Shown in pieces: positions 1 through 64,000 of a DNA stretch of 64,000 nucleotides. The stretch's first letter is position 1; each line of letters starts with the position of its first letter. Made by a program: the position numbers and the translations under genes. The stretch is from Candidatus Marinacidobacterales bacterium (GTDB taxonomy: Bacteria; Acidobacteriota; Vicinamibacteria; Marinacidobacterales; DATDRI01): positions 416,001 to 480,000 of the forward strand of contig CBDCNP010000002.1 of assembly GCA_965219415.1 (NCBI GenBank), read 5' to 3'. The notes under the pieces were generated by a model that ran no database searches, was not told where the DNA came from, and saw only the letters and a list, made by a program, of their open reading frames with translations.

Positions 1-879
1 GGCACCGCTCGGTTCTGGCAGCCCGCCATACGGAACATCGGTCGGGGGCGAGACCTTCCACTGCTCTCGGCCCTTTTGGACGAAGTCTGCGAGTGTCGTC
101 GCGAGGGCGTTCAGATACTCACGACCCGCCTCGGCGGTCGTCGCCCGCGGATCCCCAAAGACCCCGTTCGGCGTTACACTCTGAGTCCCCTCTGCGTTCG
201 TTCTTTCACCCGCACCGTACGCGTCTCCCATGAACCCAATCTCGGCCTCGCTCATTCGTACAAGATCCGGTCTCGCTGCGAGCACCATGGAAGTTTCCGA
301 CCCTCCCGCATGAGAACCGGCGACTGCCGGGTCGATACCCAACCGCTCGGTCGTTGATGTCAGTGCGCCGATGTAGCTGGTCGCATCGGTGAAGGCCATG
401 AGGTTCAAGTGTGGGTAGAAGTTCGAAAGCTCACGAGCTGCCCGTTCTACGGCGGTAAAGTTTCCACCGTGAGTCGGAATGAGGGCGACGTGACGGAACC
501 CATGCCATGCCAGGCTATGAACATACTCTCGCAAGAGTGCGACGAGCACGTCGTTTCGCACGCTGAGCGTGCCGGGGAAGTAAAGATGATGAGAAGAGGC
601 CCCGATACGGATATTGGGTGCCACCACGGCTCGCCCGATCCGCTTGGCGATCTCTGAGCCGATGAAATCGCCGGTGACCGAGTCACTCGCCAAGGCGATC
701 TGAGGGCCGTGCTGTTCGGTCGCACCGATGGTGATAATCACCGTATCCACGCCGGCATCGATCGCATCACGAACCTCGGGCCAGGTCATCTCCTCGAGAA
801 GAGCCCCCGATGTTTGCCCGTGCGCCATCGGTGATGACACCGTCAGGATTCCTACGGTCAGCGCAATAACAAATCTCAT
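1..879 (-). CDS. Creatininase/creatinine amidohydrolase-family protein with N-terminal signal peptide (3' end runs off the window)
   Basis: Not in the ORF track because there is no stop in the window. Manual translation from ATG 879: MRFVIALTVGILTVSSPMAHGQ..LEEMTWPEV..IGATEQHGPQIALASD..GASSHHLYFPGT..THGGN..GSHAGGSETS..NGVFGDP, the creatininase motifs. ATGA overlap with the MFS stop. Confidence 0.88.
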   Translation of the reverse strand, partial: MRFVIALTVGILTVSSPMAHGQTSGALLEEMTWPEVRDAIDAGVDTVIITIGATEQHGPQIALASDSVTGDFIGSEIAKRIGRAVVAPNIRIGASSHHLYFPGTLSVRNDVLVALLREYVHSLAWHGFRHVALIPTHGGNFTAVERAARELSNFYPHLNLMAFTDATSYIGALTSTTERLGIDPAVAGSHAGGSETSMVLAARPDLVRMSEAEIGFMGDAYGAGERTNAEGTQSVTPNGVFGDPRATTAEAGREYLNALATTLADFVQKGREQWKVSPPTDVPYGGLPEPSGA

Positions 880-2141
880 TTCGAAACCTCCTCCAGGTCG
901 ATCGGTTCTATGCGGCGAATAATGAAAGCAACCGCGGCAGCCGCGCACAAAGGCAAAAGCCCCGCAACTACAAATACCGGCTGATAACCGAAATGATCGA
1001 CCAACCATCCGGTGGCGAGCGTGAAGGTCATTCCCCCGAGGCCGGCGCCCATGCTCGAAAGACCGGTGACGGAGCCCACCGCACCGCGGGGAGCGATATC
1101 GGCAGCGACGGTGAGCATGTTGGTAGCCCACGCACCGAAAGACAAAGTCGCAAAGGCGATCAGAGCGAGATTGGCGGCGGGGTCCTCAACGGAAACCGCG
1201 GGGAGGGCGGTCGTCATCCCAACCGCGCTTGCATAGAGGACGGTCTTTCGAGCCCGATCCACGGTGAATCCTTTTCGTATGAGATAGCTTGAGAGAAACC
1301 CGCCTCCCACGTTGCCAATATCTGCGGTGAGAAAAGGGATCCACGCGAAGTAGCCGATCTGTTCCAGGGTATAACCGCGTGCGCGTACCAAATACTCCGG
1401 AAGCCAAAACACAAAGAACCACCACGTCGGATCGGCACCCATGCGGGCGAGCACAGCTCCCCATACCTTCCTCTGGCCGAGGAGCAAGCGCCAGGGCGGG
1501 CGTTCACGGGATACGGGCTCGACTTCCTGGAGCATCGTCTCCTTGTCCGCCGTTGTGAGTCGAGGATGTTCCTGAGGCGGCCAGTAGATGGTCAACCAGG
1601 CCAAGAGCCAAAAGAACCCGAGCGCTCCGGTGATTAGAAAGGCGGCCCGCCATCCCCATCGCAGGGTGATGAAGACCACGATAGGCGGAGCCACCATCGC
1701 GCCCACGCTGGTGCCGGACCCGAAGACACCGATCGCCGATGCGCGGTCACGGGCCGGGAACCATTCCGTAACGGCTCGGGTCGATGCGGGCCAACTGCCG
1801 GCCTCCCCCATCCCCAAGAGAAACCGGAAGAACGCGAAGCCGGCCGCACCGCGGACCGTGGCATGGAGCATGCCGGCTATGGACCACCAAATAATAGAAA
1901 GCGTGAAGCCCCGACGAGTTCCCCACCGATCCATCAGCCAGCCGGATCCGGCCAGCATGAAAGTGTAGGCAAGCAGGAAAGAAAAGACGATGCGCGAGTA
2001 GTCGACGTTGGAGAGCCCTAGCTCGTCACGAATGATGGGCGCGTTGACGGAAAGGACCTGCCGATCGATGTAGCTGATGACGGTGGCCAGGAACAACATC
2101 GCCACGATCACCACCCGGCTGTTGCGGATCGTCGCTCTCAT
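876..2141 (-). CDS. MFS transporter (ACS/ExuT-like)
   Basis: ISYIDRQ, GWLMDRWGTRRG, RFLLGMGEAG, GWRAAF and FWLPEYL motifs; about 12 TM segments. Confidence 0.9.
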   Translation of the reverse strand: MRATIRNSRVVIVAMLFLATVISYIDRQVLSVNAPIIRDELGLSNVDYSRIVFSFLLAYTFMLAGSGWLMDRWGTRRGFTLSIIWWSIAGMLHATVRGAAGFAFFRFLLGMGEAGSWPASTRAVTEWFPARDRASAIGVFGSGTSVGAMVAPPIVVFITLRWGWRAAFLITGALGFFWLLAWLTIYWPPQEHPRLTTADKETMLQEVEPVSRERPPWRLLLGQRKVWGAVLARMGADPTWWFFVFWLPEYLVRARGYTLEQIGYFAWIPFLTADIGNVGGGFLSSYLIRKGFTVDRARKTVLYASAVGMTTALPAVSVEDPAANLALIAFATLSFGAWATNMLTVAADIAPRGAVGSVTGLSSMGAGLGGMTFTLATGWLVDHFGYQPVFVVAGLLPLCAAAAVAFIIRRIEPIDLEEVSK

Positions 2142-2227
2142 CAGTGACTGGCCAACGTATCACCGACTAGAGAGCGATTCCAGCGTTTTGCATCAGATGT
2201 AGGGAATTCCGCCTCGAATCATACCCA

Positions 2228-2244
2228 AGGGAGGTATCCTCCCT
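2228..2244. promoter_or_regulatory. Inverted repeat AGGGAGG-TAT-CCTCCCT in the divergent intergenic region (operator or hairpin)
   Basis: Perfect 7-bp arms between the divergent MFS and HDO operons. Confidence 0.3.
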
Positions 2245-2284
2245 CAACGGCGCCGAACGCGCGGTAGCTACTGTAGGAGGGGTT

Positions 2285-2519
2285 ATGAACGAGGAATCAA
2301 GCAAGCGAATGGCAAGATGTGCGATACGTCAAAGCGCTGGTCGACAACTGGCCGGAAGCATCCGTCGAACCTCCAGTCTCGGAGGCTCCGGTAGAGGTGT
2401 TGGACTGCGAACCGGACGTGATCGTTAGAGGGGACGCAGAAAAAGGAGATGCGGTTTGTACTCGGACTAATCGCCGCATATCATACCGCACGCCCAGTCC
2501 GTCAGGCGTGCCGGGATGA
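2285..2519 (+). CDS. Small hypothetical protein (~66-78 aa), probably with a 1-nt frameshift near 2296
   Basis: A strong RBS (AGGAGGGG) precedes ATG 2285 (MNEE..). The long open frame (QASEWQDVRYVKALVDNWPE..CEPD..CTRTNRR..GVPG*) is shifted by one base. It ends 24 nt before the HDO start. Confidence 0.5.
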
Positions 2520-2543
2520 AAAGAACGGAGGGAGACACGAGAG

Positions 2544-3269
2544 ATGGCCACTCCTCAGACGTACCTTAGGCCGACCGGAGCCGCTTGGCTCGACACGATT
2601 CGGGTAGAGCTCCTAGAGCCACTTCTAGACACGGTGCGCCACCACTCGGTCGTCGCCGATTCCCATTCCGGCAAGTTACCGCGCGAGGCTTTGATGCGAT
2701 TGTTGGCCGACGTGCTCTGGCTGCTGGTATCGACTCCGAACCACGTGGCCGCTCTCGCTGCCCGCTGCCCCACCTACCGTCACGATCTCAAGACCGAGCT
2801 GCTACAAAACGCTTACAGCGAGCACAATCACCCCGAAGCATTGTCCCGCGCCGTGACCGCTCTCGGTGGCCCCGGTCAGCAGATCCTCGCCGGTCCGGAA
2901 TGGGCTTGGGAGCCGTACTGGGCCACCTGGCACGTTCGTAATTGGCAAGAACTCTGTTGTCTCTCTCGTCCTTTCGTCGACGGGGTGGCCTGTTTCAACG
3001 TCGGTGTCGAGGGAGTGGTTCCTTCCATTTTCCATCCCATTGGTGAGGGACTGGAGGAACAATATGGACTAAGCGGGGCGGCGCTCGACTGGTTTCAGTG
3101 GCACGGAGGCGAAGTCGAGGAAGAGCACGGAAACGAAGGGCTCAAAGTGCTGGCGGAGATCGTGGATCCGAACGATGAGGAGATTCAGTCTCGTTGCCGA
3201 TACATCATCGACCGCACCAGCTCGTTCATCGCCGGTCCCTGGCTCGACGCCTATCAGTCGGCCCCCTAG
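2544..3269 (+). CDS. Heme-oxygenase-like diiron oxidase (HDO; CADD/PqqC/TenA-like iron-containing redox enzyme)
   Basis: Helical 241 aa protein with ligand pattern E93-x2-H96 ... E156 ... H187-x4-E192-x2-H195 (NAYSEHNH, GVEG, WFQWHGGEVEEEH); RBS GGAGG. Confidence 0.8.
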   Translation: MATPQTYLRPTGAAWLDTIRVELLEPLLDTVRHHSVVADSHSGKLPREALMRLLADVLWLLVSTPNHVAALAARCPTYRHDLKTELLQNAYSEHNHPEALSRAVTALGGPGQQILAGPEWAWEPYWATWHVRNWQELCCLSRPFVDGVACFNVGVEGVVPSIFHPIGEGLEEQYGLSGAALDWFQWHGGEVEEEHGNEGLKVLAEIVDPNDEEIQSRCRYIIDRTSSFIAGPWLDAYQSAP

Positions 3270-3275
3270 GCTCCA

Positions 3276-3479
3276 GTGCTCGACTTTCTCCAGTGGTACT
3301 TCCCTTGGTCGCGGATCGATCCGATCTTGAAGATCGAGCTCATGATCTGGTTTGGCTCCGTGGCCGCCGCCTTCCTGATTCCCACCTGGGCACTAGTCCT
3401 CAAGAAAACGTGGCTGCCCATGTCACATCTCCCCCTTCCAGCGAACGAAGACAAGGCGCCCGATTCCGATGCGCATTGA
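3276..3479 (+). CDS. Small single-TM membrane protein, likely accessory to the SSS symporter
   Basis: 67 aa with hydrophobic LMIWFGSVAAAFLIPTWALVL; overlaps the start of the SSS gene, a common arrangement. Confidence 0.55.
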   Translation: MLDFLQWYFPWSRIDPILKIELMIWFGSVAAAFLIPTWALVLKKTWLPMSHLPLPANEDKAPDSDAH

Positions 3480-4950
3480 GGCCATCCTCTACGTCGCTTT
3501 CCTAGCGCTCAGTTTCGGGATCGGAGCCTTCGCCGTCCGCCGCGTCAAGACGCTCGCCGATTATTACGTTGCCGGCGGATCGATGCCATGGTACCTCCTC
3601 GCGGGAAGTTTCATCGCCGCCAATGCGAGTGCCGCCCTCTTCCTCGGAGCGACCAATGTCGCGGGCGGTGTCGGCTACACGTTCTGGTGTGGCTATTTCA
3701 CGACCGCAGCCGGCATCCTGTTCGCGATTGGCGTAGTCGGTGTCCTGGTCCGTCGACTCTCCGGCCGATACGAGATCTACAACTTCGCCGACATCCTTGC
3801 CCTTCGGTACCAGAGTCGAGAGAAAACGGTGCGCATTATTACGGCGGTGGTGGTTCCTTGCGTCTATATCCCATACATCGCCGCTCAATTCATTGGGCTG
3901 GCTGCGATCACTTCGGCCGCGTTCGACTTCAACTACTCCCTCGTCCTGATCGGTATTATTTCGCTGATCGTCGGGTACACGTTCCTGGGAGGCATGGTCG
4001 CCGTCGTCTGGACCGATGCCTTTCAATTCTTGGTGCTGTTCTTGGGCATGATCCTCGTTGTCCCCATCGGGATGGAAGTCGCGGGGAACGGTTCCGCTGC
4101 TGCCGGATGGGAGCGGATCGTCGCTTTGGGCCCCGAGATCTTCCAGTGGACGAATGAGTCCTGGCCCTGGTATTTGGTCTTTGGACAGTTCGTTTGGCTC
4201 TTTGCGTTCTCCGCCGAGCCCCACCTGGTCACACGATTTCTCACCGCCCGCGACGAAGCGACGATTCTAAAAGCTCTACCCGTCTGCCTGGTCGCGGTAT
4301 TGATACTCTATTCCTCATCGGTCCCGGTGGGTCTCCTGGGCCGACTCGTCGCACCCCAGCTCGCCGAAGGTGAGTACTACTACATCGAGCTGGCACGTGC
4401 GGCGCTAGGAACCTGGCTCGGTGCGTTCGCTTTGGCCGGCGTAGCCGCCGCCGCACTTTCCACTTGCTCGACCGAGCTTATCGTAAGCTCGCAATCCCTT
4501 TCGCGAGATCTCTATCAAAAACTATTGGCACCCGACGCCCCCGAGAAGCGGGTCCTCTGGGTTGCCCGCTCGAGCGTCGTCGTCATGGGTGCGTTGACGT
4601 TCGTCCTCGCCTACTTCCGTATACTGAGCATTTTCTGGTTGGTGATTCTCTCCGTTTCCTTGCTCACCAGCGCGTTTTTCGTCCCCGTGGTGGGAGGATT
4701 CTTCTGGCCTCGCGCCACCTCGGCTGGCGCCGTCGCATCCATGATCGCGGGGGTAACGGCGGGGGTGTCGGTTTACATCGTCAATCAAATCGGGGGAACT
4801 CACTATTTCATTAGTGAGCTCTATGCGGGCCTCGGTGCGAGTTTGTTGGCCTTCTGGGGCGTCAGCCGTCTCGGAAAACCGACGGACGCGGAGCTGCGAG
4901 TACTGTCGTCGCTGCGAGTCGGGCCGCCACGATCCAGAGAGGCGGCCTAG
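3469..4950 (+). CDS. Sodium:solute symporter (SSS/PutP-like)
   Basis: DYYVAGGSMPW, YTFLGGMVAVVWTDAFQ, PHLVTRFLTARD, AAALST and DLY motifs; about 13 TM segments. Confidence 0.92.
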   Translation: MRIEAILYVAFLALSFGIGAFAVRRVKTLADYYVAGGSMPWYLLAGSFIAANASAALFLGATNVAGGVGYTFWCGYFTTAAGILFAIGVVGVLVRRLSGRYEIYNFADILALRYQSREKTVRIITAVVVPCVYIPYIAAQFIGLAAITSAAFDFNYSLVLIGIISLIVGYTFLGGMVAVVWTDAFQFLVLFLGMILVVPIGMEVAGNGSAAAGWERIVALGPEIFQWTNESWPWYLVFGQFVWLFAFSAEPHLVTRFLTARDEATILKALPVCLVAVLILYSSSVPVGLLGRLVAPQLAEGEYYYIELARAALGTWLGAFALAGVAAAALSTCSTELIVSSQSLSRDLYQKLLAPDAPEKRVLWVARSSVVVMGALTFVLAYFRILSIFWLVILSVSLLTSAFFVPVVGGFFWPRATSAGAVASMIAGVTAGVSVYIVNQIGGTHYFISELYAGLGASLLAFWGVSRLGKPTDAELRVLSSLRVGPPRSREAA

Positions 4951-4952
4951 CG

Positions 4953-5861
4953 ATGGCGGGCCGGGCCCTCCGGGTCGGCATCGTCGGCTACGGCGAAGCG
5001 GGGGTCTTCCACGCCCGACATCTCGTTGGTGCGGGCGCCGAAGTCGTTGGCGCGGTGACGTCTCGCGCACTCGATTCTGGACGCCGACGTTTCCACTCGG
5101 TCTCCGAGATGCTACCTCACGTGGATGCCGTGACCATCGCGGTACCCAATCATCTCCATGCTGGCCTTTGTATCGAAGTACTCGAGGCGGGAAAACCGGT
5201 CTTCGTCGAGAAACCACTGCTCCAAACATCGGCTGAGCTCGAGGCTCTGGAACCGGTACTGCGGAGCACGCCGCTACCGGTGCATGTTGGCTTTCGTCTC
5301 CATTGGAACCCGACCCTGCGCGCCTTGAAAGAGCGACTGCGTGGAGTGCGTCGCCTCCGATGCAACTACCGTTTGGGGATCGATCAGTTGGCCAAAGACA
5401 AGCCATGGACGCGTCAAAAGAAAACAAGCGGCGGTGCCTTTTTCACGCTCGGGGTACACGCCCAGGAACTCGTGCGTTGGCTCGCTGGCGCTCGCGGAGA
5501 ACCTCTGTCCGATCTCAGTGCCCAAGCAGAACACTACGAAGACAGGACCGACTTCCCCCTCGTAATGTCCATGTTCGGTCACCTACCCAATGGTGTCGAG
5601 TTGAAGTCCGCCGTCGATCTCCGCGGTGATGCCCCCTTTCGGTTGGAGCTCGAAGTGGAAGCGAATTCGGGTACCTATCCCGATCCTTCGCTACCAGGAC
5701 CCGCACCGGAAGAGAAAGGATCCGCGGAGGCCGAGTACCGTGGCTTGATGAGCGACTTCGTGCGTGCCGCGACGAGCGTGGAAGAACAATCCGAGGCCGT
5801 TGAAGAGATTTTGCAAACACATCGCGATCTACTGGCGGCTCGCTCCATCGCCGAACCCTAA
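4953..5861 (+). CDS. Gfo/Idh/MocA-family NAD(P)-dependent oxidoreductase
   Basis: VGIVGYGEAG, DAVTIAVPNHLH, GKPVFVEKP, VGFRLHWNP, GGAFFTLGVH. Confidence 0.9.
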   Translation: MAGRALRVGIVGYGEAGVFHARHLVGAGAEVVGAVTSRALDSGRRRFHSVSEMLPHVDAVTIAVPNHLHAGLCIEVLEAGKPVFVEKPLLQTSAELEALEPVLRSTPLPVHVGFRLHWNPTLRALKERLRGVRRLRCNYRLGIDQLAKDKPWTRQKKTSGGAFFTLGVHAQELVRWLAGARGEPLSDLSAQAEHYEDRTDFPLVMSMFGHLPNGVELKSAVDLRGDAPFRLELEVEANSGTYPDPSLPGPAPEEKGSAEAEYRGLMSDFVRAATSVEEQSEAVEEILQTHRDLLAARSIAEP

Positions 5862-6039
5862 CACTCCCTTGTTCCTACTTGATTGGCACGTCGCCGATTG
5901 TCGTGCTAGGTTAGACGACAAGTGAGCCGACGGATGCTTTCTCAACTTCAAACAATTGAATTGACTCTACAACAAATTGATTTCCGCCGATTCGGCCGAG
6001 CGACCTGCGTACGGAGGGAACGAACCAACGGAGGTTACG

Positions 6040-7519
6040 ATGAGAAAGGTTGGTGTTCCTAAGATCGCTCTGGTGCTCGCAATCGGCACCTTTTCCCTTC
6101 TGCCCGTTGTGGGTTGTTCCGCACCCGCGGAGCAGGCACACAAAATTCCCCTCACGACTTCATCCTCGGAAGCGTTGGATCTTTTTCTCCAGGGTCGTGA
6201 CCTTGCGGAGAAGGTTCGCTTTCCGGAGGCATTGCCGTACTTCCAAAAAGCCGTGGAGCAAGATCCCGATTTTGCCATGGCCCACCTCAACTTGGCGTTC
6301 TCCCAAAACACGGCAGACGGTTTCTTCGAGAGCATAAAGAAAGCCGCCTCGTTGGCGGACGGTGCGTCGGACGGCGAACAGTTTTGGATACGCGGCACCG
6401 AGGCCGGCATCAACGGCCGACCGATGGAGCAGAGGGAGTACTACGAGAAACTCGTCGACGCCTACCCGAACGACGAACGGGCCCATAACCTATTGGGCAA
6501 TCAGTACTTTGGGCAACAAGAATACGGACCGGCGATCGCCGCTACGAGAAATCCATCGACATCAATCCAGAATTTTCTCAACCCTATAACCAGCTCGGCT
6601 ACTCTTACCGTTTCTCCGGCAAGTACGAGAAGGCGCGGGAAGCCTTCGAGAAATATATCGAAGTGCTCCCGGGCGATCCGAATCCACATGACTCTTACGC
6701 CGAGCTCCTTGATGAAGATGGGAGAGTTCGAGCCGTCCATAGAGCACTACAAGAAAGCCCTCTCGATCAATCCGAAGTTCATCCCGTCCTACATCGGTAT
6801 CGCCACCAACTATAACTACATGGGCAAGCATGAAAAGGCTCGCGAAACGCTCGAGACGTTGTACGAAAAAGCGGACAACAACGGCCAGCGCCGTCAAGCG
6901 CTCTTCGCCACCGCCGTCTCATTAGTGGATGAGGGAAAGTTTGGACCAAGCATTGGAGATCTTGTCCGAACGATACAAGCTGGCCCAAAAAGGCGATGAC
7001 GACGACGCCCTTGCGGCAGACCTCAACCAGATCGGCAACATTCTTCTGGAAGCTGGGCAACCAGATGAAGCGCTCGCGAAGTTCGAGAACTCCGTAACCC
7101 TGATTCGGGAATCGAATCGCTCCAAGGACCAGAAGGCAAACGCGGAGCGCCAACACGTCATCAACGTCGCCCGTGTTGCCTTACGTCAGAATGACCTCGC
7201 CACCGCGAAGTCGAAACTTCAGGAGCATCGCGAGCAGATAGCGGCGATCGAGAACCATCCGCAGGCCGGGATCTCCCACCAAGTTGCCGCGATGATCGCG
7301 CTGGAAGAAGGCGACTACGAGACCGCCCTCGCGGAGATCGAAGAGACCAGCCAGCTGAACCCTTACAACGTCTACCGGAAGGCGATGGTCTACGATGCCA
7401 AGGGCAACACCGAAAAAGCATCTTCCCTCTACCGCAAGGCAGCGGAATTCAACGCGCTGAACAATCTCAACTACGCGTTCATCCGAGCCAAGGCGGTCGA
7501 GAGAGCGAACGCCACTTAG
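6040..7519 (+). CDS. TPR-repeat lipoprotein, interrupted by about 3 frameshifts (sequencing error or pseudogene)
   Basis: Lipobox VVGC after ATG 6040; TTSSSEALDLFLQG..AVEQDPDFAMAH. The TPR pattern continues in an alternate frame at ~6541-6710 (YEKSIDINPEFSQPYNQLGYSY..PNPHDSYAELL) and again after ~6940 (DQALEILSER..). Confidence 0.75.
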
Positions 7520-7644
7520 TAGGCTGCACCAACGAAGTTGGTGCCACTCTTTCGTACCTCTCCCCCGACTGCGGAGGAGAGGTCGTCTGTGGCAGTCCAC
7601 TAGCCCGCAGTTTGGCCTGGGGCGGGCCATCCGTCCGCTCCAGA

Positions 7645-8331
7645 CTATTTCTTTCGCTGAGTTTTCTGCCTCGACTTCCTACGCACTCCTCGGCGGTTGC
7701 ATAGCGTGTAGATCCGGCACTCATCGCATAGAGGGCCGATCGGCCTGCAGACCAGCTGACCGTGCGCGACGAGCATCACATTCACTCGCCGTCGCCAACG
7801 CACTGGCACCAAAGGGGTGAGGGCGGACTCGGTTTTCTCAGGTGTCGCTGTCCGAACCCAGCCCAGCCGATTCGAGATTCGGTGCACGTGCGTGTCGACC
7901 GCGATCCTTGGGGCACCGAAGCAGGTTGCGAGAACGAGGTTGGCGCACTTGGGGCCGATACCCGGTAGCGAGAGCAATCCCTCGATCGTGCGCGGCACCT
8001 CCCCCTCTTCGATCAAGCGGCTGGCGATGGCCCGAAGCTGCTTGGCTTTCTGGCGATAGAACCCGGCGCCGTAGAGAATTCGACTCAGACGCGCTTCTGA
8101 GAGCGCGACCAGGGCCTCCGGTGAGGGTGCGACCTCGAAGAGGTTATTGGATATTCTGAGCGTCTGCTCGTCGCGAGTGCGGGTGCTGATGAGGCACGCC
8201 ACCAGGGTTTGAAAGGGCGTGCGTTCTCCCCAGATCCCTTGGTACACGGGGGCGCTTGCGTACCGTCCGCGGCGCGTGTCCCGCGAGAGGATTCGCAGCA
8301 CTTGTGGCAAGTCCTTGACTCTGCGCTGCAT
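7645..8331 (-). CDS. nth: Endonuclease III (HhH-GPD DNA glycosylase, 4Fe-4S)
   Basis: PFQTLVACLISTRTRDE, HhH LPGIGPKCA, AVDTHVHRISNRLG, C-x6-C-x2-C-x5-C; start placed at MQRRVKD. Confidence 0.92.
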   Translation of the reverse strand: MQRRVKDLPQVLRILSRDTRRGRYASAPVYQGIWGERTPFQTLVACLISTRTRDEQTLRISNNLFEVAPSPEALVALSEARLSRILYGAGFYRQKAKQLRAIASRLIEEGEVPRTIEGLLSLPGIGPKCANLVLATCFGAPRIAVDTHVHRISNRLGWVRTATPEKTESALTPLVPVRWRRRVNVMLVAHGQLVCRPIGPLCDECRIYTLCNRRGVRRKSRQKTQRKK

Positions 8332-8337
8332 GGCAAC

Positions 8338-8344
8338 TAGTATA
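8338..8344. promoter_or_regulatory. Overlapping back-to-back -10 elements (TAGTAT on +, TATACT on -)
   Basis: The divergent start codons are only 22 nt apart; the minus -10 lies 7 nt from the nth ATG; no Shine-Dalgarno on either side. Confidence 0.45.
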
Positions 8345-8353
8345 GCCGCCGTC

Positions 8354-9373
8354 ATGCCTTTTACCCGTAGGTCGTTTCTAAGAAGGCTTGCGGCCACGGC
8401 CGCATTCGCCCACTCCTTCCGTGCGCAGGCGGCCGTGGGTACTGAGCTAGAAGAGCTCCTCTCGAAGAGCATCATCATCGACGCCTTGTCCTACTTTCAC
8501 CGGAACCCCGATGTGCGAGGGGCCGACCATTCGACACCGGACTTCGCGATGCTCAAGGAGTCCGGGATCACCATGGTGAGTCCGACTACCGATCGCAGAA
8601 CGGAGAGCCCCGACGCCGCCTATCACGACGCGCTGAAGCGCCTGGCCGAGCTTCAGAGTATCGTCGCCCGCTATCCGGACCGAATGATGCTGATACGCAG
8701 CGGCTCCGATATCGAGATTGCCAAGGAAGAGAACAAGGTCAGCGCTCTACCCAACTTTCAAGATACGACCGCGATCGGGACAACCTGAAGAACCTCGACG
8801 TGTTTTTCGATCTCGGCGTCCGCCAGATTCAGCTCACCTACAACTGGCGGAATCTGGTGGACGATGGTTGCTTGGAGAGAACCGGCGCCGGGTTGAGCTA
8901 CTTCGGAGTCGAGCTCGTCGAGCGCAATGAACGAGCTGGGCATCGCCGTCGACGTCTCCCATAGCGGGCACCGAACGAGCATGGACGCCATCGAAGCCTC
9001 TTCCAAGCCGATCTTGTTCTCGCATACCAACTGCAAGGCTATCTATGACCATCCTCGCAACAAGAGCGACGAAGCGATCAAGGCCCTCGCGAAAAAGGGC
9101 GGCGTGATGGGCATGACGCTCCTAAGTTGGTTCATCAGCGAAAACTCACCCTCGACGTTCGATGACCTGCTCGAGCATTTTGATCACGTCATTCGACTGG
9201 TCGGACCGGACCATGTCGGCATCGGCTCCGACATGGGACTGCCGGGCTGGCGCGTGACCAAGCCGGATCAAACGAGTTTACAAGGAAGCCCTCCCCAGCT
9301 AGCCACGTGTGAAAGGGCTGCCCCCCGATACCGCCGGGTTGCAGTTCGTCGACAACGCCGAAACAAGACCTAA
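8354..9373 (+). CDS. Tat-exported membrane dipeptidase (peptidase M19 family), frameshifted, with a garbled 3' end
   Basis: TRRSFL Tat motif; IIIDAL; alternate frame ~8780-8925 NLDVFFDLGVRQIQLTYNWRNLVDDGC; MNELGIAVDVSH, SHTN, HPRNKSD, HVGIGSD. The expected C-terminus is not recognisable after ~9290. Confidence 0.8.
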
Positions 9374-9455
9374 GACGACCCAACCGACTCCAAGAACGAC
9401 GACTTAGAAGAGGGAGGATGCGTAAGAACATCTGACTTCGGAATTCCGGCCACAG

Positions 9456-9475
9456 CCTCAGGGGATTTTAAGTCC
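9456..9475 (-). repeat. Short tRNA-Leu(UAA) anticodon-arm fragment; direct repeat of 10278-10298
   Basis: CCTCAGGGGATTTTAAGTCC versus CCTCAAGGGGATTTTAAGTCC (one indel). Confidence 0.7.
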
Positions 9476-9529
9476 TCTGAGGGACCACTCTTGACCACAC
9501 GGAGAGGCAACACAGCTTTAAGCCGTGCA

Positions 9530-9856
9530 TTAGTGAGTCACCGCGCTTCCCAATACGTTATAGGAGTGTCGATATTTTCGTCGGCCGTGGAGGACTCGGT
9601 AAATCCGAATCTGGCGTCGCAACACTTTGTAGAAGATTAGATATTCGTTCTCTATGAGGATGCGGTAACCGCGAGCTCGAAGGACCTCGTCCTTTGGCAG
9701 GACGCCACGTTCGGGCAACTTGGCCAAGCTCTCGATCCTGTCTAGGAGCGCGTCGACCAACCGCTCCGCAGCCTTTGGGCGATCCCGCTGGACGTAGTCG
9801 CGAATCTCGTTGAGGTCCGTTTGGGCCCGGCGAAGAATCCGGACCGAGCGTGTCAT
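9530..9856 (-). CDS. Type II toxin, RelE/ParE family
   Basis: VRILRRAQTDLNEIRDYV..IESLAKLPERG..YLIFYKV..IYRVLHGRR. ATGA-coupled to the antitoxin. The true C-terminus is probably ..RHLL* (1-nt slip near 9565). Confidence 0.88.
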   Translation of the reverse strand: MTRSVRILRRAQTDLNEIRDYVQRDRPKAAERLVDALLDRIESLAKLPERGVLPKDEVLRARGYRILIENEYLIFYKVLRRQIRIYRVLHGRRKYRHSYNVLGSAVTH

Positions 9857-10107
9857 CGCCTCAGCAGTTTCCTCATCTTTGCCGCGCTTATGCCCCTATC
9901 GCCAGCGCGGACATCCTCTTCTGCCTCCCCGAGGAGTCGGTAGAGCTCAAGACGAGCCTGATCGCGCTCGTACGTGGCGAGGCTCATGACAACCAAGTCG
10001 CCCTCCCCGTTCTTTGTGATAAAGACGGGCTCGCCAGTATCGTGGCAGACCTGCGAGATCTCAAGGCTCTTGTTCCGCAGGTCCGAGATGGGTCGTATTC
10101 GTGCCAT
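9853..10107 (-). CDS. Type II antitoxin, Phd/YefM family
   Basis: IRPISDLRN..GEPVFITKNGEGDLVVMS..YE. Confidence 0.9.
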   Translation of the reverse strand: MARIRPISDLRNKSLEISQVCHDTGEPVFITKNGEGDLVVMSLATYERDQARLELYRLLGEAEEDVRAGDRGISAAKMRKLLRR

Positions 10108-10132
10108 GCGCTTCCCCTTTTCGATTTCAGCA

Positions 10133-10148
10133 TATCATAATTATGATA
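10133..10148. promoter_or_regulatory. Perfect 16-bp palindrome TATCATAATTATGATA, likely the TA autoregulatory operator
   Basis: Self-complementary and AT-rich, 25 nt upstream of the antitoxin ATG; Phd-family antitoxins bind palindromes in their own promoter. Confidence 0.7.
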
Positions 10149-10237
10149 CGCGAACAAGAAAACCTCGTGGGCCGGCACCCGCCATCAACTGCAGTTTGGG
10201 GGTGCAGTTCAAAATGTGATGACCCGCTATGACTACC

Positions 10238-10300
10238 TGGTGCCGGGGGCGGGACTCGAACCCGTCACGAGGGGTCACCTCAAGGGGATTTTAAGTCCCC
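10238..10300 (-). pseudogene. 3' part of tRNA-Leu(UAA), from anticodon arm to CCA; att-site-like fragment lacking the 5' acceptor strand and D arm
   Basis: Minus strand reads GGGGA-CTTAAAA-TCCCC, long variable arm, CGGG-TTCGAGT-CCCG, CCCCGGC-A-CCA; the upstream sequence is not tRNA-like. Confidence 0.85.
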
Positions 10301-10432
10301 AAAACGGCCTGGACTTTGGGTATCGAGGGGGCAGGCTGCGGTGGCGCATTATTATTGGGAAGCCCCCATGCGGATTCGTCTCGCTGCCTAAGCCACCGAT
10401 CGAGAAGCCCCTGAGAAATACGAGCCGCTTCC

Positions 10433-10882
10433 CTACTCGACTCGCTTCAAGACGAGTTGCGCCGTCGACGGTAGATCGATGATGACCTTGTCGCTCTCGA
10501 CTGAATATTTGGCACCGTCGAGGCTCGCCTCCGGCCCGTACCAGACCTCGGTCTCCTGAAACTCCTTCTTGGGATCCATGTGGAGCTCCATGTCTACCAC
10601 CATGCTGATCGTTTCCGGCCCGGTAATCTCGTAGGTACCGTGGTGTGCTTCCGAGAAATCCTTCTGTCGGACATCGCGATTGAAGAACGCAACGTGAAGC
10701 CAATGCTTATCTCCAAACATCATGTATCCGTCGGTCTTGTAACGGACTTGGCTATCGGCCTTGACGTAGGATTCCATCCACCAAGTCCCTTTCAAATCCA
10801 AGTTCCCACTCTGCCCGACTCCGACTCCGACCCCCAGCGCTACGAAGACGAGAACTACAGAGAGAGCTATTAGTTTTTTCAC
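10433..10882 (-). CDS. Secreted lipocalin-like beta-barrel protein
   Basis: Signal peptide MKKLIALSVVLVFVALG; LKGTW (GxW) and HGTYEI strands; RBS GAGGAGG before the GTG start. Confidence 0.6.
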   Translation of the reverse strand: MKKLIALSVVLVFVALGVGVGVGQSGNLDLKGTWWMESYVKADSQVRYKTDGYMMFGDKHWLHVAFFNRDVRQKDFSEAHHGTYEITGPETISMVVDMELHMDPKKEFQETEVWYGPEASLDGAKYSVESDKVIIDLPSTAQLVLKRVE

Positions 10883-10912
10883 TTCATCCTCCTCGAAGTT
10901 TGGTTGCGATCC

Positions 10913-12331
10913 TTATTCGGATGTTGGAGCAGGAGCCCCTTGAAAGGCCAATTCACCCCGCTCGAAAACCCGACCGTTAAGTATGACGACTTCGATATCT
11001 CGAAGATTCCTGATGTCATCCAAAGGATTCCGATTCAAAAGTACTAGGTCGGCCAGCTTTCCTGCTTCGATGGTACCCAACCGATCCCCGGCTCCGATCA
11101 TCATCGCAGCGTTTCGGGTACCGGCAACGATGGCATCCATGGGGGTCAACCCCGACTGCACCAAGAGCTCGAACTCGCGAGGCACATTGTAGCCTTGCAG
11201 AGAATGAATGACCGCGCCTCCCGCGTCTGTGCCCACGGTGAGCTTGACGCCGGCGTCGAAAAACCTCTTGGTGTTCTCCTTCATGGTTGCCACCGTGTCT
11301 CTCGCCCATTGGATTGAATCCGTTTTCAAGAAACCGTCCATCCCGCCAACCGCCCGCTCGAGGGTCTCTTCGCTCTGCAAGGTTTCGGCGACGAAGTCCG
11401 GTACGGAAGCCTTCAAGATCGGATGTTCCCAAAGCTCGGGCTCATCCATGTAGCGGTAGAAAGACTCGAAGAGAACGAGGGTCGGCGTAACGAAGATATC
11501 CGCCGCCGCCATCTCTCCGGGAAGTAGGTCGTCTGCCGGAAGGGGATCTTCGAGCATGTGCACGATGGCACGAGGCGTGACTGCGAGCGCGTCTCGATAC
11601 TCCTTGAGGTCCATGGCGTGGATCATCAACGGCACCCCACCCTCGCGGCAACGCTCGGCAACGAGTGCCATGAGCTCAGGGTCCATGCGGGGAAATGCGT
11701 TCGATGTCCCCAAGCCATTCTCGTAGATGACTTTCACTAGATCGATATTCGCCGCGAAGTAGTTGTTCAGGCGCTCATCGACTTCCTCGGACGTGGTCAC
11801 TCCGCCTCCGTGGCGGCCTCCCCATCCGTCCGGAGCCGTAAAATGCACTCCCCCGGTGTAGAAGCGGGGAGAGAGGACCTTTCCTCCACGCTCTTTGCTC
11901 CGATGCTCGAGGGCCCAATCGACGTTGGGAGAGGATAAGTTAATCAGGGTCGTGACGCCGTTGTACAGAAACGCTCTCGGATTGTTTTCCAGCGCCCGTT
12001 CCTTCTGCTCGTCGGAGAGGCCAAACCCGTTGGTCGACTCGAGATGCGAGTGGGCGTCGATGAGACCGGGGACCAAATACTTCCCGGTGGCATCCACAAT
12101 CTTTGCGTTCGCCGGCAGAGATGCTTCGGCGGCGTCCACGCTTTCGATGCGATTCCCCCTGATAACAACAATCGAGTCCGCTCGAGGGACCGAGCCCGTG
12201 CCGTCGATGAGCGTCGCCCCCTTGATAACGAGGGCGGGTTCCCCGCTTGCTTGTTCGACCGGTGGGGCGGCGCATGCAGCAGCAACCACAGCGGCGCCTG
12301 CGATGAGAGCCCATTCAGTTCTGTGAAGCAT
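10913..12331 (-). CDS. Exported metal-dependent amidohydrolase (lipoprotein)
   Basis: Lipobox AAAC; TLIDGTG, PGLIDAHSH, GVTT, VKVI, GTDAG, GTIEAGKLADLV. Confidence 0.88.
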   Translation of the reverse strand: MLHRTEWALIAGAAVVAAACAAPPVEQASGEPALVIKGATLIDGTGSVPRADSIVVIRGNRIESVDAAEASLPANAKIVDATGKYLVPGLIDAHSHLESTNGFGLSDEQKERALENNPRAFLYNGVTTLINLSSPNVDWALEHRSKERGGKVLSPRFYTGGVHFTAPDGWGGRHGGGVTTSEEVDERLNNYFAANIDLVKVIYENGLGTSNAFPRMDPELMALVAERCREGGVPLMIHAMDLKEYRDALAVTPRAIVHMLEDPLPADDLLPGEMAAADIFVTPTLVLFESFYRYMDEPELWEHPILKASVPDFVAETLQSEETLERAVGGMDGFLKTDSIQWARDTVATMKENTKRFFDAGVKLTVGTDAGGAVIHSLQGYNVPREFELLVQSGLTPMDAIVAGTRNAAMMIGAGDRLGTIEAGKLADLVLLNRNPLDDIRNLRDIEVVILNGRVFERGELAFQGAPAPTSE

Positions 12332-12343
12332 GTCTGCGCCTCC

Positions 12344-13741
12344 TCAGCTCGCCTTGTAGGCAAAATCGGCCCGAGGGTGTACCTGGCCGTCGCGAACGAT
12401 GAGTTCGATTCGTCGTACGTTTTCGATGTCTTCGAGAGGATTGGCGTCGAGAATCAAAAGATCCGCCAGTTTTCCCGCCTCTATAGTCCCTAACTCGTCT
12501 TGGGCGCCGATGAGCTCCGCTCCGACCCGAGTAGCAGCCACCAGGGTCTCCATCGGGCTGAACCCACACTCGACGAAGAGCTTCATCTCCCAAGGCGTGT
12601 TGTAACCCTGAAAATTCCAACCGACCCGTCCCCCGGCATCGGTTCCTATCCCTTGTTTGACGCCTGCCTCGTGCATCTTGGTAATGTTTTCCTTGAAGAT
12701 CGGAATCTTTTCCGCCACCCAATCATAAATCGCATCGCCGGCGATCTTCTGGAAGCGGGCATGCTCTTCTTCCATGAAGTCGGGGCGGCGCATTCGCTCT
12801 AGCAGAAAAGTCGGCACGGTTCCCATCAAAACCGGATCGTCGAACCCTCCCGGCCGCTTGTCATAGTGAAGAAACGCTTCGAAGAGACTAACGGTTGGAA
12901 TGACCGCGACATTGTTGTCCGCCATGTCCTGAAAAAGCGGGTCACCTTCCGGCACGCGCTCCTCCAAACCGTGGACGATGGCGCGAGGTCGAATGGAAAC
13001 CGCCTTTCGATACTCTCTGAGATTGATAGCGTGTACGTAAACCGGTACATCGTCCGCGGCGGCAGCTTCCGCGACGGCCTCGAGCATATCGTCGGGTATC
13101 AATGGAACGAGGCCAGACTTGTCGGCAAGTCCGTCTTCGATCACGATCTTGAAACCGTCAGTACCCCGAGCGATGTAGTCTGCGGCTCGCTGGCGAGCCG
13201 CTTCTGCATCTTTGAGCGCGCCTCCGTGCTGGCTTCCCCATCCGCCCTCTGGAGCGAAAGAGCGTCCCATCGCGTAGATCCTAGGCGAGACGATGCGACC
13301 TTCCCTCTGCGCCGCACGGCGTGCCCAAATCCACTCCTCGGTCGAGGACAAATTGAGAACGGTGGTGACGCCGTTGTAAAGCAGAGAGGTGCCGTTGTGC
13401 TCGATGATCTGTTCTCTTTCCTCTGGCGATATCTGATAGGCGATGGGTGCATCCAAATGGATGTGGGTGTCGATGAGTCCGGGAACGACGAATTTGCCCG
13501 TGGCGTCGACAACCGTAGCCCCACGGGGAGGCTCGAGATCAACCCCTATCGCCTCGATTCGGTTGCCGCGGATCCAGATGTTGGCGCCTTCCCGTGGCGC
13601 TCCACCGGTCCCGTCGATGAGGGTGGCATTCTGGATGAAGACGCCTTCTTGAACCGGCTCCGGCTCACTGCTGCAGGCCCAGAGAGCCCCTACCAAGACG
13701 AGCAAAACACCTAGAAAACTGCTGTCGATCCTCTTCATCAC
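12344..13741 (-). CDS. Exported metal-dependent amidohydrolase (lipoprotein); paralog of 61152-62558
   Basis: Lipobox LWAC; PGLIDTHIHLDAP, DGFKIV, VHAINL, GTDAGG, GKLADL. Confidence 0.88.
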   Translation of the reverse strand: MMKRIDSSFLGVLLVLVGALWACSSEPEPVQEGVFIQNATLIDGTGGAPREGANIWIRGNRIEAIGVDLEPPRGATVVDATGKFVVPGLIDTHIHLDAPIAYQISPEEREQIIEHNGTSLLYNGVTTVLNLSSTEEWIWARRAAQREGRIVSPRIYAMGRSFAPEGGWGSQHGGALKDAEAARQRAADYIARGTDGFKIVIEDGLADKSGLVPLIPDDMLEAVAEAAAADDVPVYVHAINLREYRKAVSIRPRAIVHGLEERVPEGDPLFQDMADNNVAVIPTVSLFEAFLHYDKRPGGFDDPVLMGTVPTFLLERMRRPDFMEEEHARFQKIAGDAIYDWVAEKIPIFKENITKMHEAGVKQGIGTDAGGRVGWNFQGYNTPWEMKLFVECGFSPMETLVAATRVGAELIGAQDELGTIEAGKLADLLILDANPLEDIENVRRIELIVRDGQVHPRADFAYKAS

Positions 13742-13792
13742 GGACTTCCTCCTGTTTCCGCCACGGCGTCCTCACAAAACCGACAAAGGGCG

Positions 13793-15079
13793 TCAGATTC
13801 TAACCTTCTTTTCCAAGAGCGTATATAGCACAACGATAGCGACGAGCGGCATCGTAGCCACCAAGGCAAAGACGGGTGGATAACCAACGTGGTCCACGAG
13901 CCATCCGGTGCCTAGTGTCAAAGCCAAACCACCGAGTCCGGCCCCCATTCCGCTGAGCCCTGTCACCGAGCCCACCGCCTCCCGCGGAAAGGCTTCGCCA
14001 CAAAGCGACATCATGTTGGGGGCCCATAGCCCGAAGCCAAAGGTTGCCACGCTGATTCCAGTGAAGGTGACCAGAATCGGAAACGGGAAGGCGGCGAGCG
14101 CCCCCGCGGTCATCATGATCATCCCCGCCGCCATGACCACCAGACGTGCCTTGATGACTGGAACGCCCCGCTTGATGAAGAGATCGGAGAACCACCCGCC
14201 AAGCAAAATTCCTACTCCCTGAGCTGCAAAGGGAATCCACGCGTAGCGGCCGATCTCGGCGAGACTGAAGCCGGCGTCGCGTTTGAAGTACTCGGGCAAC
14301 CAATAGTGGTAGAACCAGGAATTGGGATCGGCAAACATGCGCGCCAGTATGACGGCCCAAACACTCCGCGAGCGCAACAGCGAGAGATAGGGGATGTGAG
14401 AACTGCTCGAGGGGGCAACGGGCTCGCTCTCTCGAATCACCTCCAGCTCGGACGGTGTGATGCGGGGATGCTGCTCCGGCAGTCGGTAAACCGCCCACCA
14501 AACCAACACCCAGACGATGCCCAATAATCCCGTCAAGATAAAGGCGGCGCGCCAACCGAGCGAGAGCGTGATCCAAGCCACGAACGGCACCGAGACGACC
14601 AGCCCCACACTGGTTCCGGCACCCCAGATCCCGTTGGCCAAGCCGCGCTCGTGCTTGGGCAACCACTCGGAGACCCCTCGTACACATGCCGCCCAACTTC
14701 CTGCCTCTCCGGCCCCCAGGAGAAAACGGAAGATCGAAAAGGACATCACGCCTCTTCCGAAACCATGGAGCATGGCCGCTGCCGACCACCAAAGCATGAT
14801 GACCGCAAAGCCCTTGCGGGTTCCTATGCGGTCGATCATCCAGCCGGTTACCGGCTGCATGATGGTGTAAGCGATGAGGAAGCTGGAGAGGATGCGAGCG
14901 TAGCCGAAGTTGGAGATGCCTAGGTCGTCGCGGAGCGTCGGGGCGACTACCGCGAGCGTTTGCCGATCGACATAACTGATGGCAGTGGCCAGGAACAAGA
15001 GAGCAACGATCCACCAGCGGAGATTAGGTATCTGTCGCACCGGCCCCCTTGCGACCGAATCTGTGCCTCGACTCTGCAA
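13793..15079 (-). CDS. MFS transporter (ACS/ExuT-like); paralog of 876-2141
   Basis: LRWWIVALLFLATAISYVDRQ, DRIGTRKG, GEAGSW, WLPEYF; exact start uncertain. Confidence 0.9.
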   Translation of the reverse strand: MQSRGTDSVARGPVRQIPNLRWWIVALLFLATAISYVDRQTLAVVAPTLRDDLGISNFGYARILSSFLIAYTIMQPVTGWMIDRIGTRKGFAVIMLWWSAAAMLHGFGRGVMSFSIFRFLLGAGEAGSWAACVRGVSEWLPKHERGLANGIWGAGTSVGLVVSVPFVAWITLSLGWRAAFILTGLLGIVWVLVWWAVYRLPEQHPRITPSELEVIRESEPVAPSSSSHIPYLSLLRSRSVWAVILARMFADPNSWFYHYWLPEYFKRDAGFSLAEIGRYAWIPFAAQGVGILLGGWFSDLFIKRGVPVIKARLVVMAAGMIMMTAGALAAFPFPILVTFTGISVATFGFGLWAPNMMSLCGEAFPREAVGSVTGLSGMGAGLGGLALTLGTGWLVDHVGYPPVFALVATMPLVAIVVLYTLLEKKVRI

Positions 15080-15082
15080 TGC

Positions 15083-15982
15083 CTACCGGGCTCGTATCAT
15101 TTCTAGAATCGCGACAAACAGCTCGCTATCCGCATCGCCCAGTGACCGGGCGGTCTCGGCATGGTCCATGCCCTTGAGCATGATGAGCTTCGCGTCGACT
15201 CCGCTGCCCTTCAGTTTTTCCATGAACTCCCGAGATGACTCTCCGTAGGGTTCTTCCGTACCGACCGCGACGATGAACCGTGGTGAGGGGTTGTTGATGT
15301 TGAAGAACGGAGCGGCCTGCTCGCGATTTGACTCGTCGATGAATCCGGGAAGCCCGCTTATGTCTTTCAGGTGATAGGGACCGCTGATCGGCGCCACTCC
15401 CTTGATGAGACCAATGGGAACGCCGTGCTTTTCCCCCCACACGCCATTTGCACCGGCGAAACCCGAGAGGATCGCCCCGGCAGAATGCCCGCCGACGTAG
15501 ATGAGCTCGGGGTCGCCACCAAAGGAGGTGATGTTCTCGTGAATCCAAGCCACCGCCGCCGCCACGTCCTCGGACTGAGAGGGGAAGCCGAAACCGTCCA
15601 CGGTCAGTCGGTAGCTCGCCACCGCGGTGATGATTCCGTGCTCGGCAAAAGGAAGGGCGATGCCCCCGTAATGCGCACGGTCTCCCTCGCGGAAGCCTCC
15701 GCCGTGCAGGAACAAGAAGGTCGCCGCTTCGTCCGGCTGCCCTTTGGGTAGATACAGATCGAGCTTCTGCTTCAGGTCTTTCCCAAATGCTAGGTCCAGG
15801 TGGTTTGGCAGTTCCATGCGCGCCTTCGCGGTGTCCGCATCGTTCGCATCGTAGAACGCGACCCAATCGATGCTGAACTCACCGGCGTGGACTTGTGTGT
15901 AGTACTTTGATCGATCCTGCGCCGACATCGAAACGGTCGCGAGGAGATAACCCACCACCGCAAAGATTGCCGTCCTACTCAT
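15083..15982 (-). CDS. Secreted alpha/beta hydrolase (HSL/arylformamidase-like)
   Basis: Signal peptide; KLDLYLP, HGGGF, YRL, GHSAG nucleophile elbow, C-terminal DH; RBS AAAGGAG before ATG 15982. Confidence 0.85.
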   Translation of the reverse strand: MSRTAIFAVVGYLLATVSMSAQDRSKYYTQVHAGEFSIDWVAFYDANDADTAKARMELPNHLDLAFGKDLKQKLDLYLPKGQPDEAATFLFLHGGGFREGDRAHYGGIALPFAEHGIITAVASYRLTVDGFGFPSQSEDVAAAVAWIHENITSFGGDPELIYVGGHSAGAILSGFAGANGVWGEKHGVPIGLIKGVAPISGPYHLKDISGLPGFIDESNREQAAPFFNINNPSPRFIVAVGTEEPYGESSREFMEKLKGSGVDAKLIMLKGMDHAETARSLGDADSELFVAILEMIRAR

Positions 15983-16027
15983 GAACAAACTCCTTTCCGC
16001 TGTCACGTTGTCCCGTGCGCTCAACCA

Positions 16028-16942
16028 TTATTTCGGTGGAACGTCGATCACCATCGCGTCTTCCGCCAGGATGACTTCTCCCGAGAAATTCTTCTTCGCG
16101 TCTTGAACGATCTTGTCCCAGATTTCTGGCGAGCGACGCTTGCCGTAGTACATCGAGGCCATTTCGATCGCGGCATCGGCCGAGGTGTAGGGTCCAAGAT
16201 GAGTCAATATCAGCGTCTTGACCCCCGCCTCCTGGGCCACTCTACCGGCGCCCAAGGGCCCCGAGTGGCTCCACATCTTGCGTTCTTCGATGATTTCGTC
16301 GAGAAAGGCCGTGTCATGAATGAGATAGTCCGCACCCCGCGCGAGGTCGATCATCCCTTGACAGGGGCTGGTGTCGCCGCTGATCGCGACGACTCCGTAA
16401 GGAGTCTCGACCCGGTAACCGACGGAAGGCAACCCGACCCTCTGATGATGTTCGACATCTCCGACGATGACCTTGAAATTACTCCCTTCGTAGACGAAGC
16501 CGGTCTCGATGTCCTCGACTTCGACGGCCGGAGTGTCCATGGGCTTGTGCTTGATATGGGGCGGCAAGGCCTTTATGTATGCCCTCACGAACGCCACGTC
16601 CGCTTTGTGGGACTCGAAGATCGTCGCACTCGACATATGAGTGGTCCCGTTCGGACCGTAGACTTTGAGTACTTTCCTGCGACCACAGTTCCAGGTGGTC
16701 ATGATCAAGTAACCGTAGTCGCACATGTGGTCCCAGTGCAGGTGCGTGAAAAACAAATAATCGACGTCCATCGGGTTGATCCCGGCTTTCACCAGGTTGA
16801 CGGTGGTTCGCTCTCCGCAGTCAAACAAGAGGATGGTGTCATCGACAATCACCGCCTGGCTCGGATTTCCCCGGTCCGGGTCGGGAACCGCCGAGCCCGA
16901 ACCGAGTATCGCAACCTTCATCCCTTTCAGGCCTTTCGCCAT
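16028..16942 (-). CDS. MBL-fold metallo-hydrolase (RNase Z/AtsA-like)
   Basis: LGSGSAVP, DCG, THLHWDH, SGDT, HD, LTH motifs. Confidence 0.85.
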   Translation of the reverse strand: MAKGLKGMKVAILGSGSAVPDPDRGNPSQAVIVDDTILLFDCGERTTVNLVKAGINPMDVDYLFFTHLHWDHMCDYGYLIMTTWNCGRRKVLKVYGPNGTTHMSSATIFESHKADVAFVRAYIKALPPHIKHKPMDTPAVEVEDIETGFVYEGSNFKVIVGDVEHHQRVGLPSVGYRVETPYGVVAISGDTSPCQGMIDLARGADYLIHDTAFLDEIIEERKMWSHSGPLGAGRVAQEAGVKTLILTHLGPYTSADAAIEMASMYYGKRRSPEIWDKIVQDAKKNFSGEVILAEDAMVIDVPPK

Positions 16943-16952
16943 GCTCCCTCCG

Positions 16953-17600
16953 CTACCGCTCGTTCATTCGCGCTAGGTAATCCAAGACTTCCTTTAGGGT
17001 GACGACGTCCCCGTACCGTTGATCGATATCGATGAGGTTGGCCTCATTCGCCAGCGGCGACCGATCGCCTACCGCCTCTCGAACAACCAGGGGACGAAAA
17101 CAGTGTTGCGCCGCATCAACCGCCGAGGCCCTCACGCAACCGCTGGTCACGCATCCGCAAATCAGCAGCGTGTCGATCCCGCGCTCCGAAAGCTCTGCAG
17201 CCAGCTCGGTACCGAAAAAAGCCGAGCCCTGCTGCTTCGGGACGACGAGGTCGGTATCCCGACGCGGCAAGCGAGGGTCGACCCGAGTCCAACGAGAGCC
17301 TTTCTCGAGGACGGCAACCCGGGGCGACTTCACTCCTAGCAAGATCTTTTTCCCTTCATCGCCAACGTATTCAACCGTCGTGAAAACTGTGGAGATTCCA
17401 CATCGCTCCGCCGCCTTCAAGATCTGGACCGTCGCCTCGATTTCATCGTCCCAGTCGCCTCCGAGCGGGGACTCGCTGCTGGTGAAACCCTCGATGAAAT
17501 CAACGACCAGCACGGCGGGGGCTTTACCGGCACCCATGCGAGGCGCGCAGGTGTAAGGGTAGTGAGTCCGAATCCCCGCTAGCAGGTCTTCTTTTGTCAT
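16953..17600 (-). CDS. Isochorismatase-family cysteine amidase (maleamate amidohydrolase / N-carbamoylsarcosine amidase-like)
   Basis: VVDF..GFT, K..SAFFGT, GCVTSGCVRASAVDA, VREAVGDR, IDQRYGDV. Confidence 0.88.
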   Translation of the reverse strand: MTKEDLLAGIRTHYPYTCAPRMGAGKAPAVLVVDFIEGFTSSESPLGGDWDDEIEATVQILKAAERCGISTVFTTVEYVGDEGKKILLGVKSPRVAVLEKGSRWTRVDPRLPRRDTDLVVPKQQGSAFFGTELAAELSERGIDTLLICGCVTSGCVRASAVDAAQHCFRPLVVREAVGDRSPLANEANLIDIDQRYGDVVTLKEVLDYLARMNER

Positions 17601-18100
17601 CAATCCTTGCGTTCGGGAGGGTCAATCCCCTGTATGCGCAGAAGGATGTAAACCTGGCCGCGGTGATGCGCTTCCTCCTGCACGATGCTCCATAACAAGC
17701 GCTCGATGGAAAGCTCGACCCGGAACGCAGGGAGTTCCTTTTCCAGATCCGCCGGCATGAGGTCGGCATAGGCTTTGACGGTGGTTTCGTGGACCTTGTG
17801 CAAAAGCTTGATGCAGTCGTCAACAGTGGGAGCGTCTTCGGGCGGAAAGACACTCCCAGTCAGTATGTCCTTCGGCTCGTTGTCCAAAATGATCTTGTCG
17901 ATGATGTAATGCTCGACGTAGGCGATGTGTCGAAGCGTGTCGTTGATACTCCTCCGCCCGTTCTCCGGGATCCAGTTGAATACCGACTCGACTTCCTCGG
18001 GAGTCTTTTCCGCTCTCAATTTTTCCACGACTCGTTCCAGTCCATCGAACAGCTGTTTTCGCTCGCGCTCCCAGTAGGGGTAGAGATCGTCTATCTTCAT
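17600..18100 (-). CDS. DinB/YfiT-family protein
   Basis: RSINDTLRHIAYVE ... EEAHHRGQVYILLRIQGIDPP; RBS AGAAAGGAG before ATG 18100. Confidence 0.85.
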   Translation of the reverse strand: MKIDDLYPYWERERKQLFDGLERVVEKLRAEKTPEEVESVFNWIPENGRRSINDTLRHIAYVEHYIIDKIILDNEPKDILTGSVFPPEDAPTVDDCIKLLHKVHETTVKAYADLMPADLEKELPAFRVELSIERLLWSIVQEEAHHRGQVYILLRIQGIDPPERKD

Positions 18101-18123
18101 GAGTATGAGTGCTCCTTTCTCAA

Positions 18124-18195
18124 TGCGGCGGGGCCCCACCCCCACCGCCGTCCCTTCGCCGGCAAGCGGCTTCGGGACAGCTGATGGCTCCTCGC
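18124..18195 (-). repeat. GC-rich double-hairpin intergenic element (REP-like or structured RNA)
   Basis: Minus strand: GCUGUCCC..GCCG-CUUGC-CGGC..GGGACGGC, overlapping GCGGUGGGG-GUGGGG-CCCCGCCGC; both stems need G-U pairs available only on the minus strand. Confidence 0.45.
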
Positions 18196-18206
18196 GCAGG
18201 GCGTAG

Positions 18207-18836
18207 TCAATTCTTGAGCCCCCTGCTAGTGCCATACTGGTTGTGGAATGTCTTTTCGTGAATAGGAATACGAAGGCTTTCGGTGAAACGAACCTCGTTG
18301 GCGGCGACGCCCAGAGCAACGAATGAGACGATGCGGAGCCCTTCGGGGATGTGTAGTATATCCCGCACCTGGGGAACGCGGGCCAGCCTGGCGATCCAGG
18401 TACTTCCCAGGCCCATGCAGGTAGCAGCGAGCAAGAGGTTCTGGATAGCGGCGCCCATGGACATCAGGAAGAGATCCTCTTGCCCTTGGGTCGGGATCTC
18501 GGAGGCGTCGACGTAGGATTCCTTGCTCCCGACGTTACCGCAGACGGCGATGAGGAGCGGCACGGTAATGAGATCGGCTTGTTTCCTGGACACGGTCTGA
18601 TAGTGAGCATCGTGGAACAACGACTCCTCCAGATAAGCGTCCCGGAGCTCGCGCTGGATCTTCTCGTCGTCAATGAGAATGAGCTCCCATGGCTGGGTGT
18701 TGGCCGCCGACGGCGCCCACCGTACCGCCTCCAGCATCGTATCAATGGCTTCCGAAGATACCGCTCCCGGGCGGTAGGCCCTGCTGGTTCGCCTCCTCTT
18801 GATGACGTCCAGAAGGTACGCCGGTCCTTCGTTCAT
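18207..18836 (-). CDS. Nitroreductase-family flavoprotein
   Basis: IKRRRTSRAY, WAPSAANTQPW, GAAIQNLLLAATCMGLGSTW. Confidence 0.9.
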   Translation of the reverse strand: MNEGPAYLLDVIKRRRTSRAYRPGAVSSEAIDTMLEAVRWAPSAANTQPWELILIDDEKIQRELRDAYLEESLFHDAHYQTVSRKQADLITVPLLIAVCGNVGSKESYVDASEIPTQGQEDLFLMSMGAAIQNLLLAATCMGLGSTWIARLARVPQVRDILHIPEGLRIVSFVALGVAANEVRFTESLRIPIHEKTFHNQYGTSRGLKN

Positions 18837-18841
18837 AATGA

Positions 18842-20281
18842 CTAATTCATCGCTCGGGCGCTGGTCGTCTGTCCCGGCGAGGCGCGATCCACGAGCTCGC
18901 CATCTACCACGAAAACGATGCCTCCCTTGATGACGTGTGACACACGATGCTGCAGAATGGATATATCGAACAACGGATCGCCATCCACCACGATGATGTC
19001 GGCAAGCTTCCCCACCGAAATCGTACCCAGCTTGTCGTCGACGCCTTGCATTTGAGCAGGGCGAAACGTAGCGGCTTGAATCGCCTCCATATTCGTCAAA
19101 CCCGCGTCCGCCAGGTTCTCGATCTCGCGCGCGAGGGGACTGTGGAAGTTGAGCGGCGCTCCGGTGTCGCAGCCCGCCACGACCTGTTCACGCCCACCCG
19201 CGGCGATGTACCGCTTCAGCTTTCGCTTCGCCACCTTGATGCGCTCGGGAGCGCCGATCCCCCAGGGAATGGCGGACGGGTTGCGCCATGTCTCGACCAG
19301 CGCCGCATAGATGTCGGGAGCGAATTGCTTCTCCAGTCGAGGGTGGTCGACCGCCTCCGGAAAGTTGAGGGCGCGCACGTAGGCGTTTCGCATCTCAATG
19401 GTGGGCACGATGTACGGGCCACGCAGAATGTTGGCCGACGGACCCAAAGCGACCGGCTTGGCGCCTCGCACCAGAAGGCGGAGATCCGCATCGCTATAAT
19501 CAGAAAGAGCATCGGCGGTGAACACATGATGCATTCGGTCCACACCAGCATGAACCGCGGTGCGATACGCCTCGATATGCCGCACGTCGGCGTCCACGCC
19601 TATGCCAGCGCGGTGCGCGGCATCGGTCACTGCCTCGAGCACCGGTCGATCCCAGAAGCCATAGACCTTGATCTGATCCACTCCCATCGCGATGATGCGC
19701 TCGGCGGTCGTGCGGGCATCCTCCGCCGTGCTGACCGAGTACTCACCCGGCGTTCTCCCGATACTCCGGGTAATCTGATTCATGATGGGACCGGCGAAAT
19801 ACATTCGAGGGCCGACTTTCTCGCCTGCCTCGATTTGCGCCCGCAGTTCCTGCTGTTTCTTCAACGGCCCACCGGTGTCGCGGAAGCTGGTGACCCCCGC
19901 CAACAGATTGGTCTGCGCAGTTGAGGTCATTACCTCGATCTCACGCCCCGCGAAATCGCGCGGCAGCATCGCTGGATCGCCTTCCCCGACATGCCACAAG
20001 TGACCATGCGATTCCCAAAGTCCGGGCATAACCGTCATGCCGTTAGCATCCACGATCTGAGCTCCGCTCGGAACATCGACAACGCCAATCGGTCCCACCG
20101 CGACGATTCGGTCCCCTTGGACGAGAACGACGGCGTTCCTCAGTGGCTCCCCCCCATAACCATCGATGACACTACCTCCGACGATCGCCAAGGTGGCGGT
20201 CCCCTGACTCTCCGCGGGAGGCGTTCCCAATAACAGGAGAAGAGCTACTGCCAAGCCGGCTTGAGCAATTGTTCTTTTCAT
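18842..20281 (-). CDS. Exported amidohydrolase-family protein
   Basis: Signal MKRTIAQAGLAVALLLL; MPGLWESHGH, GVTSFRD, DQIKVY, GCDTG, GKLADI. Confidence 0.85.
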   Translation of the reverse strand: MKRTIAQAGLAVALLLLLGTPPAESQGTATLAIVGGSVIDGYGGEPLRNAVVLVQGDRIVAVGPIGVVDVPSGAQIVDANGMTVMPGLWESHGHLWHVGEGDPAMLPRDFAGREIEVMTSTAQTNLLAGVTSFRDTGGPLKKQQELRAQIEAGEKVGPRMYFAGPIMNQITRSIGRTPGEYSVSTAEDARTTAERIIAMGVDQIKVYGFWDRPVLEAVTDAAHRAGIGVDADVRHIEAYRTAVHAGVDRMHHVFTADALSDYSDADLRLLVRGAKPVALGPSANILRGPYIVPTIEMRNAYVRALNFPEAVDHPRLEKQFAPDIYAALVETWRNPSAIPWGIGAPERIKVAKRKLKRYIAAGGREQVVAGCDTGAPLNFHSPLAREIENLADAGLTNMEAIQAATFRPAQMQGVDDKLGTISVGKLADIIVVDGDPLFDISILQHRVSHVIKGGIVFVVDGELVDRASPGQTTSARAMN

Positions 20282-20306
20282 ATCAAGTCTCCTAACACGC
20301 GGTTGA

Positions 20307-21698
20307 TCAATTCCATGACAAACCGTCGTAACGCACGCCATCCTTCAGCACGAAATGGATTCGATTCCAGGCCCAGCGCTCGGTGAGTGGGTCGGCCCGG
20401 AGCGAGATCATATCCGCCCGCTTTCCAACCTCCAAGGTTCCCAAGCGATCCCCGTAACCGAGGTTCTGAGCGGCTACCGCCGTCGCGGCACGGATCGCAT
20501 CCATAGGTGAAAACCCTCCTTCGATAAGAAACTCGATGGAGTTGCCGATCCCACCGTAGTACAGCGTATCCAAGCCAAGGCTGAGCGGGACGCCGGCGCG
20601 ATGGGCGGCGAGCGCCTGGCTCTGCTGCGTCCGGATGGACGGGAAGAAGTCCCGCCCGGCACGATTGGCCTCATTGTCCTGATAGTCACGGTCCACGGTT
20701 TCGACGTCCGGGTTTTCTTTTCGATAGTCGAAGTAGTGCTGACGGCCATAGTCGATCCAATCACCGGGCGACTTGGCACCGGTATCCATGAACTTCCAGG
20801 TGCTCTTGTCGGGACGCAGGCCGACGTAGACCAACGGGGTGAAGCTCACCGTGGTCCCGTGCTCCACCATCATTTGAATGATCTCGTCCGTCATCGGCCG
20901 AGCGTGCTCGATATTATCGGCACCGGCGAGTATCGCGGTCTTCATCGATGAACCCCAACGGCCCGTTGCATGCACGGTAACTTTGATTCCCAAGCGATGC
21001 GCCTCATCGACTAACGCGGTGAGCTCCTCGAGCGTAAACATCGTGGCTTCCGGTGAGCGATCGATCAACGTGACCTTGACCCATTCCGACCCGTGGTGAA
21101 AGTTCTCCCTTACCTGCCGCCTGGCTTCCCAGGGACTATCCACCCAGTCCTTGGGATCGACAAAGTGTCCACCCGTCGGGGTGATGATCGGCCCTCCCAG
21201 GATCAAACGCGGGCCGGGAACCATACCTTCCCGTATCGCGCTACGCAAATGGAGGTCGTTCCAATGAGCTTCTCCGGTCATACGCGATGTCGTGATACCA
21301 CAGAGCAACTGCACACGCGCGTTGCGGACGATACGAAGCATCTGGATCGCGTCCGGCTGCATGAGTTGACCAACGAGTCCTTCCACTCCGACTCCGACGT
21401 CGATGCCGTATCGCAAACTGAGATGGGTGTGAGTGTCGATCAACCCAGGAAGCAACGTTTCTCCTTCTAAATCAATAACTTCCGCGCCTGACGGGATGGT
21501 AACCCGGGAAGCCGGACCAACCGCCTCGATGGTGTCGCCACGCACCACGACCACTCCGTTCTCAATGGGCGCCCCACCGGTCCCATCGATAATCTGTCCG
21601 GCCCTGACAGCGATGACCGCGATGACTCTTTCTTGAGCGGCGACGCCCATGGAAAGCGAGAGAAAGAAAACCATGAATGGAACGTTTCTGAGTTTCAT
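20307..21698 (-). CDS. Exported amidohydrolase (Xaa-Pro dipeptidase-like); paralog of 23502-24920
   Basis: Signal peptide; PGLIDTHTH, TGGH, WVKV, VHATG, IEH, GLD, GKRAD. Confidence 0.87.
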   Translation of the reverse strand: MKLRNVPFMVFFLSLSMGVAAQERVIAVIAVRAGQIIDGTGGAPIENGVVVVRGDTIEAVGPASRVTIPSGAEVIDLEGETLLPGLIDTHTHLSLRYGIDVGVGVEGLVGQLMQPDAIQMLRIVRNARVQLLCGITTSRMTGEAHWNDLHLRSAIREGMVPGPRLILGGPIITPTGGHFVDPKDWVDSPWEARRQVRENFHHGSEWVKVTLIDRSPEATMFTLEELTALVDEAHRLGIKVTVHATGRWGSSMKTAILAGADNIEHARPMTDEIIQMMVEHGTTVSFTPLVYVGLRPDKSTWKFMDTGAKSPGDWIDYGRQHYFDYRKENPDVETVDRDYQDNEANRAGRDFFPSIRTQQSQALAAHRAGVPLSLGLDTLYYGGIGNSIEFLIEGGFSPMDAIRAATAVAAQNLGYGDRLGTLEVGKRADMISLRADPLTERWAWNRIHFVLKDGVRYDGLSWN

Positions 21699-21700
21699 TC

Positions 21701-22774
21701 CTACCCTTTCTTATCAGGGTCGTCGGAAACGAGGGTTTCTGAGAAAAAAGGAAATACCTTCTTTTCGAGTCGCTCCCCAATGCGGTTGGTATGATCGCCC
21801 TGATACTGTTCGAAAGAGTGCTCGATGTCTCGTGCAGCGAGTGCCTGCGACAATGTGCGGCTACCCAGCGGGATGTGAGTGATCGGATCGGTATCGCCAA
21901 CATCGAAGCCGATGCCCCGTAAACGGGCGAAGCCTCCTGCCAATGCATCCATGGACTCCGCCGGGAAGCGAGTTATCCACTCCTGATAAATTCTTTCGTC
22001 AGGAACCACCGAGCCATTCGCCAACCTGAACGGAAAGTCCACCAGGAAAGGGTTGTTCCCCGGGTTCGGCGACATCGCCGCGGCCACCGAGACGAAGGCG
22101 TTCGGATACATCCCGGCACCCACGAGTTCCTTTCTCTTGCTGAGCTGAAGCGTCGGGATCCAAGCGGGGTTGGACGCCATCACATCCCCCTCCATGCTGA
22201 GACAGCAGGCGCTCAGTCCGTAGATCACCGAGTAGACATCCGAATGTCGTGCCGCCAAGAAAATTGCGCCGTAGCCCCCCATCGAATGGCCCGCGATGCC
22301 GCGGCTCTCGCTTCTGGCTAGAGTGCGATACGTCTCGTCTACGAACTCGACGAGATCCTTGGTGATGAAGTCGCCCCAATTACCGGTAACGGAGGAGTTG
22401 ATGTAATAGCTACCCCCATACGCGTTTCGCCCATCCGGCATGACCAGGATCATTTCTTGGATTTTGCCGTCCTCGATCAGCCGGTCCATTACAGTCTGAA
22501 CGTTGAATCCCTGGAAGAAACCATCTCGCCAGATCGTATTGGTGTCGTCATAGCCATGGAGAAGATAGACCGCCGGGTACCGTATTTCGCTCTCGTGATA
22601 CCCGGGCGGAAGATACACGATGACACTCCGGTAGGCGGGGTCACCCAGGAGGTTGTTCTTTAAGGCGTCACTGTAAACACTCTGGTAGACGAGCTCGCTC
22701 TCACCGGCGGCGACGAAGGCGACACCTGCCGACGCCGACACGCACAGCGCGATGAGGACGGCCCCAAGTCTCAT
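21701..22774 (-). CDS. Secreted esterase (alpha/beta hydrolase)
   Basis: VYLPPGY..RYPAVYLLHG, GHSMGGYGA, DVGDTD, GDH. Confidence 0.88.
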   Translation of the reverse strand: MRLGAVLIALCVSASAGVAFVAAGESELVYQSVYSDALKNNLLGDPAYRSVIVYLPPGYHESEIRYPAVYLLHGYDDTNTIWRDGFFQGFNVQTVMDRLIEDGKIQEMILVMPDGRNAYGGSYYINSSVTGNWGDFITKDLVEFVDETYRTLARSESRGIAGHSMGGYGAIFLAARHSDVYSVIYGLSACCLSMEGDVMASNPAWIPTLQLSKRKELVGAGMYPNAFVSVAAAMSPNPGNNPFLVDFPFRLANGSVVPDERIYQEWITRFPAESMDALAGGFARLRGIGFDVGDTDPITHIPLGSRTLSQALAARDIEHSFEQYQGDHTNRIGERLEKKVFPFFSETLVSDDPDKKG

Positions 22775-23484
22775 AGACGTCTTGCCATTTCCTTCCTGGG
22801 CGAAGGAAAGGCCCGCTTGCTCTGCGCTAGATCCATCCTAACGAGCATCTCGCACATTCGTATTCCCGCGACCCCGGCATCGATTACCGGGATGCCTAGC
22901 GCTTCTTGCGCGCCGCTGGCAAGCCCGATCATTCCCGTGCAACCTAAGATGAGCGAGTCTGCGCCATCTTCATCGATCGCCTTCCGCCCCTCGGCGATGG
23001 TCTTGTCCAGCACCGCGTTGTCTTTCTCCAGCTCTACGACGGGGACTTCGATCGACCGGATCGAGGCCATGCGATCCTCGAGCCCGGTCAGCCGGATCTT
23101 ATCCAGCATGAAGCCGTTGCCCCGGCTGAGAGGAGACAACCAAGTGAATCTCCGACCGACGAGGCATGCCAGTGCCACGGAAGTTTCCATGATCCCGACC
23201 ACCGGGATCTCCAAATGCTCCTTAGCGGCTGCGACCCCCGGATCTGCCGCGCAGAAAACGATCAGGCCGTGGTACCGCATCTGATCCGTGTTCTCGATTT
23301 CCTGGATCAGATAGGTCATTTGGATGTCTTCCCAGAAATGCTGCTCTGGAGACTCGATTCCCTGTTTGAGGAAGACCCAATCGAGTTCGGTCTCGGGATC
23401 GTGGGCATCCGCGTATCCGTCTTTCATGCGCGGAAGCCAGTCCACGGTCGTGACGATGACTGGATTGATGACTTTTATTTTCAT
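22771..23484 (-). CDS. Asp/Glu/hydantoin racemase-family protein (hydantoin/allantoin racemase-like)
   Basis: MKIKVINP; catalytic Cys pair in CAADPG and LGCTGM; IPVVG, GIPVID. Confidence 0.88.
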   Translation of the reverse strand: MKIKVINPVIVTTVDWLPRMKDGYADAHDPETELDWVFLKQGIESPEQHFWEDIQMTYLIQEIENTDQMRYHGLIVFCAADPGVAAAKEHLEIPVVGIMETSVALACLVGRRFTWLSPLSRGNGFMLDKIRLTGLEDRMASIRSIEVPVVELEKDNAVLDKTIAEGRKAIDEDGADSLILGCTGMIGLASGAQEALGIPVIDAGVAGIRMCEMLVRMDLAQSKRAFPSPRKEMARRL

Positions 23485-23501
23485 GCTGGCCCTCCCCACG
23501 G

Positions 23502-24920
23502 TTAGTTCCAACTAAGCGTGTCGTAACGCCTGCCGCCCTTCATTATTAGTCGAATCCTATGGAGGGCCCGGACGTCGGCCCGGGGATCGCCCTCGACGGA
23601 GATGATATCCGCGGCTCGCCCCGGTCGAAGCGTGCCGACGCTGTCATCGAAACCGCTGATTTGCGCGGCGGAGCCGGTGGCGATGTGGATGACGTCCTTT
23701 AGAGGAATACCGGCCTCCACGAGCCACTCCATGCTAAGCGTAATACCTCCGTAAATCGTGTCCAACCCCAGGCTCATCGGGATGCCGGCCCGAAACGCAT
23801 TCAATACATCGGCCTGTCGCTTCTTGACCGCCGGGAAGTGATCCCGACTCGCCCGGTTGGACTCGTTATCGGCGTACGGACGATCTTCTGTCTCCCAGTC
23901 GGGATGCTCACGCCTCCACGTCACCATGATGTCGCGCATGAAGTTGATCCACTGCTCCCCCGTCTCCACATCATGGTCCAAGTAGCGCCACCACTCCGGA
24001 GTCGGACGAAAACCGATGTAGACGAGAGGAGTCAGGCTCACCGCGGTCCCGTTGTCCTTCAAGAGCTGAATGATTTCGTTGCTGAGGGGACGAGCATGCT
24101 CGATGCTATCCGCGCCCGCTTCTACCGCGACCCGAATCGAAGAGCCCCAGTTACCCGTGCAGTGGGCAGTCACCGGAATGCCCGAGGCGTGAGCGACATC
24201 GACCGCGGCCTTTGCCTCTTCGACGGTGAGCTGACTCTTGGTGGGAGAAAGGTCCATCATCGATAGCTTGATCACACGCGCCTCGTGTTCGAAGTTTCTG
24301 CGGACGATCTTCACCGCTTCCCAGGGGCCGTCGACCTCGAGAATGAAGGGCGAGCCATGTCCACCGGTACCGGTGATGCCTTCTCCCGAAGGGATGATCC
24401 GCGGACCGGCGATCATGCCGGAATCAATCGCACGCTTAATGGCGAAGTCCAGACCTTGCACCTCCCCCGTCATTCTCATAGTCGTGATTCCGCAGAGAAG
24501 CTGGGTCCGCGCGTTCTTGGTGAAACGCATCCCCAGCGCCCCGGCGTTCCCCGCCGCCTGTGCACGCCTCCCCGCGGCACCTCCCCCGGCATAGCGATAG
24601 CGGAGATGCCCGTGCGTATCCCAAAGCCCGGGCATGAGGGTGTGGTCCCCGAGATCGAGGGTCTCCACGTTCGCCGGTATTCTCACGTCCGAAGCGCGGC
24701 CGACCGACTCGATGACCCCGTCCCGAACCAACACCACCGCGTCGGCGATGGCCTCGGCACCGGTCCCGTCGTAGAGCAAGGCCGCTTTAACCGCGAGAGG
24801 GCGCTCGGCTTGTGCCGCGTCACCCTTTAATGGCGCCACCGGAACGATGCCGAGACCCAAGAAAAGGGTCCCTAACCAGAGCCTGTGCGGTACCGTCATT
24901 TTGTCCTCCATGGACCTCAT
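23502..24920 (-). CDS. Exported amidohydrolase (Xaa-Pro dipeptidase-like)
   Basis: PGLWDTHGH, TGGHG, VIKL, AHCTG, IEH, GLD; alternative start at 24899. Confidence 0.87.
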   Translation of the reverse strand: MRSMEDKMTVPHRLWLGTLFLGLGIVPVAPLKGDAAQAERPLAVKAALLYDGTGAEAIADAVVLVRDGVIESVGRASDVRIPANVETLDLGDHTLMPGLWDTHGHLRYRYAGGGAAGRRAQAAGNAGALGMRFTKNARTQLLCGITTMRMTGEVQGLDFAIKRAIDSGMIAGPRIIPSGEGITGTGGHGSPFILEVDGPWEAVKIVRRNFEHEARVIKLSMMDLSPTKSQLTVEEAKAAVDVAHASGIPVTAHCTGNWGSSIRVAVEAGADSIEHARPLSNEIIQLLKDNGTAVSLTPLVYIGFRPTPEWWRYLDHDVETGEQWINFMRDIMVTWRREHPDWETEDRPYADNESNRASRDHFPAVKKRQADVLNAFRAGIPMSLGLDTIYGGITLSMEWLVEAGIPLKDVIHIATGSAAQISGFDDSVGTLRPGRAADIISVEGDPRADVRALHRIRLIMKGGRRYDTLSWN

Positions 24921-26869
24921 GGCAACCTCAGAGCAATCAATTCTGCAGGCTCCGACGCCCCGCCGATCGCCACCACGATGTACTGCTTGCTATCGACCAT
25001 GTAAGACATCGGCGCACCGGTGGCGTTGCCGGGAAGCGGAACTTCCGCGACCAGCGTTCCATCGTTGGGGTCGAACGCCATAAGCGTGGGCTCGACGTTG
25101 GTCAGCTTCAAACCACCGACGTCCCCCTGCGGGGTTCGCTGTGAGCTCCGGTCACCCTGTTGAGCCACGAAGAGCAACGTCTTGGTCGCCAACGGAAAAG
25201 CGCGACGAGGCCAGCCCAAGCGAGGCAGGTCCAGACCCTCGAGCGCCGGATGGTCTAGCGGCCCCTTGCCAAGCGTCGCCATCCACTTGTGCTCCCCGGT
25301 GCTCAGATCGATGGCCGTAACGCGAGCGTAAGGGGGTTTGAAGAGTGGAAGCCCCTGTGGCCCCTCCGGCATCGATACGTTGCCCATGCGCTTCATGTCG
25401 GAGCGCTCGGGATCGGGCACCATCAGCTTTACCGACGTCGGAGACAAGATGGAAGGGACGTAGAGGATTTCGGTTTCAGGATCGAAGGCGGCTCCCGCCC
25501 AGCTCGCGCCGCCCGCCCAACCGGGCAAGACGATCGTCATCCGTGCGGTCGGCGGCGTGTACAGAGAACCATATTCGTATTGCTCCAGGATGGCCTTGCC
25601 TTCGGAACGAAGCTCCGGAGTGAAATCGATCAATTGGTCGACGGTGACGCCTTGCGGATCGAAGGGCGGCGGCTTGGTCGGAAATGGTTGCGTGGGAGAA
25701 GACTTCTCGCCGGAAACGGTCGACTGCGGAACGGGACGCTCATCGATTGGCCAGACCGGCTCTCCGGTCACACGATCGAGAACGAACGTGAAGCCCTGCT
25801 TCGTGACTTGTGCAACGGCTTTGACCTCCTGCCCGTCCACCGTAATGTCGACCAAGTTAGGGGCGGCGGGAAGGTCATAATCCCAGAGACCGTGGTGCAC
25901 AATCTGGTAATGCCACACCCGTTCCCCAGTCGCGGTGTCCAGGGCCACCAACGCCTCGCCGAACAAGTTATCACCTTGGCGATGTCCTCCGTAGAAATCG
26001 TTGGTCGGCGTGCCGAAGGGAAGGTAAACGTAACCGAGCTCATCGTCGCAACTCATCAATGTCCAGACGTTGGTATTGCCAGTAGATTTCCAGGACTCGT
26101 TCTCCCACGTTTCGACTCCGGTCTCTTCCTCCTGAGGCACCGAGTGGAACGTCCAGAGCTTCTTGCCAGTCGTGGGATCGAATCCCCGCACGTCTCCAAC
26201 CGGCATCTTCGTGCTAGGCTCGAAGTCGGTCATCGAGGACCCCACGACCACGACGTCGCCGCAGACAATCGGTGGCGAGGTCATGGTGTAGACATCGCGT
26301 CGATGTGGACCGCGTAGCCCTTCGACCAAATCGACCCGCCCGTTTTCACCGAACCCCTCGATCGGCGAGCCCGTCTCTGCATTGAGCGCAACTAGATTCG
26401 CATCTCCGGTGGCGATGAATACTCTTCCCTTCCAATAGTCCACACCCCGGTGAATGAACCACTTCGAGGGAGTGTCATTCCTCCAAGACTCCGGATCGAA
26501 AGACCAGATGGTCTCGCCGGTCTGCGCGTCGATGGCCGCGACTTGGCTCAGCGAAGTGCTGGTGTAGAGAACGCCATCGATCATCAAGGGCGTGGTTTCC
26601 CAGGCCCATGACCAAAGCTCCGGATTCCCATCGAGCACTTTTTTCTCGACCGAAAGCCAGCGCCATGCGATCTGTAACTCGTTCACGTTCTGGGCGTGAA
26701 TCTGATCGAGGGCGGCATACTTGGAGCTCGCCTTGTCCGCACCGTACGACCGCCATTCAATATGGTCAGGCGGGCTCGACGTATCCGCGGGCGGCTCCGC
26801 GCTCCCGCAGGAGGCGAGTATCCCGCAAAAGCAAATGCACGCCAATAGAGCAGCAGCAGTGTGAGTCAC
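24917..26869 (-). CDS. PQQ-dependent dehydrogenase (glucose/quinate dehydrogenase-like lipoprotein)
   Basis: Lipobox LASC; TPLMIDGVLY, TSPP, GDVRGFD, YGGHRQGDNL, WHYQIVHHGLWDYD, VTKQGF, GAPMSY. Confidence 0.92.
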   Translation of the reverse strand: MTHTAAALLACICFCGILASCGSAEPPADTSSPPDHIEWRSYGADKASSKYAALDQIHAQNVNELQIAWRWLSVEKKVLDGNPELWSWAWETTPLMIDGVLYTSTSLSQVAAIDAQTGETIWSFDPESWRNDTPSKWFIHRGVDYWKGRVFIATGDANLVALNAETGSPIEGFGENGRVDLVEGLRGPHRRDVYTMTSPPIVCGDVVVVGSSMTDFEPSTKMPVGDVRGFDPTTGKKLWTFHSVPQEEETGVETWENESWKSTGNTNVWTLMSCDDELGYVYLPFGTPTNDFYGGHRQGDNLFGEALVALDTATGERVWHYQIVHHGLWDYDLPAAPNLVDITVDGQEVKAVAQVTKQGFTFVLDRVTGEPVWPIDERPVPQSTVSGEKSSPTQPFPTKPPPFDPQGVTVDQLIDFTPELRSEGKAILEQYEYGSLYTPPTARMTIVLPGWAGGASWAGAAFDPETEILYVPSILSPTSVKLMVPDPERSDMKRMGNVSMPEGPQGLPLFKPPYARVTAIDLSTGEHKWMATLGKGPLDHPALEGLDLPRLGWPRRAFPLATKTLLFVAQQGDRSSQRTPQGDVGGLKLTNVEPTLMAFDPNDGTLVAEVPLPGNATGAPMSYMVDSKQYIVVAIGGASEPAELIALRLP

Positions 26870-26871
26870 TA

Positions 26872-27849
26872 CTAGTAAATGTCCTGGTCTTTGGACGACA
26901 CGAGTGGACCTTGGTAACCGAATCGGCGGATTTCTTTGACGTTCGCTTCGGGGTCGTCGCTGTAGTTCTGCTCGTGATACAGAACGAGCAAGCTTGGTCG
27001 CACCTTGTCCGCCAACCGAGCCAGCTCTTCGGTTGAGGTGTGATAGAGGCCCATCGATTTCTTCTTGCTTTCGACGTCATCCCCGCCCCAGGGCGCGTTG
27101 GCCAACCCGTCCAGACCATAGACTTCGTGAACCAAGACATCCGCGTCCCGACTCGCGGCCTCGATACCTGCACAGGGCACGGTATCGCCAGAGATGGTAA
27201 CGACTCGATCCGGTGTCGTGAATCGGTAGGCCACCGTCAACGGGAAGCCGGCGTGCTTGGTCTCGAACGCCTCCACCTCCACGTTGTCGTCCTCGTAGAC
27301 CAGGCCCGGACCACTAACTACATGGCCGACGGATTTCCACGCGTTATCACTTTTTTGGGCCGGGCCGTGGACGAACTCGTCGATCGCCGGCCGGTATGCC
27401 TTGAGGATGTAACTCACCAAATCGGGGGTCCCCGGAGGTCCGTACACTTGAGCCGGTTCGAGCCGCACCTGCTTGCCCATTGACCAAGGGTGGAGGAGTA
27501 TCGCCGGCAGGCCGATGATGTGATCGACATGAAGGTGGGTCAGAAAGAAGTGACCGAGGTTGGGTGCGGCCAGCGCCGCGACCTCACCACCGAAACGCGG
27601 GGTCGCCGCGCCGGTCGCCCTCCAAATGCCTTCTCCCGCATCGACGATGTAGGGGCGACCGTTGACGATCACCGCAACGGCTGGGCCACGGCGGTGGGGA
27701 TCGGGAAGGGGCGTGCCCGAGCCCAGGATCACGACCTTGGTGACATCCGAGGGTGAGTATTCTCCGCCCCATGCGGGCGGCACCCGGTAGCTCTCAGTTG
27801 CGACGATGAGCGCCGCTACCGCAAGGGTCGCCCGAATCGGATCTCTCAT
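26872..27849 (-). CDS. Secreted MBL-fold metallo-hydrolase (AtsA/RNase Z-like)
   Basis: Signal peptide; LGSGTPLPDP, DAG, THLHVDH, SGDT, VHE, YHTS, LYH. Confidence 0.85.
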   Translation of the reverse strand: MRDPIRATLAVAALIVATESYRVPPAWGGEYSPSDVTKVVILGSGTPLPDPHRRGPAVAVIVNGRPYIVDAGEGIWRATGAATPRFGGEVAALAAPNLGHFFLTHLHVDHIIGLPAILLHPWSMGKQVRLEPAQVYGPPGTPDLVSYILKAYRPAIDEFVHGPAQKSDNAWKSVGHVVSGPGLVYEDDNVEVEAFETKHAGFPLTVAYRFTTPDRVVTISGDTVPCAGIEAASRDADVLVHEVYGLDGLANAPWGGDDVESKKKSMGLYHTSTEELARLADKVRPSLLVLYHEQNYSDDPEANVKEIRRFGYQGPLVSSKDQDIY

Positions 27850-29213
27850 GATTCGATGAGTATCGACCGGGCGCGTGCGAGCTCGTCCAGCGCGTCTCGG
27901 GTCGAAGTTGCTCTCGAGAAAGCCGACTCTCCAGCCTCACGGATGAAACGTTCGGCCCTTCGCAATCGCCCCACGGCGATGGGATGAAGGTGCACCCCGT
28001 CCAGAACGATGATGGCGTCCTCCGTCTCGTACCCTGCCCGTCGGATCAGCTCTCGTGCTCGCTCGTTCTCGAAGAGACCCTTTTCCAAGCTGGTCTCCAG
28101 AAGCTGGGTGGTTTCTCGAATGTTTTCGAGTGCGTTGATGACCCTAAGGAACCCACCGATCGCCAGTACCTCGCTCGCCGACAAGTTCGTATCGGTGCCG
28201 AACCGCGTGCTCAATGCGATTCCCACCGGGGCATTCTTGAAGGTATCGAGGTTATAGACGTCCACCGCCTCCTCGACCGATTTGACGAAGCCGCTGTGAA
28301 ACAGGGGGCCCGCGTCCGCCGCTTCGACGACGGGAGGCACATTGAATTGGTGGGTGTCGCCGAAACCATTGTCCAGGGGAATGAGCTCGGTCGGTTTGCC
28401 AGGGGCGAACTCCTCCCCAGTGGCATGGACGATGCTACCCAGGTTCTCGGTGCGTCCGTCCGAGATGGCCACCGCGCTGAGCGATGACGCCCCCCCGTGG
28501 AAGTGACAGACATTGCAGCGGCCGTTTTGCTGGTCCTTGTCGATGAAGAGCTCCTGACCGCGGAGGGCAAGCTCACCCTTCAACGGCAGGGGAAGCTTTA
28601 GTTCTTCCTGGCGTCCTAGAGTCAGCATGAACGCTTCGAGCGCGTCTAATTCCTCTTCGGTGGGACGTCTAAAATCCACAGCAGGTTCGCGATTCAGTGT
28701 CTTGGGCATATGCTGCATGATCGCGCCAATAGCGAAAGACCGGAGGCTCCCGTCGCCGGGGGCACCGTCACCGGCCCATCCGGTGAGTGGCCCCATGAAG
28801 TCGAGTCGGTTCTCGGCGCCTTCAAACTCCATGCCCTGAATCGAGGTACGGACCGAGCGCAGTGATTGAACAGTGTGCATCACGAAGTCGTTCTCCAGAT
28901 CACCAAAGCCATTCGGGTTCCCCAGAACCAAACCGTACTCTCGCAAAAGTTCTGATTTTTCGAAGTTCTCCTTCAATGCGGGAACGAACTCATGGACGAA
29001 GAGCGGATCGTCATCCGGCAACGTGGCAATGAAGGCCGGCGTGATCCGCCAGTTGTCTTCGGGGCGATGGCACGTCGCGCACGTTCTACCGTTGCCATCG
29101 AAGGTCTCGTTGAAGAAGATCTCCTCCCCCTTGGCAGCCAGATCGACTTTAGGAGTCGAAAAGATGGAAACGGCAAATACAAGTAGAACACCACTCGCCA
29201 AAACTATCTTCAT
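27846..29213 (-). CDS. Exported diheme c-type cytochrome (cytochrome c peroxidase/MauG-like layout)
   Basis: Start MKIVLASG (ATGA overlap); two CxxCH motifs (GNGRTCATCH, GRCNVCH); FNVPP..ADAGPLFHSG. Confidence 0.8.
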   Translation of the reverse strand: MKIVLASGVLLVFAVSIFSTPKVDLAAKGEEIFFNETFDGNGRTCATCHRPEDNWRITPAFIATLPDDDPLFVHEFVPALKENFEKSELLREYGLVLGNPNGFGDLENDFVMHTVQSLRSVRTSIQGMEFEGAENRLDFMGPLTGWAGDGAPGDGSLRSFAIGAIMQHMPKTLNREPAVDFRRPTEEELDALEAFMLTLGRQEELKLPLPLKGELALRGQELFIDKDQQNGRCNVCHFHGGASSLSAVAISDGRTENLGSIVHATGEEFAPGKPTELIPLDNGFGDTHQFNVPPVVEAADAGPLFHSGFVKSVEEAVDVYNLDTFKNAPVGIALSTRFGTDTNLSASEVLAIGGFLRVINALENIRETTQLLETSLEKGLFENERARELIRRAGYETEDAIIVLDGVHLHPIAVGRLRRAERFIREAGESAFSRATSTRDALDELARARSILIES

Positions 29214-30202
29214 GATTCCTCTCCCTGTGGAAGAAGCAAGAGCTTTCCCACGGTCTCTCGACTCTCCATGAGCCGATGGGCTTCGGGTGCGCGGTCGAGA
29301 GGTAGTCGTTGCGTAATCATCGATCGTATCTTTCCTGCTTCGTAAAGCCCCAGCAGCTCGTTCCATGAGGGGTCGATGAGCTCGTGGCGCTCGGCAAAGA
29401 AGACACTCAGGTTGAGCGCCGCGAATGTCGAGCTCGTACGCAGCAGATCGTAGGGGTGCACCGCTAGGCCTTCGCCGCTCGCTATCCCGAAGAGAACGAG
29501 ACGTCCGAGAGGGGCGAGACACGTGGCGGCCTCTTTGAAAACGCCTCCGCCGACCGACTCGAGAACGAGATCCGCACCCCGGCCTTCGGTGCAGTCTCGC
29601 ACGTATGCTGCGAGGCTCTGCGATCGATAGTCGACCGAGTACTCGACGCCGAGCCCTTTCAAAACCTTGAGCTTGCCTTCGGAGCCCACGCCCCCGATGA
29701 CGCGAAGCTTCTGGGCCAAGGCCAATTGAACCAACGCCGTCCCTACTCCTCCCGCGGCTGCCGTGATCACCACCCACTCGCCCGCTTGCGCTCCGCCGAG
29801 CGTGTTCAGCGCGTGGTAGGCGGTGAGAAAGACGTGAGTGAAGGCAGCGCCGTGTCCGAAACTCATCGAGGGAGCGAGTGGGAGCGCGTAGTTTTCCGGG
29901 ACCGCCACCCACTCTGCGTAAGTCCCACCGCGAGGGGAATAAACGCCGACCCGATCTCCCACCCGGAACCGTGTGGTTTCCTTTCCGACTTCCTCCACCA
30001 CCCCACTACCTTCGCAGCCGGGAATAAGAGGCGGCGGCGTCATCCCTGGATGGCTCGCGGTCCGACACAAGATGTCGGCGAAGTTGACGCCACTCGCTTG
30101 AACATTCACCAGCACTTCGCCACGCGCGGGTTTGGGCTTCGGCGCATCGACAAACATCAGCGCCTCGGGTCCACCGGCCTCCTCAACGCGAATCGCCTTC
30201 AT
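29210..30202 (-). CDS. NADPH:quinone oxidoreductase (Zn-independent MDR, zeta-crystallin-like)
   Basis: GGPEAL, GVNFAD, PGCEGSG, AAAGGVG, GRGAD, GKLLL. Confidence 0.9.
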   Translation of the reverse strand: MKAIRVEEAGGPEALMFVDAPKPKPARGEVLVNVQASGVNFADILCRTASHPGMTPPPLIPGCEGSGVVEEVGKETTRFRVGDRVGVYSPRGGTYAEWVAVPENYALPLAPSMSFGHGAAFTHVFLTAYHALNTLGGAQAGEWVVITAAAGGVGTALVQLALAQKLRVIGGVGSEGKLKVLKGLGVEYSVDYRSQSLAAYVRDCTEGRGADLVLESVGGGVFKEAATCLAPLGRLVLFGIASGEGLAVHPYDLLRTSSTFAALNLSVFFAERHELIDPSWNELLGLYEAGKIRSMITQRLPLDRAPEAHRLMESRETVGKLLLLPQGEES

Positions 30203-31926
30203 GCGTCAATCCCGGGTTGATTCCGTAGACGGTTGGTTGCCTGATTGTCTACGTTGTCGTCCACGAGTGCGACCTTATAGGTTTCACGAGCCGCGTCGCG
30301 GGTGACGTAACCGTCGAGAACATCCTCGAGAACGCTCGATGGCTCCCGTTCTGTCGGATCGCCATATCCCCCTCCACCCGAGGTGAGGTTCCGACAGCAG
30401 TCTCCGGCTTCGACGCGGACGCGCCGCGTCCCCACGCGTTTCTCGCGCTCCGTCTCGGGGAAGAGAATCATTCCGTTCGACGACGGTTCCGAGCCTCCCG
30501 CCAGCGCCCAGGGCAACGTCTTGGTTTTCTTCCTGACGGAAAGAAACTCGCCCGGAGAGATGAAACGGATGTCCCTCCTGAGGCCAAGCCCCCCGCGCGA
30601 CCGACCGGCGCCACCGGAGTCGGTGCGCAACTCCAACCTCTCGAGAAACATTCCGGTCTTCAGCTCCAATACCTCGATCGGTGTGTTGCGAACCATGCCC
30701 TGGTTGGGATGGTTCATCGCGTTGCCGCCGTCGTGGGTCGTCGTCGCGCCCCATCCCACCGGATCGTTATTGCTGACCGCGAAGAAGCGGCGCGTGTCTG
30801 GGTGTGTTCCAACCATCATGAAGCCGGGCACATCACCGCCGGAGGATGCCTGAAGCCGTTCGGGCATGCCTTGGGTCAACGCCTTGAAGATGAGCTCGAG
30901 CTGCGCGTTAGACGTCCACAGGGTGAACGTCGCGGACGGATACGTTGCGTGGAAGAGCGTTCCTGGTGGGGCAACGACCTCTAGAGGGCGGAAGTTGCCG
31001 GCGTTGGTCGGCGAACCGGGGGTGGTGAGGGCCTTGAAAACGACGCGGGTCGTACCCAAGGTGCGACCGTACGGCAAATTGACCGGCCCCGGTACCGCCG
31101 GAGACGAGCCAGTGAAATCGACGAGAAAACGATCGTCGTCGATGGTGACGGTCACCTTCATCGGGATCGTATCGTCGGAGACGCCGTCGTCGTCCAGCAA
31201 ATCCTCGGCGGTCCAGGTGCCATTGGGAAGAGATCGCAGAGCTTTACGCGCAAGCTGCTCCCCGTGTTCCAAGAGCCGGACGACCGCCGCATCATAGCCT
31301 TCGGGCCCGAACTTGCGCCGTATATCGACCAGCCTTTTCTCTCCAGTACGAGTAGCCGCGACTTGAGCGTTCAGATCTCCGAGCACCGAATCCGGCATGC
31401 GCGAGTTGAAACGGATGATGTCGATGATCTCCGGATCCGGTTTTCCCCTCTTGTAAACCTTGGTACCGGGAAAAATCAGCCCTTCCTGGTGCATGTCGGT
31501 GGAGTCGAGAACGTAGCCGGCATCCTTGGCGCCGAGATCCATCCAGTGCGCCCTGATGCACGTGTAGGCGAAGGGCCGATCCTCACCCGGGGCAAAGGCC
31601 GGTGCGAAAAGCGTGACATCGAGCGTATGGGCCGAGCTCCAGTACGGATAGTTGAGTAACACGATGTCGCCGGGCTCGAGATTCCCCTCGCCGACGTAGT
31701 CGACGCCTTTGCGGATGGCGTAGTCGTTCGAGCCAAGGAACGACAAAAGGCCCGGCGCCTCCGTCACCAGCTCGAGCTCACGACTGTAGATCGAGATGCC
31801 GAAGTCCAAGATTTCGTAGACGACCGGATTGAAGGCGGTGCGGATCAGCGTACGCCGCATCTCCCCGGCGGCAGAGAATAGGTAGCTCCGGATGACCTCT
31901 ACCGTCGCTCCGTCCAACTGTTTCAT
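30199..31926 (-). CDS. hyuB: Hydantoinase B/oxoprolinase beta subunit (copy 3)
   Basis: EMRRTLIRTAFNP..LDF, PGDIVLLN, HTLD, RAHW.DLG, QEG, NTPIEVLE, DSGGAG..RGG, GGGGYGDP. Confidence 0.9.
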   Translation of the reverse strand: MKQLDGATVEVIRSYLFSAAGEMRRTLIRTAFNPVVYEILDFGISIYSRELELVTEAPGLLSFLGSNDYAIRKGVDYVGEGNLEPGDIVLLNYPYWSSAHTLDVTLFAPAFAPGEDRPFAYTCIRAHWMDLGAKDAGYVLDSTDMHQEGLIFPGTKVYKRGKPDPEIIDIIRFNSRMPDSVLGDLNAQVAATRTGEKRLVDIRRKFGPEGYDAAVVRLLEHGEQLARKALRSLPNGTWTAEDLLDDDGVSDDTIPMKVTVTIDDDRFLVDFTGSSPAVPGPVNLPYGRTLGTTRVVFKALTTPGSPTNAGNFRPLEVVAPPGTLFHATYPSATFTLWTSNAQLELIFKALTQGMPERLQASSGGDVPGFMMVGTHPDTRRFFAVSNNDPVGWGATTTHDGGNAMNHPNQGMVRNTPIEVLELKTGMFLERLELRTDSGGAGRSRGGLGLRRDIRFISPGEFLSVRKKTKTLPWALAGGSEPSSNGMILFPETEREKRVGTRRVRVEAGDCCRNLTSGGGGYGDPTEREPSSVLEDVLDGYVTRDAARETYKVALVDDNVDNQATNRLRNQPGIDA

Positions 31927-33647
31927 GAACTCCTGAGCGACCTCGTTTTTTCCTCGTCGACTCCGTTTCCCGCAAGCACGACCTTATATGTTTCTCTAGC
32001 AGCTTCCTTCGATATGTAGCCGTCTAGGACATCCTCCCGCACTAGGGCCGGATCTCGCCGCGCTGGGTCGCCGTACCCTCCCCCGCCGGCGGTCAGGTTT
32101 CGAACCCTGTCTCCCACAGCGACCGCCGCCCGAAGGGTGCCACCCGCCTTTTCTCGGTCGGTGCCCGGGAATAGAACAAAGCCGTTTCGCTTCGGCTCTC
32201 CTCCTCCCGCAAGCGGCCAAGGGCTCGTTTTCGTCTTTTTCGTGACCGAGAGGATCTCTCCGTCAGAGATGAATCGTATGTCGCGCTGGATTCCCAATCC
32301 TCCCCGGTACTCTCCAGCGCCGCCGCTATCGATTCTGATCTCCGAACGCTCGAAGAACATACCGGTTTTCACTTCCAAGACCTCTGTCGGTGTGCTGCGC
32401 ATGATGCTACCGGAAAAATGGTGTGTGGCGTTCGCCCCGTCGTGAATCGGCGTCGCCCCCCAGCCGATTGGACCACCGTCACTCACCGCGAAGAAACGTT
32501 CGGTGTCTGGGTGAAGACCGACCATCATGAACCCCGGCAGATCGCTCCCGGAAGACGCGGCCATGAGCTCCGGCATGCCCTCCGCCAAGGCCTTATTGAT
32601 GAGCTCCAATGCGACGATGGCCGTCCAAAGTGTGAATGTGGCAGCAGGATAAACGGCGTGAAAGAGCGTCCCCGGCGGGGCGATGACCGTGAGCGGGCGG
32701 AAGTTTCCGGCGTTGGTCGGGGAATGAGGAGTGGTCAACGACTTGAAAACGATCTTGGCCATCGTCTCCGACAAGCCCAACGGCACGTTCACCGGTCCCG
32801 GTACTGCCGGTGACGAGCCGGTGTAGTCGACCAAAAACTGATCTTCGTCGATGGTCACCGTGACCCTCATGGGGATCGTATCGTCCGAGACACCGTCATC
32901 GTCCAGCAAGTCTTCCGCCATCCAGGACCCTTTTGGAAGCATTCGCAGAGCCTTTCGGGCCAACTGCTCCCCGTGCTCCATGATCCGCGTCACCGCAGCG
33001 TCAAAACTCTCTCGACCAAATTTGTCAAGTATCTCCACCAATCTCTTCTGACCGGTGCGCGTTGCCGCCACTTGCGCATCCAGATCGCCGAACACCGATT
33101 CGGGCATCCGTGAGTTGAAACGGATGAGCTCCATGATTTCCCGATCCGGCCGGCCTCTCTTGTAGACCTTGGTTCCAGGAAATATGAGCCCTTCCTGATG
33201 CATGTCGGTAGAATCGAGTACGTAGCCTGCATCCTTTGCGCCGAGATCCACCCAATGGGCCCGGATGCACGTGTAGGCAAAGGGACGATCTTCATGGGGC
33301 GCAAATGTAGGGGCGAATAGAGTGACGTCGAGAGTATGGGCGGCACTCCAGTAGGGGTAGTTGAGAAGCACTATGTCGCCGGGCTCCAGATTCTCTTCGC
33401 CCACGTGCTTCACCCCCTTGCGTATCGCATGGTCGTTGGCACCCACGAAGAAGGTCAGGCTGGGCGCCTCGGCGACAAGCTCGAGCTCGCGACTGTAGAT
33501 GGAGATACCGAAATCCAGAGCTTCGTAAATGACGGGGTTGAAAGCGGTACGAATGAGAGTACGTTTCATCTCGCTGGCCGCGGAGAAGAGGTAACTCCGA
33601 ACGACTTCGACCGTAGCCCCATCCAAAGTCATCGCAGTGCCTGTCAA
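31923..33647 (-). CDS. hyuB: Hydantoinase B/oxoprolinase beta subunit (copy 2)
   Basis: Same motifs as copy 3; TTG start overlaps the stop of copy 1, with an alternative ATG at 33632. Confidence 0.9.
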   Translation of the reverse strand: MTGTAMTLDGATVEVVRSYLFSAASEMKRTLIRTAFNPVIYEALDFGISIYSRELELVAEAPSLTFFVGANDHAIRKGVKHVGEENLEPGDIVLLNYPYWSAAHTLDVTLFAPTFAPHEDRPFAYTCIRAHWVDLGAKDAGYVLDSTDMHQEGLIFPGTKVYKRGRPDREIMELIRFNSRMPESVFGDLDAQVAATRTGQKRLVEILDKFGRESFDAAVTRIMEHGEQLARKALRMLPKGSWMAEDLLDDDGVSDDTIPMRVTVTIDEDQFLVDYTGSSPAVPGPVNVPLGLSETMAKIVFKSLTTPHSPTNAGNFRPLTVIAPPGTLFHAVYPAATFTLWTAIVALELINKALAEGMPELMAASSGSDLPGFMMVGLHPDTERFFAVSDGGPIGWGATPIHDGANATHHFSGSIMRSTPTEVLEVKTGMFFERSEIRIDSGGAGEYRGGLGIQRDIRFISDGEILSVTKKTKTSPWPLAGGGEPKRNGFVLFPGTDREKAGGTLRAAVAVGDRVRNLTAGGGGYGDPARRDPALVREDVLDGYISKEAARETYKVVLAGNGVDEEKTRSLRSS

Positions 33648-35368
33648 CCGGTCCGCAGTTTGCGGGTCGCTTCTTCATCCAACGCACCGTCGGCGACGAC
33701 GACCTTGTACACTTCTCGGGCTGCATCGCGAGACACGTACCCGTCGAGGACATCCTCGAGAACCCGAGCCGGCACCCGGTCAGCCGGATTCCCGTATCCG
33801 CCTCCGCCGGCGGTGAGATTCCGACACTTGTCTCCCGCCGCCACCGCCACTCGGTAGGTCCCCACCTTCTTCTCCCGCTCTGTCTCCGGATAGAGAACAA
33901 AACCGTTCCGCATCGGTTCCTTGCCGCCGGCGAGGGGCCAAGCGCTGGTCTTCGTCTTCTTCATCACCGAAAGCATCTCGCCATCGGAGATGAACCGGAT
34001 GTCGCGCCTTATGCCCAACCCGCCCCTGAATTGTCCCGGGCCACCGCTATCGGTGCGGAGCTCCAGGCGCTCGATGAACATCCCGGTCTTGACCTCCAAG
34101 ACTTCCATCGGTGTATTGCGGACTAGACTCTCCGACAAATGGCTGTTGGCATTGGCGCCATCATGGTCGGGCGTCCCACCCCAGCCTACCGGATCGTTAT
34201 TGCTCACCGCGAAGAAACGTTTCGTGTCCGGGTGAATACCGATCATCATGAACCCGGGCACGTCGCTTCCCGAGGAAGCCGCCATGCGTTCGGGCATGCC
34301 CTTGGCGAGGGCCTTATAGATGAGCTCCAGCCCAACGATACCCGTCCACAGCGTGAAGGTCGCGGCCGGGTACACGGCGTGAAAGAGGGATCCGGGTGGC
34401 GCGATGACCTCCAAGGGCCGGAAGTTGCCGGCATTGGTCGGGGAATAGGGTGTGGTCAGCGACTTGAGCACGACCTTGGCCATGGTCTCCGTTAAACCGA
34501 ACGGAACGTTGACCGGTCCCGGAACCCCCGGCGAAGAACCGGTGAAATCGACTACCAGCCTATCGTCGTCGATGGTCACCGTGACTTTCATGGGGATCAT
34601 GTCGTCGGAGACGCCGTCATCATCCAGTAGGTCTTCCGCGGTCCAGGAACCGTTGGGAAGCTCCTGAAGCCCTCTCAGTGCCAGTTGTTCACCGTGCTCG
34701 AGAATACGTTTCACGGCCGCATCGAGGGTCTCCCGACCAAATTTCTGGAGAATCTCTACCAATCTCTTGTGCCCGGTCCGAGTCGCAGCAACCTGGGCTT
34801 CGAGATCGCCGAATACCGACTCTGGCATGCGCGAGTTGAACCGGATGATCTCCATGATCTCTTTGTCCGGTTTGCCTTTCTTGTAGACCTTCGTACCAGG
34901 AAAAATCAGCCCTTCCTGGTGCATGTCGGTAGAGTCGAGCACGTAGCCCGGATCCTTGGCTCCGAGATCCATCCAATGGGCGCGGATGCACGTGTAGGCG
35001 AACGGCTTGTCCTCGTTCGGCGCAAAGACCGGAGAGAAGAGCGTGACGTCCAGAGTGTGTGCGGCGCTCCAGTAGGGATAATTGAGAAGAACAATGTCTC
35101 CGGGCTCAAGGTTTTCTTCGCCGACATGCTTCACCCCCTTGCGTATCGCATGGTCGTTGGCACCCAGAAAGAAGGTCAGGCTGGGAGCCTCGGCAACCAA
35201 CTCGAGGTCCCGACTGTAAATCGAGATACCAAAGTCGAGAACCTCGTAGATGACCGGGTTGAATGCCGTGCGGATGAGGGTTCTCCTCATCTCCCCGGCA
35301 GCCGAGAACAGATAGCTCCGAACGACTTCGACGGTGGCCCCGTCCAATTCCTTCGTCTGTTCCTTCAT
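33644..35368 (-). CDS. hyuB: Hydantoinase B/oxoprolinase beta subunit (copy 1)
   Basis: Same motifs; ATGA-coupled to hyuA. Confidence 0.9.
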   Translation of the reverse strand: MKEQTKELDGATVEVVRSYLFSAAGEMRRTLIRTAFNPVIYEVLDFGISIYSRDLELVAEAPSLTFFLGANDHAIRKGVKHVGEENLEPGDIVLLNYPYWSAAHTLDVTLFSPVFAPNEDKPFAYTCIRAHWMDLGAKDPGYVLDSTDMHQEGLIFPGTKVYKKGKPDKEIMEIIRFNSRMPESVFGDLEAQVAATRTGHKRLVEILQKFGRETLDAAVKRILEHGEQLALRGLQELPNGSWTAEDLLDDDGVSDDMIPMKVTVTIDDDRLVVDFTGSSPGVPGPVNVPFGLTETMAKVVLKSLTTPYSPTNAGNFRPLEVIAPPGSLFHAVYPAATFTLWTGIVGLELIYKALAKGMPERMAASSGSDVPGFMMIGIHPDTKRFFAVSNNDPVGWGGTPDHDGANANSHLSESLVRNTPMEVLEVKTGMFIERLELRTDSGGPGQFRGGLGIRRDIRFISDGEMLSVMKKTKTSAWPLAGGKEPMRNGFVLYPETEREKKVGTYRVAVAAGDKCRNLTAGGGGYGNPADRVPARVLEDVLDGYVSRDAAREVYKVVVADGALDEEATRKLRTG

Positions 35369-37407
35369 TTGGCCTCCGTCTGGATCACGAGTTGTCCGTA
35401 GGGATCCACGCGCACCGATTGTTTCGAGTGAATGACGGTAGTCGAAGTTCCCTCATCGACGATGGCCGGGCCCTTGAACTCGTCACCAGGCTGCAATGAT
35501 TTCCGGCGATACACTTCGAAGGGGACGACCTTGCAAAGATCGAAGCAGTAAGCGTCTCTCGCCCCGAGAATGGCTCCGCCGAACGTGACTTCTTCTTTCG
35601 GAAGCTCGGTCATCTCGGGCTTGTCCATTAGGCCGCGGCCGCGGACTCGCAAGTTGACGGTTTGCATCAAATCCGAAGTCGTATGTCCGTAGCGTGTTTT
35701 GTGTAAGGCTTCGAAACGCTTGCGGAGCTCCTCGAACGGTAGCCCTGGGTCGACCGAGACGTCCAAAGCGTGCTCCTGTCCCAGGTATCGGAGCTCCAGC
35801 ACCCGATCGATCTCGATCTCCTTGTCGGACATACCTTGTTTCCGAAGCGCGTCGATCGCTTGTTTCTCGAGCTCCCGAAACCCATTCTCCAACTTCTCGG
35901 GATCGTAATCTTCTAAGACCTGCACATCGGTGCGCGAAAAATCGGCCGCGAGATCCGACATCAACATTCCCCAAGCCGAGAAGGCGGCGGGAGCAAGAGG
36001 AACAATAGTCTGAGGTATGGCCATTTCCCGCGCCAGGAGAGGCGCGAACATCGGACCGGCACCGCCGAAGGCCAGCAGCGTAAACTCCGTCGGATCGTAA
36101 CCACGTTCGACGGAGATCTCGCGGATGGCACCGACGGTGTTCGCCATCACGACGTCAAACATCCCGGCCGCCGCTTCGAGCACGTCGATCCCGAGAGGCT
36201 TGGCGATGACCCGATCGATGCCCTGCCGACTAGCTTCCGCGTCGAGCTCCATGCGCCCCTTTAGAAACTTGTTCGGGTCGATGTATCCGAGAGCCAGCGC
36301 CGCGTCGGTCGTCGTCGGCTCGGTGCCTCCTTTTCCGTACGCAATCGGTCCCGGCGCCGCTCCCGCACTTTGGGGCCCCACTTTGAGTAGCCCTTCTTCT
36401 AGCCAAGCGATGGAGCCGCCGCCCGCCCCAATGCTGCGGATGTCGTAGATCGGAATGAGGGCGGGGAGATGCTCGAGGTCGGCCTCGTGCATGAGGACCG
36501 GCTTCCCGTCCTCGATGAGGCAAGAGTCCAAACTGGTCCCCCCGAAGTCGACAGAGATGAGACGGTTGTTGCCGATCGTCCGTGCGATATGGGCCGCCCC
36601 CACAATGCCACCCGCCGGCCCGGACATGACGGTGAAGATCGGGCTCCGCCGCGCCACTTCCGCGGTCATGGCTCCGCCGCTCGAGCGGGTGATGAGAAAC
36701 CTGCCGTCGAAGCCTCTCGACCCCAACTCTTCCTTCAACCGGTCTACGTACTCCTCATAGATGGGGCGAATGTAAGCGTCGAGGACCGTCGTGCTCGTGC
36801 GCTCGTACTCACGATACTCGCGCGTGATATCTGTGGAGATCGAAACCGCAACCTCCGGGAAGTTTTCCTTCAACAGACGCGCCGCGCGCTGCTCATGCTC
36901 CGGGTTCTTGTAAGAGTGCAAGAAAACGACCGCTAGCGAGCGGAGCTCGTGATCTTCGATCAGGGTTCGCGCCGCTTCCAGCAGTGCCTTTTCGTCGAGC
37001 TCTTCGACGACCTCACCCTTGACATTGATGCGCCCGGGGACTCCCGCGGTGTGCCGGCGTCTCACCAAGGGTACCGGTTTTTCGTACCGGAAGTTGTACA
37101 TGTGCTCCGCCGGGACATTGGCGCGGCCGATTTCGAAGATGTCGCGAAAGCCTTCATTAGTAATGATGCCGGTCAGCGCGCCCTTCCTTTGAAGAATGGC
37201 ATTGAGACCGAGCGTGGTGCCGTGAATGAAAAGGCTCGCTTGTTTGAGATCGGTGCCGAGCTTCTCGAGGGCTTCGAGCACTCCCTTCCAGGGCTCTTGC
37301 GGGGTGGCGGGAGATTTTTCGAGCCGGACGGACTGGTTCGAGACGTCGAACTCGATGGCGTCGACGAACGTGCCACCGATGTCGACCGCGAGTCGATATG
37401 GCTTCAT
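35365..37407 (-). CDS. hyuA: Hydantoinase A/oxoprolinase ATP-binding subunit
   Basis: VDIGGTFVD, HGTT, EYERTSTT, SGPAGG, DFGGTS, SIGAGGGS, GPQSAGA.PGP, AFGGAGP; start MKPYRL. Confidence 0.93.
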   Translation of the reverse strand: MKPYRLAVDIGGTFVDAIEFDVSNQSVRLEKSPATPQEPWKGVLEALEKLGTDLKQASLFIHGTTLGLNAILQRKGALTGIITNEGFRDIFEIGRANVPAEHMYNFRYEKPVPLVRRRHTAGVPGRINVKGEVVEELDEKALLEAARTLIEDHELRSLAVVFLHSYKNPEHEQRAARLLKENFPEVAVSISTDITREYREYERTSTTVLDAYIRPIYEEYVDRLKEELGSRGFDGRFLITRSSGGAMTAEVARRSPIFTVMSGPAGGIVGAAHIARTIGNNRLISVDFGGTSLDSCLIEDGKPVLMHEADLEHLPALIPIYDIRSIGAGGGSIAWLEEGLLKVGPQSAGAAPGPIAYGKGGTEPTTTDAALALGYIDPNKFLKGRMELDAEASRQGIDRVIAKPLGIDVLEAAAGMFDVVMANTVGAIREISVERGYDPTEFTLLAFGGAGPMFAPLLAREMAIPQTIVPLAPAAFSAWGMLMSDLAADFSRTDVQVLEDYDPEKLENGFRELEKQAIDALRKQGMSDKEIEIDRVLELRYLGQEHALDVSVDPGLPFEELRKRFEALHKTRYGHTTSDLMQTVNLRVRGRGLMDKPEMTELPKEEVTFGGAILGARDAYCFDLCKVVPFEVYRRKSLQPGDEFKGPAIVDEGTSTTVIHSKQSVRVDPYGQLVIQTEAK

Positions 37408-38579
37408 GATGGATCCTTTCGAACGGTGCGGCCCGCCTGCATGACGAAGAAAATCCCTTCGAGCGCTTTGATATCTTTGAGGGGATCTTCGCGGACGGCG
37501 ATCAGGTCCGCGCAATAGCCGGACTCGACAAGCCCGACGTCGCCGTCGATACCCATGAGCTCGGCAGGGCGAATGGATGAGGAACGAATCGTCTCGAGCG
37601 GCGAGAGGCCCGCGTCAACCATATAGGACATCTCTCGTACGGTGGCGTTGACTCCGTCCGACACTTCGCCGGGCGGTATATCGGTGCCGTTGACGATCTG
37701 AACCCCTTCCCGCACCGCGGTGCGGATGCTGTCCAGGTGCATACCACCGGCCCCGGTAGCCTTCTCGATGGTCCAGCCTGCGAACCCGTGATCCTTCATC
37801 CATCCCGGCGACCGCGTCACCGACAACGTCGGTACGACATACCCCGCGGCTTCTTTGATGGCCTGGCAGGCTTCCTTATCGAGCTGATATCCGTGCTCGA
37901 AACAGCGGACTCCGGCCTTCGCGGCTTTGATGATCTGCCCCGCCCCTCCCGCGTGCGCACAGACGTAGGTGTCTCGGGATCGCGCCACCGAAACGACGGC
38001 CTCCATTTCCTCGACACTCATCTGCGGCTCGGAGAAGGTCTCCTTCTCCTGCGCGATGCCGCCGGTGATGAAGACCTTGATATGGTCGGCGCCGGCGGTG
38101 AGCTCCTCGCGACCGGCCTTGCGAAAGGAGTCCGGACCGTCGGCGATGAGAGCACCGAAGCCACTCCCGTGACCGCCGGTCACGGAGATGCTCTTACCTC
38201 CGGAGACGATGCGCGGCCCGGTGGCCCAGCCCTTCTGGATCATCGTCCGCAGCGACAGATCGGCACGATGCATCTCCCCTACCGTACGAACGGTGGTGAT
38301 CCCCGCATGGAGAGCGTCGTTCGCCCTCTTCTGACACCTGAGCGCGGTGATCGCCGGACTCTCGTTCTCGTCGGTTTCGTGAAAAGGGAAGACGATCGAT
38401 AAATGAGTATGACAAGTGATGATGCCAGGCAGCAAGTAGGCCCCTTCGAGATCGATCGCATCTCTAATGCCTGACGCACGATCGATGGAAGCGATCCGGC
38501 CGTCGCCAATGGTGAGTGATCCCTCCTTGAACGATCCTTCCCGAACATCGAGGATCCTTGCGTTGGTCAGTACCGTCAT
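37404..38579 (-). CDS. Cytoplasmic amidohydrolase (Xaa-Pro dipeptidase-like)
   Basis: PGIITCHTH, GITTVR, TGGHG, HIKV, CAHA, FEHG, NGTD; no signal peptide. Confidence 0.88.
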   Translation of the reverse strand: MTVLTNARILDVREGSFKEGSLTIGDGRIASIDRASGIRDAIDLEGAYLLPGIITCHTHLSIVFPFHETDENESPAITALRCQKRANDALHAGITTVRTVGEMHRADLSLRTMIQKGWATGPRIVSGGKSISVTGGHGSGFGALIADGPDSFRKAGREELTAGADHIKVFITGGIAQEKETFSEPQMSVEEMEAVVSVARSRDTYVCAHAGGAGQIIKAAKAGVRCFEHGYQLDKEACQAIKEAAGYVVPTLSVTRSPGWMKDHGFAGWTIEKATGAGGMHLDSIRTAVREGVQIVNGTDIPPGEVSDGVNATVREMSYMVDAGLSPLETIRSSSIRPAELMGIDGDVGLVESGYCADLIAVREDPLKDIKALEGIFFVMQAGRTVRKDPS

Positions 38580-39942
38580 GTTGAGGCCTCCACACGAAAC
38601 TGGAGCGGGTAGAGTAGCCTCATCCCACCGCCATAGACCACCATCGTCACCACGAGTGACACGATAGGCTGGATACTCTCCGGCGGCGCGAGACGGCCGG
38701 CCACCACCCCCGCCGCGAGAGCAACAAGAGCCGCCAGATTCACACCGCGGGTGTATCGATACCGCCCATCCCTACTGTAGAAATCTTCCATGGCGGGTCG
38801 CCGACCTCTCACCAGGAAATAGTCCGCGATCATGACACCCACGAGTGGCGCAAAGATAGCCCCTAAGGCTACGAGGAATTCCGCTAGGTATCGTGTCACG
38901 CCAAAGTAGCCGAGCGCCGTGACGAAGAACCCAAGGACCAGGGTGTGAAGCCAACGCGAGCGACCGGGGAAAATATTCGTAAGCGCCAGCCCCCCGGAGT
39001 ACAAATTCTTGTCGTTGGTCGTCCAGGTCGCGAAGATGATGAGAACAAGCGCCGGTATTCCCAGGCCGAGCTGCTGAACTCCCAACACCGGATTCCACTC
39101 TCCGCTGACGAGGCGAGAAAGTGCGCCGAGGCCGATCATGAAGGCCGAGACCGGCACGATCCCGGACCAAATCCCAAGCCACAGCGAGCGATGGTCTTTC
39201 GAGTAGCGAGAGAGATCGGAAGAAGTGAAAGCGGCGGTGAACTGGCCCGACACCATGATGTTCATTCCGGCGAGAAAGCTCAGGCTTCCGTCACCTGGCC
39301 GATTGATGAGCTCCTGGAAGGGATGATCCAAGGCGATCTTCCAGGACAAGAGGCTGCAGAGAACGAGTAGAGCCGGCACCGACCAGGTGGCCAGCCTTTG
39401 AATCCAGCCGAAGCCCATGACCGCGATGACCACGTTGAGCGCCCCCATGACAATATCATGAGGACCGGCGAGGAAAAGCCGCTCATTCGCTCCATCACGC
39501 CATCCGCGGCCAACCCCGCAAGCTCTGCCTGAAACGCGAACCAACCGATCCCTGAGACTGTGATCGCTAATGAGGCGATCCAGGTCCCCGATGGAAAACC
39601 CAGCGATGAGCGGGTGAGCACGGACGCGGGGAGTCCGTGATCCGCCCCCGGGTAACCGGTCAAACTAATTATCGCGGCGGCGACGGTGTTTCCGATGAGG
39701 CCCACGACGACCGCCTCTTTGAAGGAAAGCCCGGGGAGCAAGATACCCCCCATCATCATCATGGGCAGGCAGACGTTGATTCCCGCATACATGACGAAGA
39801 GCGAGAACCAGCCGCCGGTGCGCGAGGCAGCGGGGACGGCGTCGACGCCGAAAGATTCGGCCTTCAGTGACAATAGACCCTGCCTACTAGAGAAAAAGCC
39901 GGCCGCGGCTGAAGCGTCTGCAGACGGCCCTTGCGCTTCCAA
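38576..39942 (-). CDS. NCS1-family purine/cytosine/hydantoin permease, frameshifted near 39455
   Basis: N-half (GLPASVLTRSSLG, GWFAFQ) and C-half (SDLSRY, WTTNDKNLYS, PLVGVMIADYF, YTRGVN) lie in adjacent frames and are joined by a 1-nt indel; start uncertain. Confidence 0.85.
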
Positions 39943-40057
39943 ACACTTCTTTGGGGAAGCGGTCGCGCTCTCCCCTAAAGTGAAACTACCACAGTCCTTA
40001 CTTTAGAAGCCCACGCGAACGCCGCGACGGATCTCGCGAAGGCTGACACGGTGCATC

Positions 40058-40076
40058 TGTCACCTTGGCCGTGACA
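40058..40076. promoter_or_regulatory. Palindromic operator TGTCAC-N7-GTGACA
   Basis: Perfect arms just downstream of the predicted minus-strand promoter; same layout as 40208-40226. Confidence 0.65.
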
Positions 40077-40090
40077 GCTAGAATCGGTGG

Positions 40091-40120
40091 ACTCTACCCT
40101 GGCCCTGTCCGCGGTGTCAA
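40091..40120 (-). promoter_or_regulatory. Sigma70-type promoter for the long minus-strand operon (TTGACA-N18-TAGAGT)
   Basis: Consensus -35 at 40120-40115 and a TAnnnT -10 at 40096-40091. Confidence 0.55.
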
Positions 40121-40207
40121 GGGAAAAACCAGCGGATATGGCCCGAAATTCAAGCTTCGGGTCGAATAAACTGAAGGGTGTTTGGGTATGCATCACGAAG
40201 CAAGTTC

Positions 40208-40226
40208 TGTTACAGTACGCGTAACA
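40208..40226. promoter_or_regulatory. Palindromic operator TGTTAC-N7-GTAACA
   Basis: Perfect arms upstream of gntR; shares the consensus TGTYAC-N7-GTRACA with 40058-40076. Confidence 0.65.
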
Positions 40227-40354
40227 ACCGTCTTATCGGATGTGTGTGACTGTGATGCCCGCGGAGCGCCGAACGATGCTCGAACGAGGTGTGCGGGTGC
40301 TCGAGCCGATGGATGGTAGCGTTCGTCCCTACACTATCGTCGAGCCCTGACGCC

Positions 40355-41329
40355 ATGGTTCGCGCAAAAGAGCCAAAGCAAATCGAGTTCCAGATCCGGC
40401 AGGACTCTCCGCTCTCGCCCGAGCAACAGTTGGTCAGCCAGCTGAAGCTCGCCATCATGCTAGGAGAGTTGAAGCCGGGCCAGACCCTTCCGTCGATTCG
40501 CGATATGGAGGGCGTGACCGGGCTGGGGCGCAACGTCGTATGGCGCGCCTACTCCAAGCTCGCCGAATTGGGCGCCCTGACGATCGAGCAACGAAAGCGC
40601 GCCGTTGTCAGCTCCAACGCCGACCCGAGTCGGGCCTCCAAGCTGGTGGCGGTCTACGATTGGCTAGGCAGAGATGTACTGGAGCGGATTCGGGCCCTTC
40701 GAGTGAACCCGCAATCTTTCGTGCGTTACCTGGATCACAGACTTCAAGAATCCGACGCCATCCAACACGACACGGTGTTCGTCGAGTGCTGCAAGGTGTT
40801 TGCTCAAGCTTGGTCGGCGGAGATCTCACAGCGCTGGGGTGTCCTGGTTCCCGGCTACGACTTCAATAAGATACGAGAGATGTCTTCCGATGAGCAGGCC
40901 CGTTTCAAATCGGTCTTGGTTCCTCTGGCGCACCACGAAGAGGTGCTCAAATTGTTTCAGGGCCCTCACACGCAAGTTATCCCCCTGACGTTCGTTTGGG
41001 ACGAAAAAATCATCCAAGAGCTCCAATCGCTCCCGGAAGGGGCCGCTCTGGTCATGTTCTTCGCACAATCCGCCTACTCCGATCCCTGGGTGCGAGAGCT
41101 CCGGAACGTTTGCCCCAACTTGACCATCGACGTCGTGCCCTATGAAAGCCCGCAGCAAGTCCACAACGTCATCGCATCGGGAAAGTATCAGCGGGTTCAC
41201 GTGAGCGGCGCCGTCATCGACGATGTGTACAGTGAGGTCAAGACCCACCCCGACTTCATCCAACAACCCCTCGAGCTAGACCTGCGCTCCCTGGAGGAGG
41301 CGCGCATCCAGGCGGGCGTCGTTTTGTGA
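40355..41329 (+). CDS. GntR-family transcriptional regulator with a long C-terminal domain
   Basis: QLVSQLKLAIMLGELKPGQTLPSIRDM..GRNVVWRAYSKL winged HTH; divergent from the permease operon. Confidence 0.88.
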   Translation: MVRAKEPKQIEFQIRQDSPLSPEQQLVSQLKLAIMLGELKPGQTLPSIRDMEGVTGLGRNVVWRAYSKLAELGALTIEQRKRAVVSSNADPSRASKLVAVYDWLGRDVLERIRALRVNPQSFVRYLDHRLQESDAIQHDTVFVECCKVFAQAWSAEISQRWGVLVPGYDFNKIREMSSDEQARFKSVLVPLAHHEEVLKLFQGPHTQVIPLTFVWDEKIIQELQSLPEGAALVMFFAQSAYSDPWVRELRNVCPNLTIDVVPYESPQQVHNVIASGKYQRVHVSGAVIDDVYSEVKTHPDFIQQPLELDLRSLEEARIQAGVVL

Positions 41330-41397
41330 GGACCAAATCGACTTTATCTCGGTAACCGTAACTTAACGGCGACGAGCCAGCCTGTTAATATGCGTTC

Positions 41398-43671
41398 ATG
41401 AAGGGAGCGTGGCCGACCCTTATTGTGCTGGTTGCGATCGCGACTGGGCCATCTCGAGGAATCGATGCGGCTCCGGCTCCGAGCCTATTGCTCATCACGA
41501 TCGACACCCTCCGCGCCGACCACTTGGGTGCCTACGGTCGGCGTTCCGCCGAGACGCCCAACCTCGATAGACTCGCCTCCTCCGGTCTTCTGGTCGAGAA
41601 CGCGTTCACTCATAGCCCGGTGACGCTCTCTTCCCATGCGGTCTTGTTGACGGGTCGCCTCCCCTTCCAGACGGGTGTGAGAAGCAACTCTCTTTATCGG
41701 CTCGCGGACGCCGAGACCACGATGGCGGAGATGCTACGCGGACGAGGGTACCGCACCGCGGCCTTCGTTTCGGCGGCCGCCTTGGACAACCGTTTCGGTT
41801 TGGGACAAGGTTTCGAAGTTTACGACGATGAGATGAACCCGACAGAAGGCGGCCAGCTGATCGCCGAGCGGAGCGCCGGGGAGGTCGTACGCACCGCACT
41901 CGAATGGCTCGATGACGTCGATCCGTCACCCTTTTTCCTTTGGGTCCATTTCTTCGACCCCCACCACCCTTACAGCCCGCCCGAGCCCTTTCGATCCCGG
42001 TTTGCGGATTCCCTTTACGAAGGCGAGATCGCCTATACCGATCGGGAAATCGGACGGCTACTCGAAGCCATCGATCTCGCCAACACCGTGGTCGTGACGA
42101 CCGCCGACCATGGGGAAAGCTTGGGCGAGCACGGAGAGCAGACACACGGCATCTTCGTCTACGACGCGACCCTCCGCGTCCCCCTCATCCTCGCCGGTCC
42201 CGGCATCTCCCCGGCTCGGATGCAACAAGGGCCCGTCGGCTTGGTGGATGTACTTCCGACCGTGCTGGAGAAGCTTGCCATCGAACGACCACCCAAACTG
42301 GCTGGCAAAGACGTTCTAAGCGAAGGTCCCTCTGATCTCCTCTACGCCGAAACCTATATGACACGGGATTTCTACAACTGGAGTCCCCTGAGAGCCGTGC
42401 GCTCGACACGCGCCAAATTCATCGAAGCGCCGCGGTCCGAGCTATACGACCTCGTCGCGGATCCCGGCGAGACCAAGAACCTAGTCGAGGAGAGGCAAAG
42501 GACGGCGCGTCAACTCTCAGAAAAACTCAGCGAATTTGCTGATTCAGAAGACGCAAAGGCCACATCCTTCCAACCGGACGCGAAGCTGCTGTCCGAGCTT
42601 CAGAGTTTGGGATACGTCGGCGGAGGAGTTCCGGCGAACGCCCGTCCGGCAGACGAGCGACGGCTACCCGACCCCAAAGACAAGATTGGCATCGTCACCG
42701 ACCTGGACGATGCAATCAGTTTGTTCGGCACGAAGCGATTCGAGGAAGCTGCCGTCATTCTTCGCGAGATCCTTCGGGTCGATCCAACGAATTTTCTCGC
42801 GTCCCACTACCTGGGAGAGACACTCTTCGAGCTCTCGTCGCCCCGCCAAGCGATCGAGGCCTACCAACAAGCCATCGAGCAAGGCAACGAAACGCCGTAT
42901 CACCGTTTTCGCCTCGGTTTGCTCTACGAACAGCTGAAGGAGTATCCGGCCGGGGCCGACCAGTTCGGTCGAGCCATCGATCTCGACCCCGATGCGGCGC
43001 GCGAGGTTCTGAAGCGCGCACGCGATTTGCTTCAAGCAGGAGAAGTAGACGGAGGCCTTCAATACCTGAGCATGCTCGAAGAGCGTGGCGGCGGTGGCAC
43101 CTCACTTGGTCTGCTGCTCGCTAGCGCTTGGGAGCGCAAGGGCGAGACCGGGAAGGCGCTGGCCGCCATCGATCGTGCCCTAGAAGCGGATGCCTCCAAC
43201 CCGACCCTTCTCGCGACGCGAGGGCGTCTACTAATTGAGCTTGGCCGAACCGAAGAGGCGGTTGGCGCGCTCGAGCAAGCGTCGCCAGGACTAGAGGACC
43301 CCACCGAGAAAGCGGCGGTCGTCAAGACGCTGGCGACTCTTTATGGGAACAAGGGAGAGCTCGAGAAGGCGATCGCCTATTTCGAGCAAGCCGCGACCCT
43401 CACCCCAAACGACTCAGAGATCATGGCGAATCTGGCGCTGACTCTCGTGCGCGCCGGGCGAACGAGCGAGGCGCTCGAGCCCCTGACCCGCGCCATCGAG
43501 CTCCGGCCGGAGGAGGTGCGTCTACTCAATCTCAAGGCGGAGATCCTCTACAGGGAGGGAAAGCTAGAGGGCAGCCGCGATCTGTTGCGCCGTTCGCTCG
43601 CTCTCCGCCCCGATCAGCCTCGCATCAAAGCGGCGCTCGCCGAGGTCGAGGCCAAACTCGAGTCGCCGTAA
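41398..43671 (+). CDS. Sulfatase-like (alkaline phosphatase superfamily) hydrolase fused to TPR repeats
   Basis: ITIDTLRADH, TLSSH (Thr at the nucleophile position), FDPHHPY, ADHGE, LQSLGY, then TPRs. TG-n-TAATAT 6 nt before the ATG suggests a leaderless mRNA. Confidence 0.9.
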   Translation: MKGAWPTLIVLVAIATGPSRGIDAAPAPSLLLITIDTLRADHLGAYGRRSAETPNLDRLASSGLLVENAFTHSPVTLSSHAVLLTGRLPFQTGVRSNSLYRLADAETTMAEMLRGRGYRTAAFVSAAALDNRFGLGQGFEVYDDEMNPTEGGQLIAERSAGEVVRTALEWLDDVDPSPFFLWVHFFDPHHPYSPPEPFRSRFADSLYEGEIAYTDREIGRLLEAIDLANTVVVTTADHGESLGEHGEQTHGIFVYDATLRVPLILAGPGISPARMQQGPVGLVDVLPTVLEKLAIERPPKLAGKDVLSEGPSDLLYAETYMTRDFYNWSPLRAVRSTRAKFIEAPRSELYDLVADPGETKNLVEERQRTARQLSEKLSEFADSEDAKATSFQPDAKLLSELQSLGYVGGGVPANARPADERRLPDPKDKIGIVTDLDDAISLFGTKRFEEAAVILREILRVDPTNFLASHYLGETLFELSSPRQAIEAYQQAIEQGNETPYHRFRLGLLYEQLKEYPAGADQFGRAIDLDPDAAREVLKRARDLLQAGEVDGGLQYLSMLEERGGGGTSLGLLLASAWERKGETGKALAAIDRALEADASNPTLLATRGRLLIELGRTEEAVGALEQASPGLEDPTEKAAVVKTLATLYGNKGELEKAIAYFEQAATLTPNDSEIMANLALTLVRAGRTSEALEPLTRAIELRPEEVRLLNLKAEILYREGKLEGSRDLLRRSLALRPDQPRIKAALAEVEAKLESP

Positions 43672-43692
43672 CGCGCCATAACGAAATGAGGA

Positions 43693-44166
43693 GTGCCTAT
43701 CATGTCTAATAGGGTGAGCGGGACTAGTGCAAAGTCCGTTGTATTCCTGTTCGTCGTCCTGTTTCATATTGGATGTGCCGGCAAAACTGAAAACCAACGT
43801 CTCGCACCGAGCGAACACGAAGAGTTTACTCAATATATGGTCGAGGGCCAGAACCTCTACAACCTAAACTGCGCCAATTGTCATCAACACAATGGAAAAG
43901 GACTGGGGAGGGTGTTCCCCCCGCTGAAAGATTCCGATTATATGGAGGCGAATTTCAATCAAGTCATCTGTCTTATCAAAAACGGGCGGGAAGGAGAAAT
44001 GACTGTAAATGGGATTCTGTTCAACGAACCGATGCCCGGTACACCTCACCTGACGAATTTGGAGTTTGCAGAAGTCACGACCTATATCTACAACGCATGG
44101 AGTCACAAGAAAGGCATGATTACGGTGAGTGAAGTAGAGACGGTGCTGGAGAATTCCTGTGAGTGA
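43693..44166 (+). CDS. Monoheme cytochrome c (probable lipoprotein)
   Basis: GQNLY..CANCH..GKG..FPPL, Met ligand in EPMP, TYIYNAW; HIGC lipobox-like; start may be ATG 43702. Confidence 0.85.
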   Translation: MPIMSNRVSGTSAKSVVFLFVVLFHIGCAGKTENQRLAPSEHEEFTQYMVEGQNLYNLNCANCHQHNGKGLGRVFPPLKDSDYMEANFNQVICLIKNGREGEMTVNGILFNEPMPGTPHLTNLEFAEVTTYIYNAWSHKKGMITVSEVETVLENSCE

Positions 44167-44230
44167 TTCGTATTCCCTTGACACTTTCAAACCCAGAGCC
44201 TAAGGTGAGAATCTTCAAAGGAGGGCGGAC

Positions 44231-45475
44231 GTGTGCGGTTCGAGACGGCGATTTCTAAAGACCGGGTTCTTGGGCCTTATCGGTCTCGGGGCGGCCGTAC
44301 GGTCCTCCGGCCAGAGTGGCGCGAAACCTCACGTGCTCGTTGCCGGCGCCGGCGCGTTCGGAGGATGGACGGCGCTTTATCTTCTCCGCCAAGGTGCTCG
44401 CGTCACCCTCGTCGACCCTTGGGGGCCAGGAAACTCCCGATCGAGCTCCGGCGGCGAGACGCGCAACATAACGGGTGACTACGGGTCGCCCGAGGTCTAT
44501 CGGAATTGGGCCCGGCGCGCCCTGCCTCTTTGGCAAGAGCACCAGAAGCAATGGAACGTCCCGCTTTATCGACCGGCCGGGGCCCTATGGATGGTTCGCG
44601 GGAGCCTTGGAGCCGGCGACTCGGCGACCGACCGGACGGCAGACTACACGAAATGGGTTGATGAAGACGTTGGGGGTGGTGAGAAATTGACGCCAGACGA
44701 TGCGCACGCGCGTTTTCCCCAAATTCATTTCGACGGGGTCCGTACGACTTTCTACGAGAAAGAAGCAGGCTTCTTGATGGCCCGTCGTGCGTGTCGAGCT
44801 GTGCTCGATGGATTCTCAGCGGAAGGAGGAGTCTATCGACAAGCTTCGGTCGTCTCTACCCAAATCAAGGGCGGGGAGATGCAGGGAGTGACGCTCAGCG
44901 ATGGCTCACAGATCGAAGCGGGGCGCTACGTCTTCGCCTGCGGCCCCTGGTTGGCAAAGCTGTTCCCGAACGTAGTTGGGCCACACTTGAAGATTACGCG
45001 ACAGGAAGTCTATTACCTCGAGACGCCAGAGGGAGACGAGCGCTTCCGGGAAGGCCACCTGCCGCACTGGGTCGACTGGGGAGAGGAGATTTGGTGGGGA
45101 GTGCCCGCCCACCAGCAGTGGGGATTTACGGTCGCCGACCATAGGCTCGGGCCACGCTTCGATCCGACTTCTGGTGACCGACAGATCACCATGCCCGCCA
45201 TGGAAGCAGCGCGTAAGCACGTGGGTTTCCGCTTCCCGGGAATGAAGGGGGCTCCCTACATCGGCGGACGAGTTTGTCAGTACACGAGCACTCCGGACGG
45301 CGACTACATCATCGATCGCCATCCGGAGGCGGAAAACGCCTGGATCACCGGCGGGGGTTCCGGCACCGGCTTTCACGCCGGACCGGCTCGCGGTCAGGAC
45401 GTGGCCAAGTATGTCCTTGGGGAGGGCTCGCCGGATCCGCGGTTTTCGCTGTCTCGATTTTCCAAGAACCCGTAA
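44231..45475 (+). CDS. Tat-exported FAD-dependent amine oxidoreductase (monomeric sarcosine oxidase family)
   Basis: SRRRFLK Tat motif; GAGAFG, SSGGETR, ACGPW, VCQY.STPDGDYIIDRHP, GGSG.GF. Confidence 0.88.
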   Translation: MCGSRRRFLKTGFLGLIGLGAAVRSSGQSGAKPHVLVAGAGAFGGWTALYLLRQGARVTLVDPWGPGNSRSSSGGETRNITGDYGSPEVYRNWARRALPLWQEHQKQWNVPLYRPAGALWMVRGSLGAGDSATDRTADYTKWVDEDVGGGEKLTPDDAHARFPQIHFDGVRTTFYEKEAGFLMARRACRAVLDGFSAEGGVYRQASVVSTQIKGGEMQGVTLSDGSQIEAGRYVFACGPWLAKLFPNVVGPHLKITRQEVYYLETPEGDERFREGHLPHWVDWGEEIWWGVPAHQQWGFTVADHRLGPRFDPTSGDRQITMPAMEAARKHVGFRFPGMKGAPYIGGRVCQYTSTPDGDYIIDRHPEAENAWITGGGSGTGFHAGPARGQDVAKYVLGEGSPDPRFSLSRFSKNP

Positions 45476-45481
45476 CGACGA

Positions 45482-46435
45482 TCAGCTTGCGCCGTTAACG
45501 GGAATGACCATCGCATCTTCCCCGATGACGATCGGGCCGGTAAAGTTTTCTTTGGCCTCGCCGAGGATCTGCGACCAAATCTGCGGCCCCCGACGCGGGC
45601 CGTAGTACATCGACGCCATTTCGATAGCGGCGGGAGGGCTGTCGTACGGCCCCAGATGGGTCAGAACCAGTTTCTTGGCGCCGGCCCGTTTCGCGATATA
45701 TCCCGCTCCGCGAGGCCCGGTGTGCCCGGTCCATGCCACCTTCTCGGCTCCTTTTTTTCCTTCAGTGTTCTGCCGGTAGTCCAAGATGTCCTCCAGGAAG
45801 GTGCATTCGTGAACGAGTACATCGACATCCTTGGATAACTCGACCATGGCGTCGCAGGGCTCGGTATCCCCACTAAAAGCCGCCGAGCCGTACTCGCTGT
45901 CGATTCTGTATGCATAGGAAGACCGTTCGAAGCCAAGCGGCTGGAGGTGAACAATCTCGCGCGAGGTCACTTTGAACTTATCGGTCTCCACGATGGTTCC
46001 TTCGTGGATCTCCTTCACTTCGATCGGCGGGTCGTACCGGGGGCGATTCGTAATGTGGTCGGGTAGTTGGTCGATGTAGCGCCTCACGAACTCGACGTCG
46101 ATGTGGTGCGCTTCCAACATGCCGTCAGACATGCGTTTCGTCCCCACCGGCCCAAAAACCTTGATCGGGGTCGACTTGCCGCAGTTCCAAGTGCTGAACA
46201 AGAGGTAGTTGTAGTCGACCATGTGATCCCAGTGCAGGTGGGTGATGAACAAGTAGTTGACATCGAGAGGGTTGATACCTGCACGGACCAGGTTGACGGT
46301 GGCGCGTTCGCCGCAGTCGACCACCATCACTTCGCCGTCGATCACCACCGCCTGAGACGGATTTCCCCGCACCGGATCCGGAACCGCGGAGCCCGCGCCC
46401 AACAAGACGACGCTCATTCCCTTCCAGTCGTTCAT
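45482..46435 (-). CDS. MBL-fold metallo-hydrolase; paralog of 16028-16942
   Basis: GSAVPDP.RGNPSQAV, THLHWDH, SGDT, VHE, LTHLGPY. Confidence 0.85.
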   Translation of the reverse strand: MNDWKGMSVVLLGAGSAVPDPVRGNPSQAVVIDGEVMVVDCGERATVNLVRAGINPLDVNYLFITHLHWDHMVDYNYLLFSTWNCGKSTPIKVFGPVGTKRMSDGMLEAHHIDVEFVRRYIDQLPDHITNRPRYDPPIEVKEIHEGTIVETDKFKVTSREIVHLQPLGFERSSYAYRIDSEYGSAAFSGDTEPCDAMVELSKDVDVLVHECTFLEDILDYRQNTEGKKGAEKVAWTGHTGPRGAGYIAKRAGAKKLVLTHLGPYDSPPAAIEMASMYYGPRRGPQIWSQILGEAKENFTGPIVIGEDAMVIPVNGAS

Positions 46436-46480
46436 GACGTTGCCCTCGTTCTTGTCTTGACGTTCATGTCGATCTGCTCC

Positions 46481-47935
46481 CTAATTTGCTGTCAGTACCT
46501 TCTTGATCGGAAGTTGGTCCCGGTCAACCACCTCGCCGTCTTTGAGAATCATAGCGATTTTTCTGAAATTGTTGACATCCTGCAGGGGGTCGGCATCCAG
46601 AATCACGAGATCGGCCAACTTGCCAACTTCCAACGTCCCTATCTGGTCAAGTTTGTCATAGGCGGCGGCGACGTTGCGGGTGGCCGAGACCAGAGCATCC
46701 ATGGGGGTCATCCCCTTCTGCGACATTGCCTTGAACCAAAGGAAGTGGGCCTCGCCCAGTTCTTCGGGGTGCTCTTCTCCAAAATCGGTCGGGCCGGATT
46801 CCGCCTCCGTCTTGGTGGGGTTTGAAACCCCCGCGTCGGTAGCCAGCGCGAAGGCCACACCGGCCCGAATGTACCGAATGATGTTCTCATTCTGAACTCG
46901 GGTGTGCTCCCGCGCACGATATAGAAGGTCAGGGTTGGCCAGCGCGAACTCTAGCCGTTTGTCGGTGTGCGGAAGTTCAGCGGCGTAGATATTCTTGTCG
47001 AGAATCATCTTGATGGTCGAGTCTGGAATTGGTGTAGGACCCGTCTCGCTGCCGTGTTGCAACAGGTCGACCCCTAAGTACGCCGCTTCCCGGAGGCTCT
47101 CCACCGACGTCGTGTGCGTTTGGACCGTGATACCTGCCCTTCGGCACTCTGCGACGATCTGCTTTTGTGCTTCAAGACTGAACAACAGCATGGCGTTCAT
47201 ACCCAACGATTTGGGCAACCCGGAACACCCGGTGCAATCGTGGCCGCCCACGCCGTATTTGAGAAAATCGATCCCACGGGTGATGTATTTCCGGATTTCG
47301 ACCCCCACCTGTTCCGGGGTCATCCAAAGGAGCTCCGGACCGGAGTTCTCAGTGAACATCCAATTGATCCGCTTCACGAAATCCGAGGGGGCCGTCCAAG
47401 TTGCCGCCGCGTTGAAATCGCGACCGAAGGGGCCGCTAAAACCGACGATGTTCCCCGCTACGAACATCCGACTGCCCACCGTTTCACCGCGATTAATCCG
47501 ATCGCGAACATCCATCAGTGATTGCAAAGGACCCCAGGTGTCGAAGACGGTTGTCAATCCCTGCTTGAGTGCGATCTGCGCGGCTTCCTCGATCAGGTCA
47601 TCGAAACGACCTTCGTGGCGGGCAATGAACTCCACCGAAACGTCCCGGAACAAGTGGACGTTGGCATCCATCAGGCCCGGAATCACGTACTTACCCTGCG
47701 CATCGATCTGCTTGGCTCCGGCCGGTACCTGAACTTGCCCGCGGGGACCCACGGCGGCGATAGTTCGGCCTTCGATGACAATGACCGCGTCTTCGACCGG
47801 AGGACCCCCGTTTCCATCCATCAGGGTCGCTCCCACGATCGCGGTCTGTCCGTGACCCGTCGCCACCGATGCAAGCAGGCAGGCGAGCAACGCCGGAAAG
47901 AGGCAGATGAAATTCTTCCTTGTCATGACGTTCAT
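46481..47935 (-). CDS. Exported amidohydrolase-family protein (DANVH variant)
   Basis: Signal peptide; PGLMDANVH, FLKY, QTH, QHG, ATDAG, GKLADL. Confidence 0.85.
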   Translation of the reverse strand: MNVMTRKNFICLFPALLACLLASVATGHGQTAIVGATLMDGNGGPPVEDAVIVIEGRTIAAVGPRGQVQVPAGAKQIDAQGKYVIPGLMDANVHLFRDVSVEFIARHEGRFDDLIEEAAQIALKQGLTTVFDTWGPLQSLMDVRDRINRGETVGSRMFVAGNIVGFSGPFGRDFNAAATWTAPSDFVKRINWMFTENSGPELLWMTPEQVGVEIRKYITRGIDFLKYGVGGHDCTGCSGLPKSLGMNAMLLFSLEAQKQIVAECRRAGITVQTHTTSVESLREAAYLGVDLLQHGSETGPTPIPDSTIKMILDKNIYAAELPHTDKRLEFALANPDLLYRAREHTRVQNENIIRYIRAGVAFALATDAGVSNPTKTEAESGPTDFGEEHPEELGEAHFLWFKAMSQKGMTPMDALVSATRNVAAAYDKLDQIGTLEVGKLADLVILDADPLQDVNNFRKIAMILKDGEVVDRDQLPIKKVLTAN

Positions 47936-47949
47936 GTCGGCGGCCACTC

Positions 47950-48447
47950 CTATGAGCTCGGCTTGGTGTACTCGCCCACGCAGTCCCAAACGATCGGGCT
48001 ATCGGGACTGAACTCGCCCTTACAGGAACCCTTCCCTTTGATGCCCTTCAACTTGCCGGTGCCGCGAAAGATGGTCCACTCGTTCTTTCCGCTCACCGGC
48101 TGCCCATCCTTTAGCATCATCTTGCCTGTGTAGCGGTAGTGGGCTTGGTCCCCGTTGGCCATGGTGTCGATATGATAGCCGCTAAACGTGGACTCGTTGC
48201 CAATGGTCTCATCGGCGCTCACGCTGTAGCCCTTGGTGTTCTCGACCCCGTCGATCACCATCGGTTTGACCCAGGTGCACTGCGACTTGCTGATCGAATA
48301 GGAATGATTGGGCACGTCGCCGATCTCGATCGCGTGCTCGGGCTCACCGGGGGAACAGCGTATCGTTCCTGACATCTTAGTTTGCGCACCAGCCAATGTT
48401 GCAAGCGAGACTGCAACGAGAGCGGCGAATACGGTTTTGAACTTCAT
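47950..48447 (-). CDS. Secreted hypothetical beta-barrel protein
   Basis: Signal MKFKTVFAALVAVSLATLAGA; 4 Cys; NGD and GTGKLKGIKGKG strands; strong RBS AAGGAGGAGG. Confidence 0.7.
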   Translation of the reverse strand: MKFKTVFAALVAVSLATLAGAQTKMSGTIRCSPGEPEHAIEIGDVPNHSYSISKSQCTWVKPMVIDGVENTKGYSVSADETIGNESTFSGYHIDTMANGDQAHYRYTGKMMLKDGQPVSGKNEWTIFRGTGKLKGIKGKGSCKGEFSPDSPIVWDCVGEYTKPSS

Positions 48448-48489
48448 CAGAACCTCCTCCTTGAACGGTAGGTCGGCGAGAAATGTGAC

Positions 48490-49527
48490 TCAGGAATCGG
48501 CAAATTGCGGTATGACCTTCTCCCCAAAGAGCCGGAGGCTGGACATTGCCTCCTCCATACTCGGGCCGGTTCCGTAGCGACTGCGGAAGATCACGTAGTC
48601 GACGCCAATTTCTTCTTTGAGGCGCTCAATCTGATCGGTGACCTCTTCGGGTGTCCCCAGTAGGAGGTTCGGCCGGACATCTTCGCGCTTGAAGTCTTCC
48701 TCCTTCTTCAGCCGCTCCGCCATCCCGAACCATTCATCCTCTCGGCCCGGAAAACTGGAGAAATAGAACCAAAGTTCCTCCCTCCCGTACTTCCAGAAGG
48801 TCTCCTCGACTTCCTTCGCCTTGGCTCGGTTCGGTGAGACGAAACCGTCACGCCAGAGAATCACCTCTGGCCGATTCCCTCTTTGCTTCGCCAGGCCGCG
48901 ATAAATCTGCGTCCACTCCTTTGCAACATCAACAGGAAGATAGGCCGACAAAAAGACCGGCAACCCCAGCCTGGCCGCCCGACGGAACCCGAAGGGAGTT
49001 CCTGCGCCTAGCCAGATGGGGGGATGAGGTTTCTGGATGGGCTTCGGCGTCACCCGTTCGTTCTGGAAGCTGTAGTTTCTCCCGTAGAAGGAGAACACGT
49101 CCTCGGTCCAGGCTCTCTGTAAGATCTCGATACCTTCCTCGAAGATCGACACCTGGTTCTTGATCTTCAGCCCATGGCGAATGAATTCCCGTTCCGCATT
49201 GGAGATTCCTAGACCCAGGATAAGACGTCCGTTGGACAAGACGTCCAGCATGGCGGCGTCTTCGGCCACATGGAGAGGATGGTAGAACGGGAGCAGAAAC
49301 ACTCCCGTGCCGACTTTGAGCCTCGTGGTTTGACCGGCGATGAACGCGCAGGTGATCAACGGCGAGGGGTTGTAGCCGTCGATGATGCCGTGGTGCTCGG
49401 CGGTGAAGCAGGAATCGAAACCGACTTCTTCGCAGAACTTGGCCACCTCGAGATTCTCCAGCCACATTTGGCGAACGTTCCCGCCTCGCGGCGGGTCCCG
49501 AAACCGGAGAACAAAACCGAACTTCAT
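48490..49527 (-). CDS. Luciferase-like (LLM) flavin-dependent oxidoreductase
   Basis: MKFG, GFD..AEHH, SP, TTRLKVGT, HPLHVAED..LDVLSNGRL.LG.G, PKPIQKPHPPIW, GTPEEV. Confidence 0.92.
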   Translation of the reverse strand: MKFGFVLRFRDPPRGGNVRQMWLENLEVAKFCEEVGFDSCFTAEHHGIIDGYNPSPLITCAFIAGQTTRLKVGTGVFLLPFYHPLHVAEDAAMLDVLSNGRLILGLGISNAEREFIRHGLKIKNQVSIFEEGIEILQRAWTEDVFSFYGRNYSFQNERVTPKPIQKPHPPIWLGAGTPFGFRRAARLGLPVFLSAYLPVDVAKEWTQIYRGLAKQRGNRPEVILWRDGFVSPNRAKAKEVEETFWKYGREELWFYFSSFPGREDEWFGMAERLKKEEDFKREDVRPNLLLGTPEEVTDQIERLKEEIGVDYVIFRSRYGTGPSMEEAMSSLRLFGEKVIPQFADS

Positions 49528-49548
49528 GGCCTGAGCATCTAGAAACGT

Positions 49549-51003
49549 CTAGCGGCGAGCGGTCAACACTTTCTTGATGGGCAGTTCATCCCGATTCACG
49601 ACCTGCCCGTCCTTCATGATGATATTGATCCGTCTGATGTTGTCCGTGTCCTCAAGGGGGTCGGCATCCAGGACGAGCAGATCGGCCAGCTTGCCAGGCT
49701 CCAAGGTCCCGAGCTCGTCCAACTTGTCGTAGGCCGCGGCATTGTTTCGCGTCGCGGCGACGATGGCGTCCATCGGTGTCATCCCTTTTTCCGCCATCGC
49801 CTTGAACCAAACGAAATGGGCGTCCCCCAGTCCCTCAGGATGATCCTCCTTGAGCTCCTCCTTGCCCGATTCCACCTCGGTCTTGATGGGGTTCGACACC
49901 CCTGCGTCGGTGGCGAGCAATAAAGGCACGCCGGACTGAATCAATCTTACGATGTTCTCGTGTTTGATGGAGACAAATTTCTTGGGCCGCTGAAGTATCT
50001 CGCTTTCCTCAATTTCCCTCTCCATACGCTTCCGAGTCCGCGGCTGCACGGCGCAGTAGATTTTCTTCTCGGCCATCAAATCAATGGTGGAATCCGGAAT
50101 CGCCGTGGGCCCGGTGTAGTTCCCGTGTTGCATCATGTCGACACCTAGCTCGACGGCCTGCCGTAGGCTCTCGACGGAGCTGGTATGGGTCTGGACCGTA
50201 ATCCCAGCCCGTCGACACTCGTCGATCATCGCCTGCTGCTGTTCCGGAGTGAACATGAGTAAGGCGCTCAACTCCAACGCCCTGGGGAACCCGGAGCATC
50301 CCCAGCAATCGTGGGCGCTCACCCCGTACTTGAGGAAATCGATTCCCCGCGCGATGTACTTCCGGGTCTCCACGCCAACCTGCTCCGGCGTCATCCAAGA
50401 GAGCTCCGGACCCATGTTCTCGGTGAACATCCAATTGATCCGCTTCGCGAAATCCGAGGCGACGCTCCAGCTTGCAACGGCGTTGAACTCGCGGCCGAAG
50501 GGACCGCTGAAACCAACGATGTTGCCGGCTACGAACACCCGACTGCCCACGGTTTCGCCCCGGTTGATGCGGTCACGAACGTTCATCAGCTGTTGTAACG
50601 GACCCCACGTATCGAAGACCGTCGTCACCCCCCCTTTCAAGGCAACCTGCGCGGCCTCCTCGATGAGGTCCTCGAAACGGTCTTCGTAGCGGGCGATGAA
50701 CTCCACCGAAACGTCCCGGAACAAGTGGACATTGGCATCCATTAGTCCGGGGATGACGTACTTCCCACTCCCGTCGATCTCGCGCGTGTCCGCCGGAACC
50801 TGGACCTCGCTCCGAGGCCCCACCGCCTTGATCTTCGTTCCCTCAATGACGATGACCGAGTCCGGTACCGGTTTTCCACCCGTTCCGTCGATCAGCGTAG
50901 CGCCTACGATCGCCGTCGATTCCTGGGCGTAAAGGGTAACGAAGCCAACTAGTATGAGCAGCCCGCATATCGCTGCCGCCCGCCACTGTTCGCGTCTTTT
51001 CAT
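49549..51003 (-). CDS. Exported amidohydrolase-family protein (DANVH variant); close paralog of 46481-47935
   Basis: Shares long identical blocks such as GKYVIPGLMDANVHLFRDVSVEFIAR and FVAGNIVGFSGPFGR. Confidence 0.85.
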   Translation of the reverse strand: MKRREQWRAAAICGLLILVGFVTLYAQESTAIVGATLIDGTGGKPVPDSVIVIEGTKIKAVGPRSEVQVPADTREIDGSGKYVIPGLMDANVHLFRDVSVEFIARYEDRFEDLIEEAAQVALKGGVTTVFDTWGPLQQLMNVRDRINRGETVGSRVFVAGNIVGFSGPFGREFNAVASWSVASDFAKRINWMFTENMGPELSWMTPEQVGVETRKYIARGIDFLKYGVSAHDCWGCSGFPRALELSALLMFTPEQQQAMIDECRRAGITVQTHTSSVESLRQAVELGVDMMQHGNYTGPTAIPDSTIDLMAEKKIYCAVQPRTRKRMEREIEESEILQRPKKFVSIKHENIVRLIQSGVPLLLATDAGVSNPIKTEVESGKEELKEDHPEGLGDAHFVWFKAMAEKGMTPMDAIVAATRNNAAAYDKLDELGTLEPGKLADLLVLDADPLEDTDNIRRINIIMKDGQVVNRDELPIKKVLTARR

Positions 51004-51076
51004 GCCATGCTCTCCGTCCCCGCGTAGAGACACAAACCCCCCCGCTAGATGCCCCTTGACTCAGTCTTAACTATCC

Positions 51077-54000
51077 TTAGAAATTGAATCGAAAACCGAT
51101 TTGGATCTCCCGGCCCGGGAGCGGCTCAACGGTCGCACCGGTGCCGAACGCCTCACCGCAACCAGCGGCGTCTGGTAGCCCATCACCGGTCGAATCGCCA
51201 CAAGCCGTCGAGAACCTGAACGGATTGGCCCGGTTGGTGACGTTGAATATCTCAAAGAGCACAACGACATCTTGGCCACCGGAAAAACGGAACTCCTTGG
51301 CCACCCGGAGGTCGATATTGAACAAGCTGTCGGAAAGGAACCCACCCTTTTCGGTCCCGAGCAGACGATTGTCGAATTGAGTATCCCCATCCGAATCCAG
51401 GGGTAAGCCGGCGGCGTTGAACGGTCGTCCCGATTGCGCGTTCATGACGCCAGAGAGATCGAACCCGTAGGGCAACCTCCATAATCCGCTGAACACGAAA
51501 ACGTTTTTCGGCGCGCTCAAACTTCTTCCGATGTCGAGCTCGGGTTGATTGTTGAACAGGAAGCTCGTTTCGGCCGACGCCGGTGGCACACGCAAGGTCG
51601 AAAAGTTGTCCTCTGCGTCGGTGTACGTGTAGCTGGCAAGAAACGAATACCGGCTGCTGAAGCGCTTACGTAGGGCAACGGTGACGGCGTTGGTGTCGAG
51701 AAACCCACGGGGCTCGATTACGTGCGTACAGCTCCCCCCGTCTACGGTATTGCCGTCGCAAGTGTTGGATATGGGAACGTCTCTTAGATTGGTGACCCTT
51801 CGAGTCAGAAGATTCTTGGATCGGCGGATAAACAGCTCCACATCGATGGAGAGATCGCCACCAAGCGCCTGCTCGATCCCGACGTTGAAGGAATCCGTGT
51901 AGGGAGTGGTGTGAGGACGCTGGATGGACTGAATTCCGTCGAAAGCCCTTGGAGACTCTATGAACGACAACGGTCGACCAGCATTGACGCTGGTTTCCCC
52001 GGTTTCATCCAAGAATATAAACGTACCCGTGGAAGGCGCACCGGGCAAGGCGGTCGGGCTATCCGGAACGGGAAAAAAGTCATTCAAAATGTCGAGCGCC
52101 GCCTCCGGCGATAGCCGGCCCCCGGTGAGCTCAGGAATACTGCCATATTCCAATATAGGCGGATTCACGGGATCAGGCACCGGGATTCCCAGTAAGTCAT
52201 AGACGATGAAGGGTTCTCCCTTGCCGGTAATGGTGATATCGCCGGAGGTCCTGACGTCCCCCAAGGGAATGAGGTAGCTGTAGTAATCTGGGCTCGCCAA
52301 CCATCGGATTCCAGAATCCTGCAAAATACCTATCGCCCCGAGACCCGGATTGTTGATATGGGCGCCGCCTCGCGGGATGGTGTGCCAGCTCTCTGTGGCG
52401 AATTGCACTCCACCCAAGTCGGGCGTCCTCTCCACAATCTCCATGATGAACTGGTTGTAGAACCGGCCCCAGGACGAACGAAAAACCGAGTTACCGTCTT
52501 TTCCGAGATCCCAGGCGAACCCGATCCGTGGCCCGATGTTGTTCTTGTCGTCGGAGTATAGGCTCGCGTAGTCGTAACGCAGACCTACGTTCACGGTAAG
52601 CCCTTCCGCGGCCTCCCAATTGTCCTGCACGAACAACGCCCATTGGTTATTCGTGGCCGCGGCATTTGTATTGTCACTCACGATGTCGTGGGTGAATCGG
52701 AGCATCGTGACATCGAGTCCCAGCGTTTCGTAGTTCACATCGATGATCGGATTGGCGATGATGGTTTGGGCGGCTGAGAGGAAAGTGTGATCCAAGGAGA
52801 CGCGGTTCAGATCAACTCCGAACTTGAGCGCGTGATCTCCCTTGAAGTAGGAGAGTCTTTCAACCCACTGAAACTGGTCCTGAGAGCGATCCACCTCGGC
52901 AATCGGGGACGCATTCGACATCCAAATCTGAAACGTGGGAATAAAGGTGATGGGGAAGAGCTGCTCGGCTTCGGCCGGTTTCTCCTTGTTTTCTTGGAAC
53001 AAGAGGTTCGCCCAGCGGAAGGACGATTCCAAAAAGGCGTTTTGGCTGAAAAAAGCGGTATACCTGGCATTCACACTCGTCTGGTCTTGCGTCAAATCCG
53101 AACCGATCGACGGCAGTACGAGGGTTCCCGGCGGCGGCGCAGCGAAACCACGATTCGGATCCGGCAGGAAGTTATTCTGGGTGCCGCGATTGATGTTCAC
53201 CGTGACAAACAGTACGTTCTTGTCATTGAATCGATGATCGGCCTTTAGGAACGTGGTGTACCTAGTGTCCTTCGGAGCTTGGTCGAATGGCTCACGGCCG
53301 AAGGCTGGGGTGAAGTAACCACCCGTAATAATCGGTGGAAGAATGCTTTGATCGAAATTGATTCCCCGCTCCTCGCGAAACATTTGAAACGAGCCAAAGA
53401 AGAACGTCTTGTCCTTCGCAATCGGACCGCCGACAAAACCCCCGAACTCCTGTCGGCTTAGTTGCGGTGCCTCCTGTCCCTCGACGTTAGAGGAATCCAT
53501 TGCGTCATCGCGGAAAAAGGCCCACACCCTGCCTCCGAGATCGTTGGTGCCGGAACGAGTGATCACGTTGGCGACCGCACCCGAGGCCCTGCCGAACTCG
53601 GCCTGGTATCCACCGATCAAGACGTTGAACTCCTGGATCGTGTCTTGTATGTAGAACTCCGCGAAGTTGCGAGTATACGCATCGTTGTTGTCCAACCCGT
53701 CGGCGAGAAACGAGTTAGTAATGGAGCGCTCGCCGAAGAAGGTTACATTCGCACCCTGATCGGAGGCGGAGGGCCTTTCAGCGGCCCCCGGCACGAGCTT
53801 CACCAAGTCCAGAAACTCGCGGCCGTTTAGCGGGATGTTGTCGATGGTCGCGGTATCTACCGCGACTTGAAGGTCCGACTGCGTCGGACGCACCATAGGC
53901 AGCTCAGCCGTAACGGTCACTTCTTCCGTAACTCCAGCCACGGTCATGGTGATATTGATCGGCACCTCCCGATCGAGGGCCACATTGATGCCGGTAACTC

Positions 54001-54280
54001 TCTCGACGGCAAAACCGTCGAGCTGTGCGGTCAGCTCATAGAGCCCCGCCTGAATGCCCGGAATTCGGTACCGTCCATCGTCGGCCGTCGCCACCGTAAC
54101 CGTGCCTCGTAACAACGAAGGACTGGTGATGGATATGGCGACTCCCGGTAGCACCGCACCCTGGCTATCCCGAACGACGCCGTGGATGGTGGACGTGATC
54201 TGCCCGTAGGCCGAGCCCACTGGCAGTGCCAAAAAACTGGCGAACAGACCGATCGCAATCAGTACCCTATGGATGCTCAT
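51077..54280 (-). CDS. TonB-dependent receptor (Oar-like, N-terminal carboxypeptidase-regulatory domain)
   Basis: G.V.D.QGAVLPGV, IPLNGR.F.DL..L.PG, AEFGRASG, TRSGTN, GGPI.KDK.FFF, FVQDNW, GLRYD, terminal ..IGFRFNF; RBS AGGAGGAG before ATG 54280. Confidence 0.93.
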   Translation of the reverse strand: MSIHRVLIAIGLFASFLALPVGSAYGQITSTIHGVVRDSQGAVLPGVAISITSPSLLRGTVTVATADDGRYRIPGIQAGLYELTAQLDGFAVERVTGINVALDREVPINITMTVAGVTEEVTVTAELPMVRPTQSDLQVAVDTATIDNIPLNGREFLDLVKLVPGAAERPSASDQGANVTFFGERSITNSFLADGLDNNDAYTRNFAEFYIQDTIQEFNVLIGGYQAEFGRASGAVANVITRSGTNDLGGRVWAFFRDDAMDSSNVEGQEAPQLSRQEFGGFVGGPIAKDKTFFFGSFQMFREERGINFDQSILPPIITGGYFTPAFGREPFDQAPKDTRYTTFLKADHRFNDKNVLFVTVNINRGTQNNFLPDPNRGFAAPPPGTLVLPSIGSDLTQDQTSVNARYTAFFSQNAFLESSFRWANLLFQENKEKPAEAEQLFPITFIPTFQIWMSNASPIAEVDRSQDQFQWVERLSYFKGDHALKFGVDLNRVSLDHTFLSAAQTIIANPIIDVNYETLGLDVTMLRFTHDIVSDNTNAAATNNQWALFVQDNWEAAEGLTVNVGLRYDYASLYSDDKNNIGPRIGFAWDLGKDGNSVFRSSWGRFYNQFIMEIVERTPDLGGVQFATESWHTIPRGGAHINNPGLGAIGILQDSGIRWLASPDYYSYLIPLGDVRTSGDITITGKGEPFIVYDLLGIPVPDPVNPPILEYGSIPELTGGRLSPEAALDILNDFFPVPDSPTALPGAPSTGTFIFLDETGETSVNAGRPLSFIESPRAFDGIQSIQRPHTTPYTDSFNVGIEQALGGDLSIDVELFIRRSKNLLTRRVTNLRDVPISNTCDGNTVDGGSCTHVIEPRGFLDTNAVTVALRKRFSSRYSFLASYTYTDAEDNFSTLRVPPASAETSFLFNNQPELDIGRSLSAPKNVFVFSGLWRLPYGFDLSGVMNAQSGRPFNAAGLPLDSDGDTQFDNRLLGTEKGGFLSDSLFNIDLRVAKEFRFSGGQDVVVLFEIFNVTNRANPFRFSTACGDSTGDGLPDAAGCGEAFGTGATVEPLPGREIQIGFRFNF

Positions 54281-54472
54281 CACTCCTCCTCTTGAAGATA
54301 GGTATTCGCCTCGGGAAGTCTCGTTCGTTACCAACACCCCCCGTCTAGACGAGCGCCTCCCGGCGGATGGAGGCCGTCATGCGGCGCAGGCCAACGTGAT
54401 TGCATACAGTATTCAAATAGCCTGGGGCAGCGTATATCACGTGCGAACATCTAGCGTCAAGGCCCGAACCGA

Positions 54473-54700
54473 CTACAGGGGCTCGAAGCACCCGCGGCCG
54501 GGACGACAGTCCTCGCGGTCTGCCGGCTTTCCATCCGGCCCCAGGCAGTTCATGGTATGAATGCACCACACGATGCCGTCACTCGTGTGAGGGACGTCGG
54601 GATCCGGCTCGACCTCGATGAAGAGGCCCTTCCACCGCAAGCACCGGCAGCGCTCACTCGTCTTTACGAGGTCAATCCCCATCGGCCCCATTGGTGCCAT
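54473..54700 (-). CDS. Small Cys-rich hypothetical protein
   Basis: 75 aa with 6 Cys (CRCLRWKG..WCIHTMNCLGPDG..C.PGRGCFE); starts 4 nt after the Mo-subunit stop, with GGAGG upstream. Confidence 0.6.
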   Translation of the reverse strand: MAPMGPMGIDLVKTSERCRCLRWKGLFIEVEPDPDVPHTSDGIVWCIHTMNCLGPDGKPADREDCRPGRGCFEPL

Positions 54701-54704
54701 GGGC

Positions 54705-56825
54705 TCAAGCCTCCTTCTCCAAAGCGGCAATGACCCGATCCGCCGTCAGCGGCAGTTGCGGTACGCGCACTCCGATCGCGTTCGCGACCGCATTCGAGAG
54801 GGCGGCACCCGGCGAGATAACCGAAGGTTCGCCCATGCCGATGACGCCTCGCTCGTCGAATCCAGGACCGGTCATCAAGTGAACGACGACCTCGCCGATG
54901 TCTCCGATCCCGGGAAGCTTGTAGAACTCCAAGTCGGCGTTGAGCAAACGACCGGTCACCGGGTCGAATATCTTTTCTTCGGTCAGGGCATAGGCGATCC
55001 CCATGATGACCGCTCCGTAGACCTGGCTCTCGGTGGTCTGGAGATCGATGATGAGGCCGCAATCTTGCACCGCCGCAAACTTGTTGATGCGCACCACGCC
55101 CGTTTCCATGTCCACCGACACGTCTGCCATCTGGACGCCGCCGGTACCGCTGTCGTTGAGCTTGCCCGGGCCCGGGTTGCCACCGGTAACGGTAATGGGA
55201 TTAACACCGAGCTTCGACGCCGCCTCTTTCCAGCTCAGTCTCCGGGCAGGGTCGGCTTTGACTCGAATCACTCCCTCCCTGGCTTCGAGATCGTCCGCGG
55301 TGGCCTCGAGATAGGGAGCGATTCTCTCGAAAAACTGCTCCCGAGCATCTAGCGCTCCCCGACGAGACGAGCCTGTCACTCCTCCCACCGTGGTACTCCC
55401 TCCCGACGGCCCCGACGCCACGTAGCGGCTGTCGCCGAGGGTAACTTTCACCGACTCGAGCGGGATACCGAAAGTCTCCGCCACGACGATGCCCACCACG
55501 GTGCGCGTGCCGGTTCCGATATCTTGGCTAGCCAGCCTAGCCTCCACCAGGCCGTCCGGGTACACGATGACTTCGCAGTTGCTTCGGTGGGCGCGCCCGC
55601 CGAAGGTGTGCATCGACATACCCAAGCCGCGTCGGATCGCACCACTCCCCTCGCCCCGTGGATGCCAGTTCTTCTTCCAGTCGATGAGCTCTGCCGCCTT
55701 GTGGATTTCCTTTTCTAGATCGGCCGCGCGGGATCCGGTGGCCGAGATGTTCTTGAGAAAGAAATCCATCGGATCCATCTGAAGCTCGGCGGCCAGGTCT
55801 TCGAGCGCCGCCATCGTGATGAGGCAGCCCTGAGGATGATTCGGCGCCCGCCAGGCGCGCGCGGCGCCGACGTGCGTGGGAACCGAAGTGTGTTGATGTG
55901 ACTGGTTCTCGAACCGGAAGGGGTACGGAAGCAGCGGCGTTCCGGTCCCTTGAACGCCTCCGGTGCCCCAAGACCGAGAGGACCAAGCGGTGACCGTTCC
56001 ATCTCCGGAAGCCCCTACTTCCACTTCCGCAAAAGCGGAGGGCCGGCCTCCGGCGATGGCGAGCTCGGCGTCGCGCTCCAGCATCAGCTTTACCGGGGCG
56101 TTCGTTTCTCTGGCCAACTCGACACATTCGATGCCCCAGCGATCGGGACTAAACTTGCTGCCGAAACCACCGCCCAAGTGCTGCGTCACGCAACGCACGT
56201 TGGACGCGGGTAGTCCGACCTTTTCGGCGATCTGGCCGGGAATGCCGGAGACACTTTGAGTGGACGCCCAGACGGTCACGTTTTCAGCATCCTGCCATTC
56301 GCTTACCTGGCCGTGTGGCTCGAGGCAACAGTGCGCGATCATCGGGAGGCCGTACCTGTCCTTGATTTTGAATGCCGACGCCGCCATCGCCGACACCGGA
56401 TCGCCGGTCGTCGCTTCTTGGGCCGGCTTGATGGCTGGCGCCGCACCGATGTTCTCCTCGGTCACGTAGTGCGGAAGCACCTCGTACTCGACATTGATGG
56501 CGCGGACAGCGTCGCCCGCAATCTCCTCGGTGGTGGCCGCGACCACCGCGACTTCATCCAGAGACCACTGAATCTCCGCGCCAACGTCCTGTATGACCCG
56601 CACCGCCCGGACCCCAGGCATGCTCTTGGCGGCGGCGACATCGATGCTCGTGATGCGAGCATGGGCGTGCGGGCAACGGAGCACCCTCGCGAAGAGCATC
56701 CCGGGCCGATTGATGTCATATGAATATTTAGCAGCGCCCGTCGACTTGGCCGGACCGTCGACCCTGGTGAGCCGTTTTCCGATGAGCTGGCGATCTTTGG
56801 CTTCCGGCCACCTGTACTCAGCCAT
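54705..56825 (-). CDS. Xanthine dehydrogenase-family molybdopterin-binding subunit
   Basis: RVDG.AK.TG.AKY, HCCLEPH, GGGFGSK, WRAP, DIGTG, SGGS, ESQVYG, GMGEP, NAVANAIG.R..LP.T. Confidence 0.92.
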   Translation of the reverse strand: MAEYRWPEAKDRQLIGKRLTRVDGPAKSTGAAKYSYDINRPGMLFARVLRCPHAHARITSIDVAAAKSMPGVRAVRVIQDVGAEIQWSLDEVAVVAATTEEIAGDAVRAINVEYEVLPHYVTEENIGAAPAIKPAQEATTGDPVSAMAASAFKIKDRYGLPMIAHCCLEPHGQVSEWQDAENVTVWASTQSVSGIPGQIAEKVGLPASNVRCVTQHLGGGFGSKFSPDRWGIECVELARETNAPVKLMLERDAELAIAGGRPSAFAEVEVGASGDGTVTAWSSRSWGTGGVQGTGTPLLPYPFRFENQSHQHTSVPTHVGAARAWRAPNHPQGCLITMAALEDLAAELQMDPMDFFLKNISATGSRAADLEKEIHKAAELIDWKKNWHPRGEGSGAIRRGLGMSMHTFGGRAHRSNCEVIVYPDGLVEARLASQDIGTGTRTVVGIVVAETFGIPLESVKVTLGDSRYVASGPSGGSTTVGGVTGSSRRGALDAREQFFERIAPYLEATADDLEAREGVIRVKADPARRLSWKEAASKLGVNPITVTGGNPGPGKLNDSGTGGVQMADVSVDMETGVVRINKFAAVQDCGLIIDLQTTESQVYGAVIMGIAYALTEEKIFDPVTGRLLNADLEFYKLPGIGDIGEVVVHLMTGPGFDERGVIGMGEPSVISPGAALSNAVANAIGVRVPQLPLTADRVIAALEKEA

Positions 56826-56883
56826 GGGTCGCTCCTTCCTCTGCCACGTCGAGAGCAGCCTTGCGAATTCCCATGTAGGTCCC
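56818..56883 (-). pseudogene. C-terminal remnant of a (2Fe-2S) small subunit of an XDH-family enzyme
   Basis: Reads GTYMGIRKAALDVAEEGATHG*, the tail that normally follows ..CRC. It overlaps the Mo-subunit ATG, but no Cys clusters lie upstream. Confidence 0.5.
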
Positions 56884-57021
56884 GGCGATCAACCCGGTGG
56901 TCACCGCACCCACCGCGCCGTCGTTTCGGAAAGTAGTTTGCGAAATACCATGCAGGTGTATGCGAGTCAAGTAGGGACGACCTTATCCTCTTGAACCGCC
57001 CCGGGTTTTCCGGAGACTGTT

Positions 57022-58255
<1,234 letters not shown>

Positions 58256-58344
58256 GACTCCATCCTCTCAAGAGGTGGAGTCTCCGGGAAACCCGGGGCG
58301 GTTCACTCTAGAGAACATCAAGCCTGGCACACGGTCAAACACCA

Positions 58345-59706
58345 TCAGTCAGCAATTGACTGATAGGCCAGAACTCGAATTTGGTCATGAAGTCTGTATC
58401 TGTTTTTCCAAGACGCAAGCTGGGTCATGACAATAACTATCAGCTCTTCTTCAGGATCTACATGAAAATATGTGCCAAACGCTCCTTCCCAAAAGTATGC
58501 TCCCAATGATCCTTGTGTTCCTAATTCAGCTAAGTCGGTTGTGACTCCAAAGTGGAGGCCGTACCCATAGTTTCCGACTCCCCGTTGGACAGGAGGAAAT
58601 CTACCGATGTGATCCAACGTCATCAATTCCACAGTCTTACGGCTGAGAACCCTGACGTCGTCCAACTCGCCCATGTTGAGCAGCATCTGACAAAAGCGGA
58701 CGTAGTCCGTGGCTGTAGAAACAAGACCGCCACGGGGAATGAAATAGCGCCTGGAACCATGAATCCAAGAACTTCTGCTTGGCGAGTCAGCTAGTTTCAG
58801 TCCCTCTTCGTCACTCTGGAAATAGACTGAAGTGAGACGAGATGCCTTTTCTTGCGGAAGAAAAAAATAAGTATCCTTCATCCGCAACCGTGAAAATATC
58901 CGTTCCTGGAAAAACCCGTCCAGAGGCATGCCCGAGACGACTTCAACCAGATAACCGAGAACATCGGTCGACCAGTTGTATCCCCACTGGGTACCCGGAT
59001 GGAAGCTTAGCGGCAACGTTGCCAATATTTTCATCGAGTCTGCAAGAGACATATCGGGATGCGGATGGCAGGTCTCGGGTCGAAGGAAGGGCTCGAGTTT
59101 CTGCTGGAAGAGATCTGCAGTGAGCCATCTCTTGTCCTGAGACGTTATTCCCGAGGTGTGAGTCAATAAATCCATGATTGTGATCTCTCGCTTCGCAGGA
59201 ACGGTCATGAACTTTGCCCCGCTCTTATCTCCGGGTGGCGGGGGGACGGCAACATTGGGATTCTTGAACTCTGGAACAAGTCTCGATATGGGATCAGACA
59301 GTAAGAAATGCCCTTCCTCAAACAGCATCATGACAGCGACAGCTGTAATCGGTTTCGTCATCGAGGCAATCCGAAAGATGGCGTCCGCACTCATTGGCTT
59401 CCGGGCTTCCAAATCCATCATCCCCAACGCGTCCAGATGGGCAATTCTGCCGTGCCGGGCAATCAGAATCACGGACCCGGGAATCTCTTGACGATCTATG
59501 AATCCTTGAACAACTGGGCGAATTCGCGCCAGCCGTTCTGAGGACATCCCGACCTCCTCCGGCTTTGCATTAAGCATACCCAGTGCTCTTGCCTTGACAT
59601 CGTCGGAAGCGGTGTGGCAAATCAACAGCATGACTGCCAGAAAACCACGAGTAGCTAGGGTGAAGCCTTTTGAAATAATGTTGGAGAATCCCCGTTTTGT
59701 TAACAT
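58345..59706 (-). CDS. Serine hydrolase (beta-lactamase class C / esterase family), exported
   Basis: PEEVGMS..RL, FRIASMTK (SxxK), LLTHTSG, PGTQWGY, GGL.ST..DY.RF, W.GAFGT. Confidence 0.9.
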   Translation of the reverse strand: MLTKRGFSNIISKGFTLATRGFLAVMLLICHTASDDVKARALGMLNAKPEEVGMSSERLARIRPVVQGFIDRQEIPGSVILIARHGRIAHLDALGMMDLEARKPMSADAIFRIASMTKPITAVAVMMLFEEGHFLLSDPISRLVPEFKNPNVAVPPPPGDKSGAKFMTVPAKREITIMDLLTHTSGITSQDKRWLTADLFQQKLEPFLRPETCHPHPDMSLADSMKILATLPLSFHPGTQWGYNWSTDVLGYLVEVVSGMPLDGFFQERIFSRLRMKDTYFFLPQEKASRLTSVYFQSDEEGLKLADSPSRSSWIHGSRRYFIPRGGLVSTATDYVRFCQMLLNMGELDDVRVLSRKTVELMTLDHIGRFPPVQRGVGNYGYGLHFGVTTDLAELGTQGSLGAYFWEGAFGTYFHVDPEEELIVIVMTQLASWKNRYRLHDQIRVLAYQSIAD

Positions 59707-59786
59707 GAATAAACTCCTCTACAACTCAGATGCAGGTGGATTGGGCGAAAAACGTTGTTATTCAGACTCAAAATGAAAAAGTGAGC

Positions 59787-61035
59787 CTAGCTCGCAGAGC
59801 TTCGACCGGCCGGTCCGGTCTCACTCACCATGAACGACAAGAAAACCCCCACGCCAAGGGCTGCTCCCAACAAGCCCACCACCACGAAGAACTGTCGGGG
59901 CGTCGTCGTATCGTAGCTCCCCAGGATCGATCCCAGGACTGGGGATGCCGCGATCCCGAAGAAACAACCAACAGAGATGATAAGACCCTTCGCACGCGCC
60001 GACCTGGTCCTTCGAGACCCCCGGTAGCTCGAGCGGCAAGGCGAACAACAGAACTTGAATCGCCGCGAGGCAAAACCCGATCAAAAGGACCATCGCCCAG
60101 AAGAGCCACCCCAGGGGAACCACGATCAGACCGAGGAATAGCAGGCAAGTGAGGAGAGCCGGGCCGATCAAGAACGGCCGACGCCTCCCGACCCGATCGG
60201 AAAGTCCGGACACGGAAAGCGCCCCGAACACAAAGCCCACCATCGTTAACGCAACCACCTGGCCAGCCGTTTCTTCCGCGGCCCCTTTAGCGATCACCAG
60301 GTACGGAAAACCGAAGGCCAGCCAGCCCAAAATACCGATCTGAGTCACGGCGCCGAGTCCGACCAAGAGCCTCACGTCTCGTTGGCTCGCTACCGAGCGA
60401 AAGCTTCGGAGCATATCGGCGACTCCTTCCGAAGCGCCATGCCCCGACGATGCACGGGAAGATCTCTTGCCGAGGACGAACCATGCGAGAAAAACAACCG
60501 TTCCGATCGCACCGGCTGTTAGGAACAGCTCTGCCCATTTCTCGCCGAACACGGGTATCGCGAACCAGAAGACGGTGAGCACACCGATGGAAGCGCCGGA
60601 CGTATAAAACCCCACCGCTCGTCCCAATTCGTGAGGCGGGAACCACTCGGAGACCGCCTTGGGCATGCCACTCAACAGAAAGGCGTAACCGATTCCAAAG
60701 GCGAAAGTGGCAAGACAGAGCCACGCAAATGTAGGAGCTATTCCCCGCCCCAAGGCGAACACGGCCATCAGCAGCAGTGCGAACCCCACCCCGGCGCGAG
60801 CTCCGAAGCGATCGACCAGTATGCCGGCCGGGATCGAGAAGAGACCCATGGCCAGCAACGGCAGGTTGATCCAGGTGGCCAACTGTGCGGCGCTTAGCCC
60901 GAATTCTTTGGCCACCGAGAGCTGGACCGGGCCACCCGATAGCTGGGTGAGCGCACCGCTGGTGTTGGCGAACCAGATCAGAAAGATAATGTCCCAGCGA
61001 TAGCCTACGGCGTCCGTCTTTGGCTCCGAGCTCAC
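59787..61035 (-). CDS. MFS transporter, frameshifted near 59985
   Basis: GILVDRFGAR, EWFPPHELGRAVG, SDRVGRRRP. The last two TM helices (LIISVGCFFGIAASPVLG..FFVVVGLLGAALGVGVFLSF) are restored by removing one G. Confidence 0.82.
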
Positions 61036-61151
61036 TGCGATGCCCCGGCGGCGGCCGAGTCCTTCAAAAAGAATCTGCGGTGGATTGGCATGCGACCTCC
61101 ACGGATGTCTAGTCTCAACCGAGTGTGCTAGTTTGGGCTCGATAGAGCGCA

Positions 61152-62558
61152 ATGGGCAAGGCATTTTCCCTCATCTGTCTCGTTCTCGCCATCCACGCGG
61201 GCGTGGGGTGTGAATCGCGGCCCGCGAGCCCTCAACTCTTAGTCGCGAACGGCACGCTGATTGACGGTACCGGCGCCGCTCCACGGACCGGGGTGGATGT
61301 CTTGCTTCGGAATGGCGAGATCATAGCCATTGAAGAAGACCTGCGGCCGACCGGCCCTTTCGAGGTTCTCGATGCTACCGGGAAGTTTCTCGTACCTGGA
61401 TTGATCGACACCCACGTCCACTTGGACGCCCCGATCGTTTACCAGATAACAGAGCAAGAACGTTTCCAGATCTTGGAACATACACCGCGAGCGTTTCTCT
61501 ACAGCGGCGTCACGACCGTGCTGGATCTTTCCTCGTACGTCTCTGGGGAGCCGGGTGAGATCTTGGCGAACCGCACCGCTCAGAGAGCCGGACGTCTATT
61601 GTCACCTCGCATCTACACCGTGGGTCTGGCCTTCACGCCGAAAAACGGATGGGGGCCGGAGGGCGAGAGCGCTCTCACCAACGCCGATGAGGCTCGCACC
61701 CGAGCTCGGCGTTACGTAGCGGACGGGGTGGACGGGTTCAAGATCATGGTCGAGGATGATGTGCTGGACCCGGGACCACTACGGGAGAAGTTGGACCAGA
61801 TGGTGGGTGCCGTAGCGGAGGAAGCGCGCCGCGCCCACCTCCCGGTCTATGCCCATGCGGTCAACCTGAGGGAATACCGGCGCGCCCTCGAGCTGAGGCC
61901 CCGGGCGATCGTTCACGGCCTGGAAGACGAGATCACGGATGACGATGCCCTCATCGGTGAGATAGTCCGAACCGGAACCTACATCGTCCCGACTCTGAAC
62001 CTCTTCGAGTCCTTCAACCGATTCGAAGGAAGCCGGACATGGTTCGAGGATGCGATCCTGAAGGCGAGCGTTCCCTCCTTCTTGCTCGAGAAGATGCGCG
62101 ACCCCAACTACATCTCGGAGGAACGACGGCGATTTTCGGCCGACGGCTTTCCGAAGACCACCCCGGAGCGAAACGACCCCTACGCATGGGTAGTGAAGAA
62201 GCTCCCGGTGCTGAAAGAAAACGTGACGAAAATGCACCGAGCCGGCGTCAAGCTCGCGGTAGGCACGGATGCCGGCGGACGAGTGGGCTACAATTTCCAA
62301 GGCTATCAGACGCCCCGAGAGGTGGAGTTGTTGGTTGAGTGCGGACTCACTCCGATGGAGGCGATCGTCGCCGCGACACGGACCGGCGCCGAAGTGATTG
62401 GAGCGAGCGACCGCCTCGGGACCATCGAGCCGGGCAAGGTAGCCGACCTATTGGTTTTGAGCGCCGACCCCACCGAAGACATCCATCACTTGCGACGGAT
62501 CGAGCTCGTCATCCAGGAAGGTCAGGTTCGGGAGAGATCGGAGCTCTCCTACCATTAG
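61152..62558 (+). CDS. Exported amidohydrolase (lipoprotein); paralog of 12344-13741
   Basis: GVGC lipobox; PGLIDTHVHLDAPIVYQI, DGFKIM, HAVNLREYR, GTDAGGRVGYNFQGY. Confidence 0.88.
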   Translation: MGKAFSLICLVLAIHAGVGCESRPASPQLLVANGTLIDGTGAAPRTGVDVLLRNGEIIAIEEDLRPTGPFEVLDATGKFLVPGLIDTHVHLDAPIVYQITEQERFQILEHTPRAFLYSGVTTVLDLSSYVSGEPGEILANRTAQRAGRLLSPRIYTVGLAFTPKNGWGPEGESALTNADEARTRARRYVADGVDGFKIMVEDDVLDPGPLREKLDQMVGAVAEEARRAHLPVYAHAVNLREYRRALELRPRAIVHGLEDEITDDDALIGEIVRTGTYIVPTLNLFESFNRFEGSRTWFEDAILKASVPSFLLEKMRDPNYISEERRRFSADGFPKTTPERNDPYAWVVKKLPVLKENVTKMHRAGVKLAVGTDAGGRVGYNFQGYQTPREVELLVECGLTPMEAIVAATRTGAEVIGASDRLGTIEPGKVADLLVLSADPTEDIHHLRRIELVIQEGQVRERSELSYH

Positions 62559-62636
62559 TGGAGACTATTGAGATCCGCTGGCTCGGGCGAGTGGCCGGTC
62601 GAAGCGAGGCGAACGCAGGCCAAAGCCTGTAGAGAG

Positions 62637-62669
62637 AAAAAGGCCGGCTGCGGCTTCCCGCAGCCGGCC
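62637..62669 (-). terminator. Rho-independent terminator
   Basis: 12-bp perfect stem GGCCGGCTGCGG/CCGCAGCCGGCC with a 4-nt loop, followed by UUUUU on the minus strand, downstream of the TonB receptor gene. Confidence 0.85.
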
Positions 62670-62699
62670 CGGAAGCCTTACCCGAACTTCCTTAGCAGG

Positions 62700-64000
62700 T
62701 TAGAAGTCGACCTTGAACCCGATCTGGATCTCGCGACCCGGGAAGGGCTCCACGATGCTGCCGAAGACATCGCCTCCACATCCGCCCAGATCGGGCAGAG
62801 CGTCGCCGGTCGAGTCTTGACAGGTCCTGTTCACCACGAACGGGTTCGCACGGTTCGTCAGGTTGAAGAACTCGATCAGTGCGGTGAAATTCTTCCCCTC
62901 CCCGAACGGGAGGTTCCACGCGATCCGGAGGTCGACGTTGAAGAAGTCCGGTCCTTTGAACTGACCCTTCTCGGTTCCGATGAGGCGATTATCGAAGATG
63001 TTGTCCCCGTCGGTGTCGAACGGAAGCCCCGCCGCATTGAACGGGCTTCCCGACTGCCAGTTGAGCACGCCCGAAACGTCGAAGCCAGCCGGCAGTCGGT
63101 AGAGACCACTGAAGACCAAGACGTTCTTCGGCGTATTCAAGCTGCGGCCGATGTCACGCTCCGGAAAGTTGTTCCACAGGAAGCTGATCTCCGCCCCGCG
63201 TGGCGGTACTCGAAGGGTCGAGAAGTTGTCGGTGGCGTCGGTGAACGTGTAGCTCAGCAGGAAGTTGTAGTTCTGGCGGAACCGCTTCTGTAAGGCAAGA
63301 GTAAACGCGTTGGTATCCAGGAACCCCAGGTTCTCGATCTCACTGAGACAAGGCCCCGGGCCGTTGACGGTGTTTCCGGTGCAGCTCGCGGAGATGGGCT
63401 CGAGGAGCAGGTTCACCACGCGACGGGACAGAAGATTCTTCGAACGTCGGATGTGAACCTCGGCGTCGATGGTGAAGTCGCCGCTTAACGCCTGCTCGAT
63501 TCCGAAGTTCAAGGCGTCGGTGTAAGGAAGCGAATGGTCGTCCGACAGAGTCGTGATCCGGGTCACCTCGACGTCGAGCTGCCGGAATAAGAAAGCCAAC
63601 GGACGGTTGTTGACGATACTTGCGTCCCCTCGCTGCTCGAGAAACGTGAACTGGTCGCCTGCGTCGGTTGGGTTGACAAAGAAGTCATTGAGGAGCGCCA
63701 CCGCTGCTTCCGGTGAGAGCCTTCCTCCCGTGAGCTCCGGAATGCTGTCGAACGTCAGCACCGGTGGCAGCGACGGATCGGGGACGTTGATGCCAAGGAC
63801 GTCGTAGATAATGTAAGGGTTGCCCTTACCCGTGAAGCTGCTATCGGTGACGACCTTCCCATCGCGCTGGATCAGGAACGTACCCGCAGAGGTAAACGTA
63901 AAGCCCTCGGGAAGGATGTGCTCGAACAGCGTCGGATTAGCGAGGATACGGCTGCTGGATGCCTGCAAGGGCCCGAACGCCCCGAGTGCCGGATTGTTGT
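62700..64000 (-). CDS. TonB-dependent receptor, C-terminal part (5' end beyond the window); paralog of 51077-54280
   Basis: PYTD..N.GIEQAL, IRRSKNLL.RRV.NL, DNFSTLRVPP, DLRIA, GREIQIGFKVDF. Confidence 0.9.
   Translation of the reverse strand, partial: NNPALGAFGPLQASSSRILANPTLFEHILPEGFTFTSAGTFLIQRDGKVVTDSSFTGKGNPYIIYDVLGINVPDPSLPPVLTFDSIPELTGGRLSPEAAVALLNDFFVNPTDAGDQFTFLEQRGDASIVNNRPLAFLFRQLDVEVTRITTLSDDHSLPYTDALNFGIEQALSGDFTIDAEVHIRRSKNLLSRRVVNLLLEPISASCTGNTVNGPGPCLSEIENLGFLDTNAFTLALQKRFRQNYNFLLSYTFTDATDNFSTLRVPPRGAEISFLWNNFPERDIGRSLNTPKNVLVFSGLYRLPAGFDVSGVLNWQSGSPFNAAGLPFDTDGDNIFDNRLIGTEKGQFKGPDFFNVDLRIAWNLPFGEGKNFTALIEFFNLTNRANPFVVNRTCQDSTGDALPDLGGCGGDVFGSIVEPFPGREIQIGFKVDF

Follow-up and report, generated by a model that had tools for sequence, protein, structure and literature searches.

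Does the run of minus-strand genes in the window (the whole stretch of 64,000 nucleotides analysed here, from a marine acidobacterium) form one catabolic locus, and what might such a locus act on? A preliminary description of this DNA had claimed 24 consecutive minus-strand genes, many joined by ATGA or TGATG overlaps, with a single gap above ~55 nt. The ORF listing, Pfam searches and inspection of start codons uphold all three points, with the genes (g01 to g24) running from 39873 to 10433. Of the limits first given, 10433 stands, but 39942 corresponds to the longest possible ORF. ATGA overlaps are certain at eight junctions (g01/02, 02/03, 03/04, 05/06, 06/07, 07/08, 08/09 and 12/13) and possible at two more (04/05 and 10/11), where the choice of start decides, and there is one TGATG overlap, at g17/18. 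The remaining spacers measure 2-54 nt and the sole larger gap, of 106 nt, lies at g16/g17. A crude ORF caller divided the 8.05-Mb genome into 2,975 same-strand runs, and none is as long as the array (24 genes, followed by 22, 22 and 16). The layout is real and unusual.

Upstream of g01 lie the following features.

40091..40120, minus strand: predicted sigma-70-like promoter, TTGACA-18-TAGAGT, 10/12 hexamer matches
40058..40076, no strand: operator-like palindrome 1, TGTCAC-N7-GTGACA, directly downstream of the -10 box
40208..40226, no strand: operator-like palindrome 2, TGTTAC-N7-GTAACA, beside the divergent GntR gene
40289..41329, plus strand: divergent GntR-family regulator, likely start ATG 40355

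The single promoter with GntR operators that had been described is borne out to this extent: a sigma-70 scan, which internal promoters may escape, returned one promoter-like site for the array, and it is flanked by the two palindromes. The pattern TGTYAC-N7-GTRACA has only these two matches in the entire genome. Both are kept in the congener G001, again as the only two sites in its 6.3 Mb, and both promoter hexamers are kept there although the surrounding spacer DNA has diverged. A GntR repressor probably controls the locus via these candidate operators; the C-terminal domain of the regulator (~220 aa) gave no match in a Pfam search. The operators are common to a divergent operon that holds a monomeric-sarcosine-oxidase-like gene, whose product bears a Tat signal (SRRRFLK) and is therefore probably periplasmic. 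A creatininase-family gene was also observed at window positions 1-1131 (93.9 bits against a curated cut-off of 235), and M19 dipeptidase genes adjoin both the array and an orphan HyuB.

Judging from its spacing, the array may be transcribed as one unit. An unlikely alternative is accretion, in which a small hyu-type operon (g01-g07) and unrelated small operons share a direction but no common function, the modules being a PQQ dehydrogenase/cytochrome pair, amidohydrolase paralogues, a detoxification-like group (nitroreductase, DinB, amidase and MBL hydrolase) and an MFS transporter. Against it, the 8-10 overlaps suited to translational coupling span the supposed module borders, for example at g07/g08 and g12/g13. 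Moreover, there is only the one promoter-like site, terminator-like sites are fewer than expected between 9800 and 29000 (7 against a shuffle mean of 14.6), and no same-strand run in the genome is longer.

The genes of the core and the transporters are these.

g01, 38576..39873, minus strand: NCS1 permease, PF02133 matches in two frames, one-base deletion near 39452
g02, 37404..38579, minus strand: cytoplasmic amidohydrolase (Cc2672 / Xaa-Pro dipeptidase / ochratoxinase-like), HxH motif kept
g03, 35365..37407, minus strand: HyuA, ATP-binding subunit, motifs DIGGTFVD, DFGGT and GAAPGP
g04, 33644..35368, minus strand: HyuB1, metal subunit, D45/H104/D107/H131
g05, 31923..33632, minus strand: HyuB2, 81% identity to HyuB1, missing in G001
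g06, 30199..31926, minus strand: HyuB3, 77% identity to HyuB1
g12, 22771..23484, minus strand: hydantoin/allantoin-type racemase, both catalytic Cys motifs kept
g18, 16953..17600, minus strand: isochorismatase-family cysteine amidase, Asp/Lys/Cys triad kept
g21, 13793..15040, minus strand: MFS transporter (Pfam)

The cyclic-amide core of the preliminary description was thus recovered (NCS1 permease, amidohydrolase, HyuA, HyuB, hydantoin-type racemase and a cysteine hydrolase like N-carbamoylsarcosine amidase). The nearest solved relative of HyuA and HyuB is the N-methylhydantoinase 7hk5 (412.6 and 264.7 bits), ahead of caprolactamase 6yra, that of g18 is N-carbamoylsarcosine amidohydrolase 26st (E 3e-48) and those of g12 are the hydantoin/allantoin racemases 3qvj/5lfd; a hydantoin-type route is therefore indicated. 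No array enzyme reaches an NCBIfam equivalog cut-off, and the 24 genes include no M20- or nitrilase-type carbamoylase. In the HyuB pocket, 8/14 positions vary between paralogues, modestly more than the background of 221/567. By homology, the substrate class would be a hydantoin-type cyclic amide. On balance we lean slightly towards a catabolic locus for at least one hydantoin-like cyclic amide or ureide, built around an older module that is also found in another phylum.

The same relatives would suit a creatinine route, in which creatinine gives N-methylhydantoin, HyuAB opens this to N-carbamoylsarcosine, g18 releases sarcosine and the sarcosine-oxidase-like enzyme oxidises it. The operator-sharing gene for that enzyme and the creatininase-family gene fit the scheme, and such a route has been inferred from marine sponge metagenomes (PMC6742649 and PMC7848895). 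However, a CodA-type cytosine/creatinine deaminase was not found in the 96%-complete genome (NF005748, E 1e-10), the oxidase-like protein is probably on the periplasmic side, and the creatininase-family gene falls under its curated cut-off. Furthermore, N-methylhydantoin is achiral, which would make a racemase pointless, and a molecule of ~113 Da needs neither three HyuB subunits nor a TonB receptor. We consider this route very unlikely.

Returning to a hydantoin-type locus, the uptake end of the array is impaired in this genome. The NCS1 family call in the preliminary description was sound, but the gene is broken: alignment with the G001 orthologue and with an intact paralogue (C3:5582376-5583674) located the one-base deletion, which recurs gap-free in contigs of runs from two studies, although the assembly itself may derive from one of the two. 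In G001 the array, which has the same promoter and operators, opens with a gene for a TonB-dependent receptor; the present array has none. With the receptor missing and the NCS1 gene frameshifted, uptake would therefore have to rely on paralogues or else on the MFS transporter, which the earlier gene list had omitted and which makes the 24th gene. Six of the genome's 14 TonB-receptor paralogues lie within 6 kb of amidohydrolases, more than chance predicts: 500 random placements averaged 1.7 and never exceeded 5.

The remaining genes comprise the exported arm and the accessory enzymes.

g07, 29210..30202, minus strand: MDR/PIG3-type NAD(P)H quinone oxidoreductase (Pfam)
g08, 27846..29213, minus strand: exported dihaem c-type cytochrome, distantly CCP/MauG-like, two CxxCH motifs
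g09, 26872..27849, minus strand: exported MBL-fold hydrolase (Pfam), deletion remnant in G002
g10, 24917..26869, minus strand: PQQ-dependent dehydrogenase, lipoprotein (Pfam), single copy in the genome
g11, 23502..24899, minus strand: exported amidohydrolase (Pfam, hydrophobic N-terminus)
g13, 21701..22774, minus strand: exported esterase (PF00756), frameshift in G002
g14, 20307..21698, minus strand: exported amidohydrolase (Pfam, hydrophobic N-terminus)
g15, 18842..20281, minus strand: exported amidohydrolase (Pfam, hydrophobic N-terminus)
g16, 18207..18836, minus strand: nitroreductase-family flavoprotein (Pfam), remnant in G002
g17, 17600..18100, minus strand: DinB-superfamily protein (Pfam), preceded by the 106-nt gap
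g19, 16028..16942, minus strand: cytoplasmic RNase-Z-like MBL-fold hydrolase (Pfam)
g20, 15083..15982, minus strand: exported alpha/beta hydrolase (Pfam, hydrophobic N-terminus)
g22, 12344..13738, minus strand: lipoprotein amidohydrolase (Pfam), 54-56% identical copies beside the core in loci L021 and L054
g23, 10913..12331, minus strand: lipoprotein amidohydrolase (Pfam)
g24, 10433..10882, minus strand: exported 149-aa protein, no Pfam or NCBIfam match

Eleven array proteins have a hydrophobic N-terminal segment (12-residue Kyte-Doolittle maximum >= 2.15) and the 11 soluble proteins classed as cytoplasmic stay at or below 1.66. Pfam confirmed every domain named earlier except 'lipocalin-like', for which there is no Pfam match and only a weak Atlas lead. 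For g08 the PF03150 match is weak, and the Atlas score to cytochrome c / CCP_MauG clusters is 0.98. Among NCBIfam families, all six array amidohydrolases score best against the Xaa-Pro dipeptidase model from Caulobacter.

These amidohydrolases, nearest the Xaa-Pro dipeptidase / Arg carboxypeptidase group, could instead point to diketopiperazines or peptide lactams, with HyuAB opening the lactam ring and dipeptidase-like enzymes cutting the linear product. In Halorussus, 56%-identical HyuAB is accompanied by peptidases of families M20 and M28 and by an ABC transporter of Dpp/Opp type; the M19 genes beside the array and the orphan HyuB would also fit, and lactamases occur in the enzyme family (PMC8453981). 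However, g18 and the hydantoin/allantoin-type racemase suit ureides better than peptides, NCS1 proteins are by family name nucleobase/hydantoin-type carriers, and literature searches of more general aim brought up no member of the family reported to open diketopiperazines. We give this reading little credence.

Under the hydantoin-type reading, a TonB-dependent receptor, operon-encoded in G001 and presumably the product of a paralogue here, would import a substrate too big for porins into the periplasm. There the exported amidohydrolases (of Arg-carboxypeptidase, Xaa-Pro-dipeptidase or N-acyl-amino-acid hydrolase type), along with esterases, MBL hydrolase, PQQ dehydrogenase and the CCP/MauG-like cytochrome, would trim or oxidise it. 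The freed ring compound would cross via the NCS1 and/or MFS permease and be opened by the ATPase HyuA in partnership with HyuB1, HyuB2 or HyuB3, metal subunits that each have a distinct pocket signature. The racemase would supply the right enantiomer, and g18 and/or g02 would remove the carbamoyl group to yield an amino acid.

Lastly, we asked how far the array holds together in other genomes. G001 is colinear for 23/24 genes (81-96% amino-acid identity) and G002 over g02-g24, with purifying selection on all 24 genes (dN/dS 0.046-0.175 at dS 0.36-0.93 for those compared with G001); g24 is kept in three genomes (dN/dS about 0.10-0.12). Such conservation of gene order within the genus is what common descent predicts. 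Outside the genus, all six inspected gammaproteobacterial loci carry amidohydrolase-HyuA-HyuB-NCS1, the amidohydrolase being a g02 orthologue (54-56% identity) adjoining HyuA, and 5/6 a TonB receptor; a g22-like exported lipoprotein amidohydrolase accompanies the core in two of the six (L021 and L054). L054 reads TonB receptor, four exported amidohydrolases, amidohydrolase, HyuA, HyuB, NCS1, oxidoreductase, g08-like cytochrome (75.6% identity to g08), g22-like amidohydrolase, TonB receptor. Core companions seen outside the genus are g01-g04, g08, g22 and the TonB receptor only. For roughly 15 genes of the array (g07, g09-g21, g23, g24) no co-occurrence with the core was found there; g07 has a counterpart at one locus (30% identity), none of the cluster genes lies near the g08 homologues of five other Acidobacteriota genomes, and in the gammaproteobacterial genomes g10, g12 and g18 homologues are distant or elsewhere and none of g24 was found. 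The preliminary description had proposed a periplasm-plus-cytoplasm system akin to polysaccharide utilisation loci and, as a check, the recurrence of its sub-blocks. Both stand in part: the TonB gene heading the G001 array and the gammaproteobacterial loci with core, g08, g22, TonB receptors and exported amidohydrolases agree, but the roughly 15 unlinked genes do not.

That shortfall is what accretion would lead one to expect, as are the nearest paralogue of each exported amidohydrolase lying elsewhere in the genome, the loss or breakage of three accessory genes in G002 (g09 and g16 reduced to remnants, g13 broken) and a HyuB copy number that varies. Accretion would be unremarkable because the genome has 68 amidohydrolase loci and several further amidohydrolase arrays of 4-6 genes; it also holds 13 HyuB, 10 MBL and 12 alpha/beta-hydrolase loci. 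However, the core is again accompanied by exported amidohydrolases, the g08 cytochrome and a TonB receptor in a second phylum. The array probably grew within the genus by accessory genes joining an older core.

Compared with hyu clusters such as hyuABC of Pseudomonas sp. NS671, which has ATP-dependent HyuA/HyuB (PMC8453981), the array likewise sets a two-subunit ATP-dependent hydantoinase beside a putative carbamoyl-removing enzyme, and a racemase of hydantoin type and a permease of NCS1 type are further common points. It differs in having 24 genes rather than a handful, in combining a single HyuA with three HyuB copies, and in encoding eleven exported proteins, related versions also carrying a TonB receptor. 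In place of HyuC, its candidates for carbamoyl removal are g18, an isochorismatase-family amidase, and g02, a Cc2672-like amidohydrolase. The creatinine deaminase route provides the top-scoring solved relatives (7hk5/9h03 for HyuA/HyuB; 26st and 1nba for g18) and the catalytic motifs are kept, but the genome yielded no creatinine deaminase, the array has unfused subunits in several copies and a racemase as well, and its sarcosine-oxidase-like neighbour is probably periplasmic. Pseudomonas jessenii caprolactamase CapAB (6yra; PMC8453981) resembles HyuA/HyuB in its (alpha-beta) architecture, its ATP motifs and an Asp-His-Asp-His metal site, whereas the array proteins score 539 and 216-221 bits against an NCBIfam equivalog cut-off of 1000 and their pocket residues differ. 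The nearest solved relatives of g02 are Cc2672 (3mtw), Sgx prolidases (3feq/3n2c, 3mkv) and ochratoxinase-type enzymes (4c5y, 8ihq), at E 2e-51 to 6e-31; unlike the Cc2672/ochratoxinase group, five of the six array amidohydrolases are exported or lipoproteins, and they score 121-260 bits against the Xaa-Pro dipeptidase equivalog cut-off of 500. Polysaccharide utilisation and other TonB-dependent loci similarly unite an outer-membrane receptor, exported hydrolases, an inner-membrane permease, enzymes of the cytoplasm and a regulator of their own, but nothing SusD-like was recognised here, the hydrolases are predicted to cut amides and esters rather than glycosides, and the present array is without the receptor gene. 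Taken together, this is a hyu-type cluster set inside a TonB-linked periplasm-plus-cytoplasm locus.

The genome (8.05 Mb in three contigs, 59.2% G+C) belongs to the order Marinacidobacterales of the Acidobacteriota, class Vicinamibacteria, and the window spans C3:416001-480000 of it. ORF listing, Pfam searches and inspection of start codons resolved 24 consecutive minus-strand genes running from 39873 down to 10433 of the window, numbered g01 to g24 in transcription order. Eight junctions are certain ATGA overlaps, two more may be, depending on start choice, and one is a TGATG overlap. The remaining spacers measure 2-54 nt, with the sole exception of a 106-nt gap before g17 (a DinB protein), so that the tight minus-strand run with a single long gap of the preliminary description is borne out. 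By same-strand run length the array ranks first of 2,975 runs in the genome: a crude greedy ORF caller, which here skips part of the NCS1 gene and adds the ParE gene that follows the array, gives it 24 genes, and the runners-up have 22, 22 and 16. Between 9800 and 29000 there are 7 terminator-like sites, whereas shuffled sequence averages 14.6. The terminator scan found none after g24, where shuffled sequences fold at least as well as 10290-10440 does (z = +1.13), and the 106-nt gap has no promoter-like block conserved with G001, a genome of the same genus. A gathering-level Rfam scan of the whole window found no leader riboswitch or RNA element, returning only an IS3-type ALIL pseudoknot. A single transcript across all 24 genes is predicted from spacing and motifs. 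Directly downstream, on the same strand (9530-10107), a Phd/ParD-like antitoxin gene (9853-10107) overlaps a ParE toxin gene (9530-9856), and the pair has its own promoter-like site at 10064-10036. Nearby, a plus-strand M19 membrane-dipeptidase gene (8219-9373) is split into ORFs 8219-8788 and 8927-9373 and is probably a pseudogene.

The only sigma-70-like site upstream of the array is TTGACA-18-TAGAGT at 40120-40091. The 346-nt spacer towards the divergent GntR gene carries two palindromes, TGTYAC-N7-GTRACA, and these are the sole occurrences in the whole genome. Although the G001 spacer DNA has otherwise diverged, it retains the promoter hexamers and both palindromes, and the palindromes are again the only two such sites, here in 6.3 Mb. 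This agrees with the one promoter and GntR operators of the preliminary description, the palindromes being the predicted operators; together with their GntR partner they are a good entry point to the inducing compound. The divergent operon (40289-45475, plus strand), which has these predicted operators in common with the array, encodes GntR, an exported 757-aa sulfatase-TPR fusion, a lipoprotein cytochrome c and a sarcosine-oxidase-like flavoprotein; gene order is the same in G001.

When 41 genomes from the order were searched, only the three of this genus gave HyuB matches exceeding 36% identity. G001 lacks the second HyuB gene (g05) and keeps the order of the other 23, with amino-acid identities of 81-96%. 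G002, the third genome, has g02-g24 in order on a contig that begins inside g02; here g09 (an exported metallo-beta-lactamase-fold, or MBL, hydrolase) and g16 (a nitroreductase) are deletion remnants and g13 (an esterase) is split over two frames. Common descent predicts such conservation of order within a genus, and synteny extends into the flanks. For the genes compared, dN/dS against G001 was 0.046-0.175 at dS of 0.36-0.93 (HyuB2 was compared with G002 instead), and selection therefore maintains the genes.

The genomes differ at the head of the array. In G001 a 1,081-aa TonB-dependent receptor sits between the conserved promoter/operators and the NCS1 gene; in the genome under study this gene is missing between promoter and g01, and receptor copies with 85-86% identity are found elsewhere (window 62703 onward; C3:5579247-5582231). 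The NCS1 permease gene of the preliminary description, g01, keeps its family assignment in Pfam, scoring below every equivalog cut-off, but it is broken: one base near 39452 that the G001 orthologue and an intact paralogue have is deleted, so that g01 is split over two frames. Contigs from runs of two studies, one of them possibly the assembly source, cover this spot without gap or mismatch. A duplicate operon head lies at C3:5579214-5583674, where an intact NCS1 gene with 89-90% protein identity to g01 follows a TonB receptor that is 86% identical to that of G001 and may be broken N-terminally; this duplicate has no operator palindromes.

Further amidohydrolase arrays exist in the genome, which totals 68 amidohydrolase, 13 HyuB, 9 HyuA and 10 MBL loci. 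Of 14 TonB-receptor paralogues, six have an amidohydrolase gene no more than 6 kb away (random placement: mean 1.7, maximum 5 in 500 trials). At 45482-54337 (minus strand) is a second receptor-led array of TonB receptor (1,086 aa, 53% identical to the operon-leading receptor of G001), amidohydrolase, luciferase-like monooxygenase, a 165-aa protein of unassigned family, amidohydrolase and MBL hydrolase. Some 22 kb from the main array, from 61152 past the window end (C3:477170-494295), a second hyu-like cluster holds an amidohydrolase, a TonB receptor (85% to the lead receptor of G001), an alpha/beta hydrolase, distant HyuB and HyuA, an NCS1 gene (58% identical to g01) and three MBL hydrolases. 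An IS3-family element at 56462-57977, with an rve integrase ORF and an ALIL frameshifting pseudoknot (57861-57977, 87 bits), adjoins a local drop in G+C to 52%. At 1-2141 (minus strand) a creatininase-family gene, below the creatininase equivalog cut-off, adjoins an MFS transporter 49% identical to g21.

Pfam recognised in the array an NCS1 permease, six amidohydrolases, HyuA, three HyuB, an MDR quinone reductase, two MBL-fold hydrolases, a PQQ dehydrogenase, an Asp/Glu/hydantoin racemase, two alpha/beta hydrolases, a nitroreductase, DinB and an isochorismatase-family hydrolase. All families listed in the preliminary description were matched bar that of g24, but that list sums to 23 and leaves out the MFS transporter g21. 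Its exported arm was recovered as eleven proteins with signal-like hydrophobic N-termini, several with lipobox-like cysteines; such N-termini are absent from the eleven soluble proteins classed as cytoplasmic. The 455-aa g08 has two CxxCH motifs, as in a dihaem cytochrome, and no solved sequence relative at E 0.01; its AlphaFold2 model (10 homologues, mean pLDDT 44.3) was unusable. The exported g24, previously called lipocalin-like, had no family match, the Atlas leads to Lipocalin_4/DUF4488 (0.87-0.88) being weak, and its model from three orthologues was likewise unusable (mean pLDDT 45.8). For g16 an iodotyrosine-deiodinase-like identity was rejected, as its best solved relatives are generic nitroreductases and deiodinase matches are weak (E about 1e-6). 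The cytoplasmic MBL protein g19 matched only generic RNase-Z-like proteins.

HyuA (g03) matches Pfam Hydantoinase_A, A_N and A_C and keeps the three ASKHA ATP motifs DxGGTxxD, DxGGT and GxxPGP, as defined in section 2.1 of PMC8453981 (DIGGTFVD at residue 9, DFGGT at 287, GAAPGP at 349). The Asp-His-Asp-His metal tetrad (D45/H104/D107/H131) is present in HyuB1, B2 and B3 (g04-g06), in an orphan fourth HyuB, B4, and in all orthologues. By these motifs HyuA and HyuB are of the ATP-dependent hydantoinase/lactamase type, with ring-opening activity predicted. The best solved match is the N-methylhydantoinase 7hk5, a fused entry (412.6 bits for HyuA, 264.7 for HyuB), with the caprolactamase 6yra lower (365.8 and 178.6 bits); the NCBIfam caprolactamase equivalogs NF050156/NF050157, with a cut-off of 1000 bits, are not reached (HyuA 539.4, HyuBs 216.5-220.9). 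Fourteen pocket positions were mapped by hand from the CapB pocket as the Figure 10 legend of PMC8453981 describes it. Each HyuB paralogue has its own 14-position signature, which does not differ between orthologues from the three genomes, and 8 of the 14 positions vary across the four paralogues compared with 221 of 567 columns overall, a modest excess. The data are consistent with one HyuA ATPase serving several HyuB metal subunits. B4 (C3:1901048-1902779) is 71% identical to HyuB1 and has no adjoining HyuA; its neighbours are an esterase paralogue, an intact M19 dipeptidase, a methyltransferase and a Ser/Thr kinase, with an ISL3 transposase nearby.

The racemase g12 (PF01177) has the hydantoin/allantoin racemases 3qvj and 5lfd as best solved relatives, and both cysteine motifs (FCAADPG, LGCTGM) are present. 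By homology, g18 is an isochorismatase-family protein closest to N-carbamoylsarcosine amidohydrolase (26st_A, E 3.1e-48; 1nba_A, E 7e-28), with aligned Asp-Lys-Cys triad positions. The cytoplasmic amidohydrolase g02 and the five exported ones fall in the Arg-carboxypeptidase/Xaa-Pro dipeptidase/ochratoxinase group, none of the six reaching an equivalog cut-off. HyuC-type N-carbamoyl-amino-acid amidohydrolases are of the M20 or nitrilase type, and no M20 or CN-hydrolase Pfam domain occurs among the 24 proteins; g18 and g02 are possible substitutes. Taken together, these resemblances fit a hydantoin-type route, in which a ring compound would enter through the permease, be opened by HyuA/HyuB at the expense of ATP, be racemised by g12 and lose its carbamoyl group to an unusual enzyme.

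The triad of g18 would also serve a strict creatinine/N-methylhydantoin route, of the kind inferred from marine sponge metagenomes (PMC6742649, PMC7848895). However, no CodA-type creatinine (cytosine) deaminase was found in the genome with NF005748 at E 1e-10, a model that matched 4 of 14 control genomes, and the sarcosine-oxidase-like neighbour (44231-45475; 164 bits, the MSOX cut-off being 257) carries a Tat-type signal (SRRRFLK). Moreover, a racemase has no role on achiral N-methylhydantoin, and a TonB receptor is needless for so small a substrate. We therefore consider this route improbable.

Outside the genus, the nearest HyuA relatives (54-56% identical) are in a Halorussus genome and in gammaproteobacterial MAGs. 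In the Halorussus locus HyuAB is paired with peptidases and a Dpp/Opp-type transporter, which speaks for a cyclic-dipeptide or lactam route, a reading to which we give little credence. In the order of the gammaproteobacterial MAG, 15 of 126 genomes had HyuA matches at E 1e-150 or better, eight of them at 53-55% identity. All six loci inspected there have a g02-like amidohydrolase (54-56%) followed by HyuA, HyuB (62-64%) and an NCS1 gene only about 25% identical to g01, and at five of them a TonB receptor is encoded in that stretch as well. The fullest arrangement is that of locus L054:

G388:C1:422500-442400, 12-gene same-strand array

It runs TonB receptor, four exported amidohydrolases, cytoplasmic amidohydrolase, HyuA, HyuB, NCS1, GFO/MocA oxidoreductase, g08-like dihaem cytochrome (75.6%), g22-like lipoprotein amidohydrolase and second TonB receptor. 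This linkage of core, receptor, exported amidohydrolases and cytochrome has therefore arisen, or been transferred, in two phyla. At 75.6% the cytochrome is closer to g08 than g08's own paralogue in the genome (65%) or any homologue in 300 other Acidobacteriota, of which five have one (best 59%), none with cluster genes within about 10 kb. The core genes of L054 are only 53-64% identical to those of the array, which suggests a separate, more recent transfer of the g08-like gene between the two lineages.

The neighbourhoods inspected were those of six gammaproteobacterial loci and three acidobacterial genomes. For g24 the five gammaproteobacterial genomes searched have no homologue, and for g10 (PQQ dehydrogenase) and g12 they have only distant ones (at most 44% and 34%), remote from the locus; a g18 homologue (43%) in one genome is also away from the locus, and g07 (the quinone reductase) has a 30%-identical MDR counterpart at one locus only. 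A metagenome scan with HyuA gave 13 short contigs and little added context. Hence, in the gammaproteobacterial and other Acidobacteriota genomes searched, no support was found outside the genus for a link of g09-g21, g23 and g24 to the core. The proposed super-operon with conserved sub-blocks is supported in part: the core and its tie to an outer-membrane and periplasmic arm are real and recur across phyla. That all 24 genes form a unit is something we infer, as we do the substrate.

The array might represent an undescribed type of amide utilisation locus, shared horizontally by marine Acidobacteriota and Gammaproteobacteria, a suggestion we make tentatively and think rather unlikely as a whole. 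A larger natural product with a hydantoin or lactam ring would be taken up by the TonB receptor and dismantled by periplasmic amidohydrolases, esterases and redox enzymes, and one HyuA would combine with any of three or four HyuB subunits that could replace one another and would differ in the ring to which they are suited. No published description of such a locus was found in the literature on N-methylhydantoinase, sponge-symbiont hydantoinases and amidohydrolases, or Marinacidobacter. If both arms act on one substrate family, the utilisation-locus idea would extend from glycans to nitrogen-rich cyclic amides, and this would help explain the large amidohydrolase expansions in some marine bacteria. 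The presence of a single HyuA alongside several HyuBs is a natural experiment on substrate range in ATP-dependent hydantoinases/lactamases, which are of interest for amino-acid and nylon-monomer biocatalysis; if the subunits are indeed interchangeable, the enzyme would be a modular ATP-dependent ring opener.

Compared with known systems, the array resembles a classical hyu cluster in its two-cysteine hydantoin-type racemase, but has no HyuC-type M20/nitrilase carbamoylase domain; its NCS1-family gene, below equivalog cut-offs and frameshifted here, may correspond to the NCS1 hydantoin permease of such clusters. It differs from the creatinine pathway in that the deaminase was not found in the genome (NF005748, E 1e-10). 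Like CapAB caprolactamase it keeps the HyuA ATP motifs and HyuB metal tetrad, although it scores far under the 1000-bit equivalog cut-off. Lastly, it departs from a PUL-like TonB locus in having no receptor in the array itself, one being present in G001 and in five of six gammaproteobacterial loci, whereas its exported hydrolases, divergent GntR and two genome-unique palindromes are features that it has in common with such loci.
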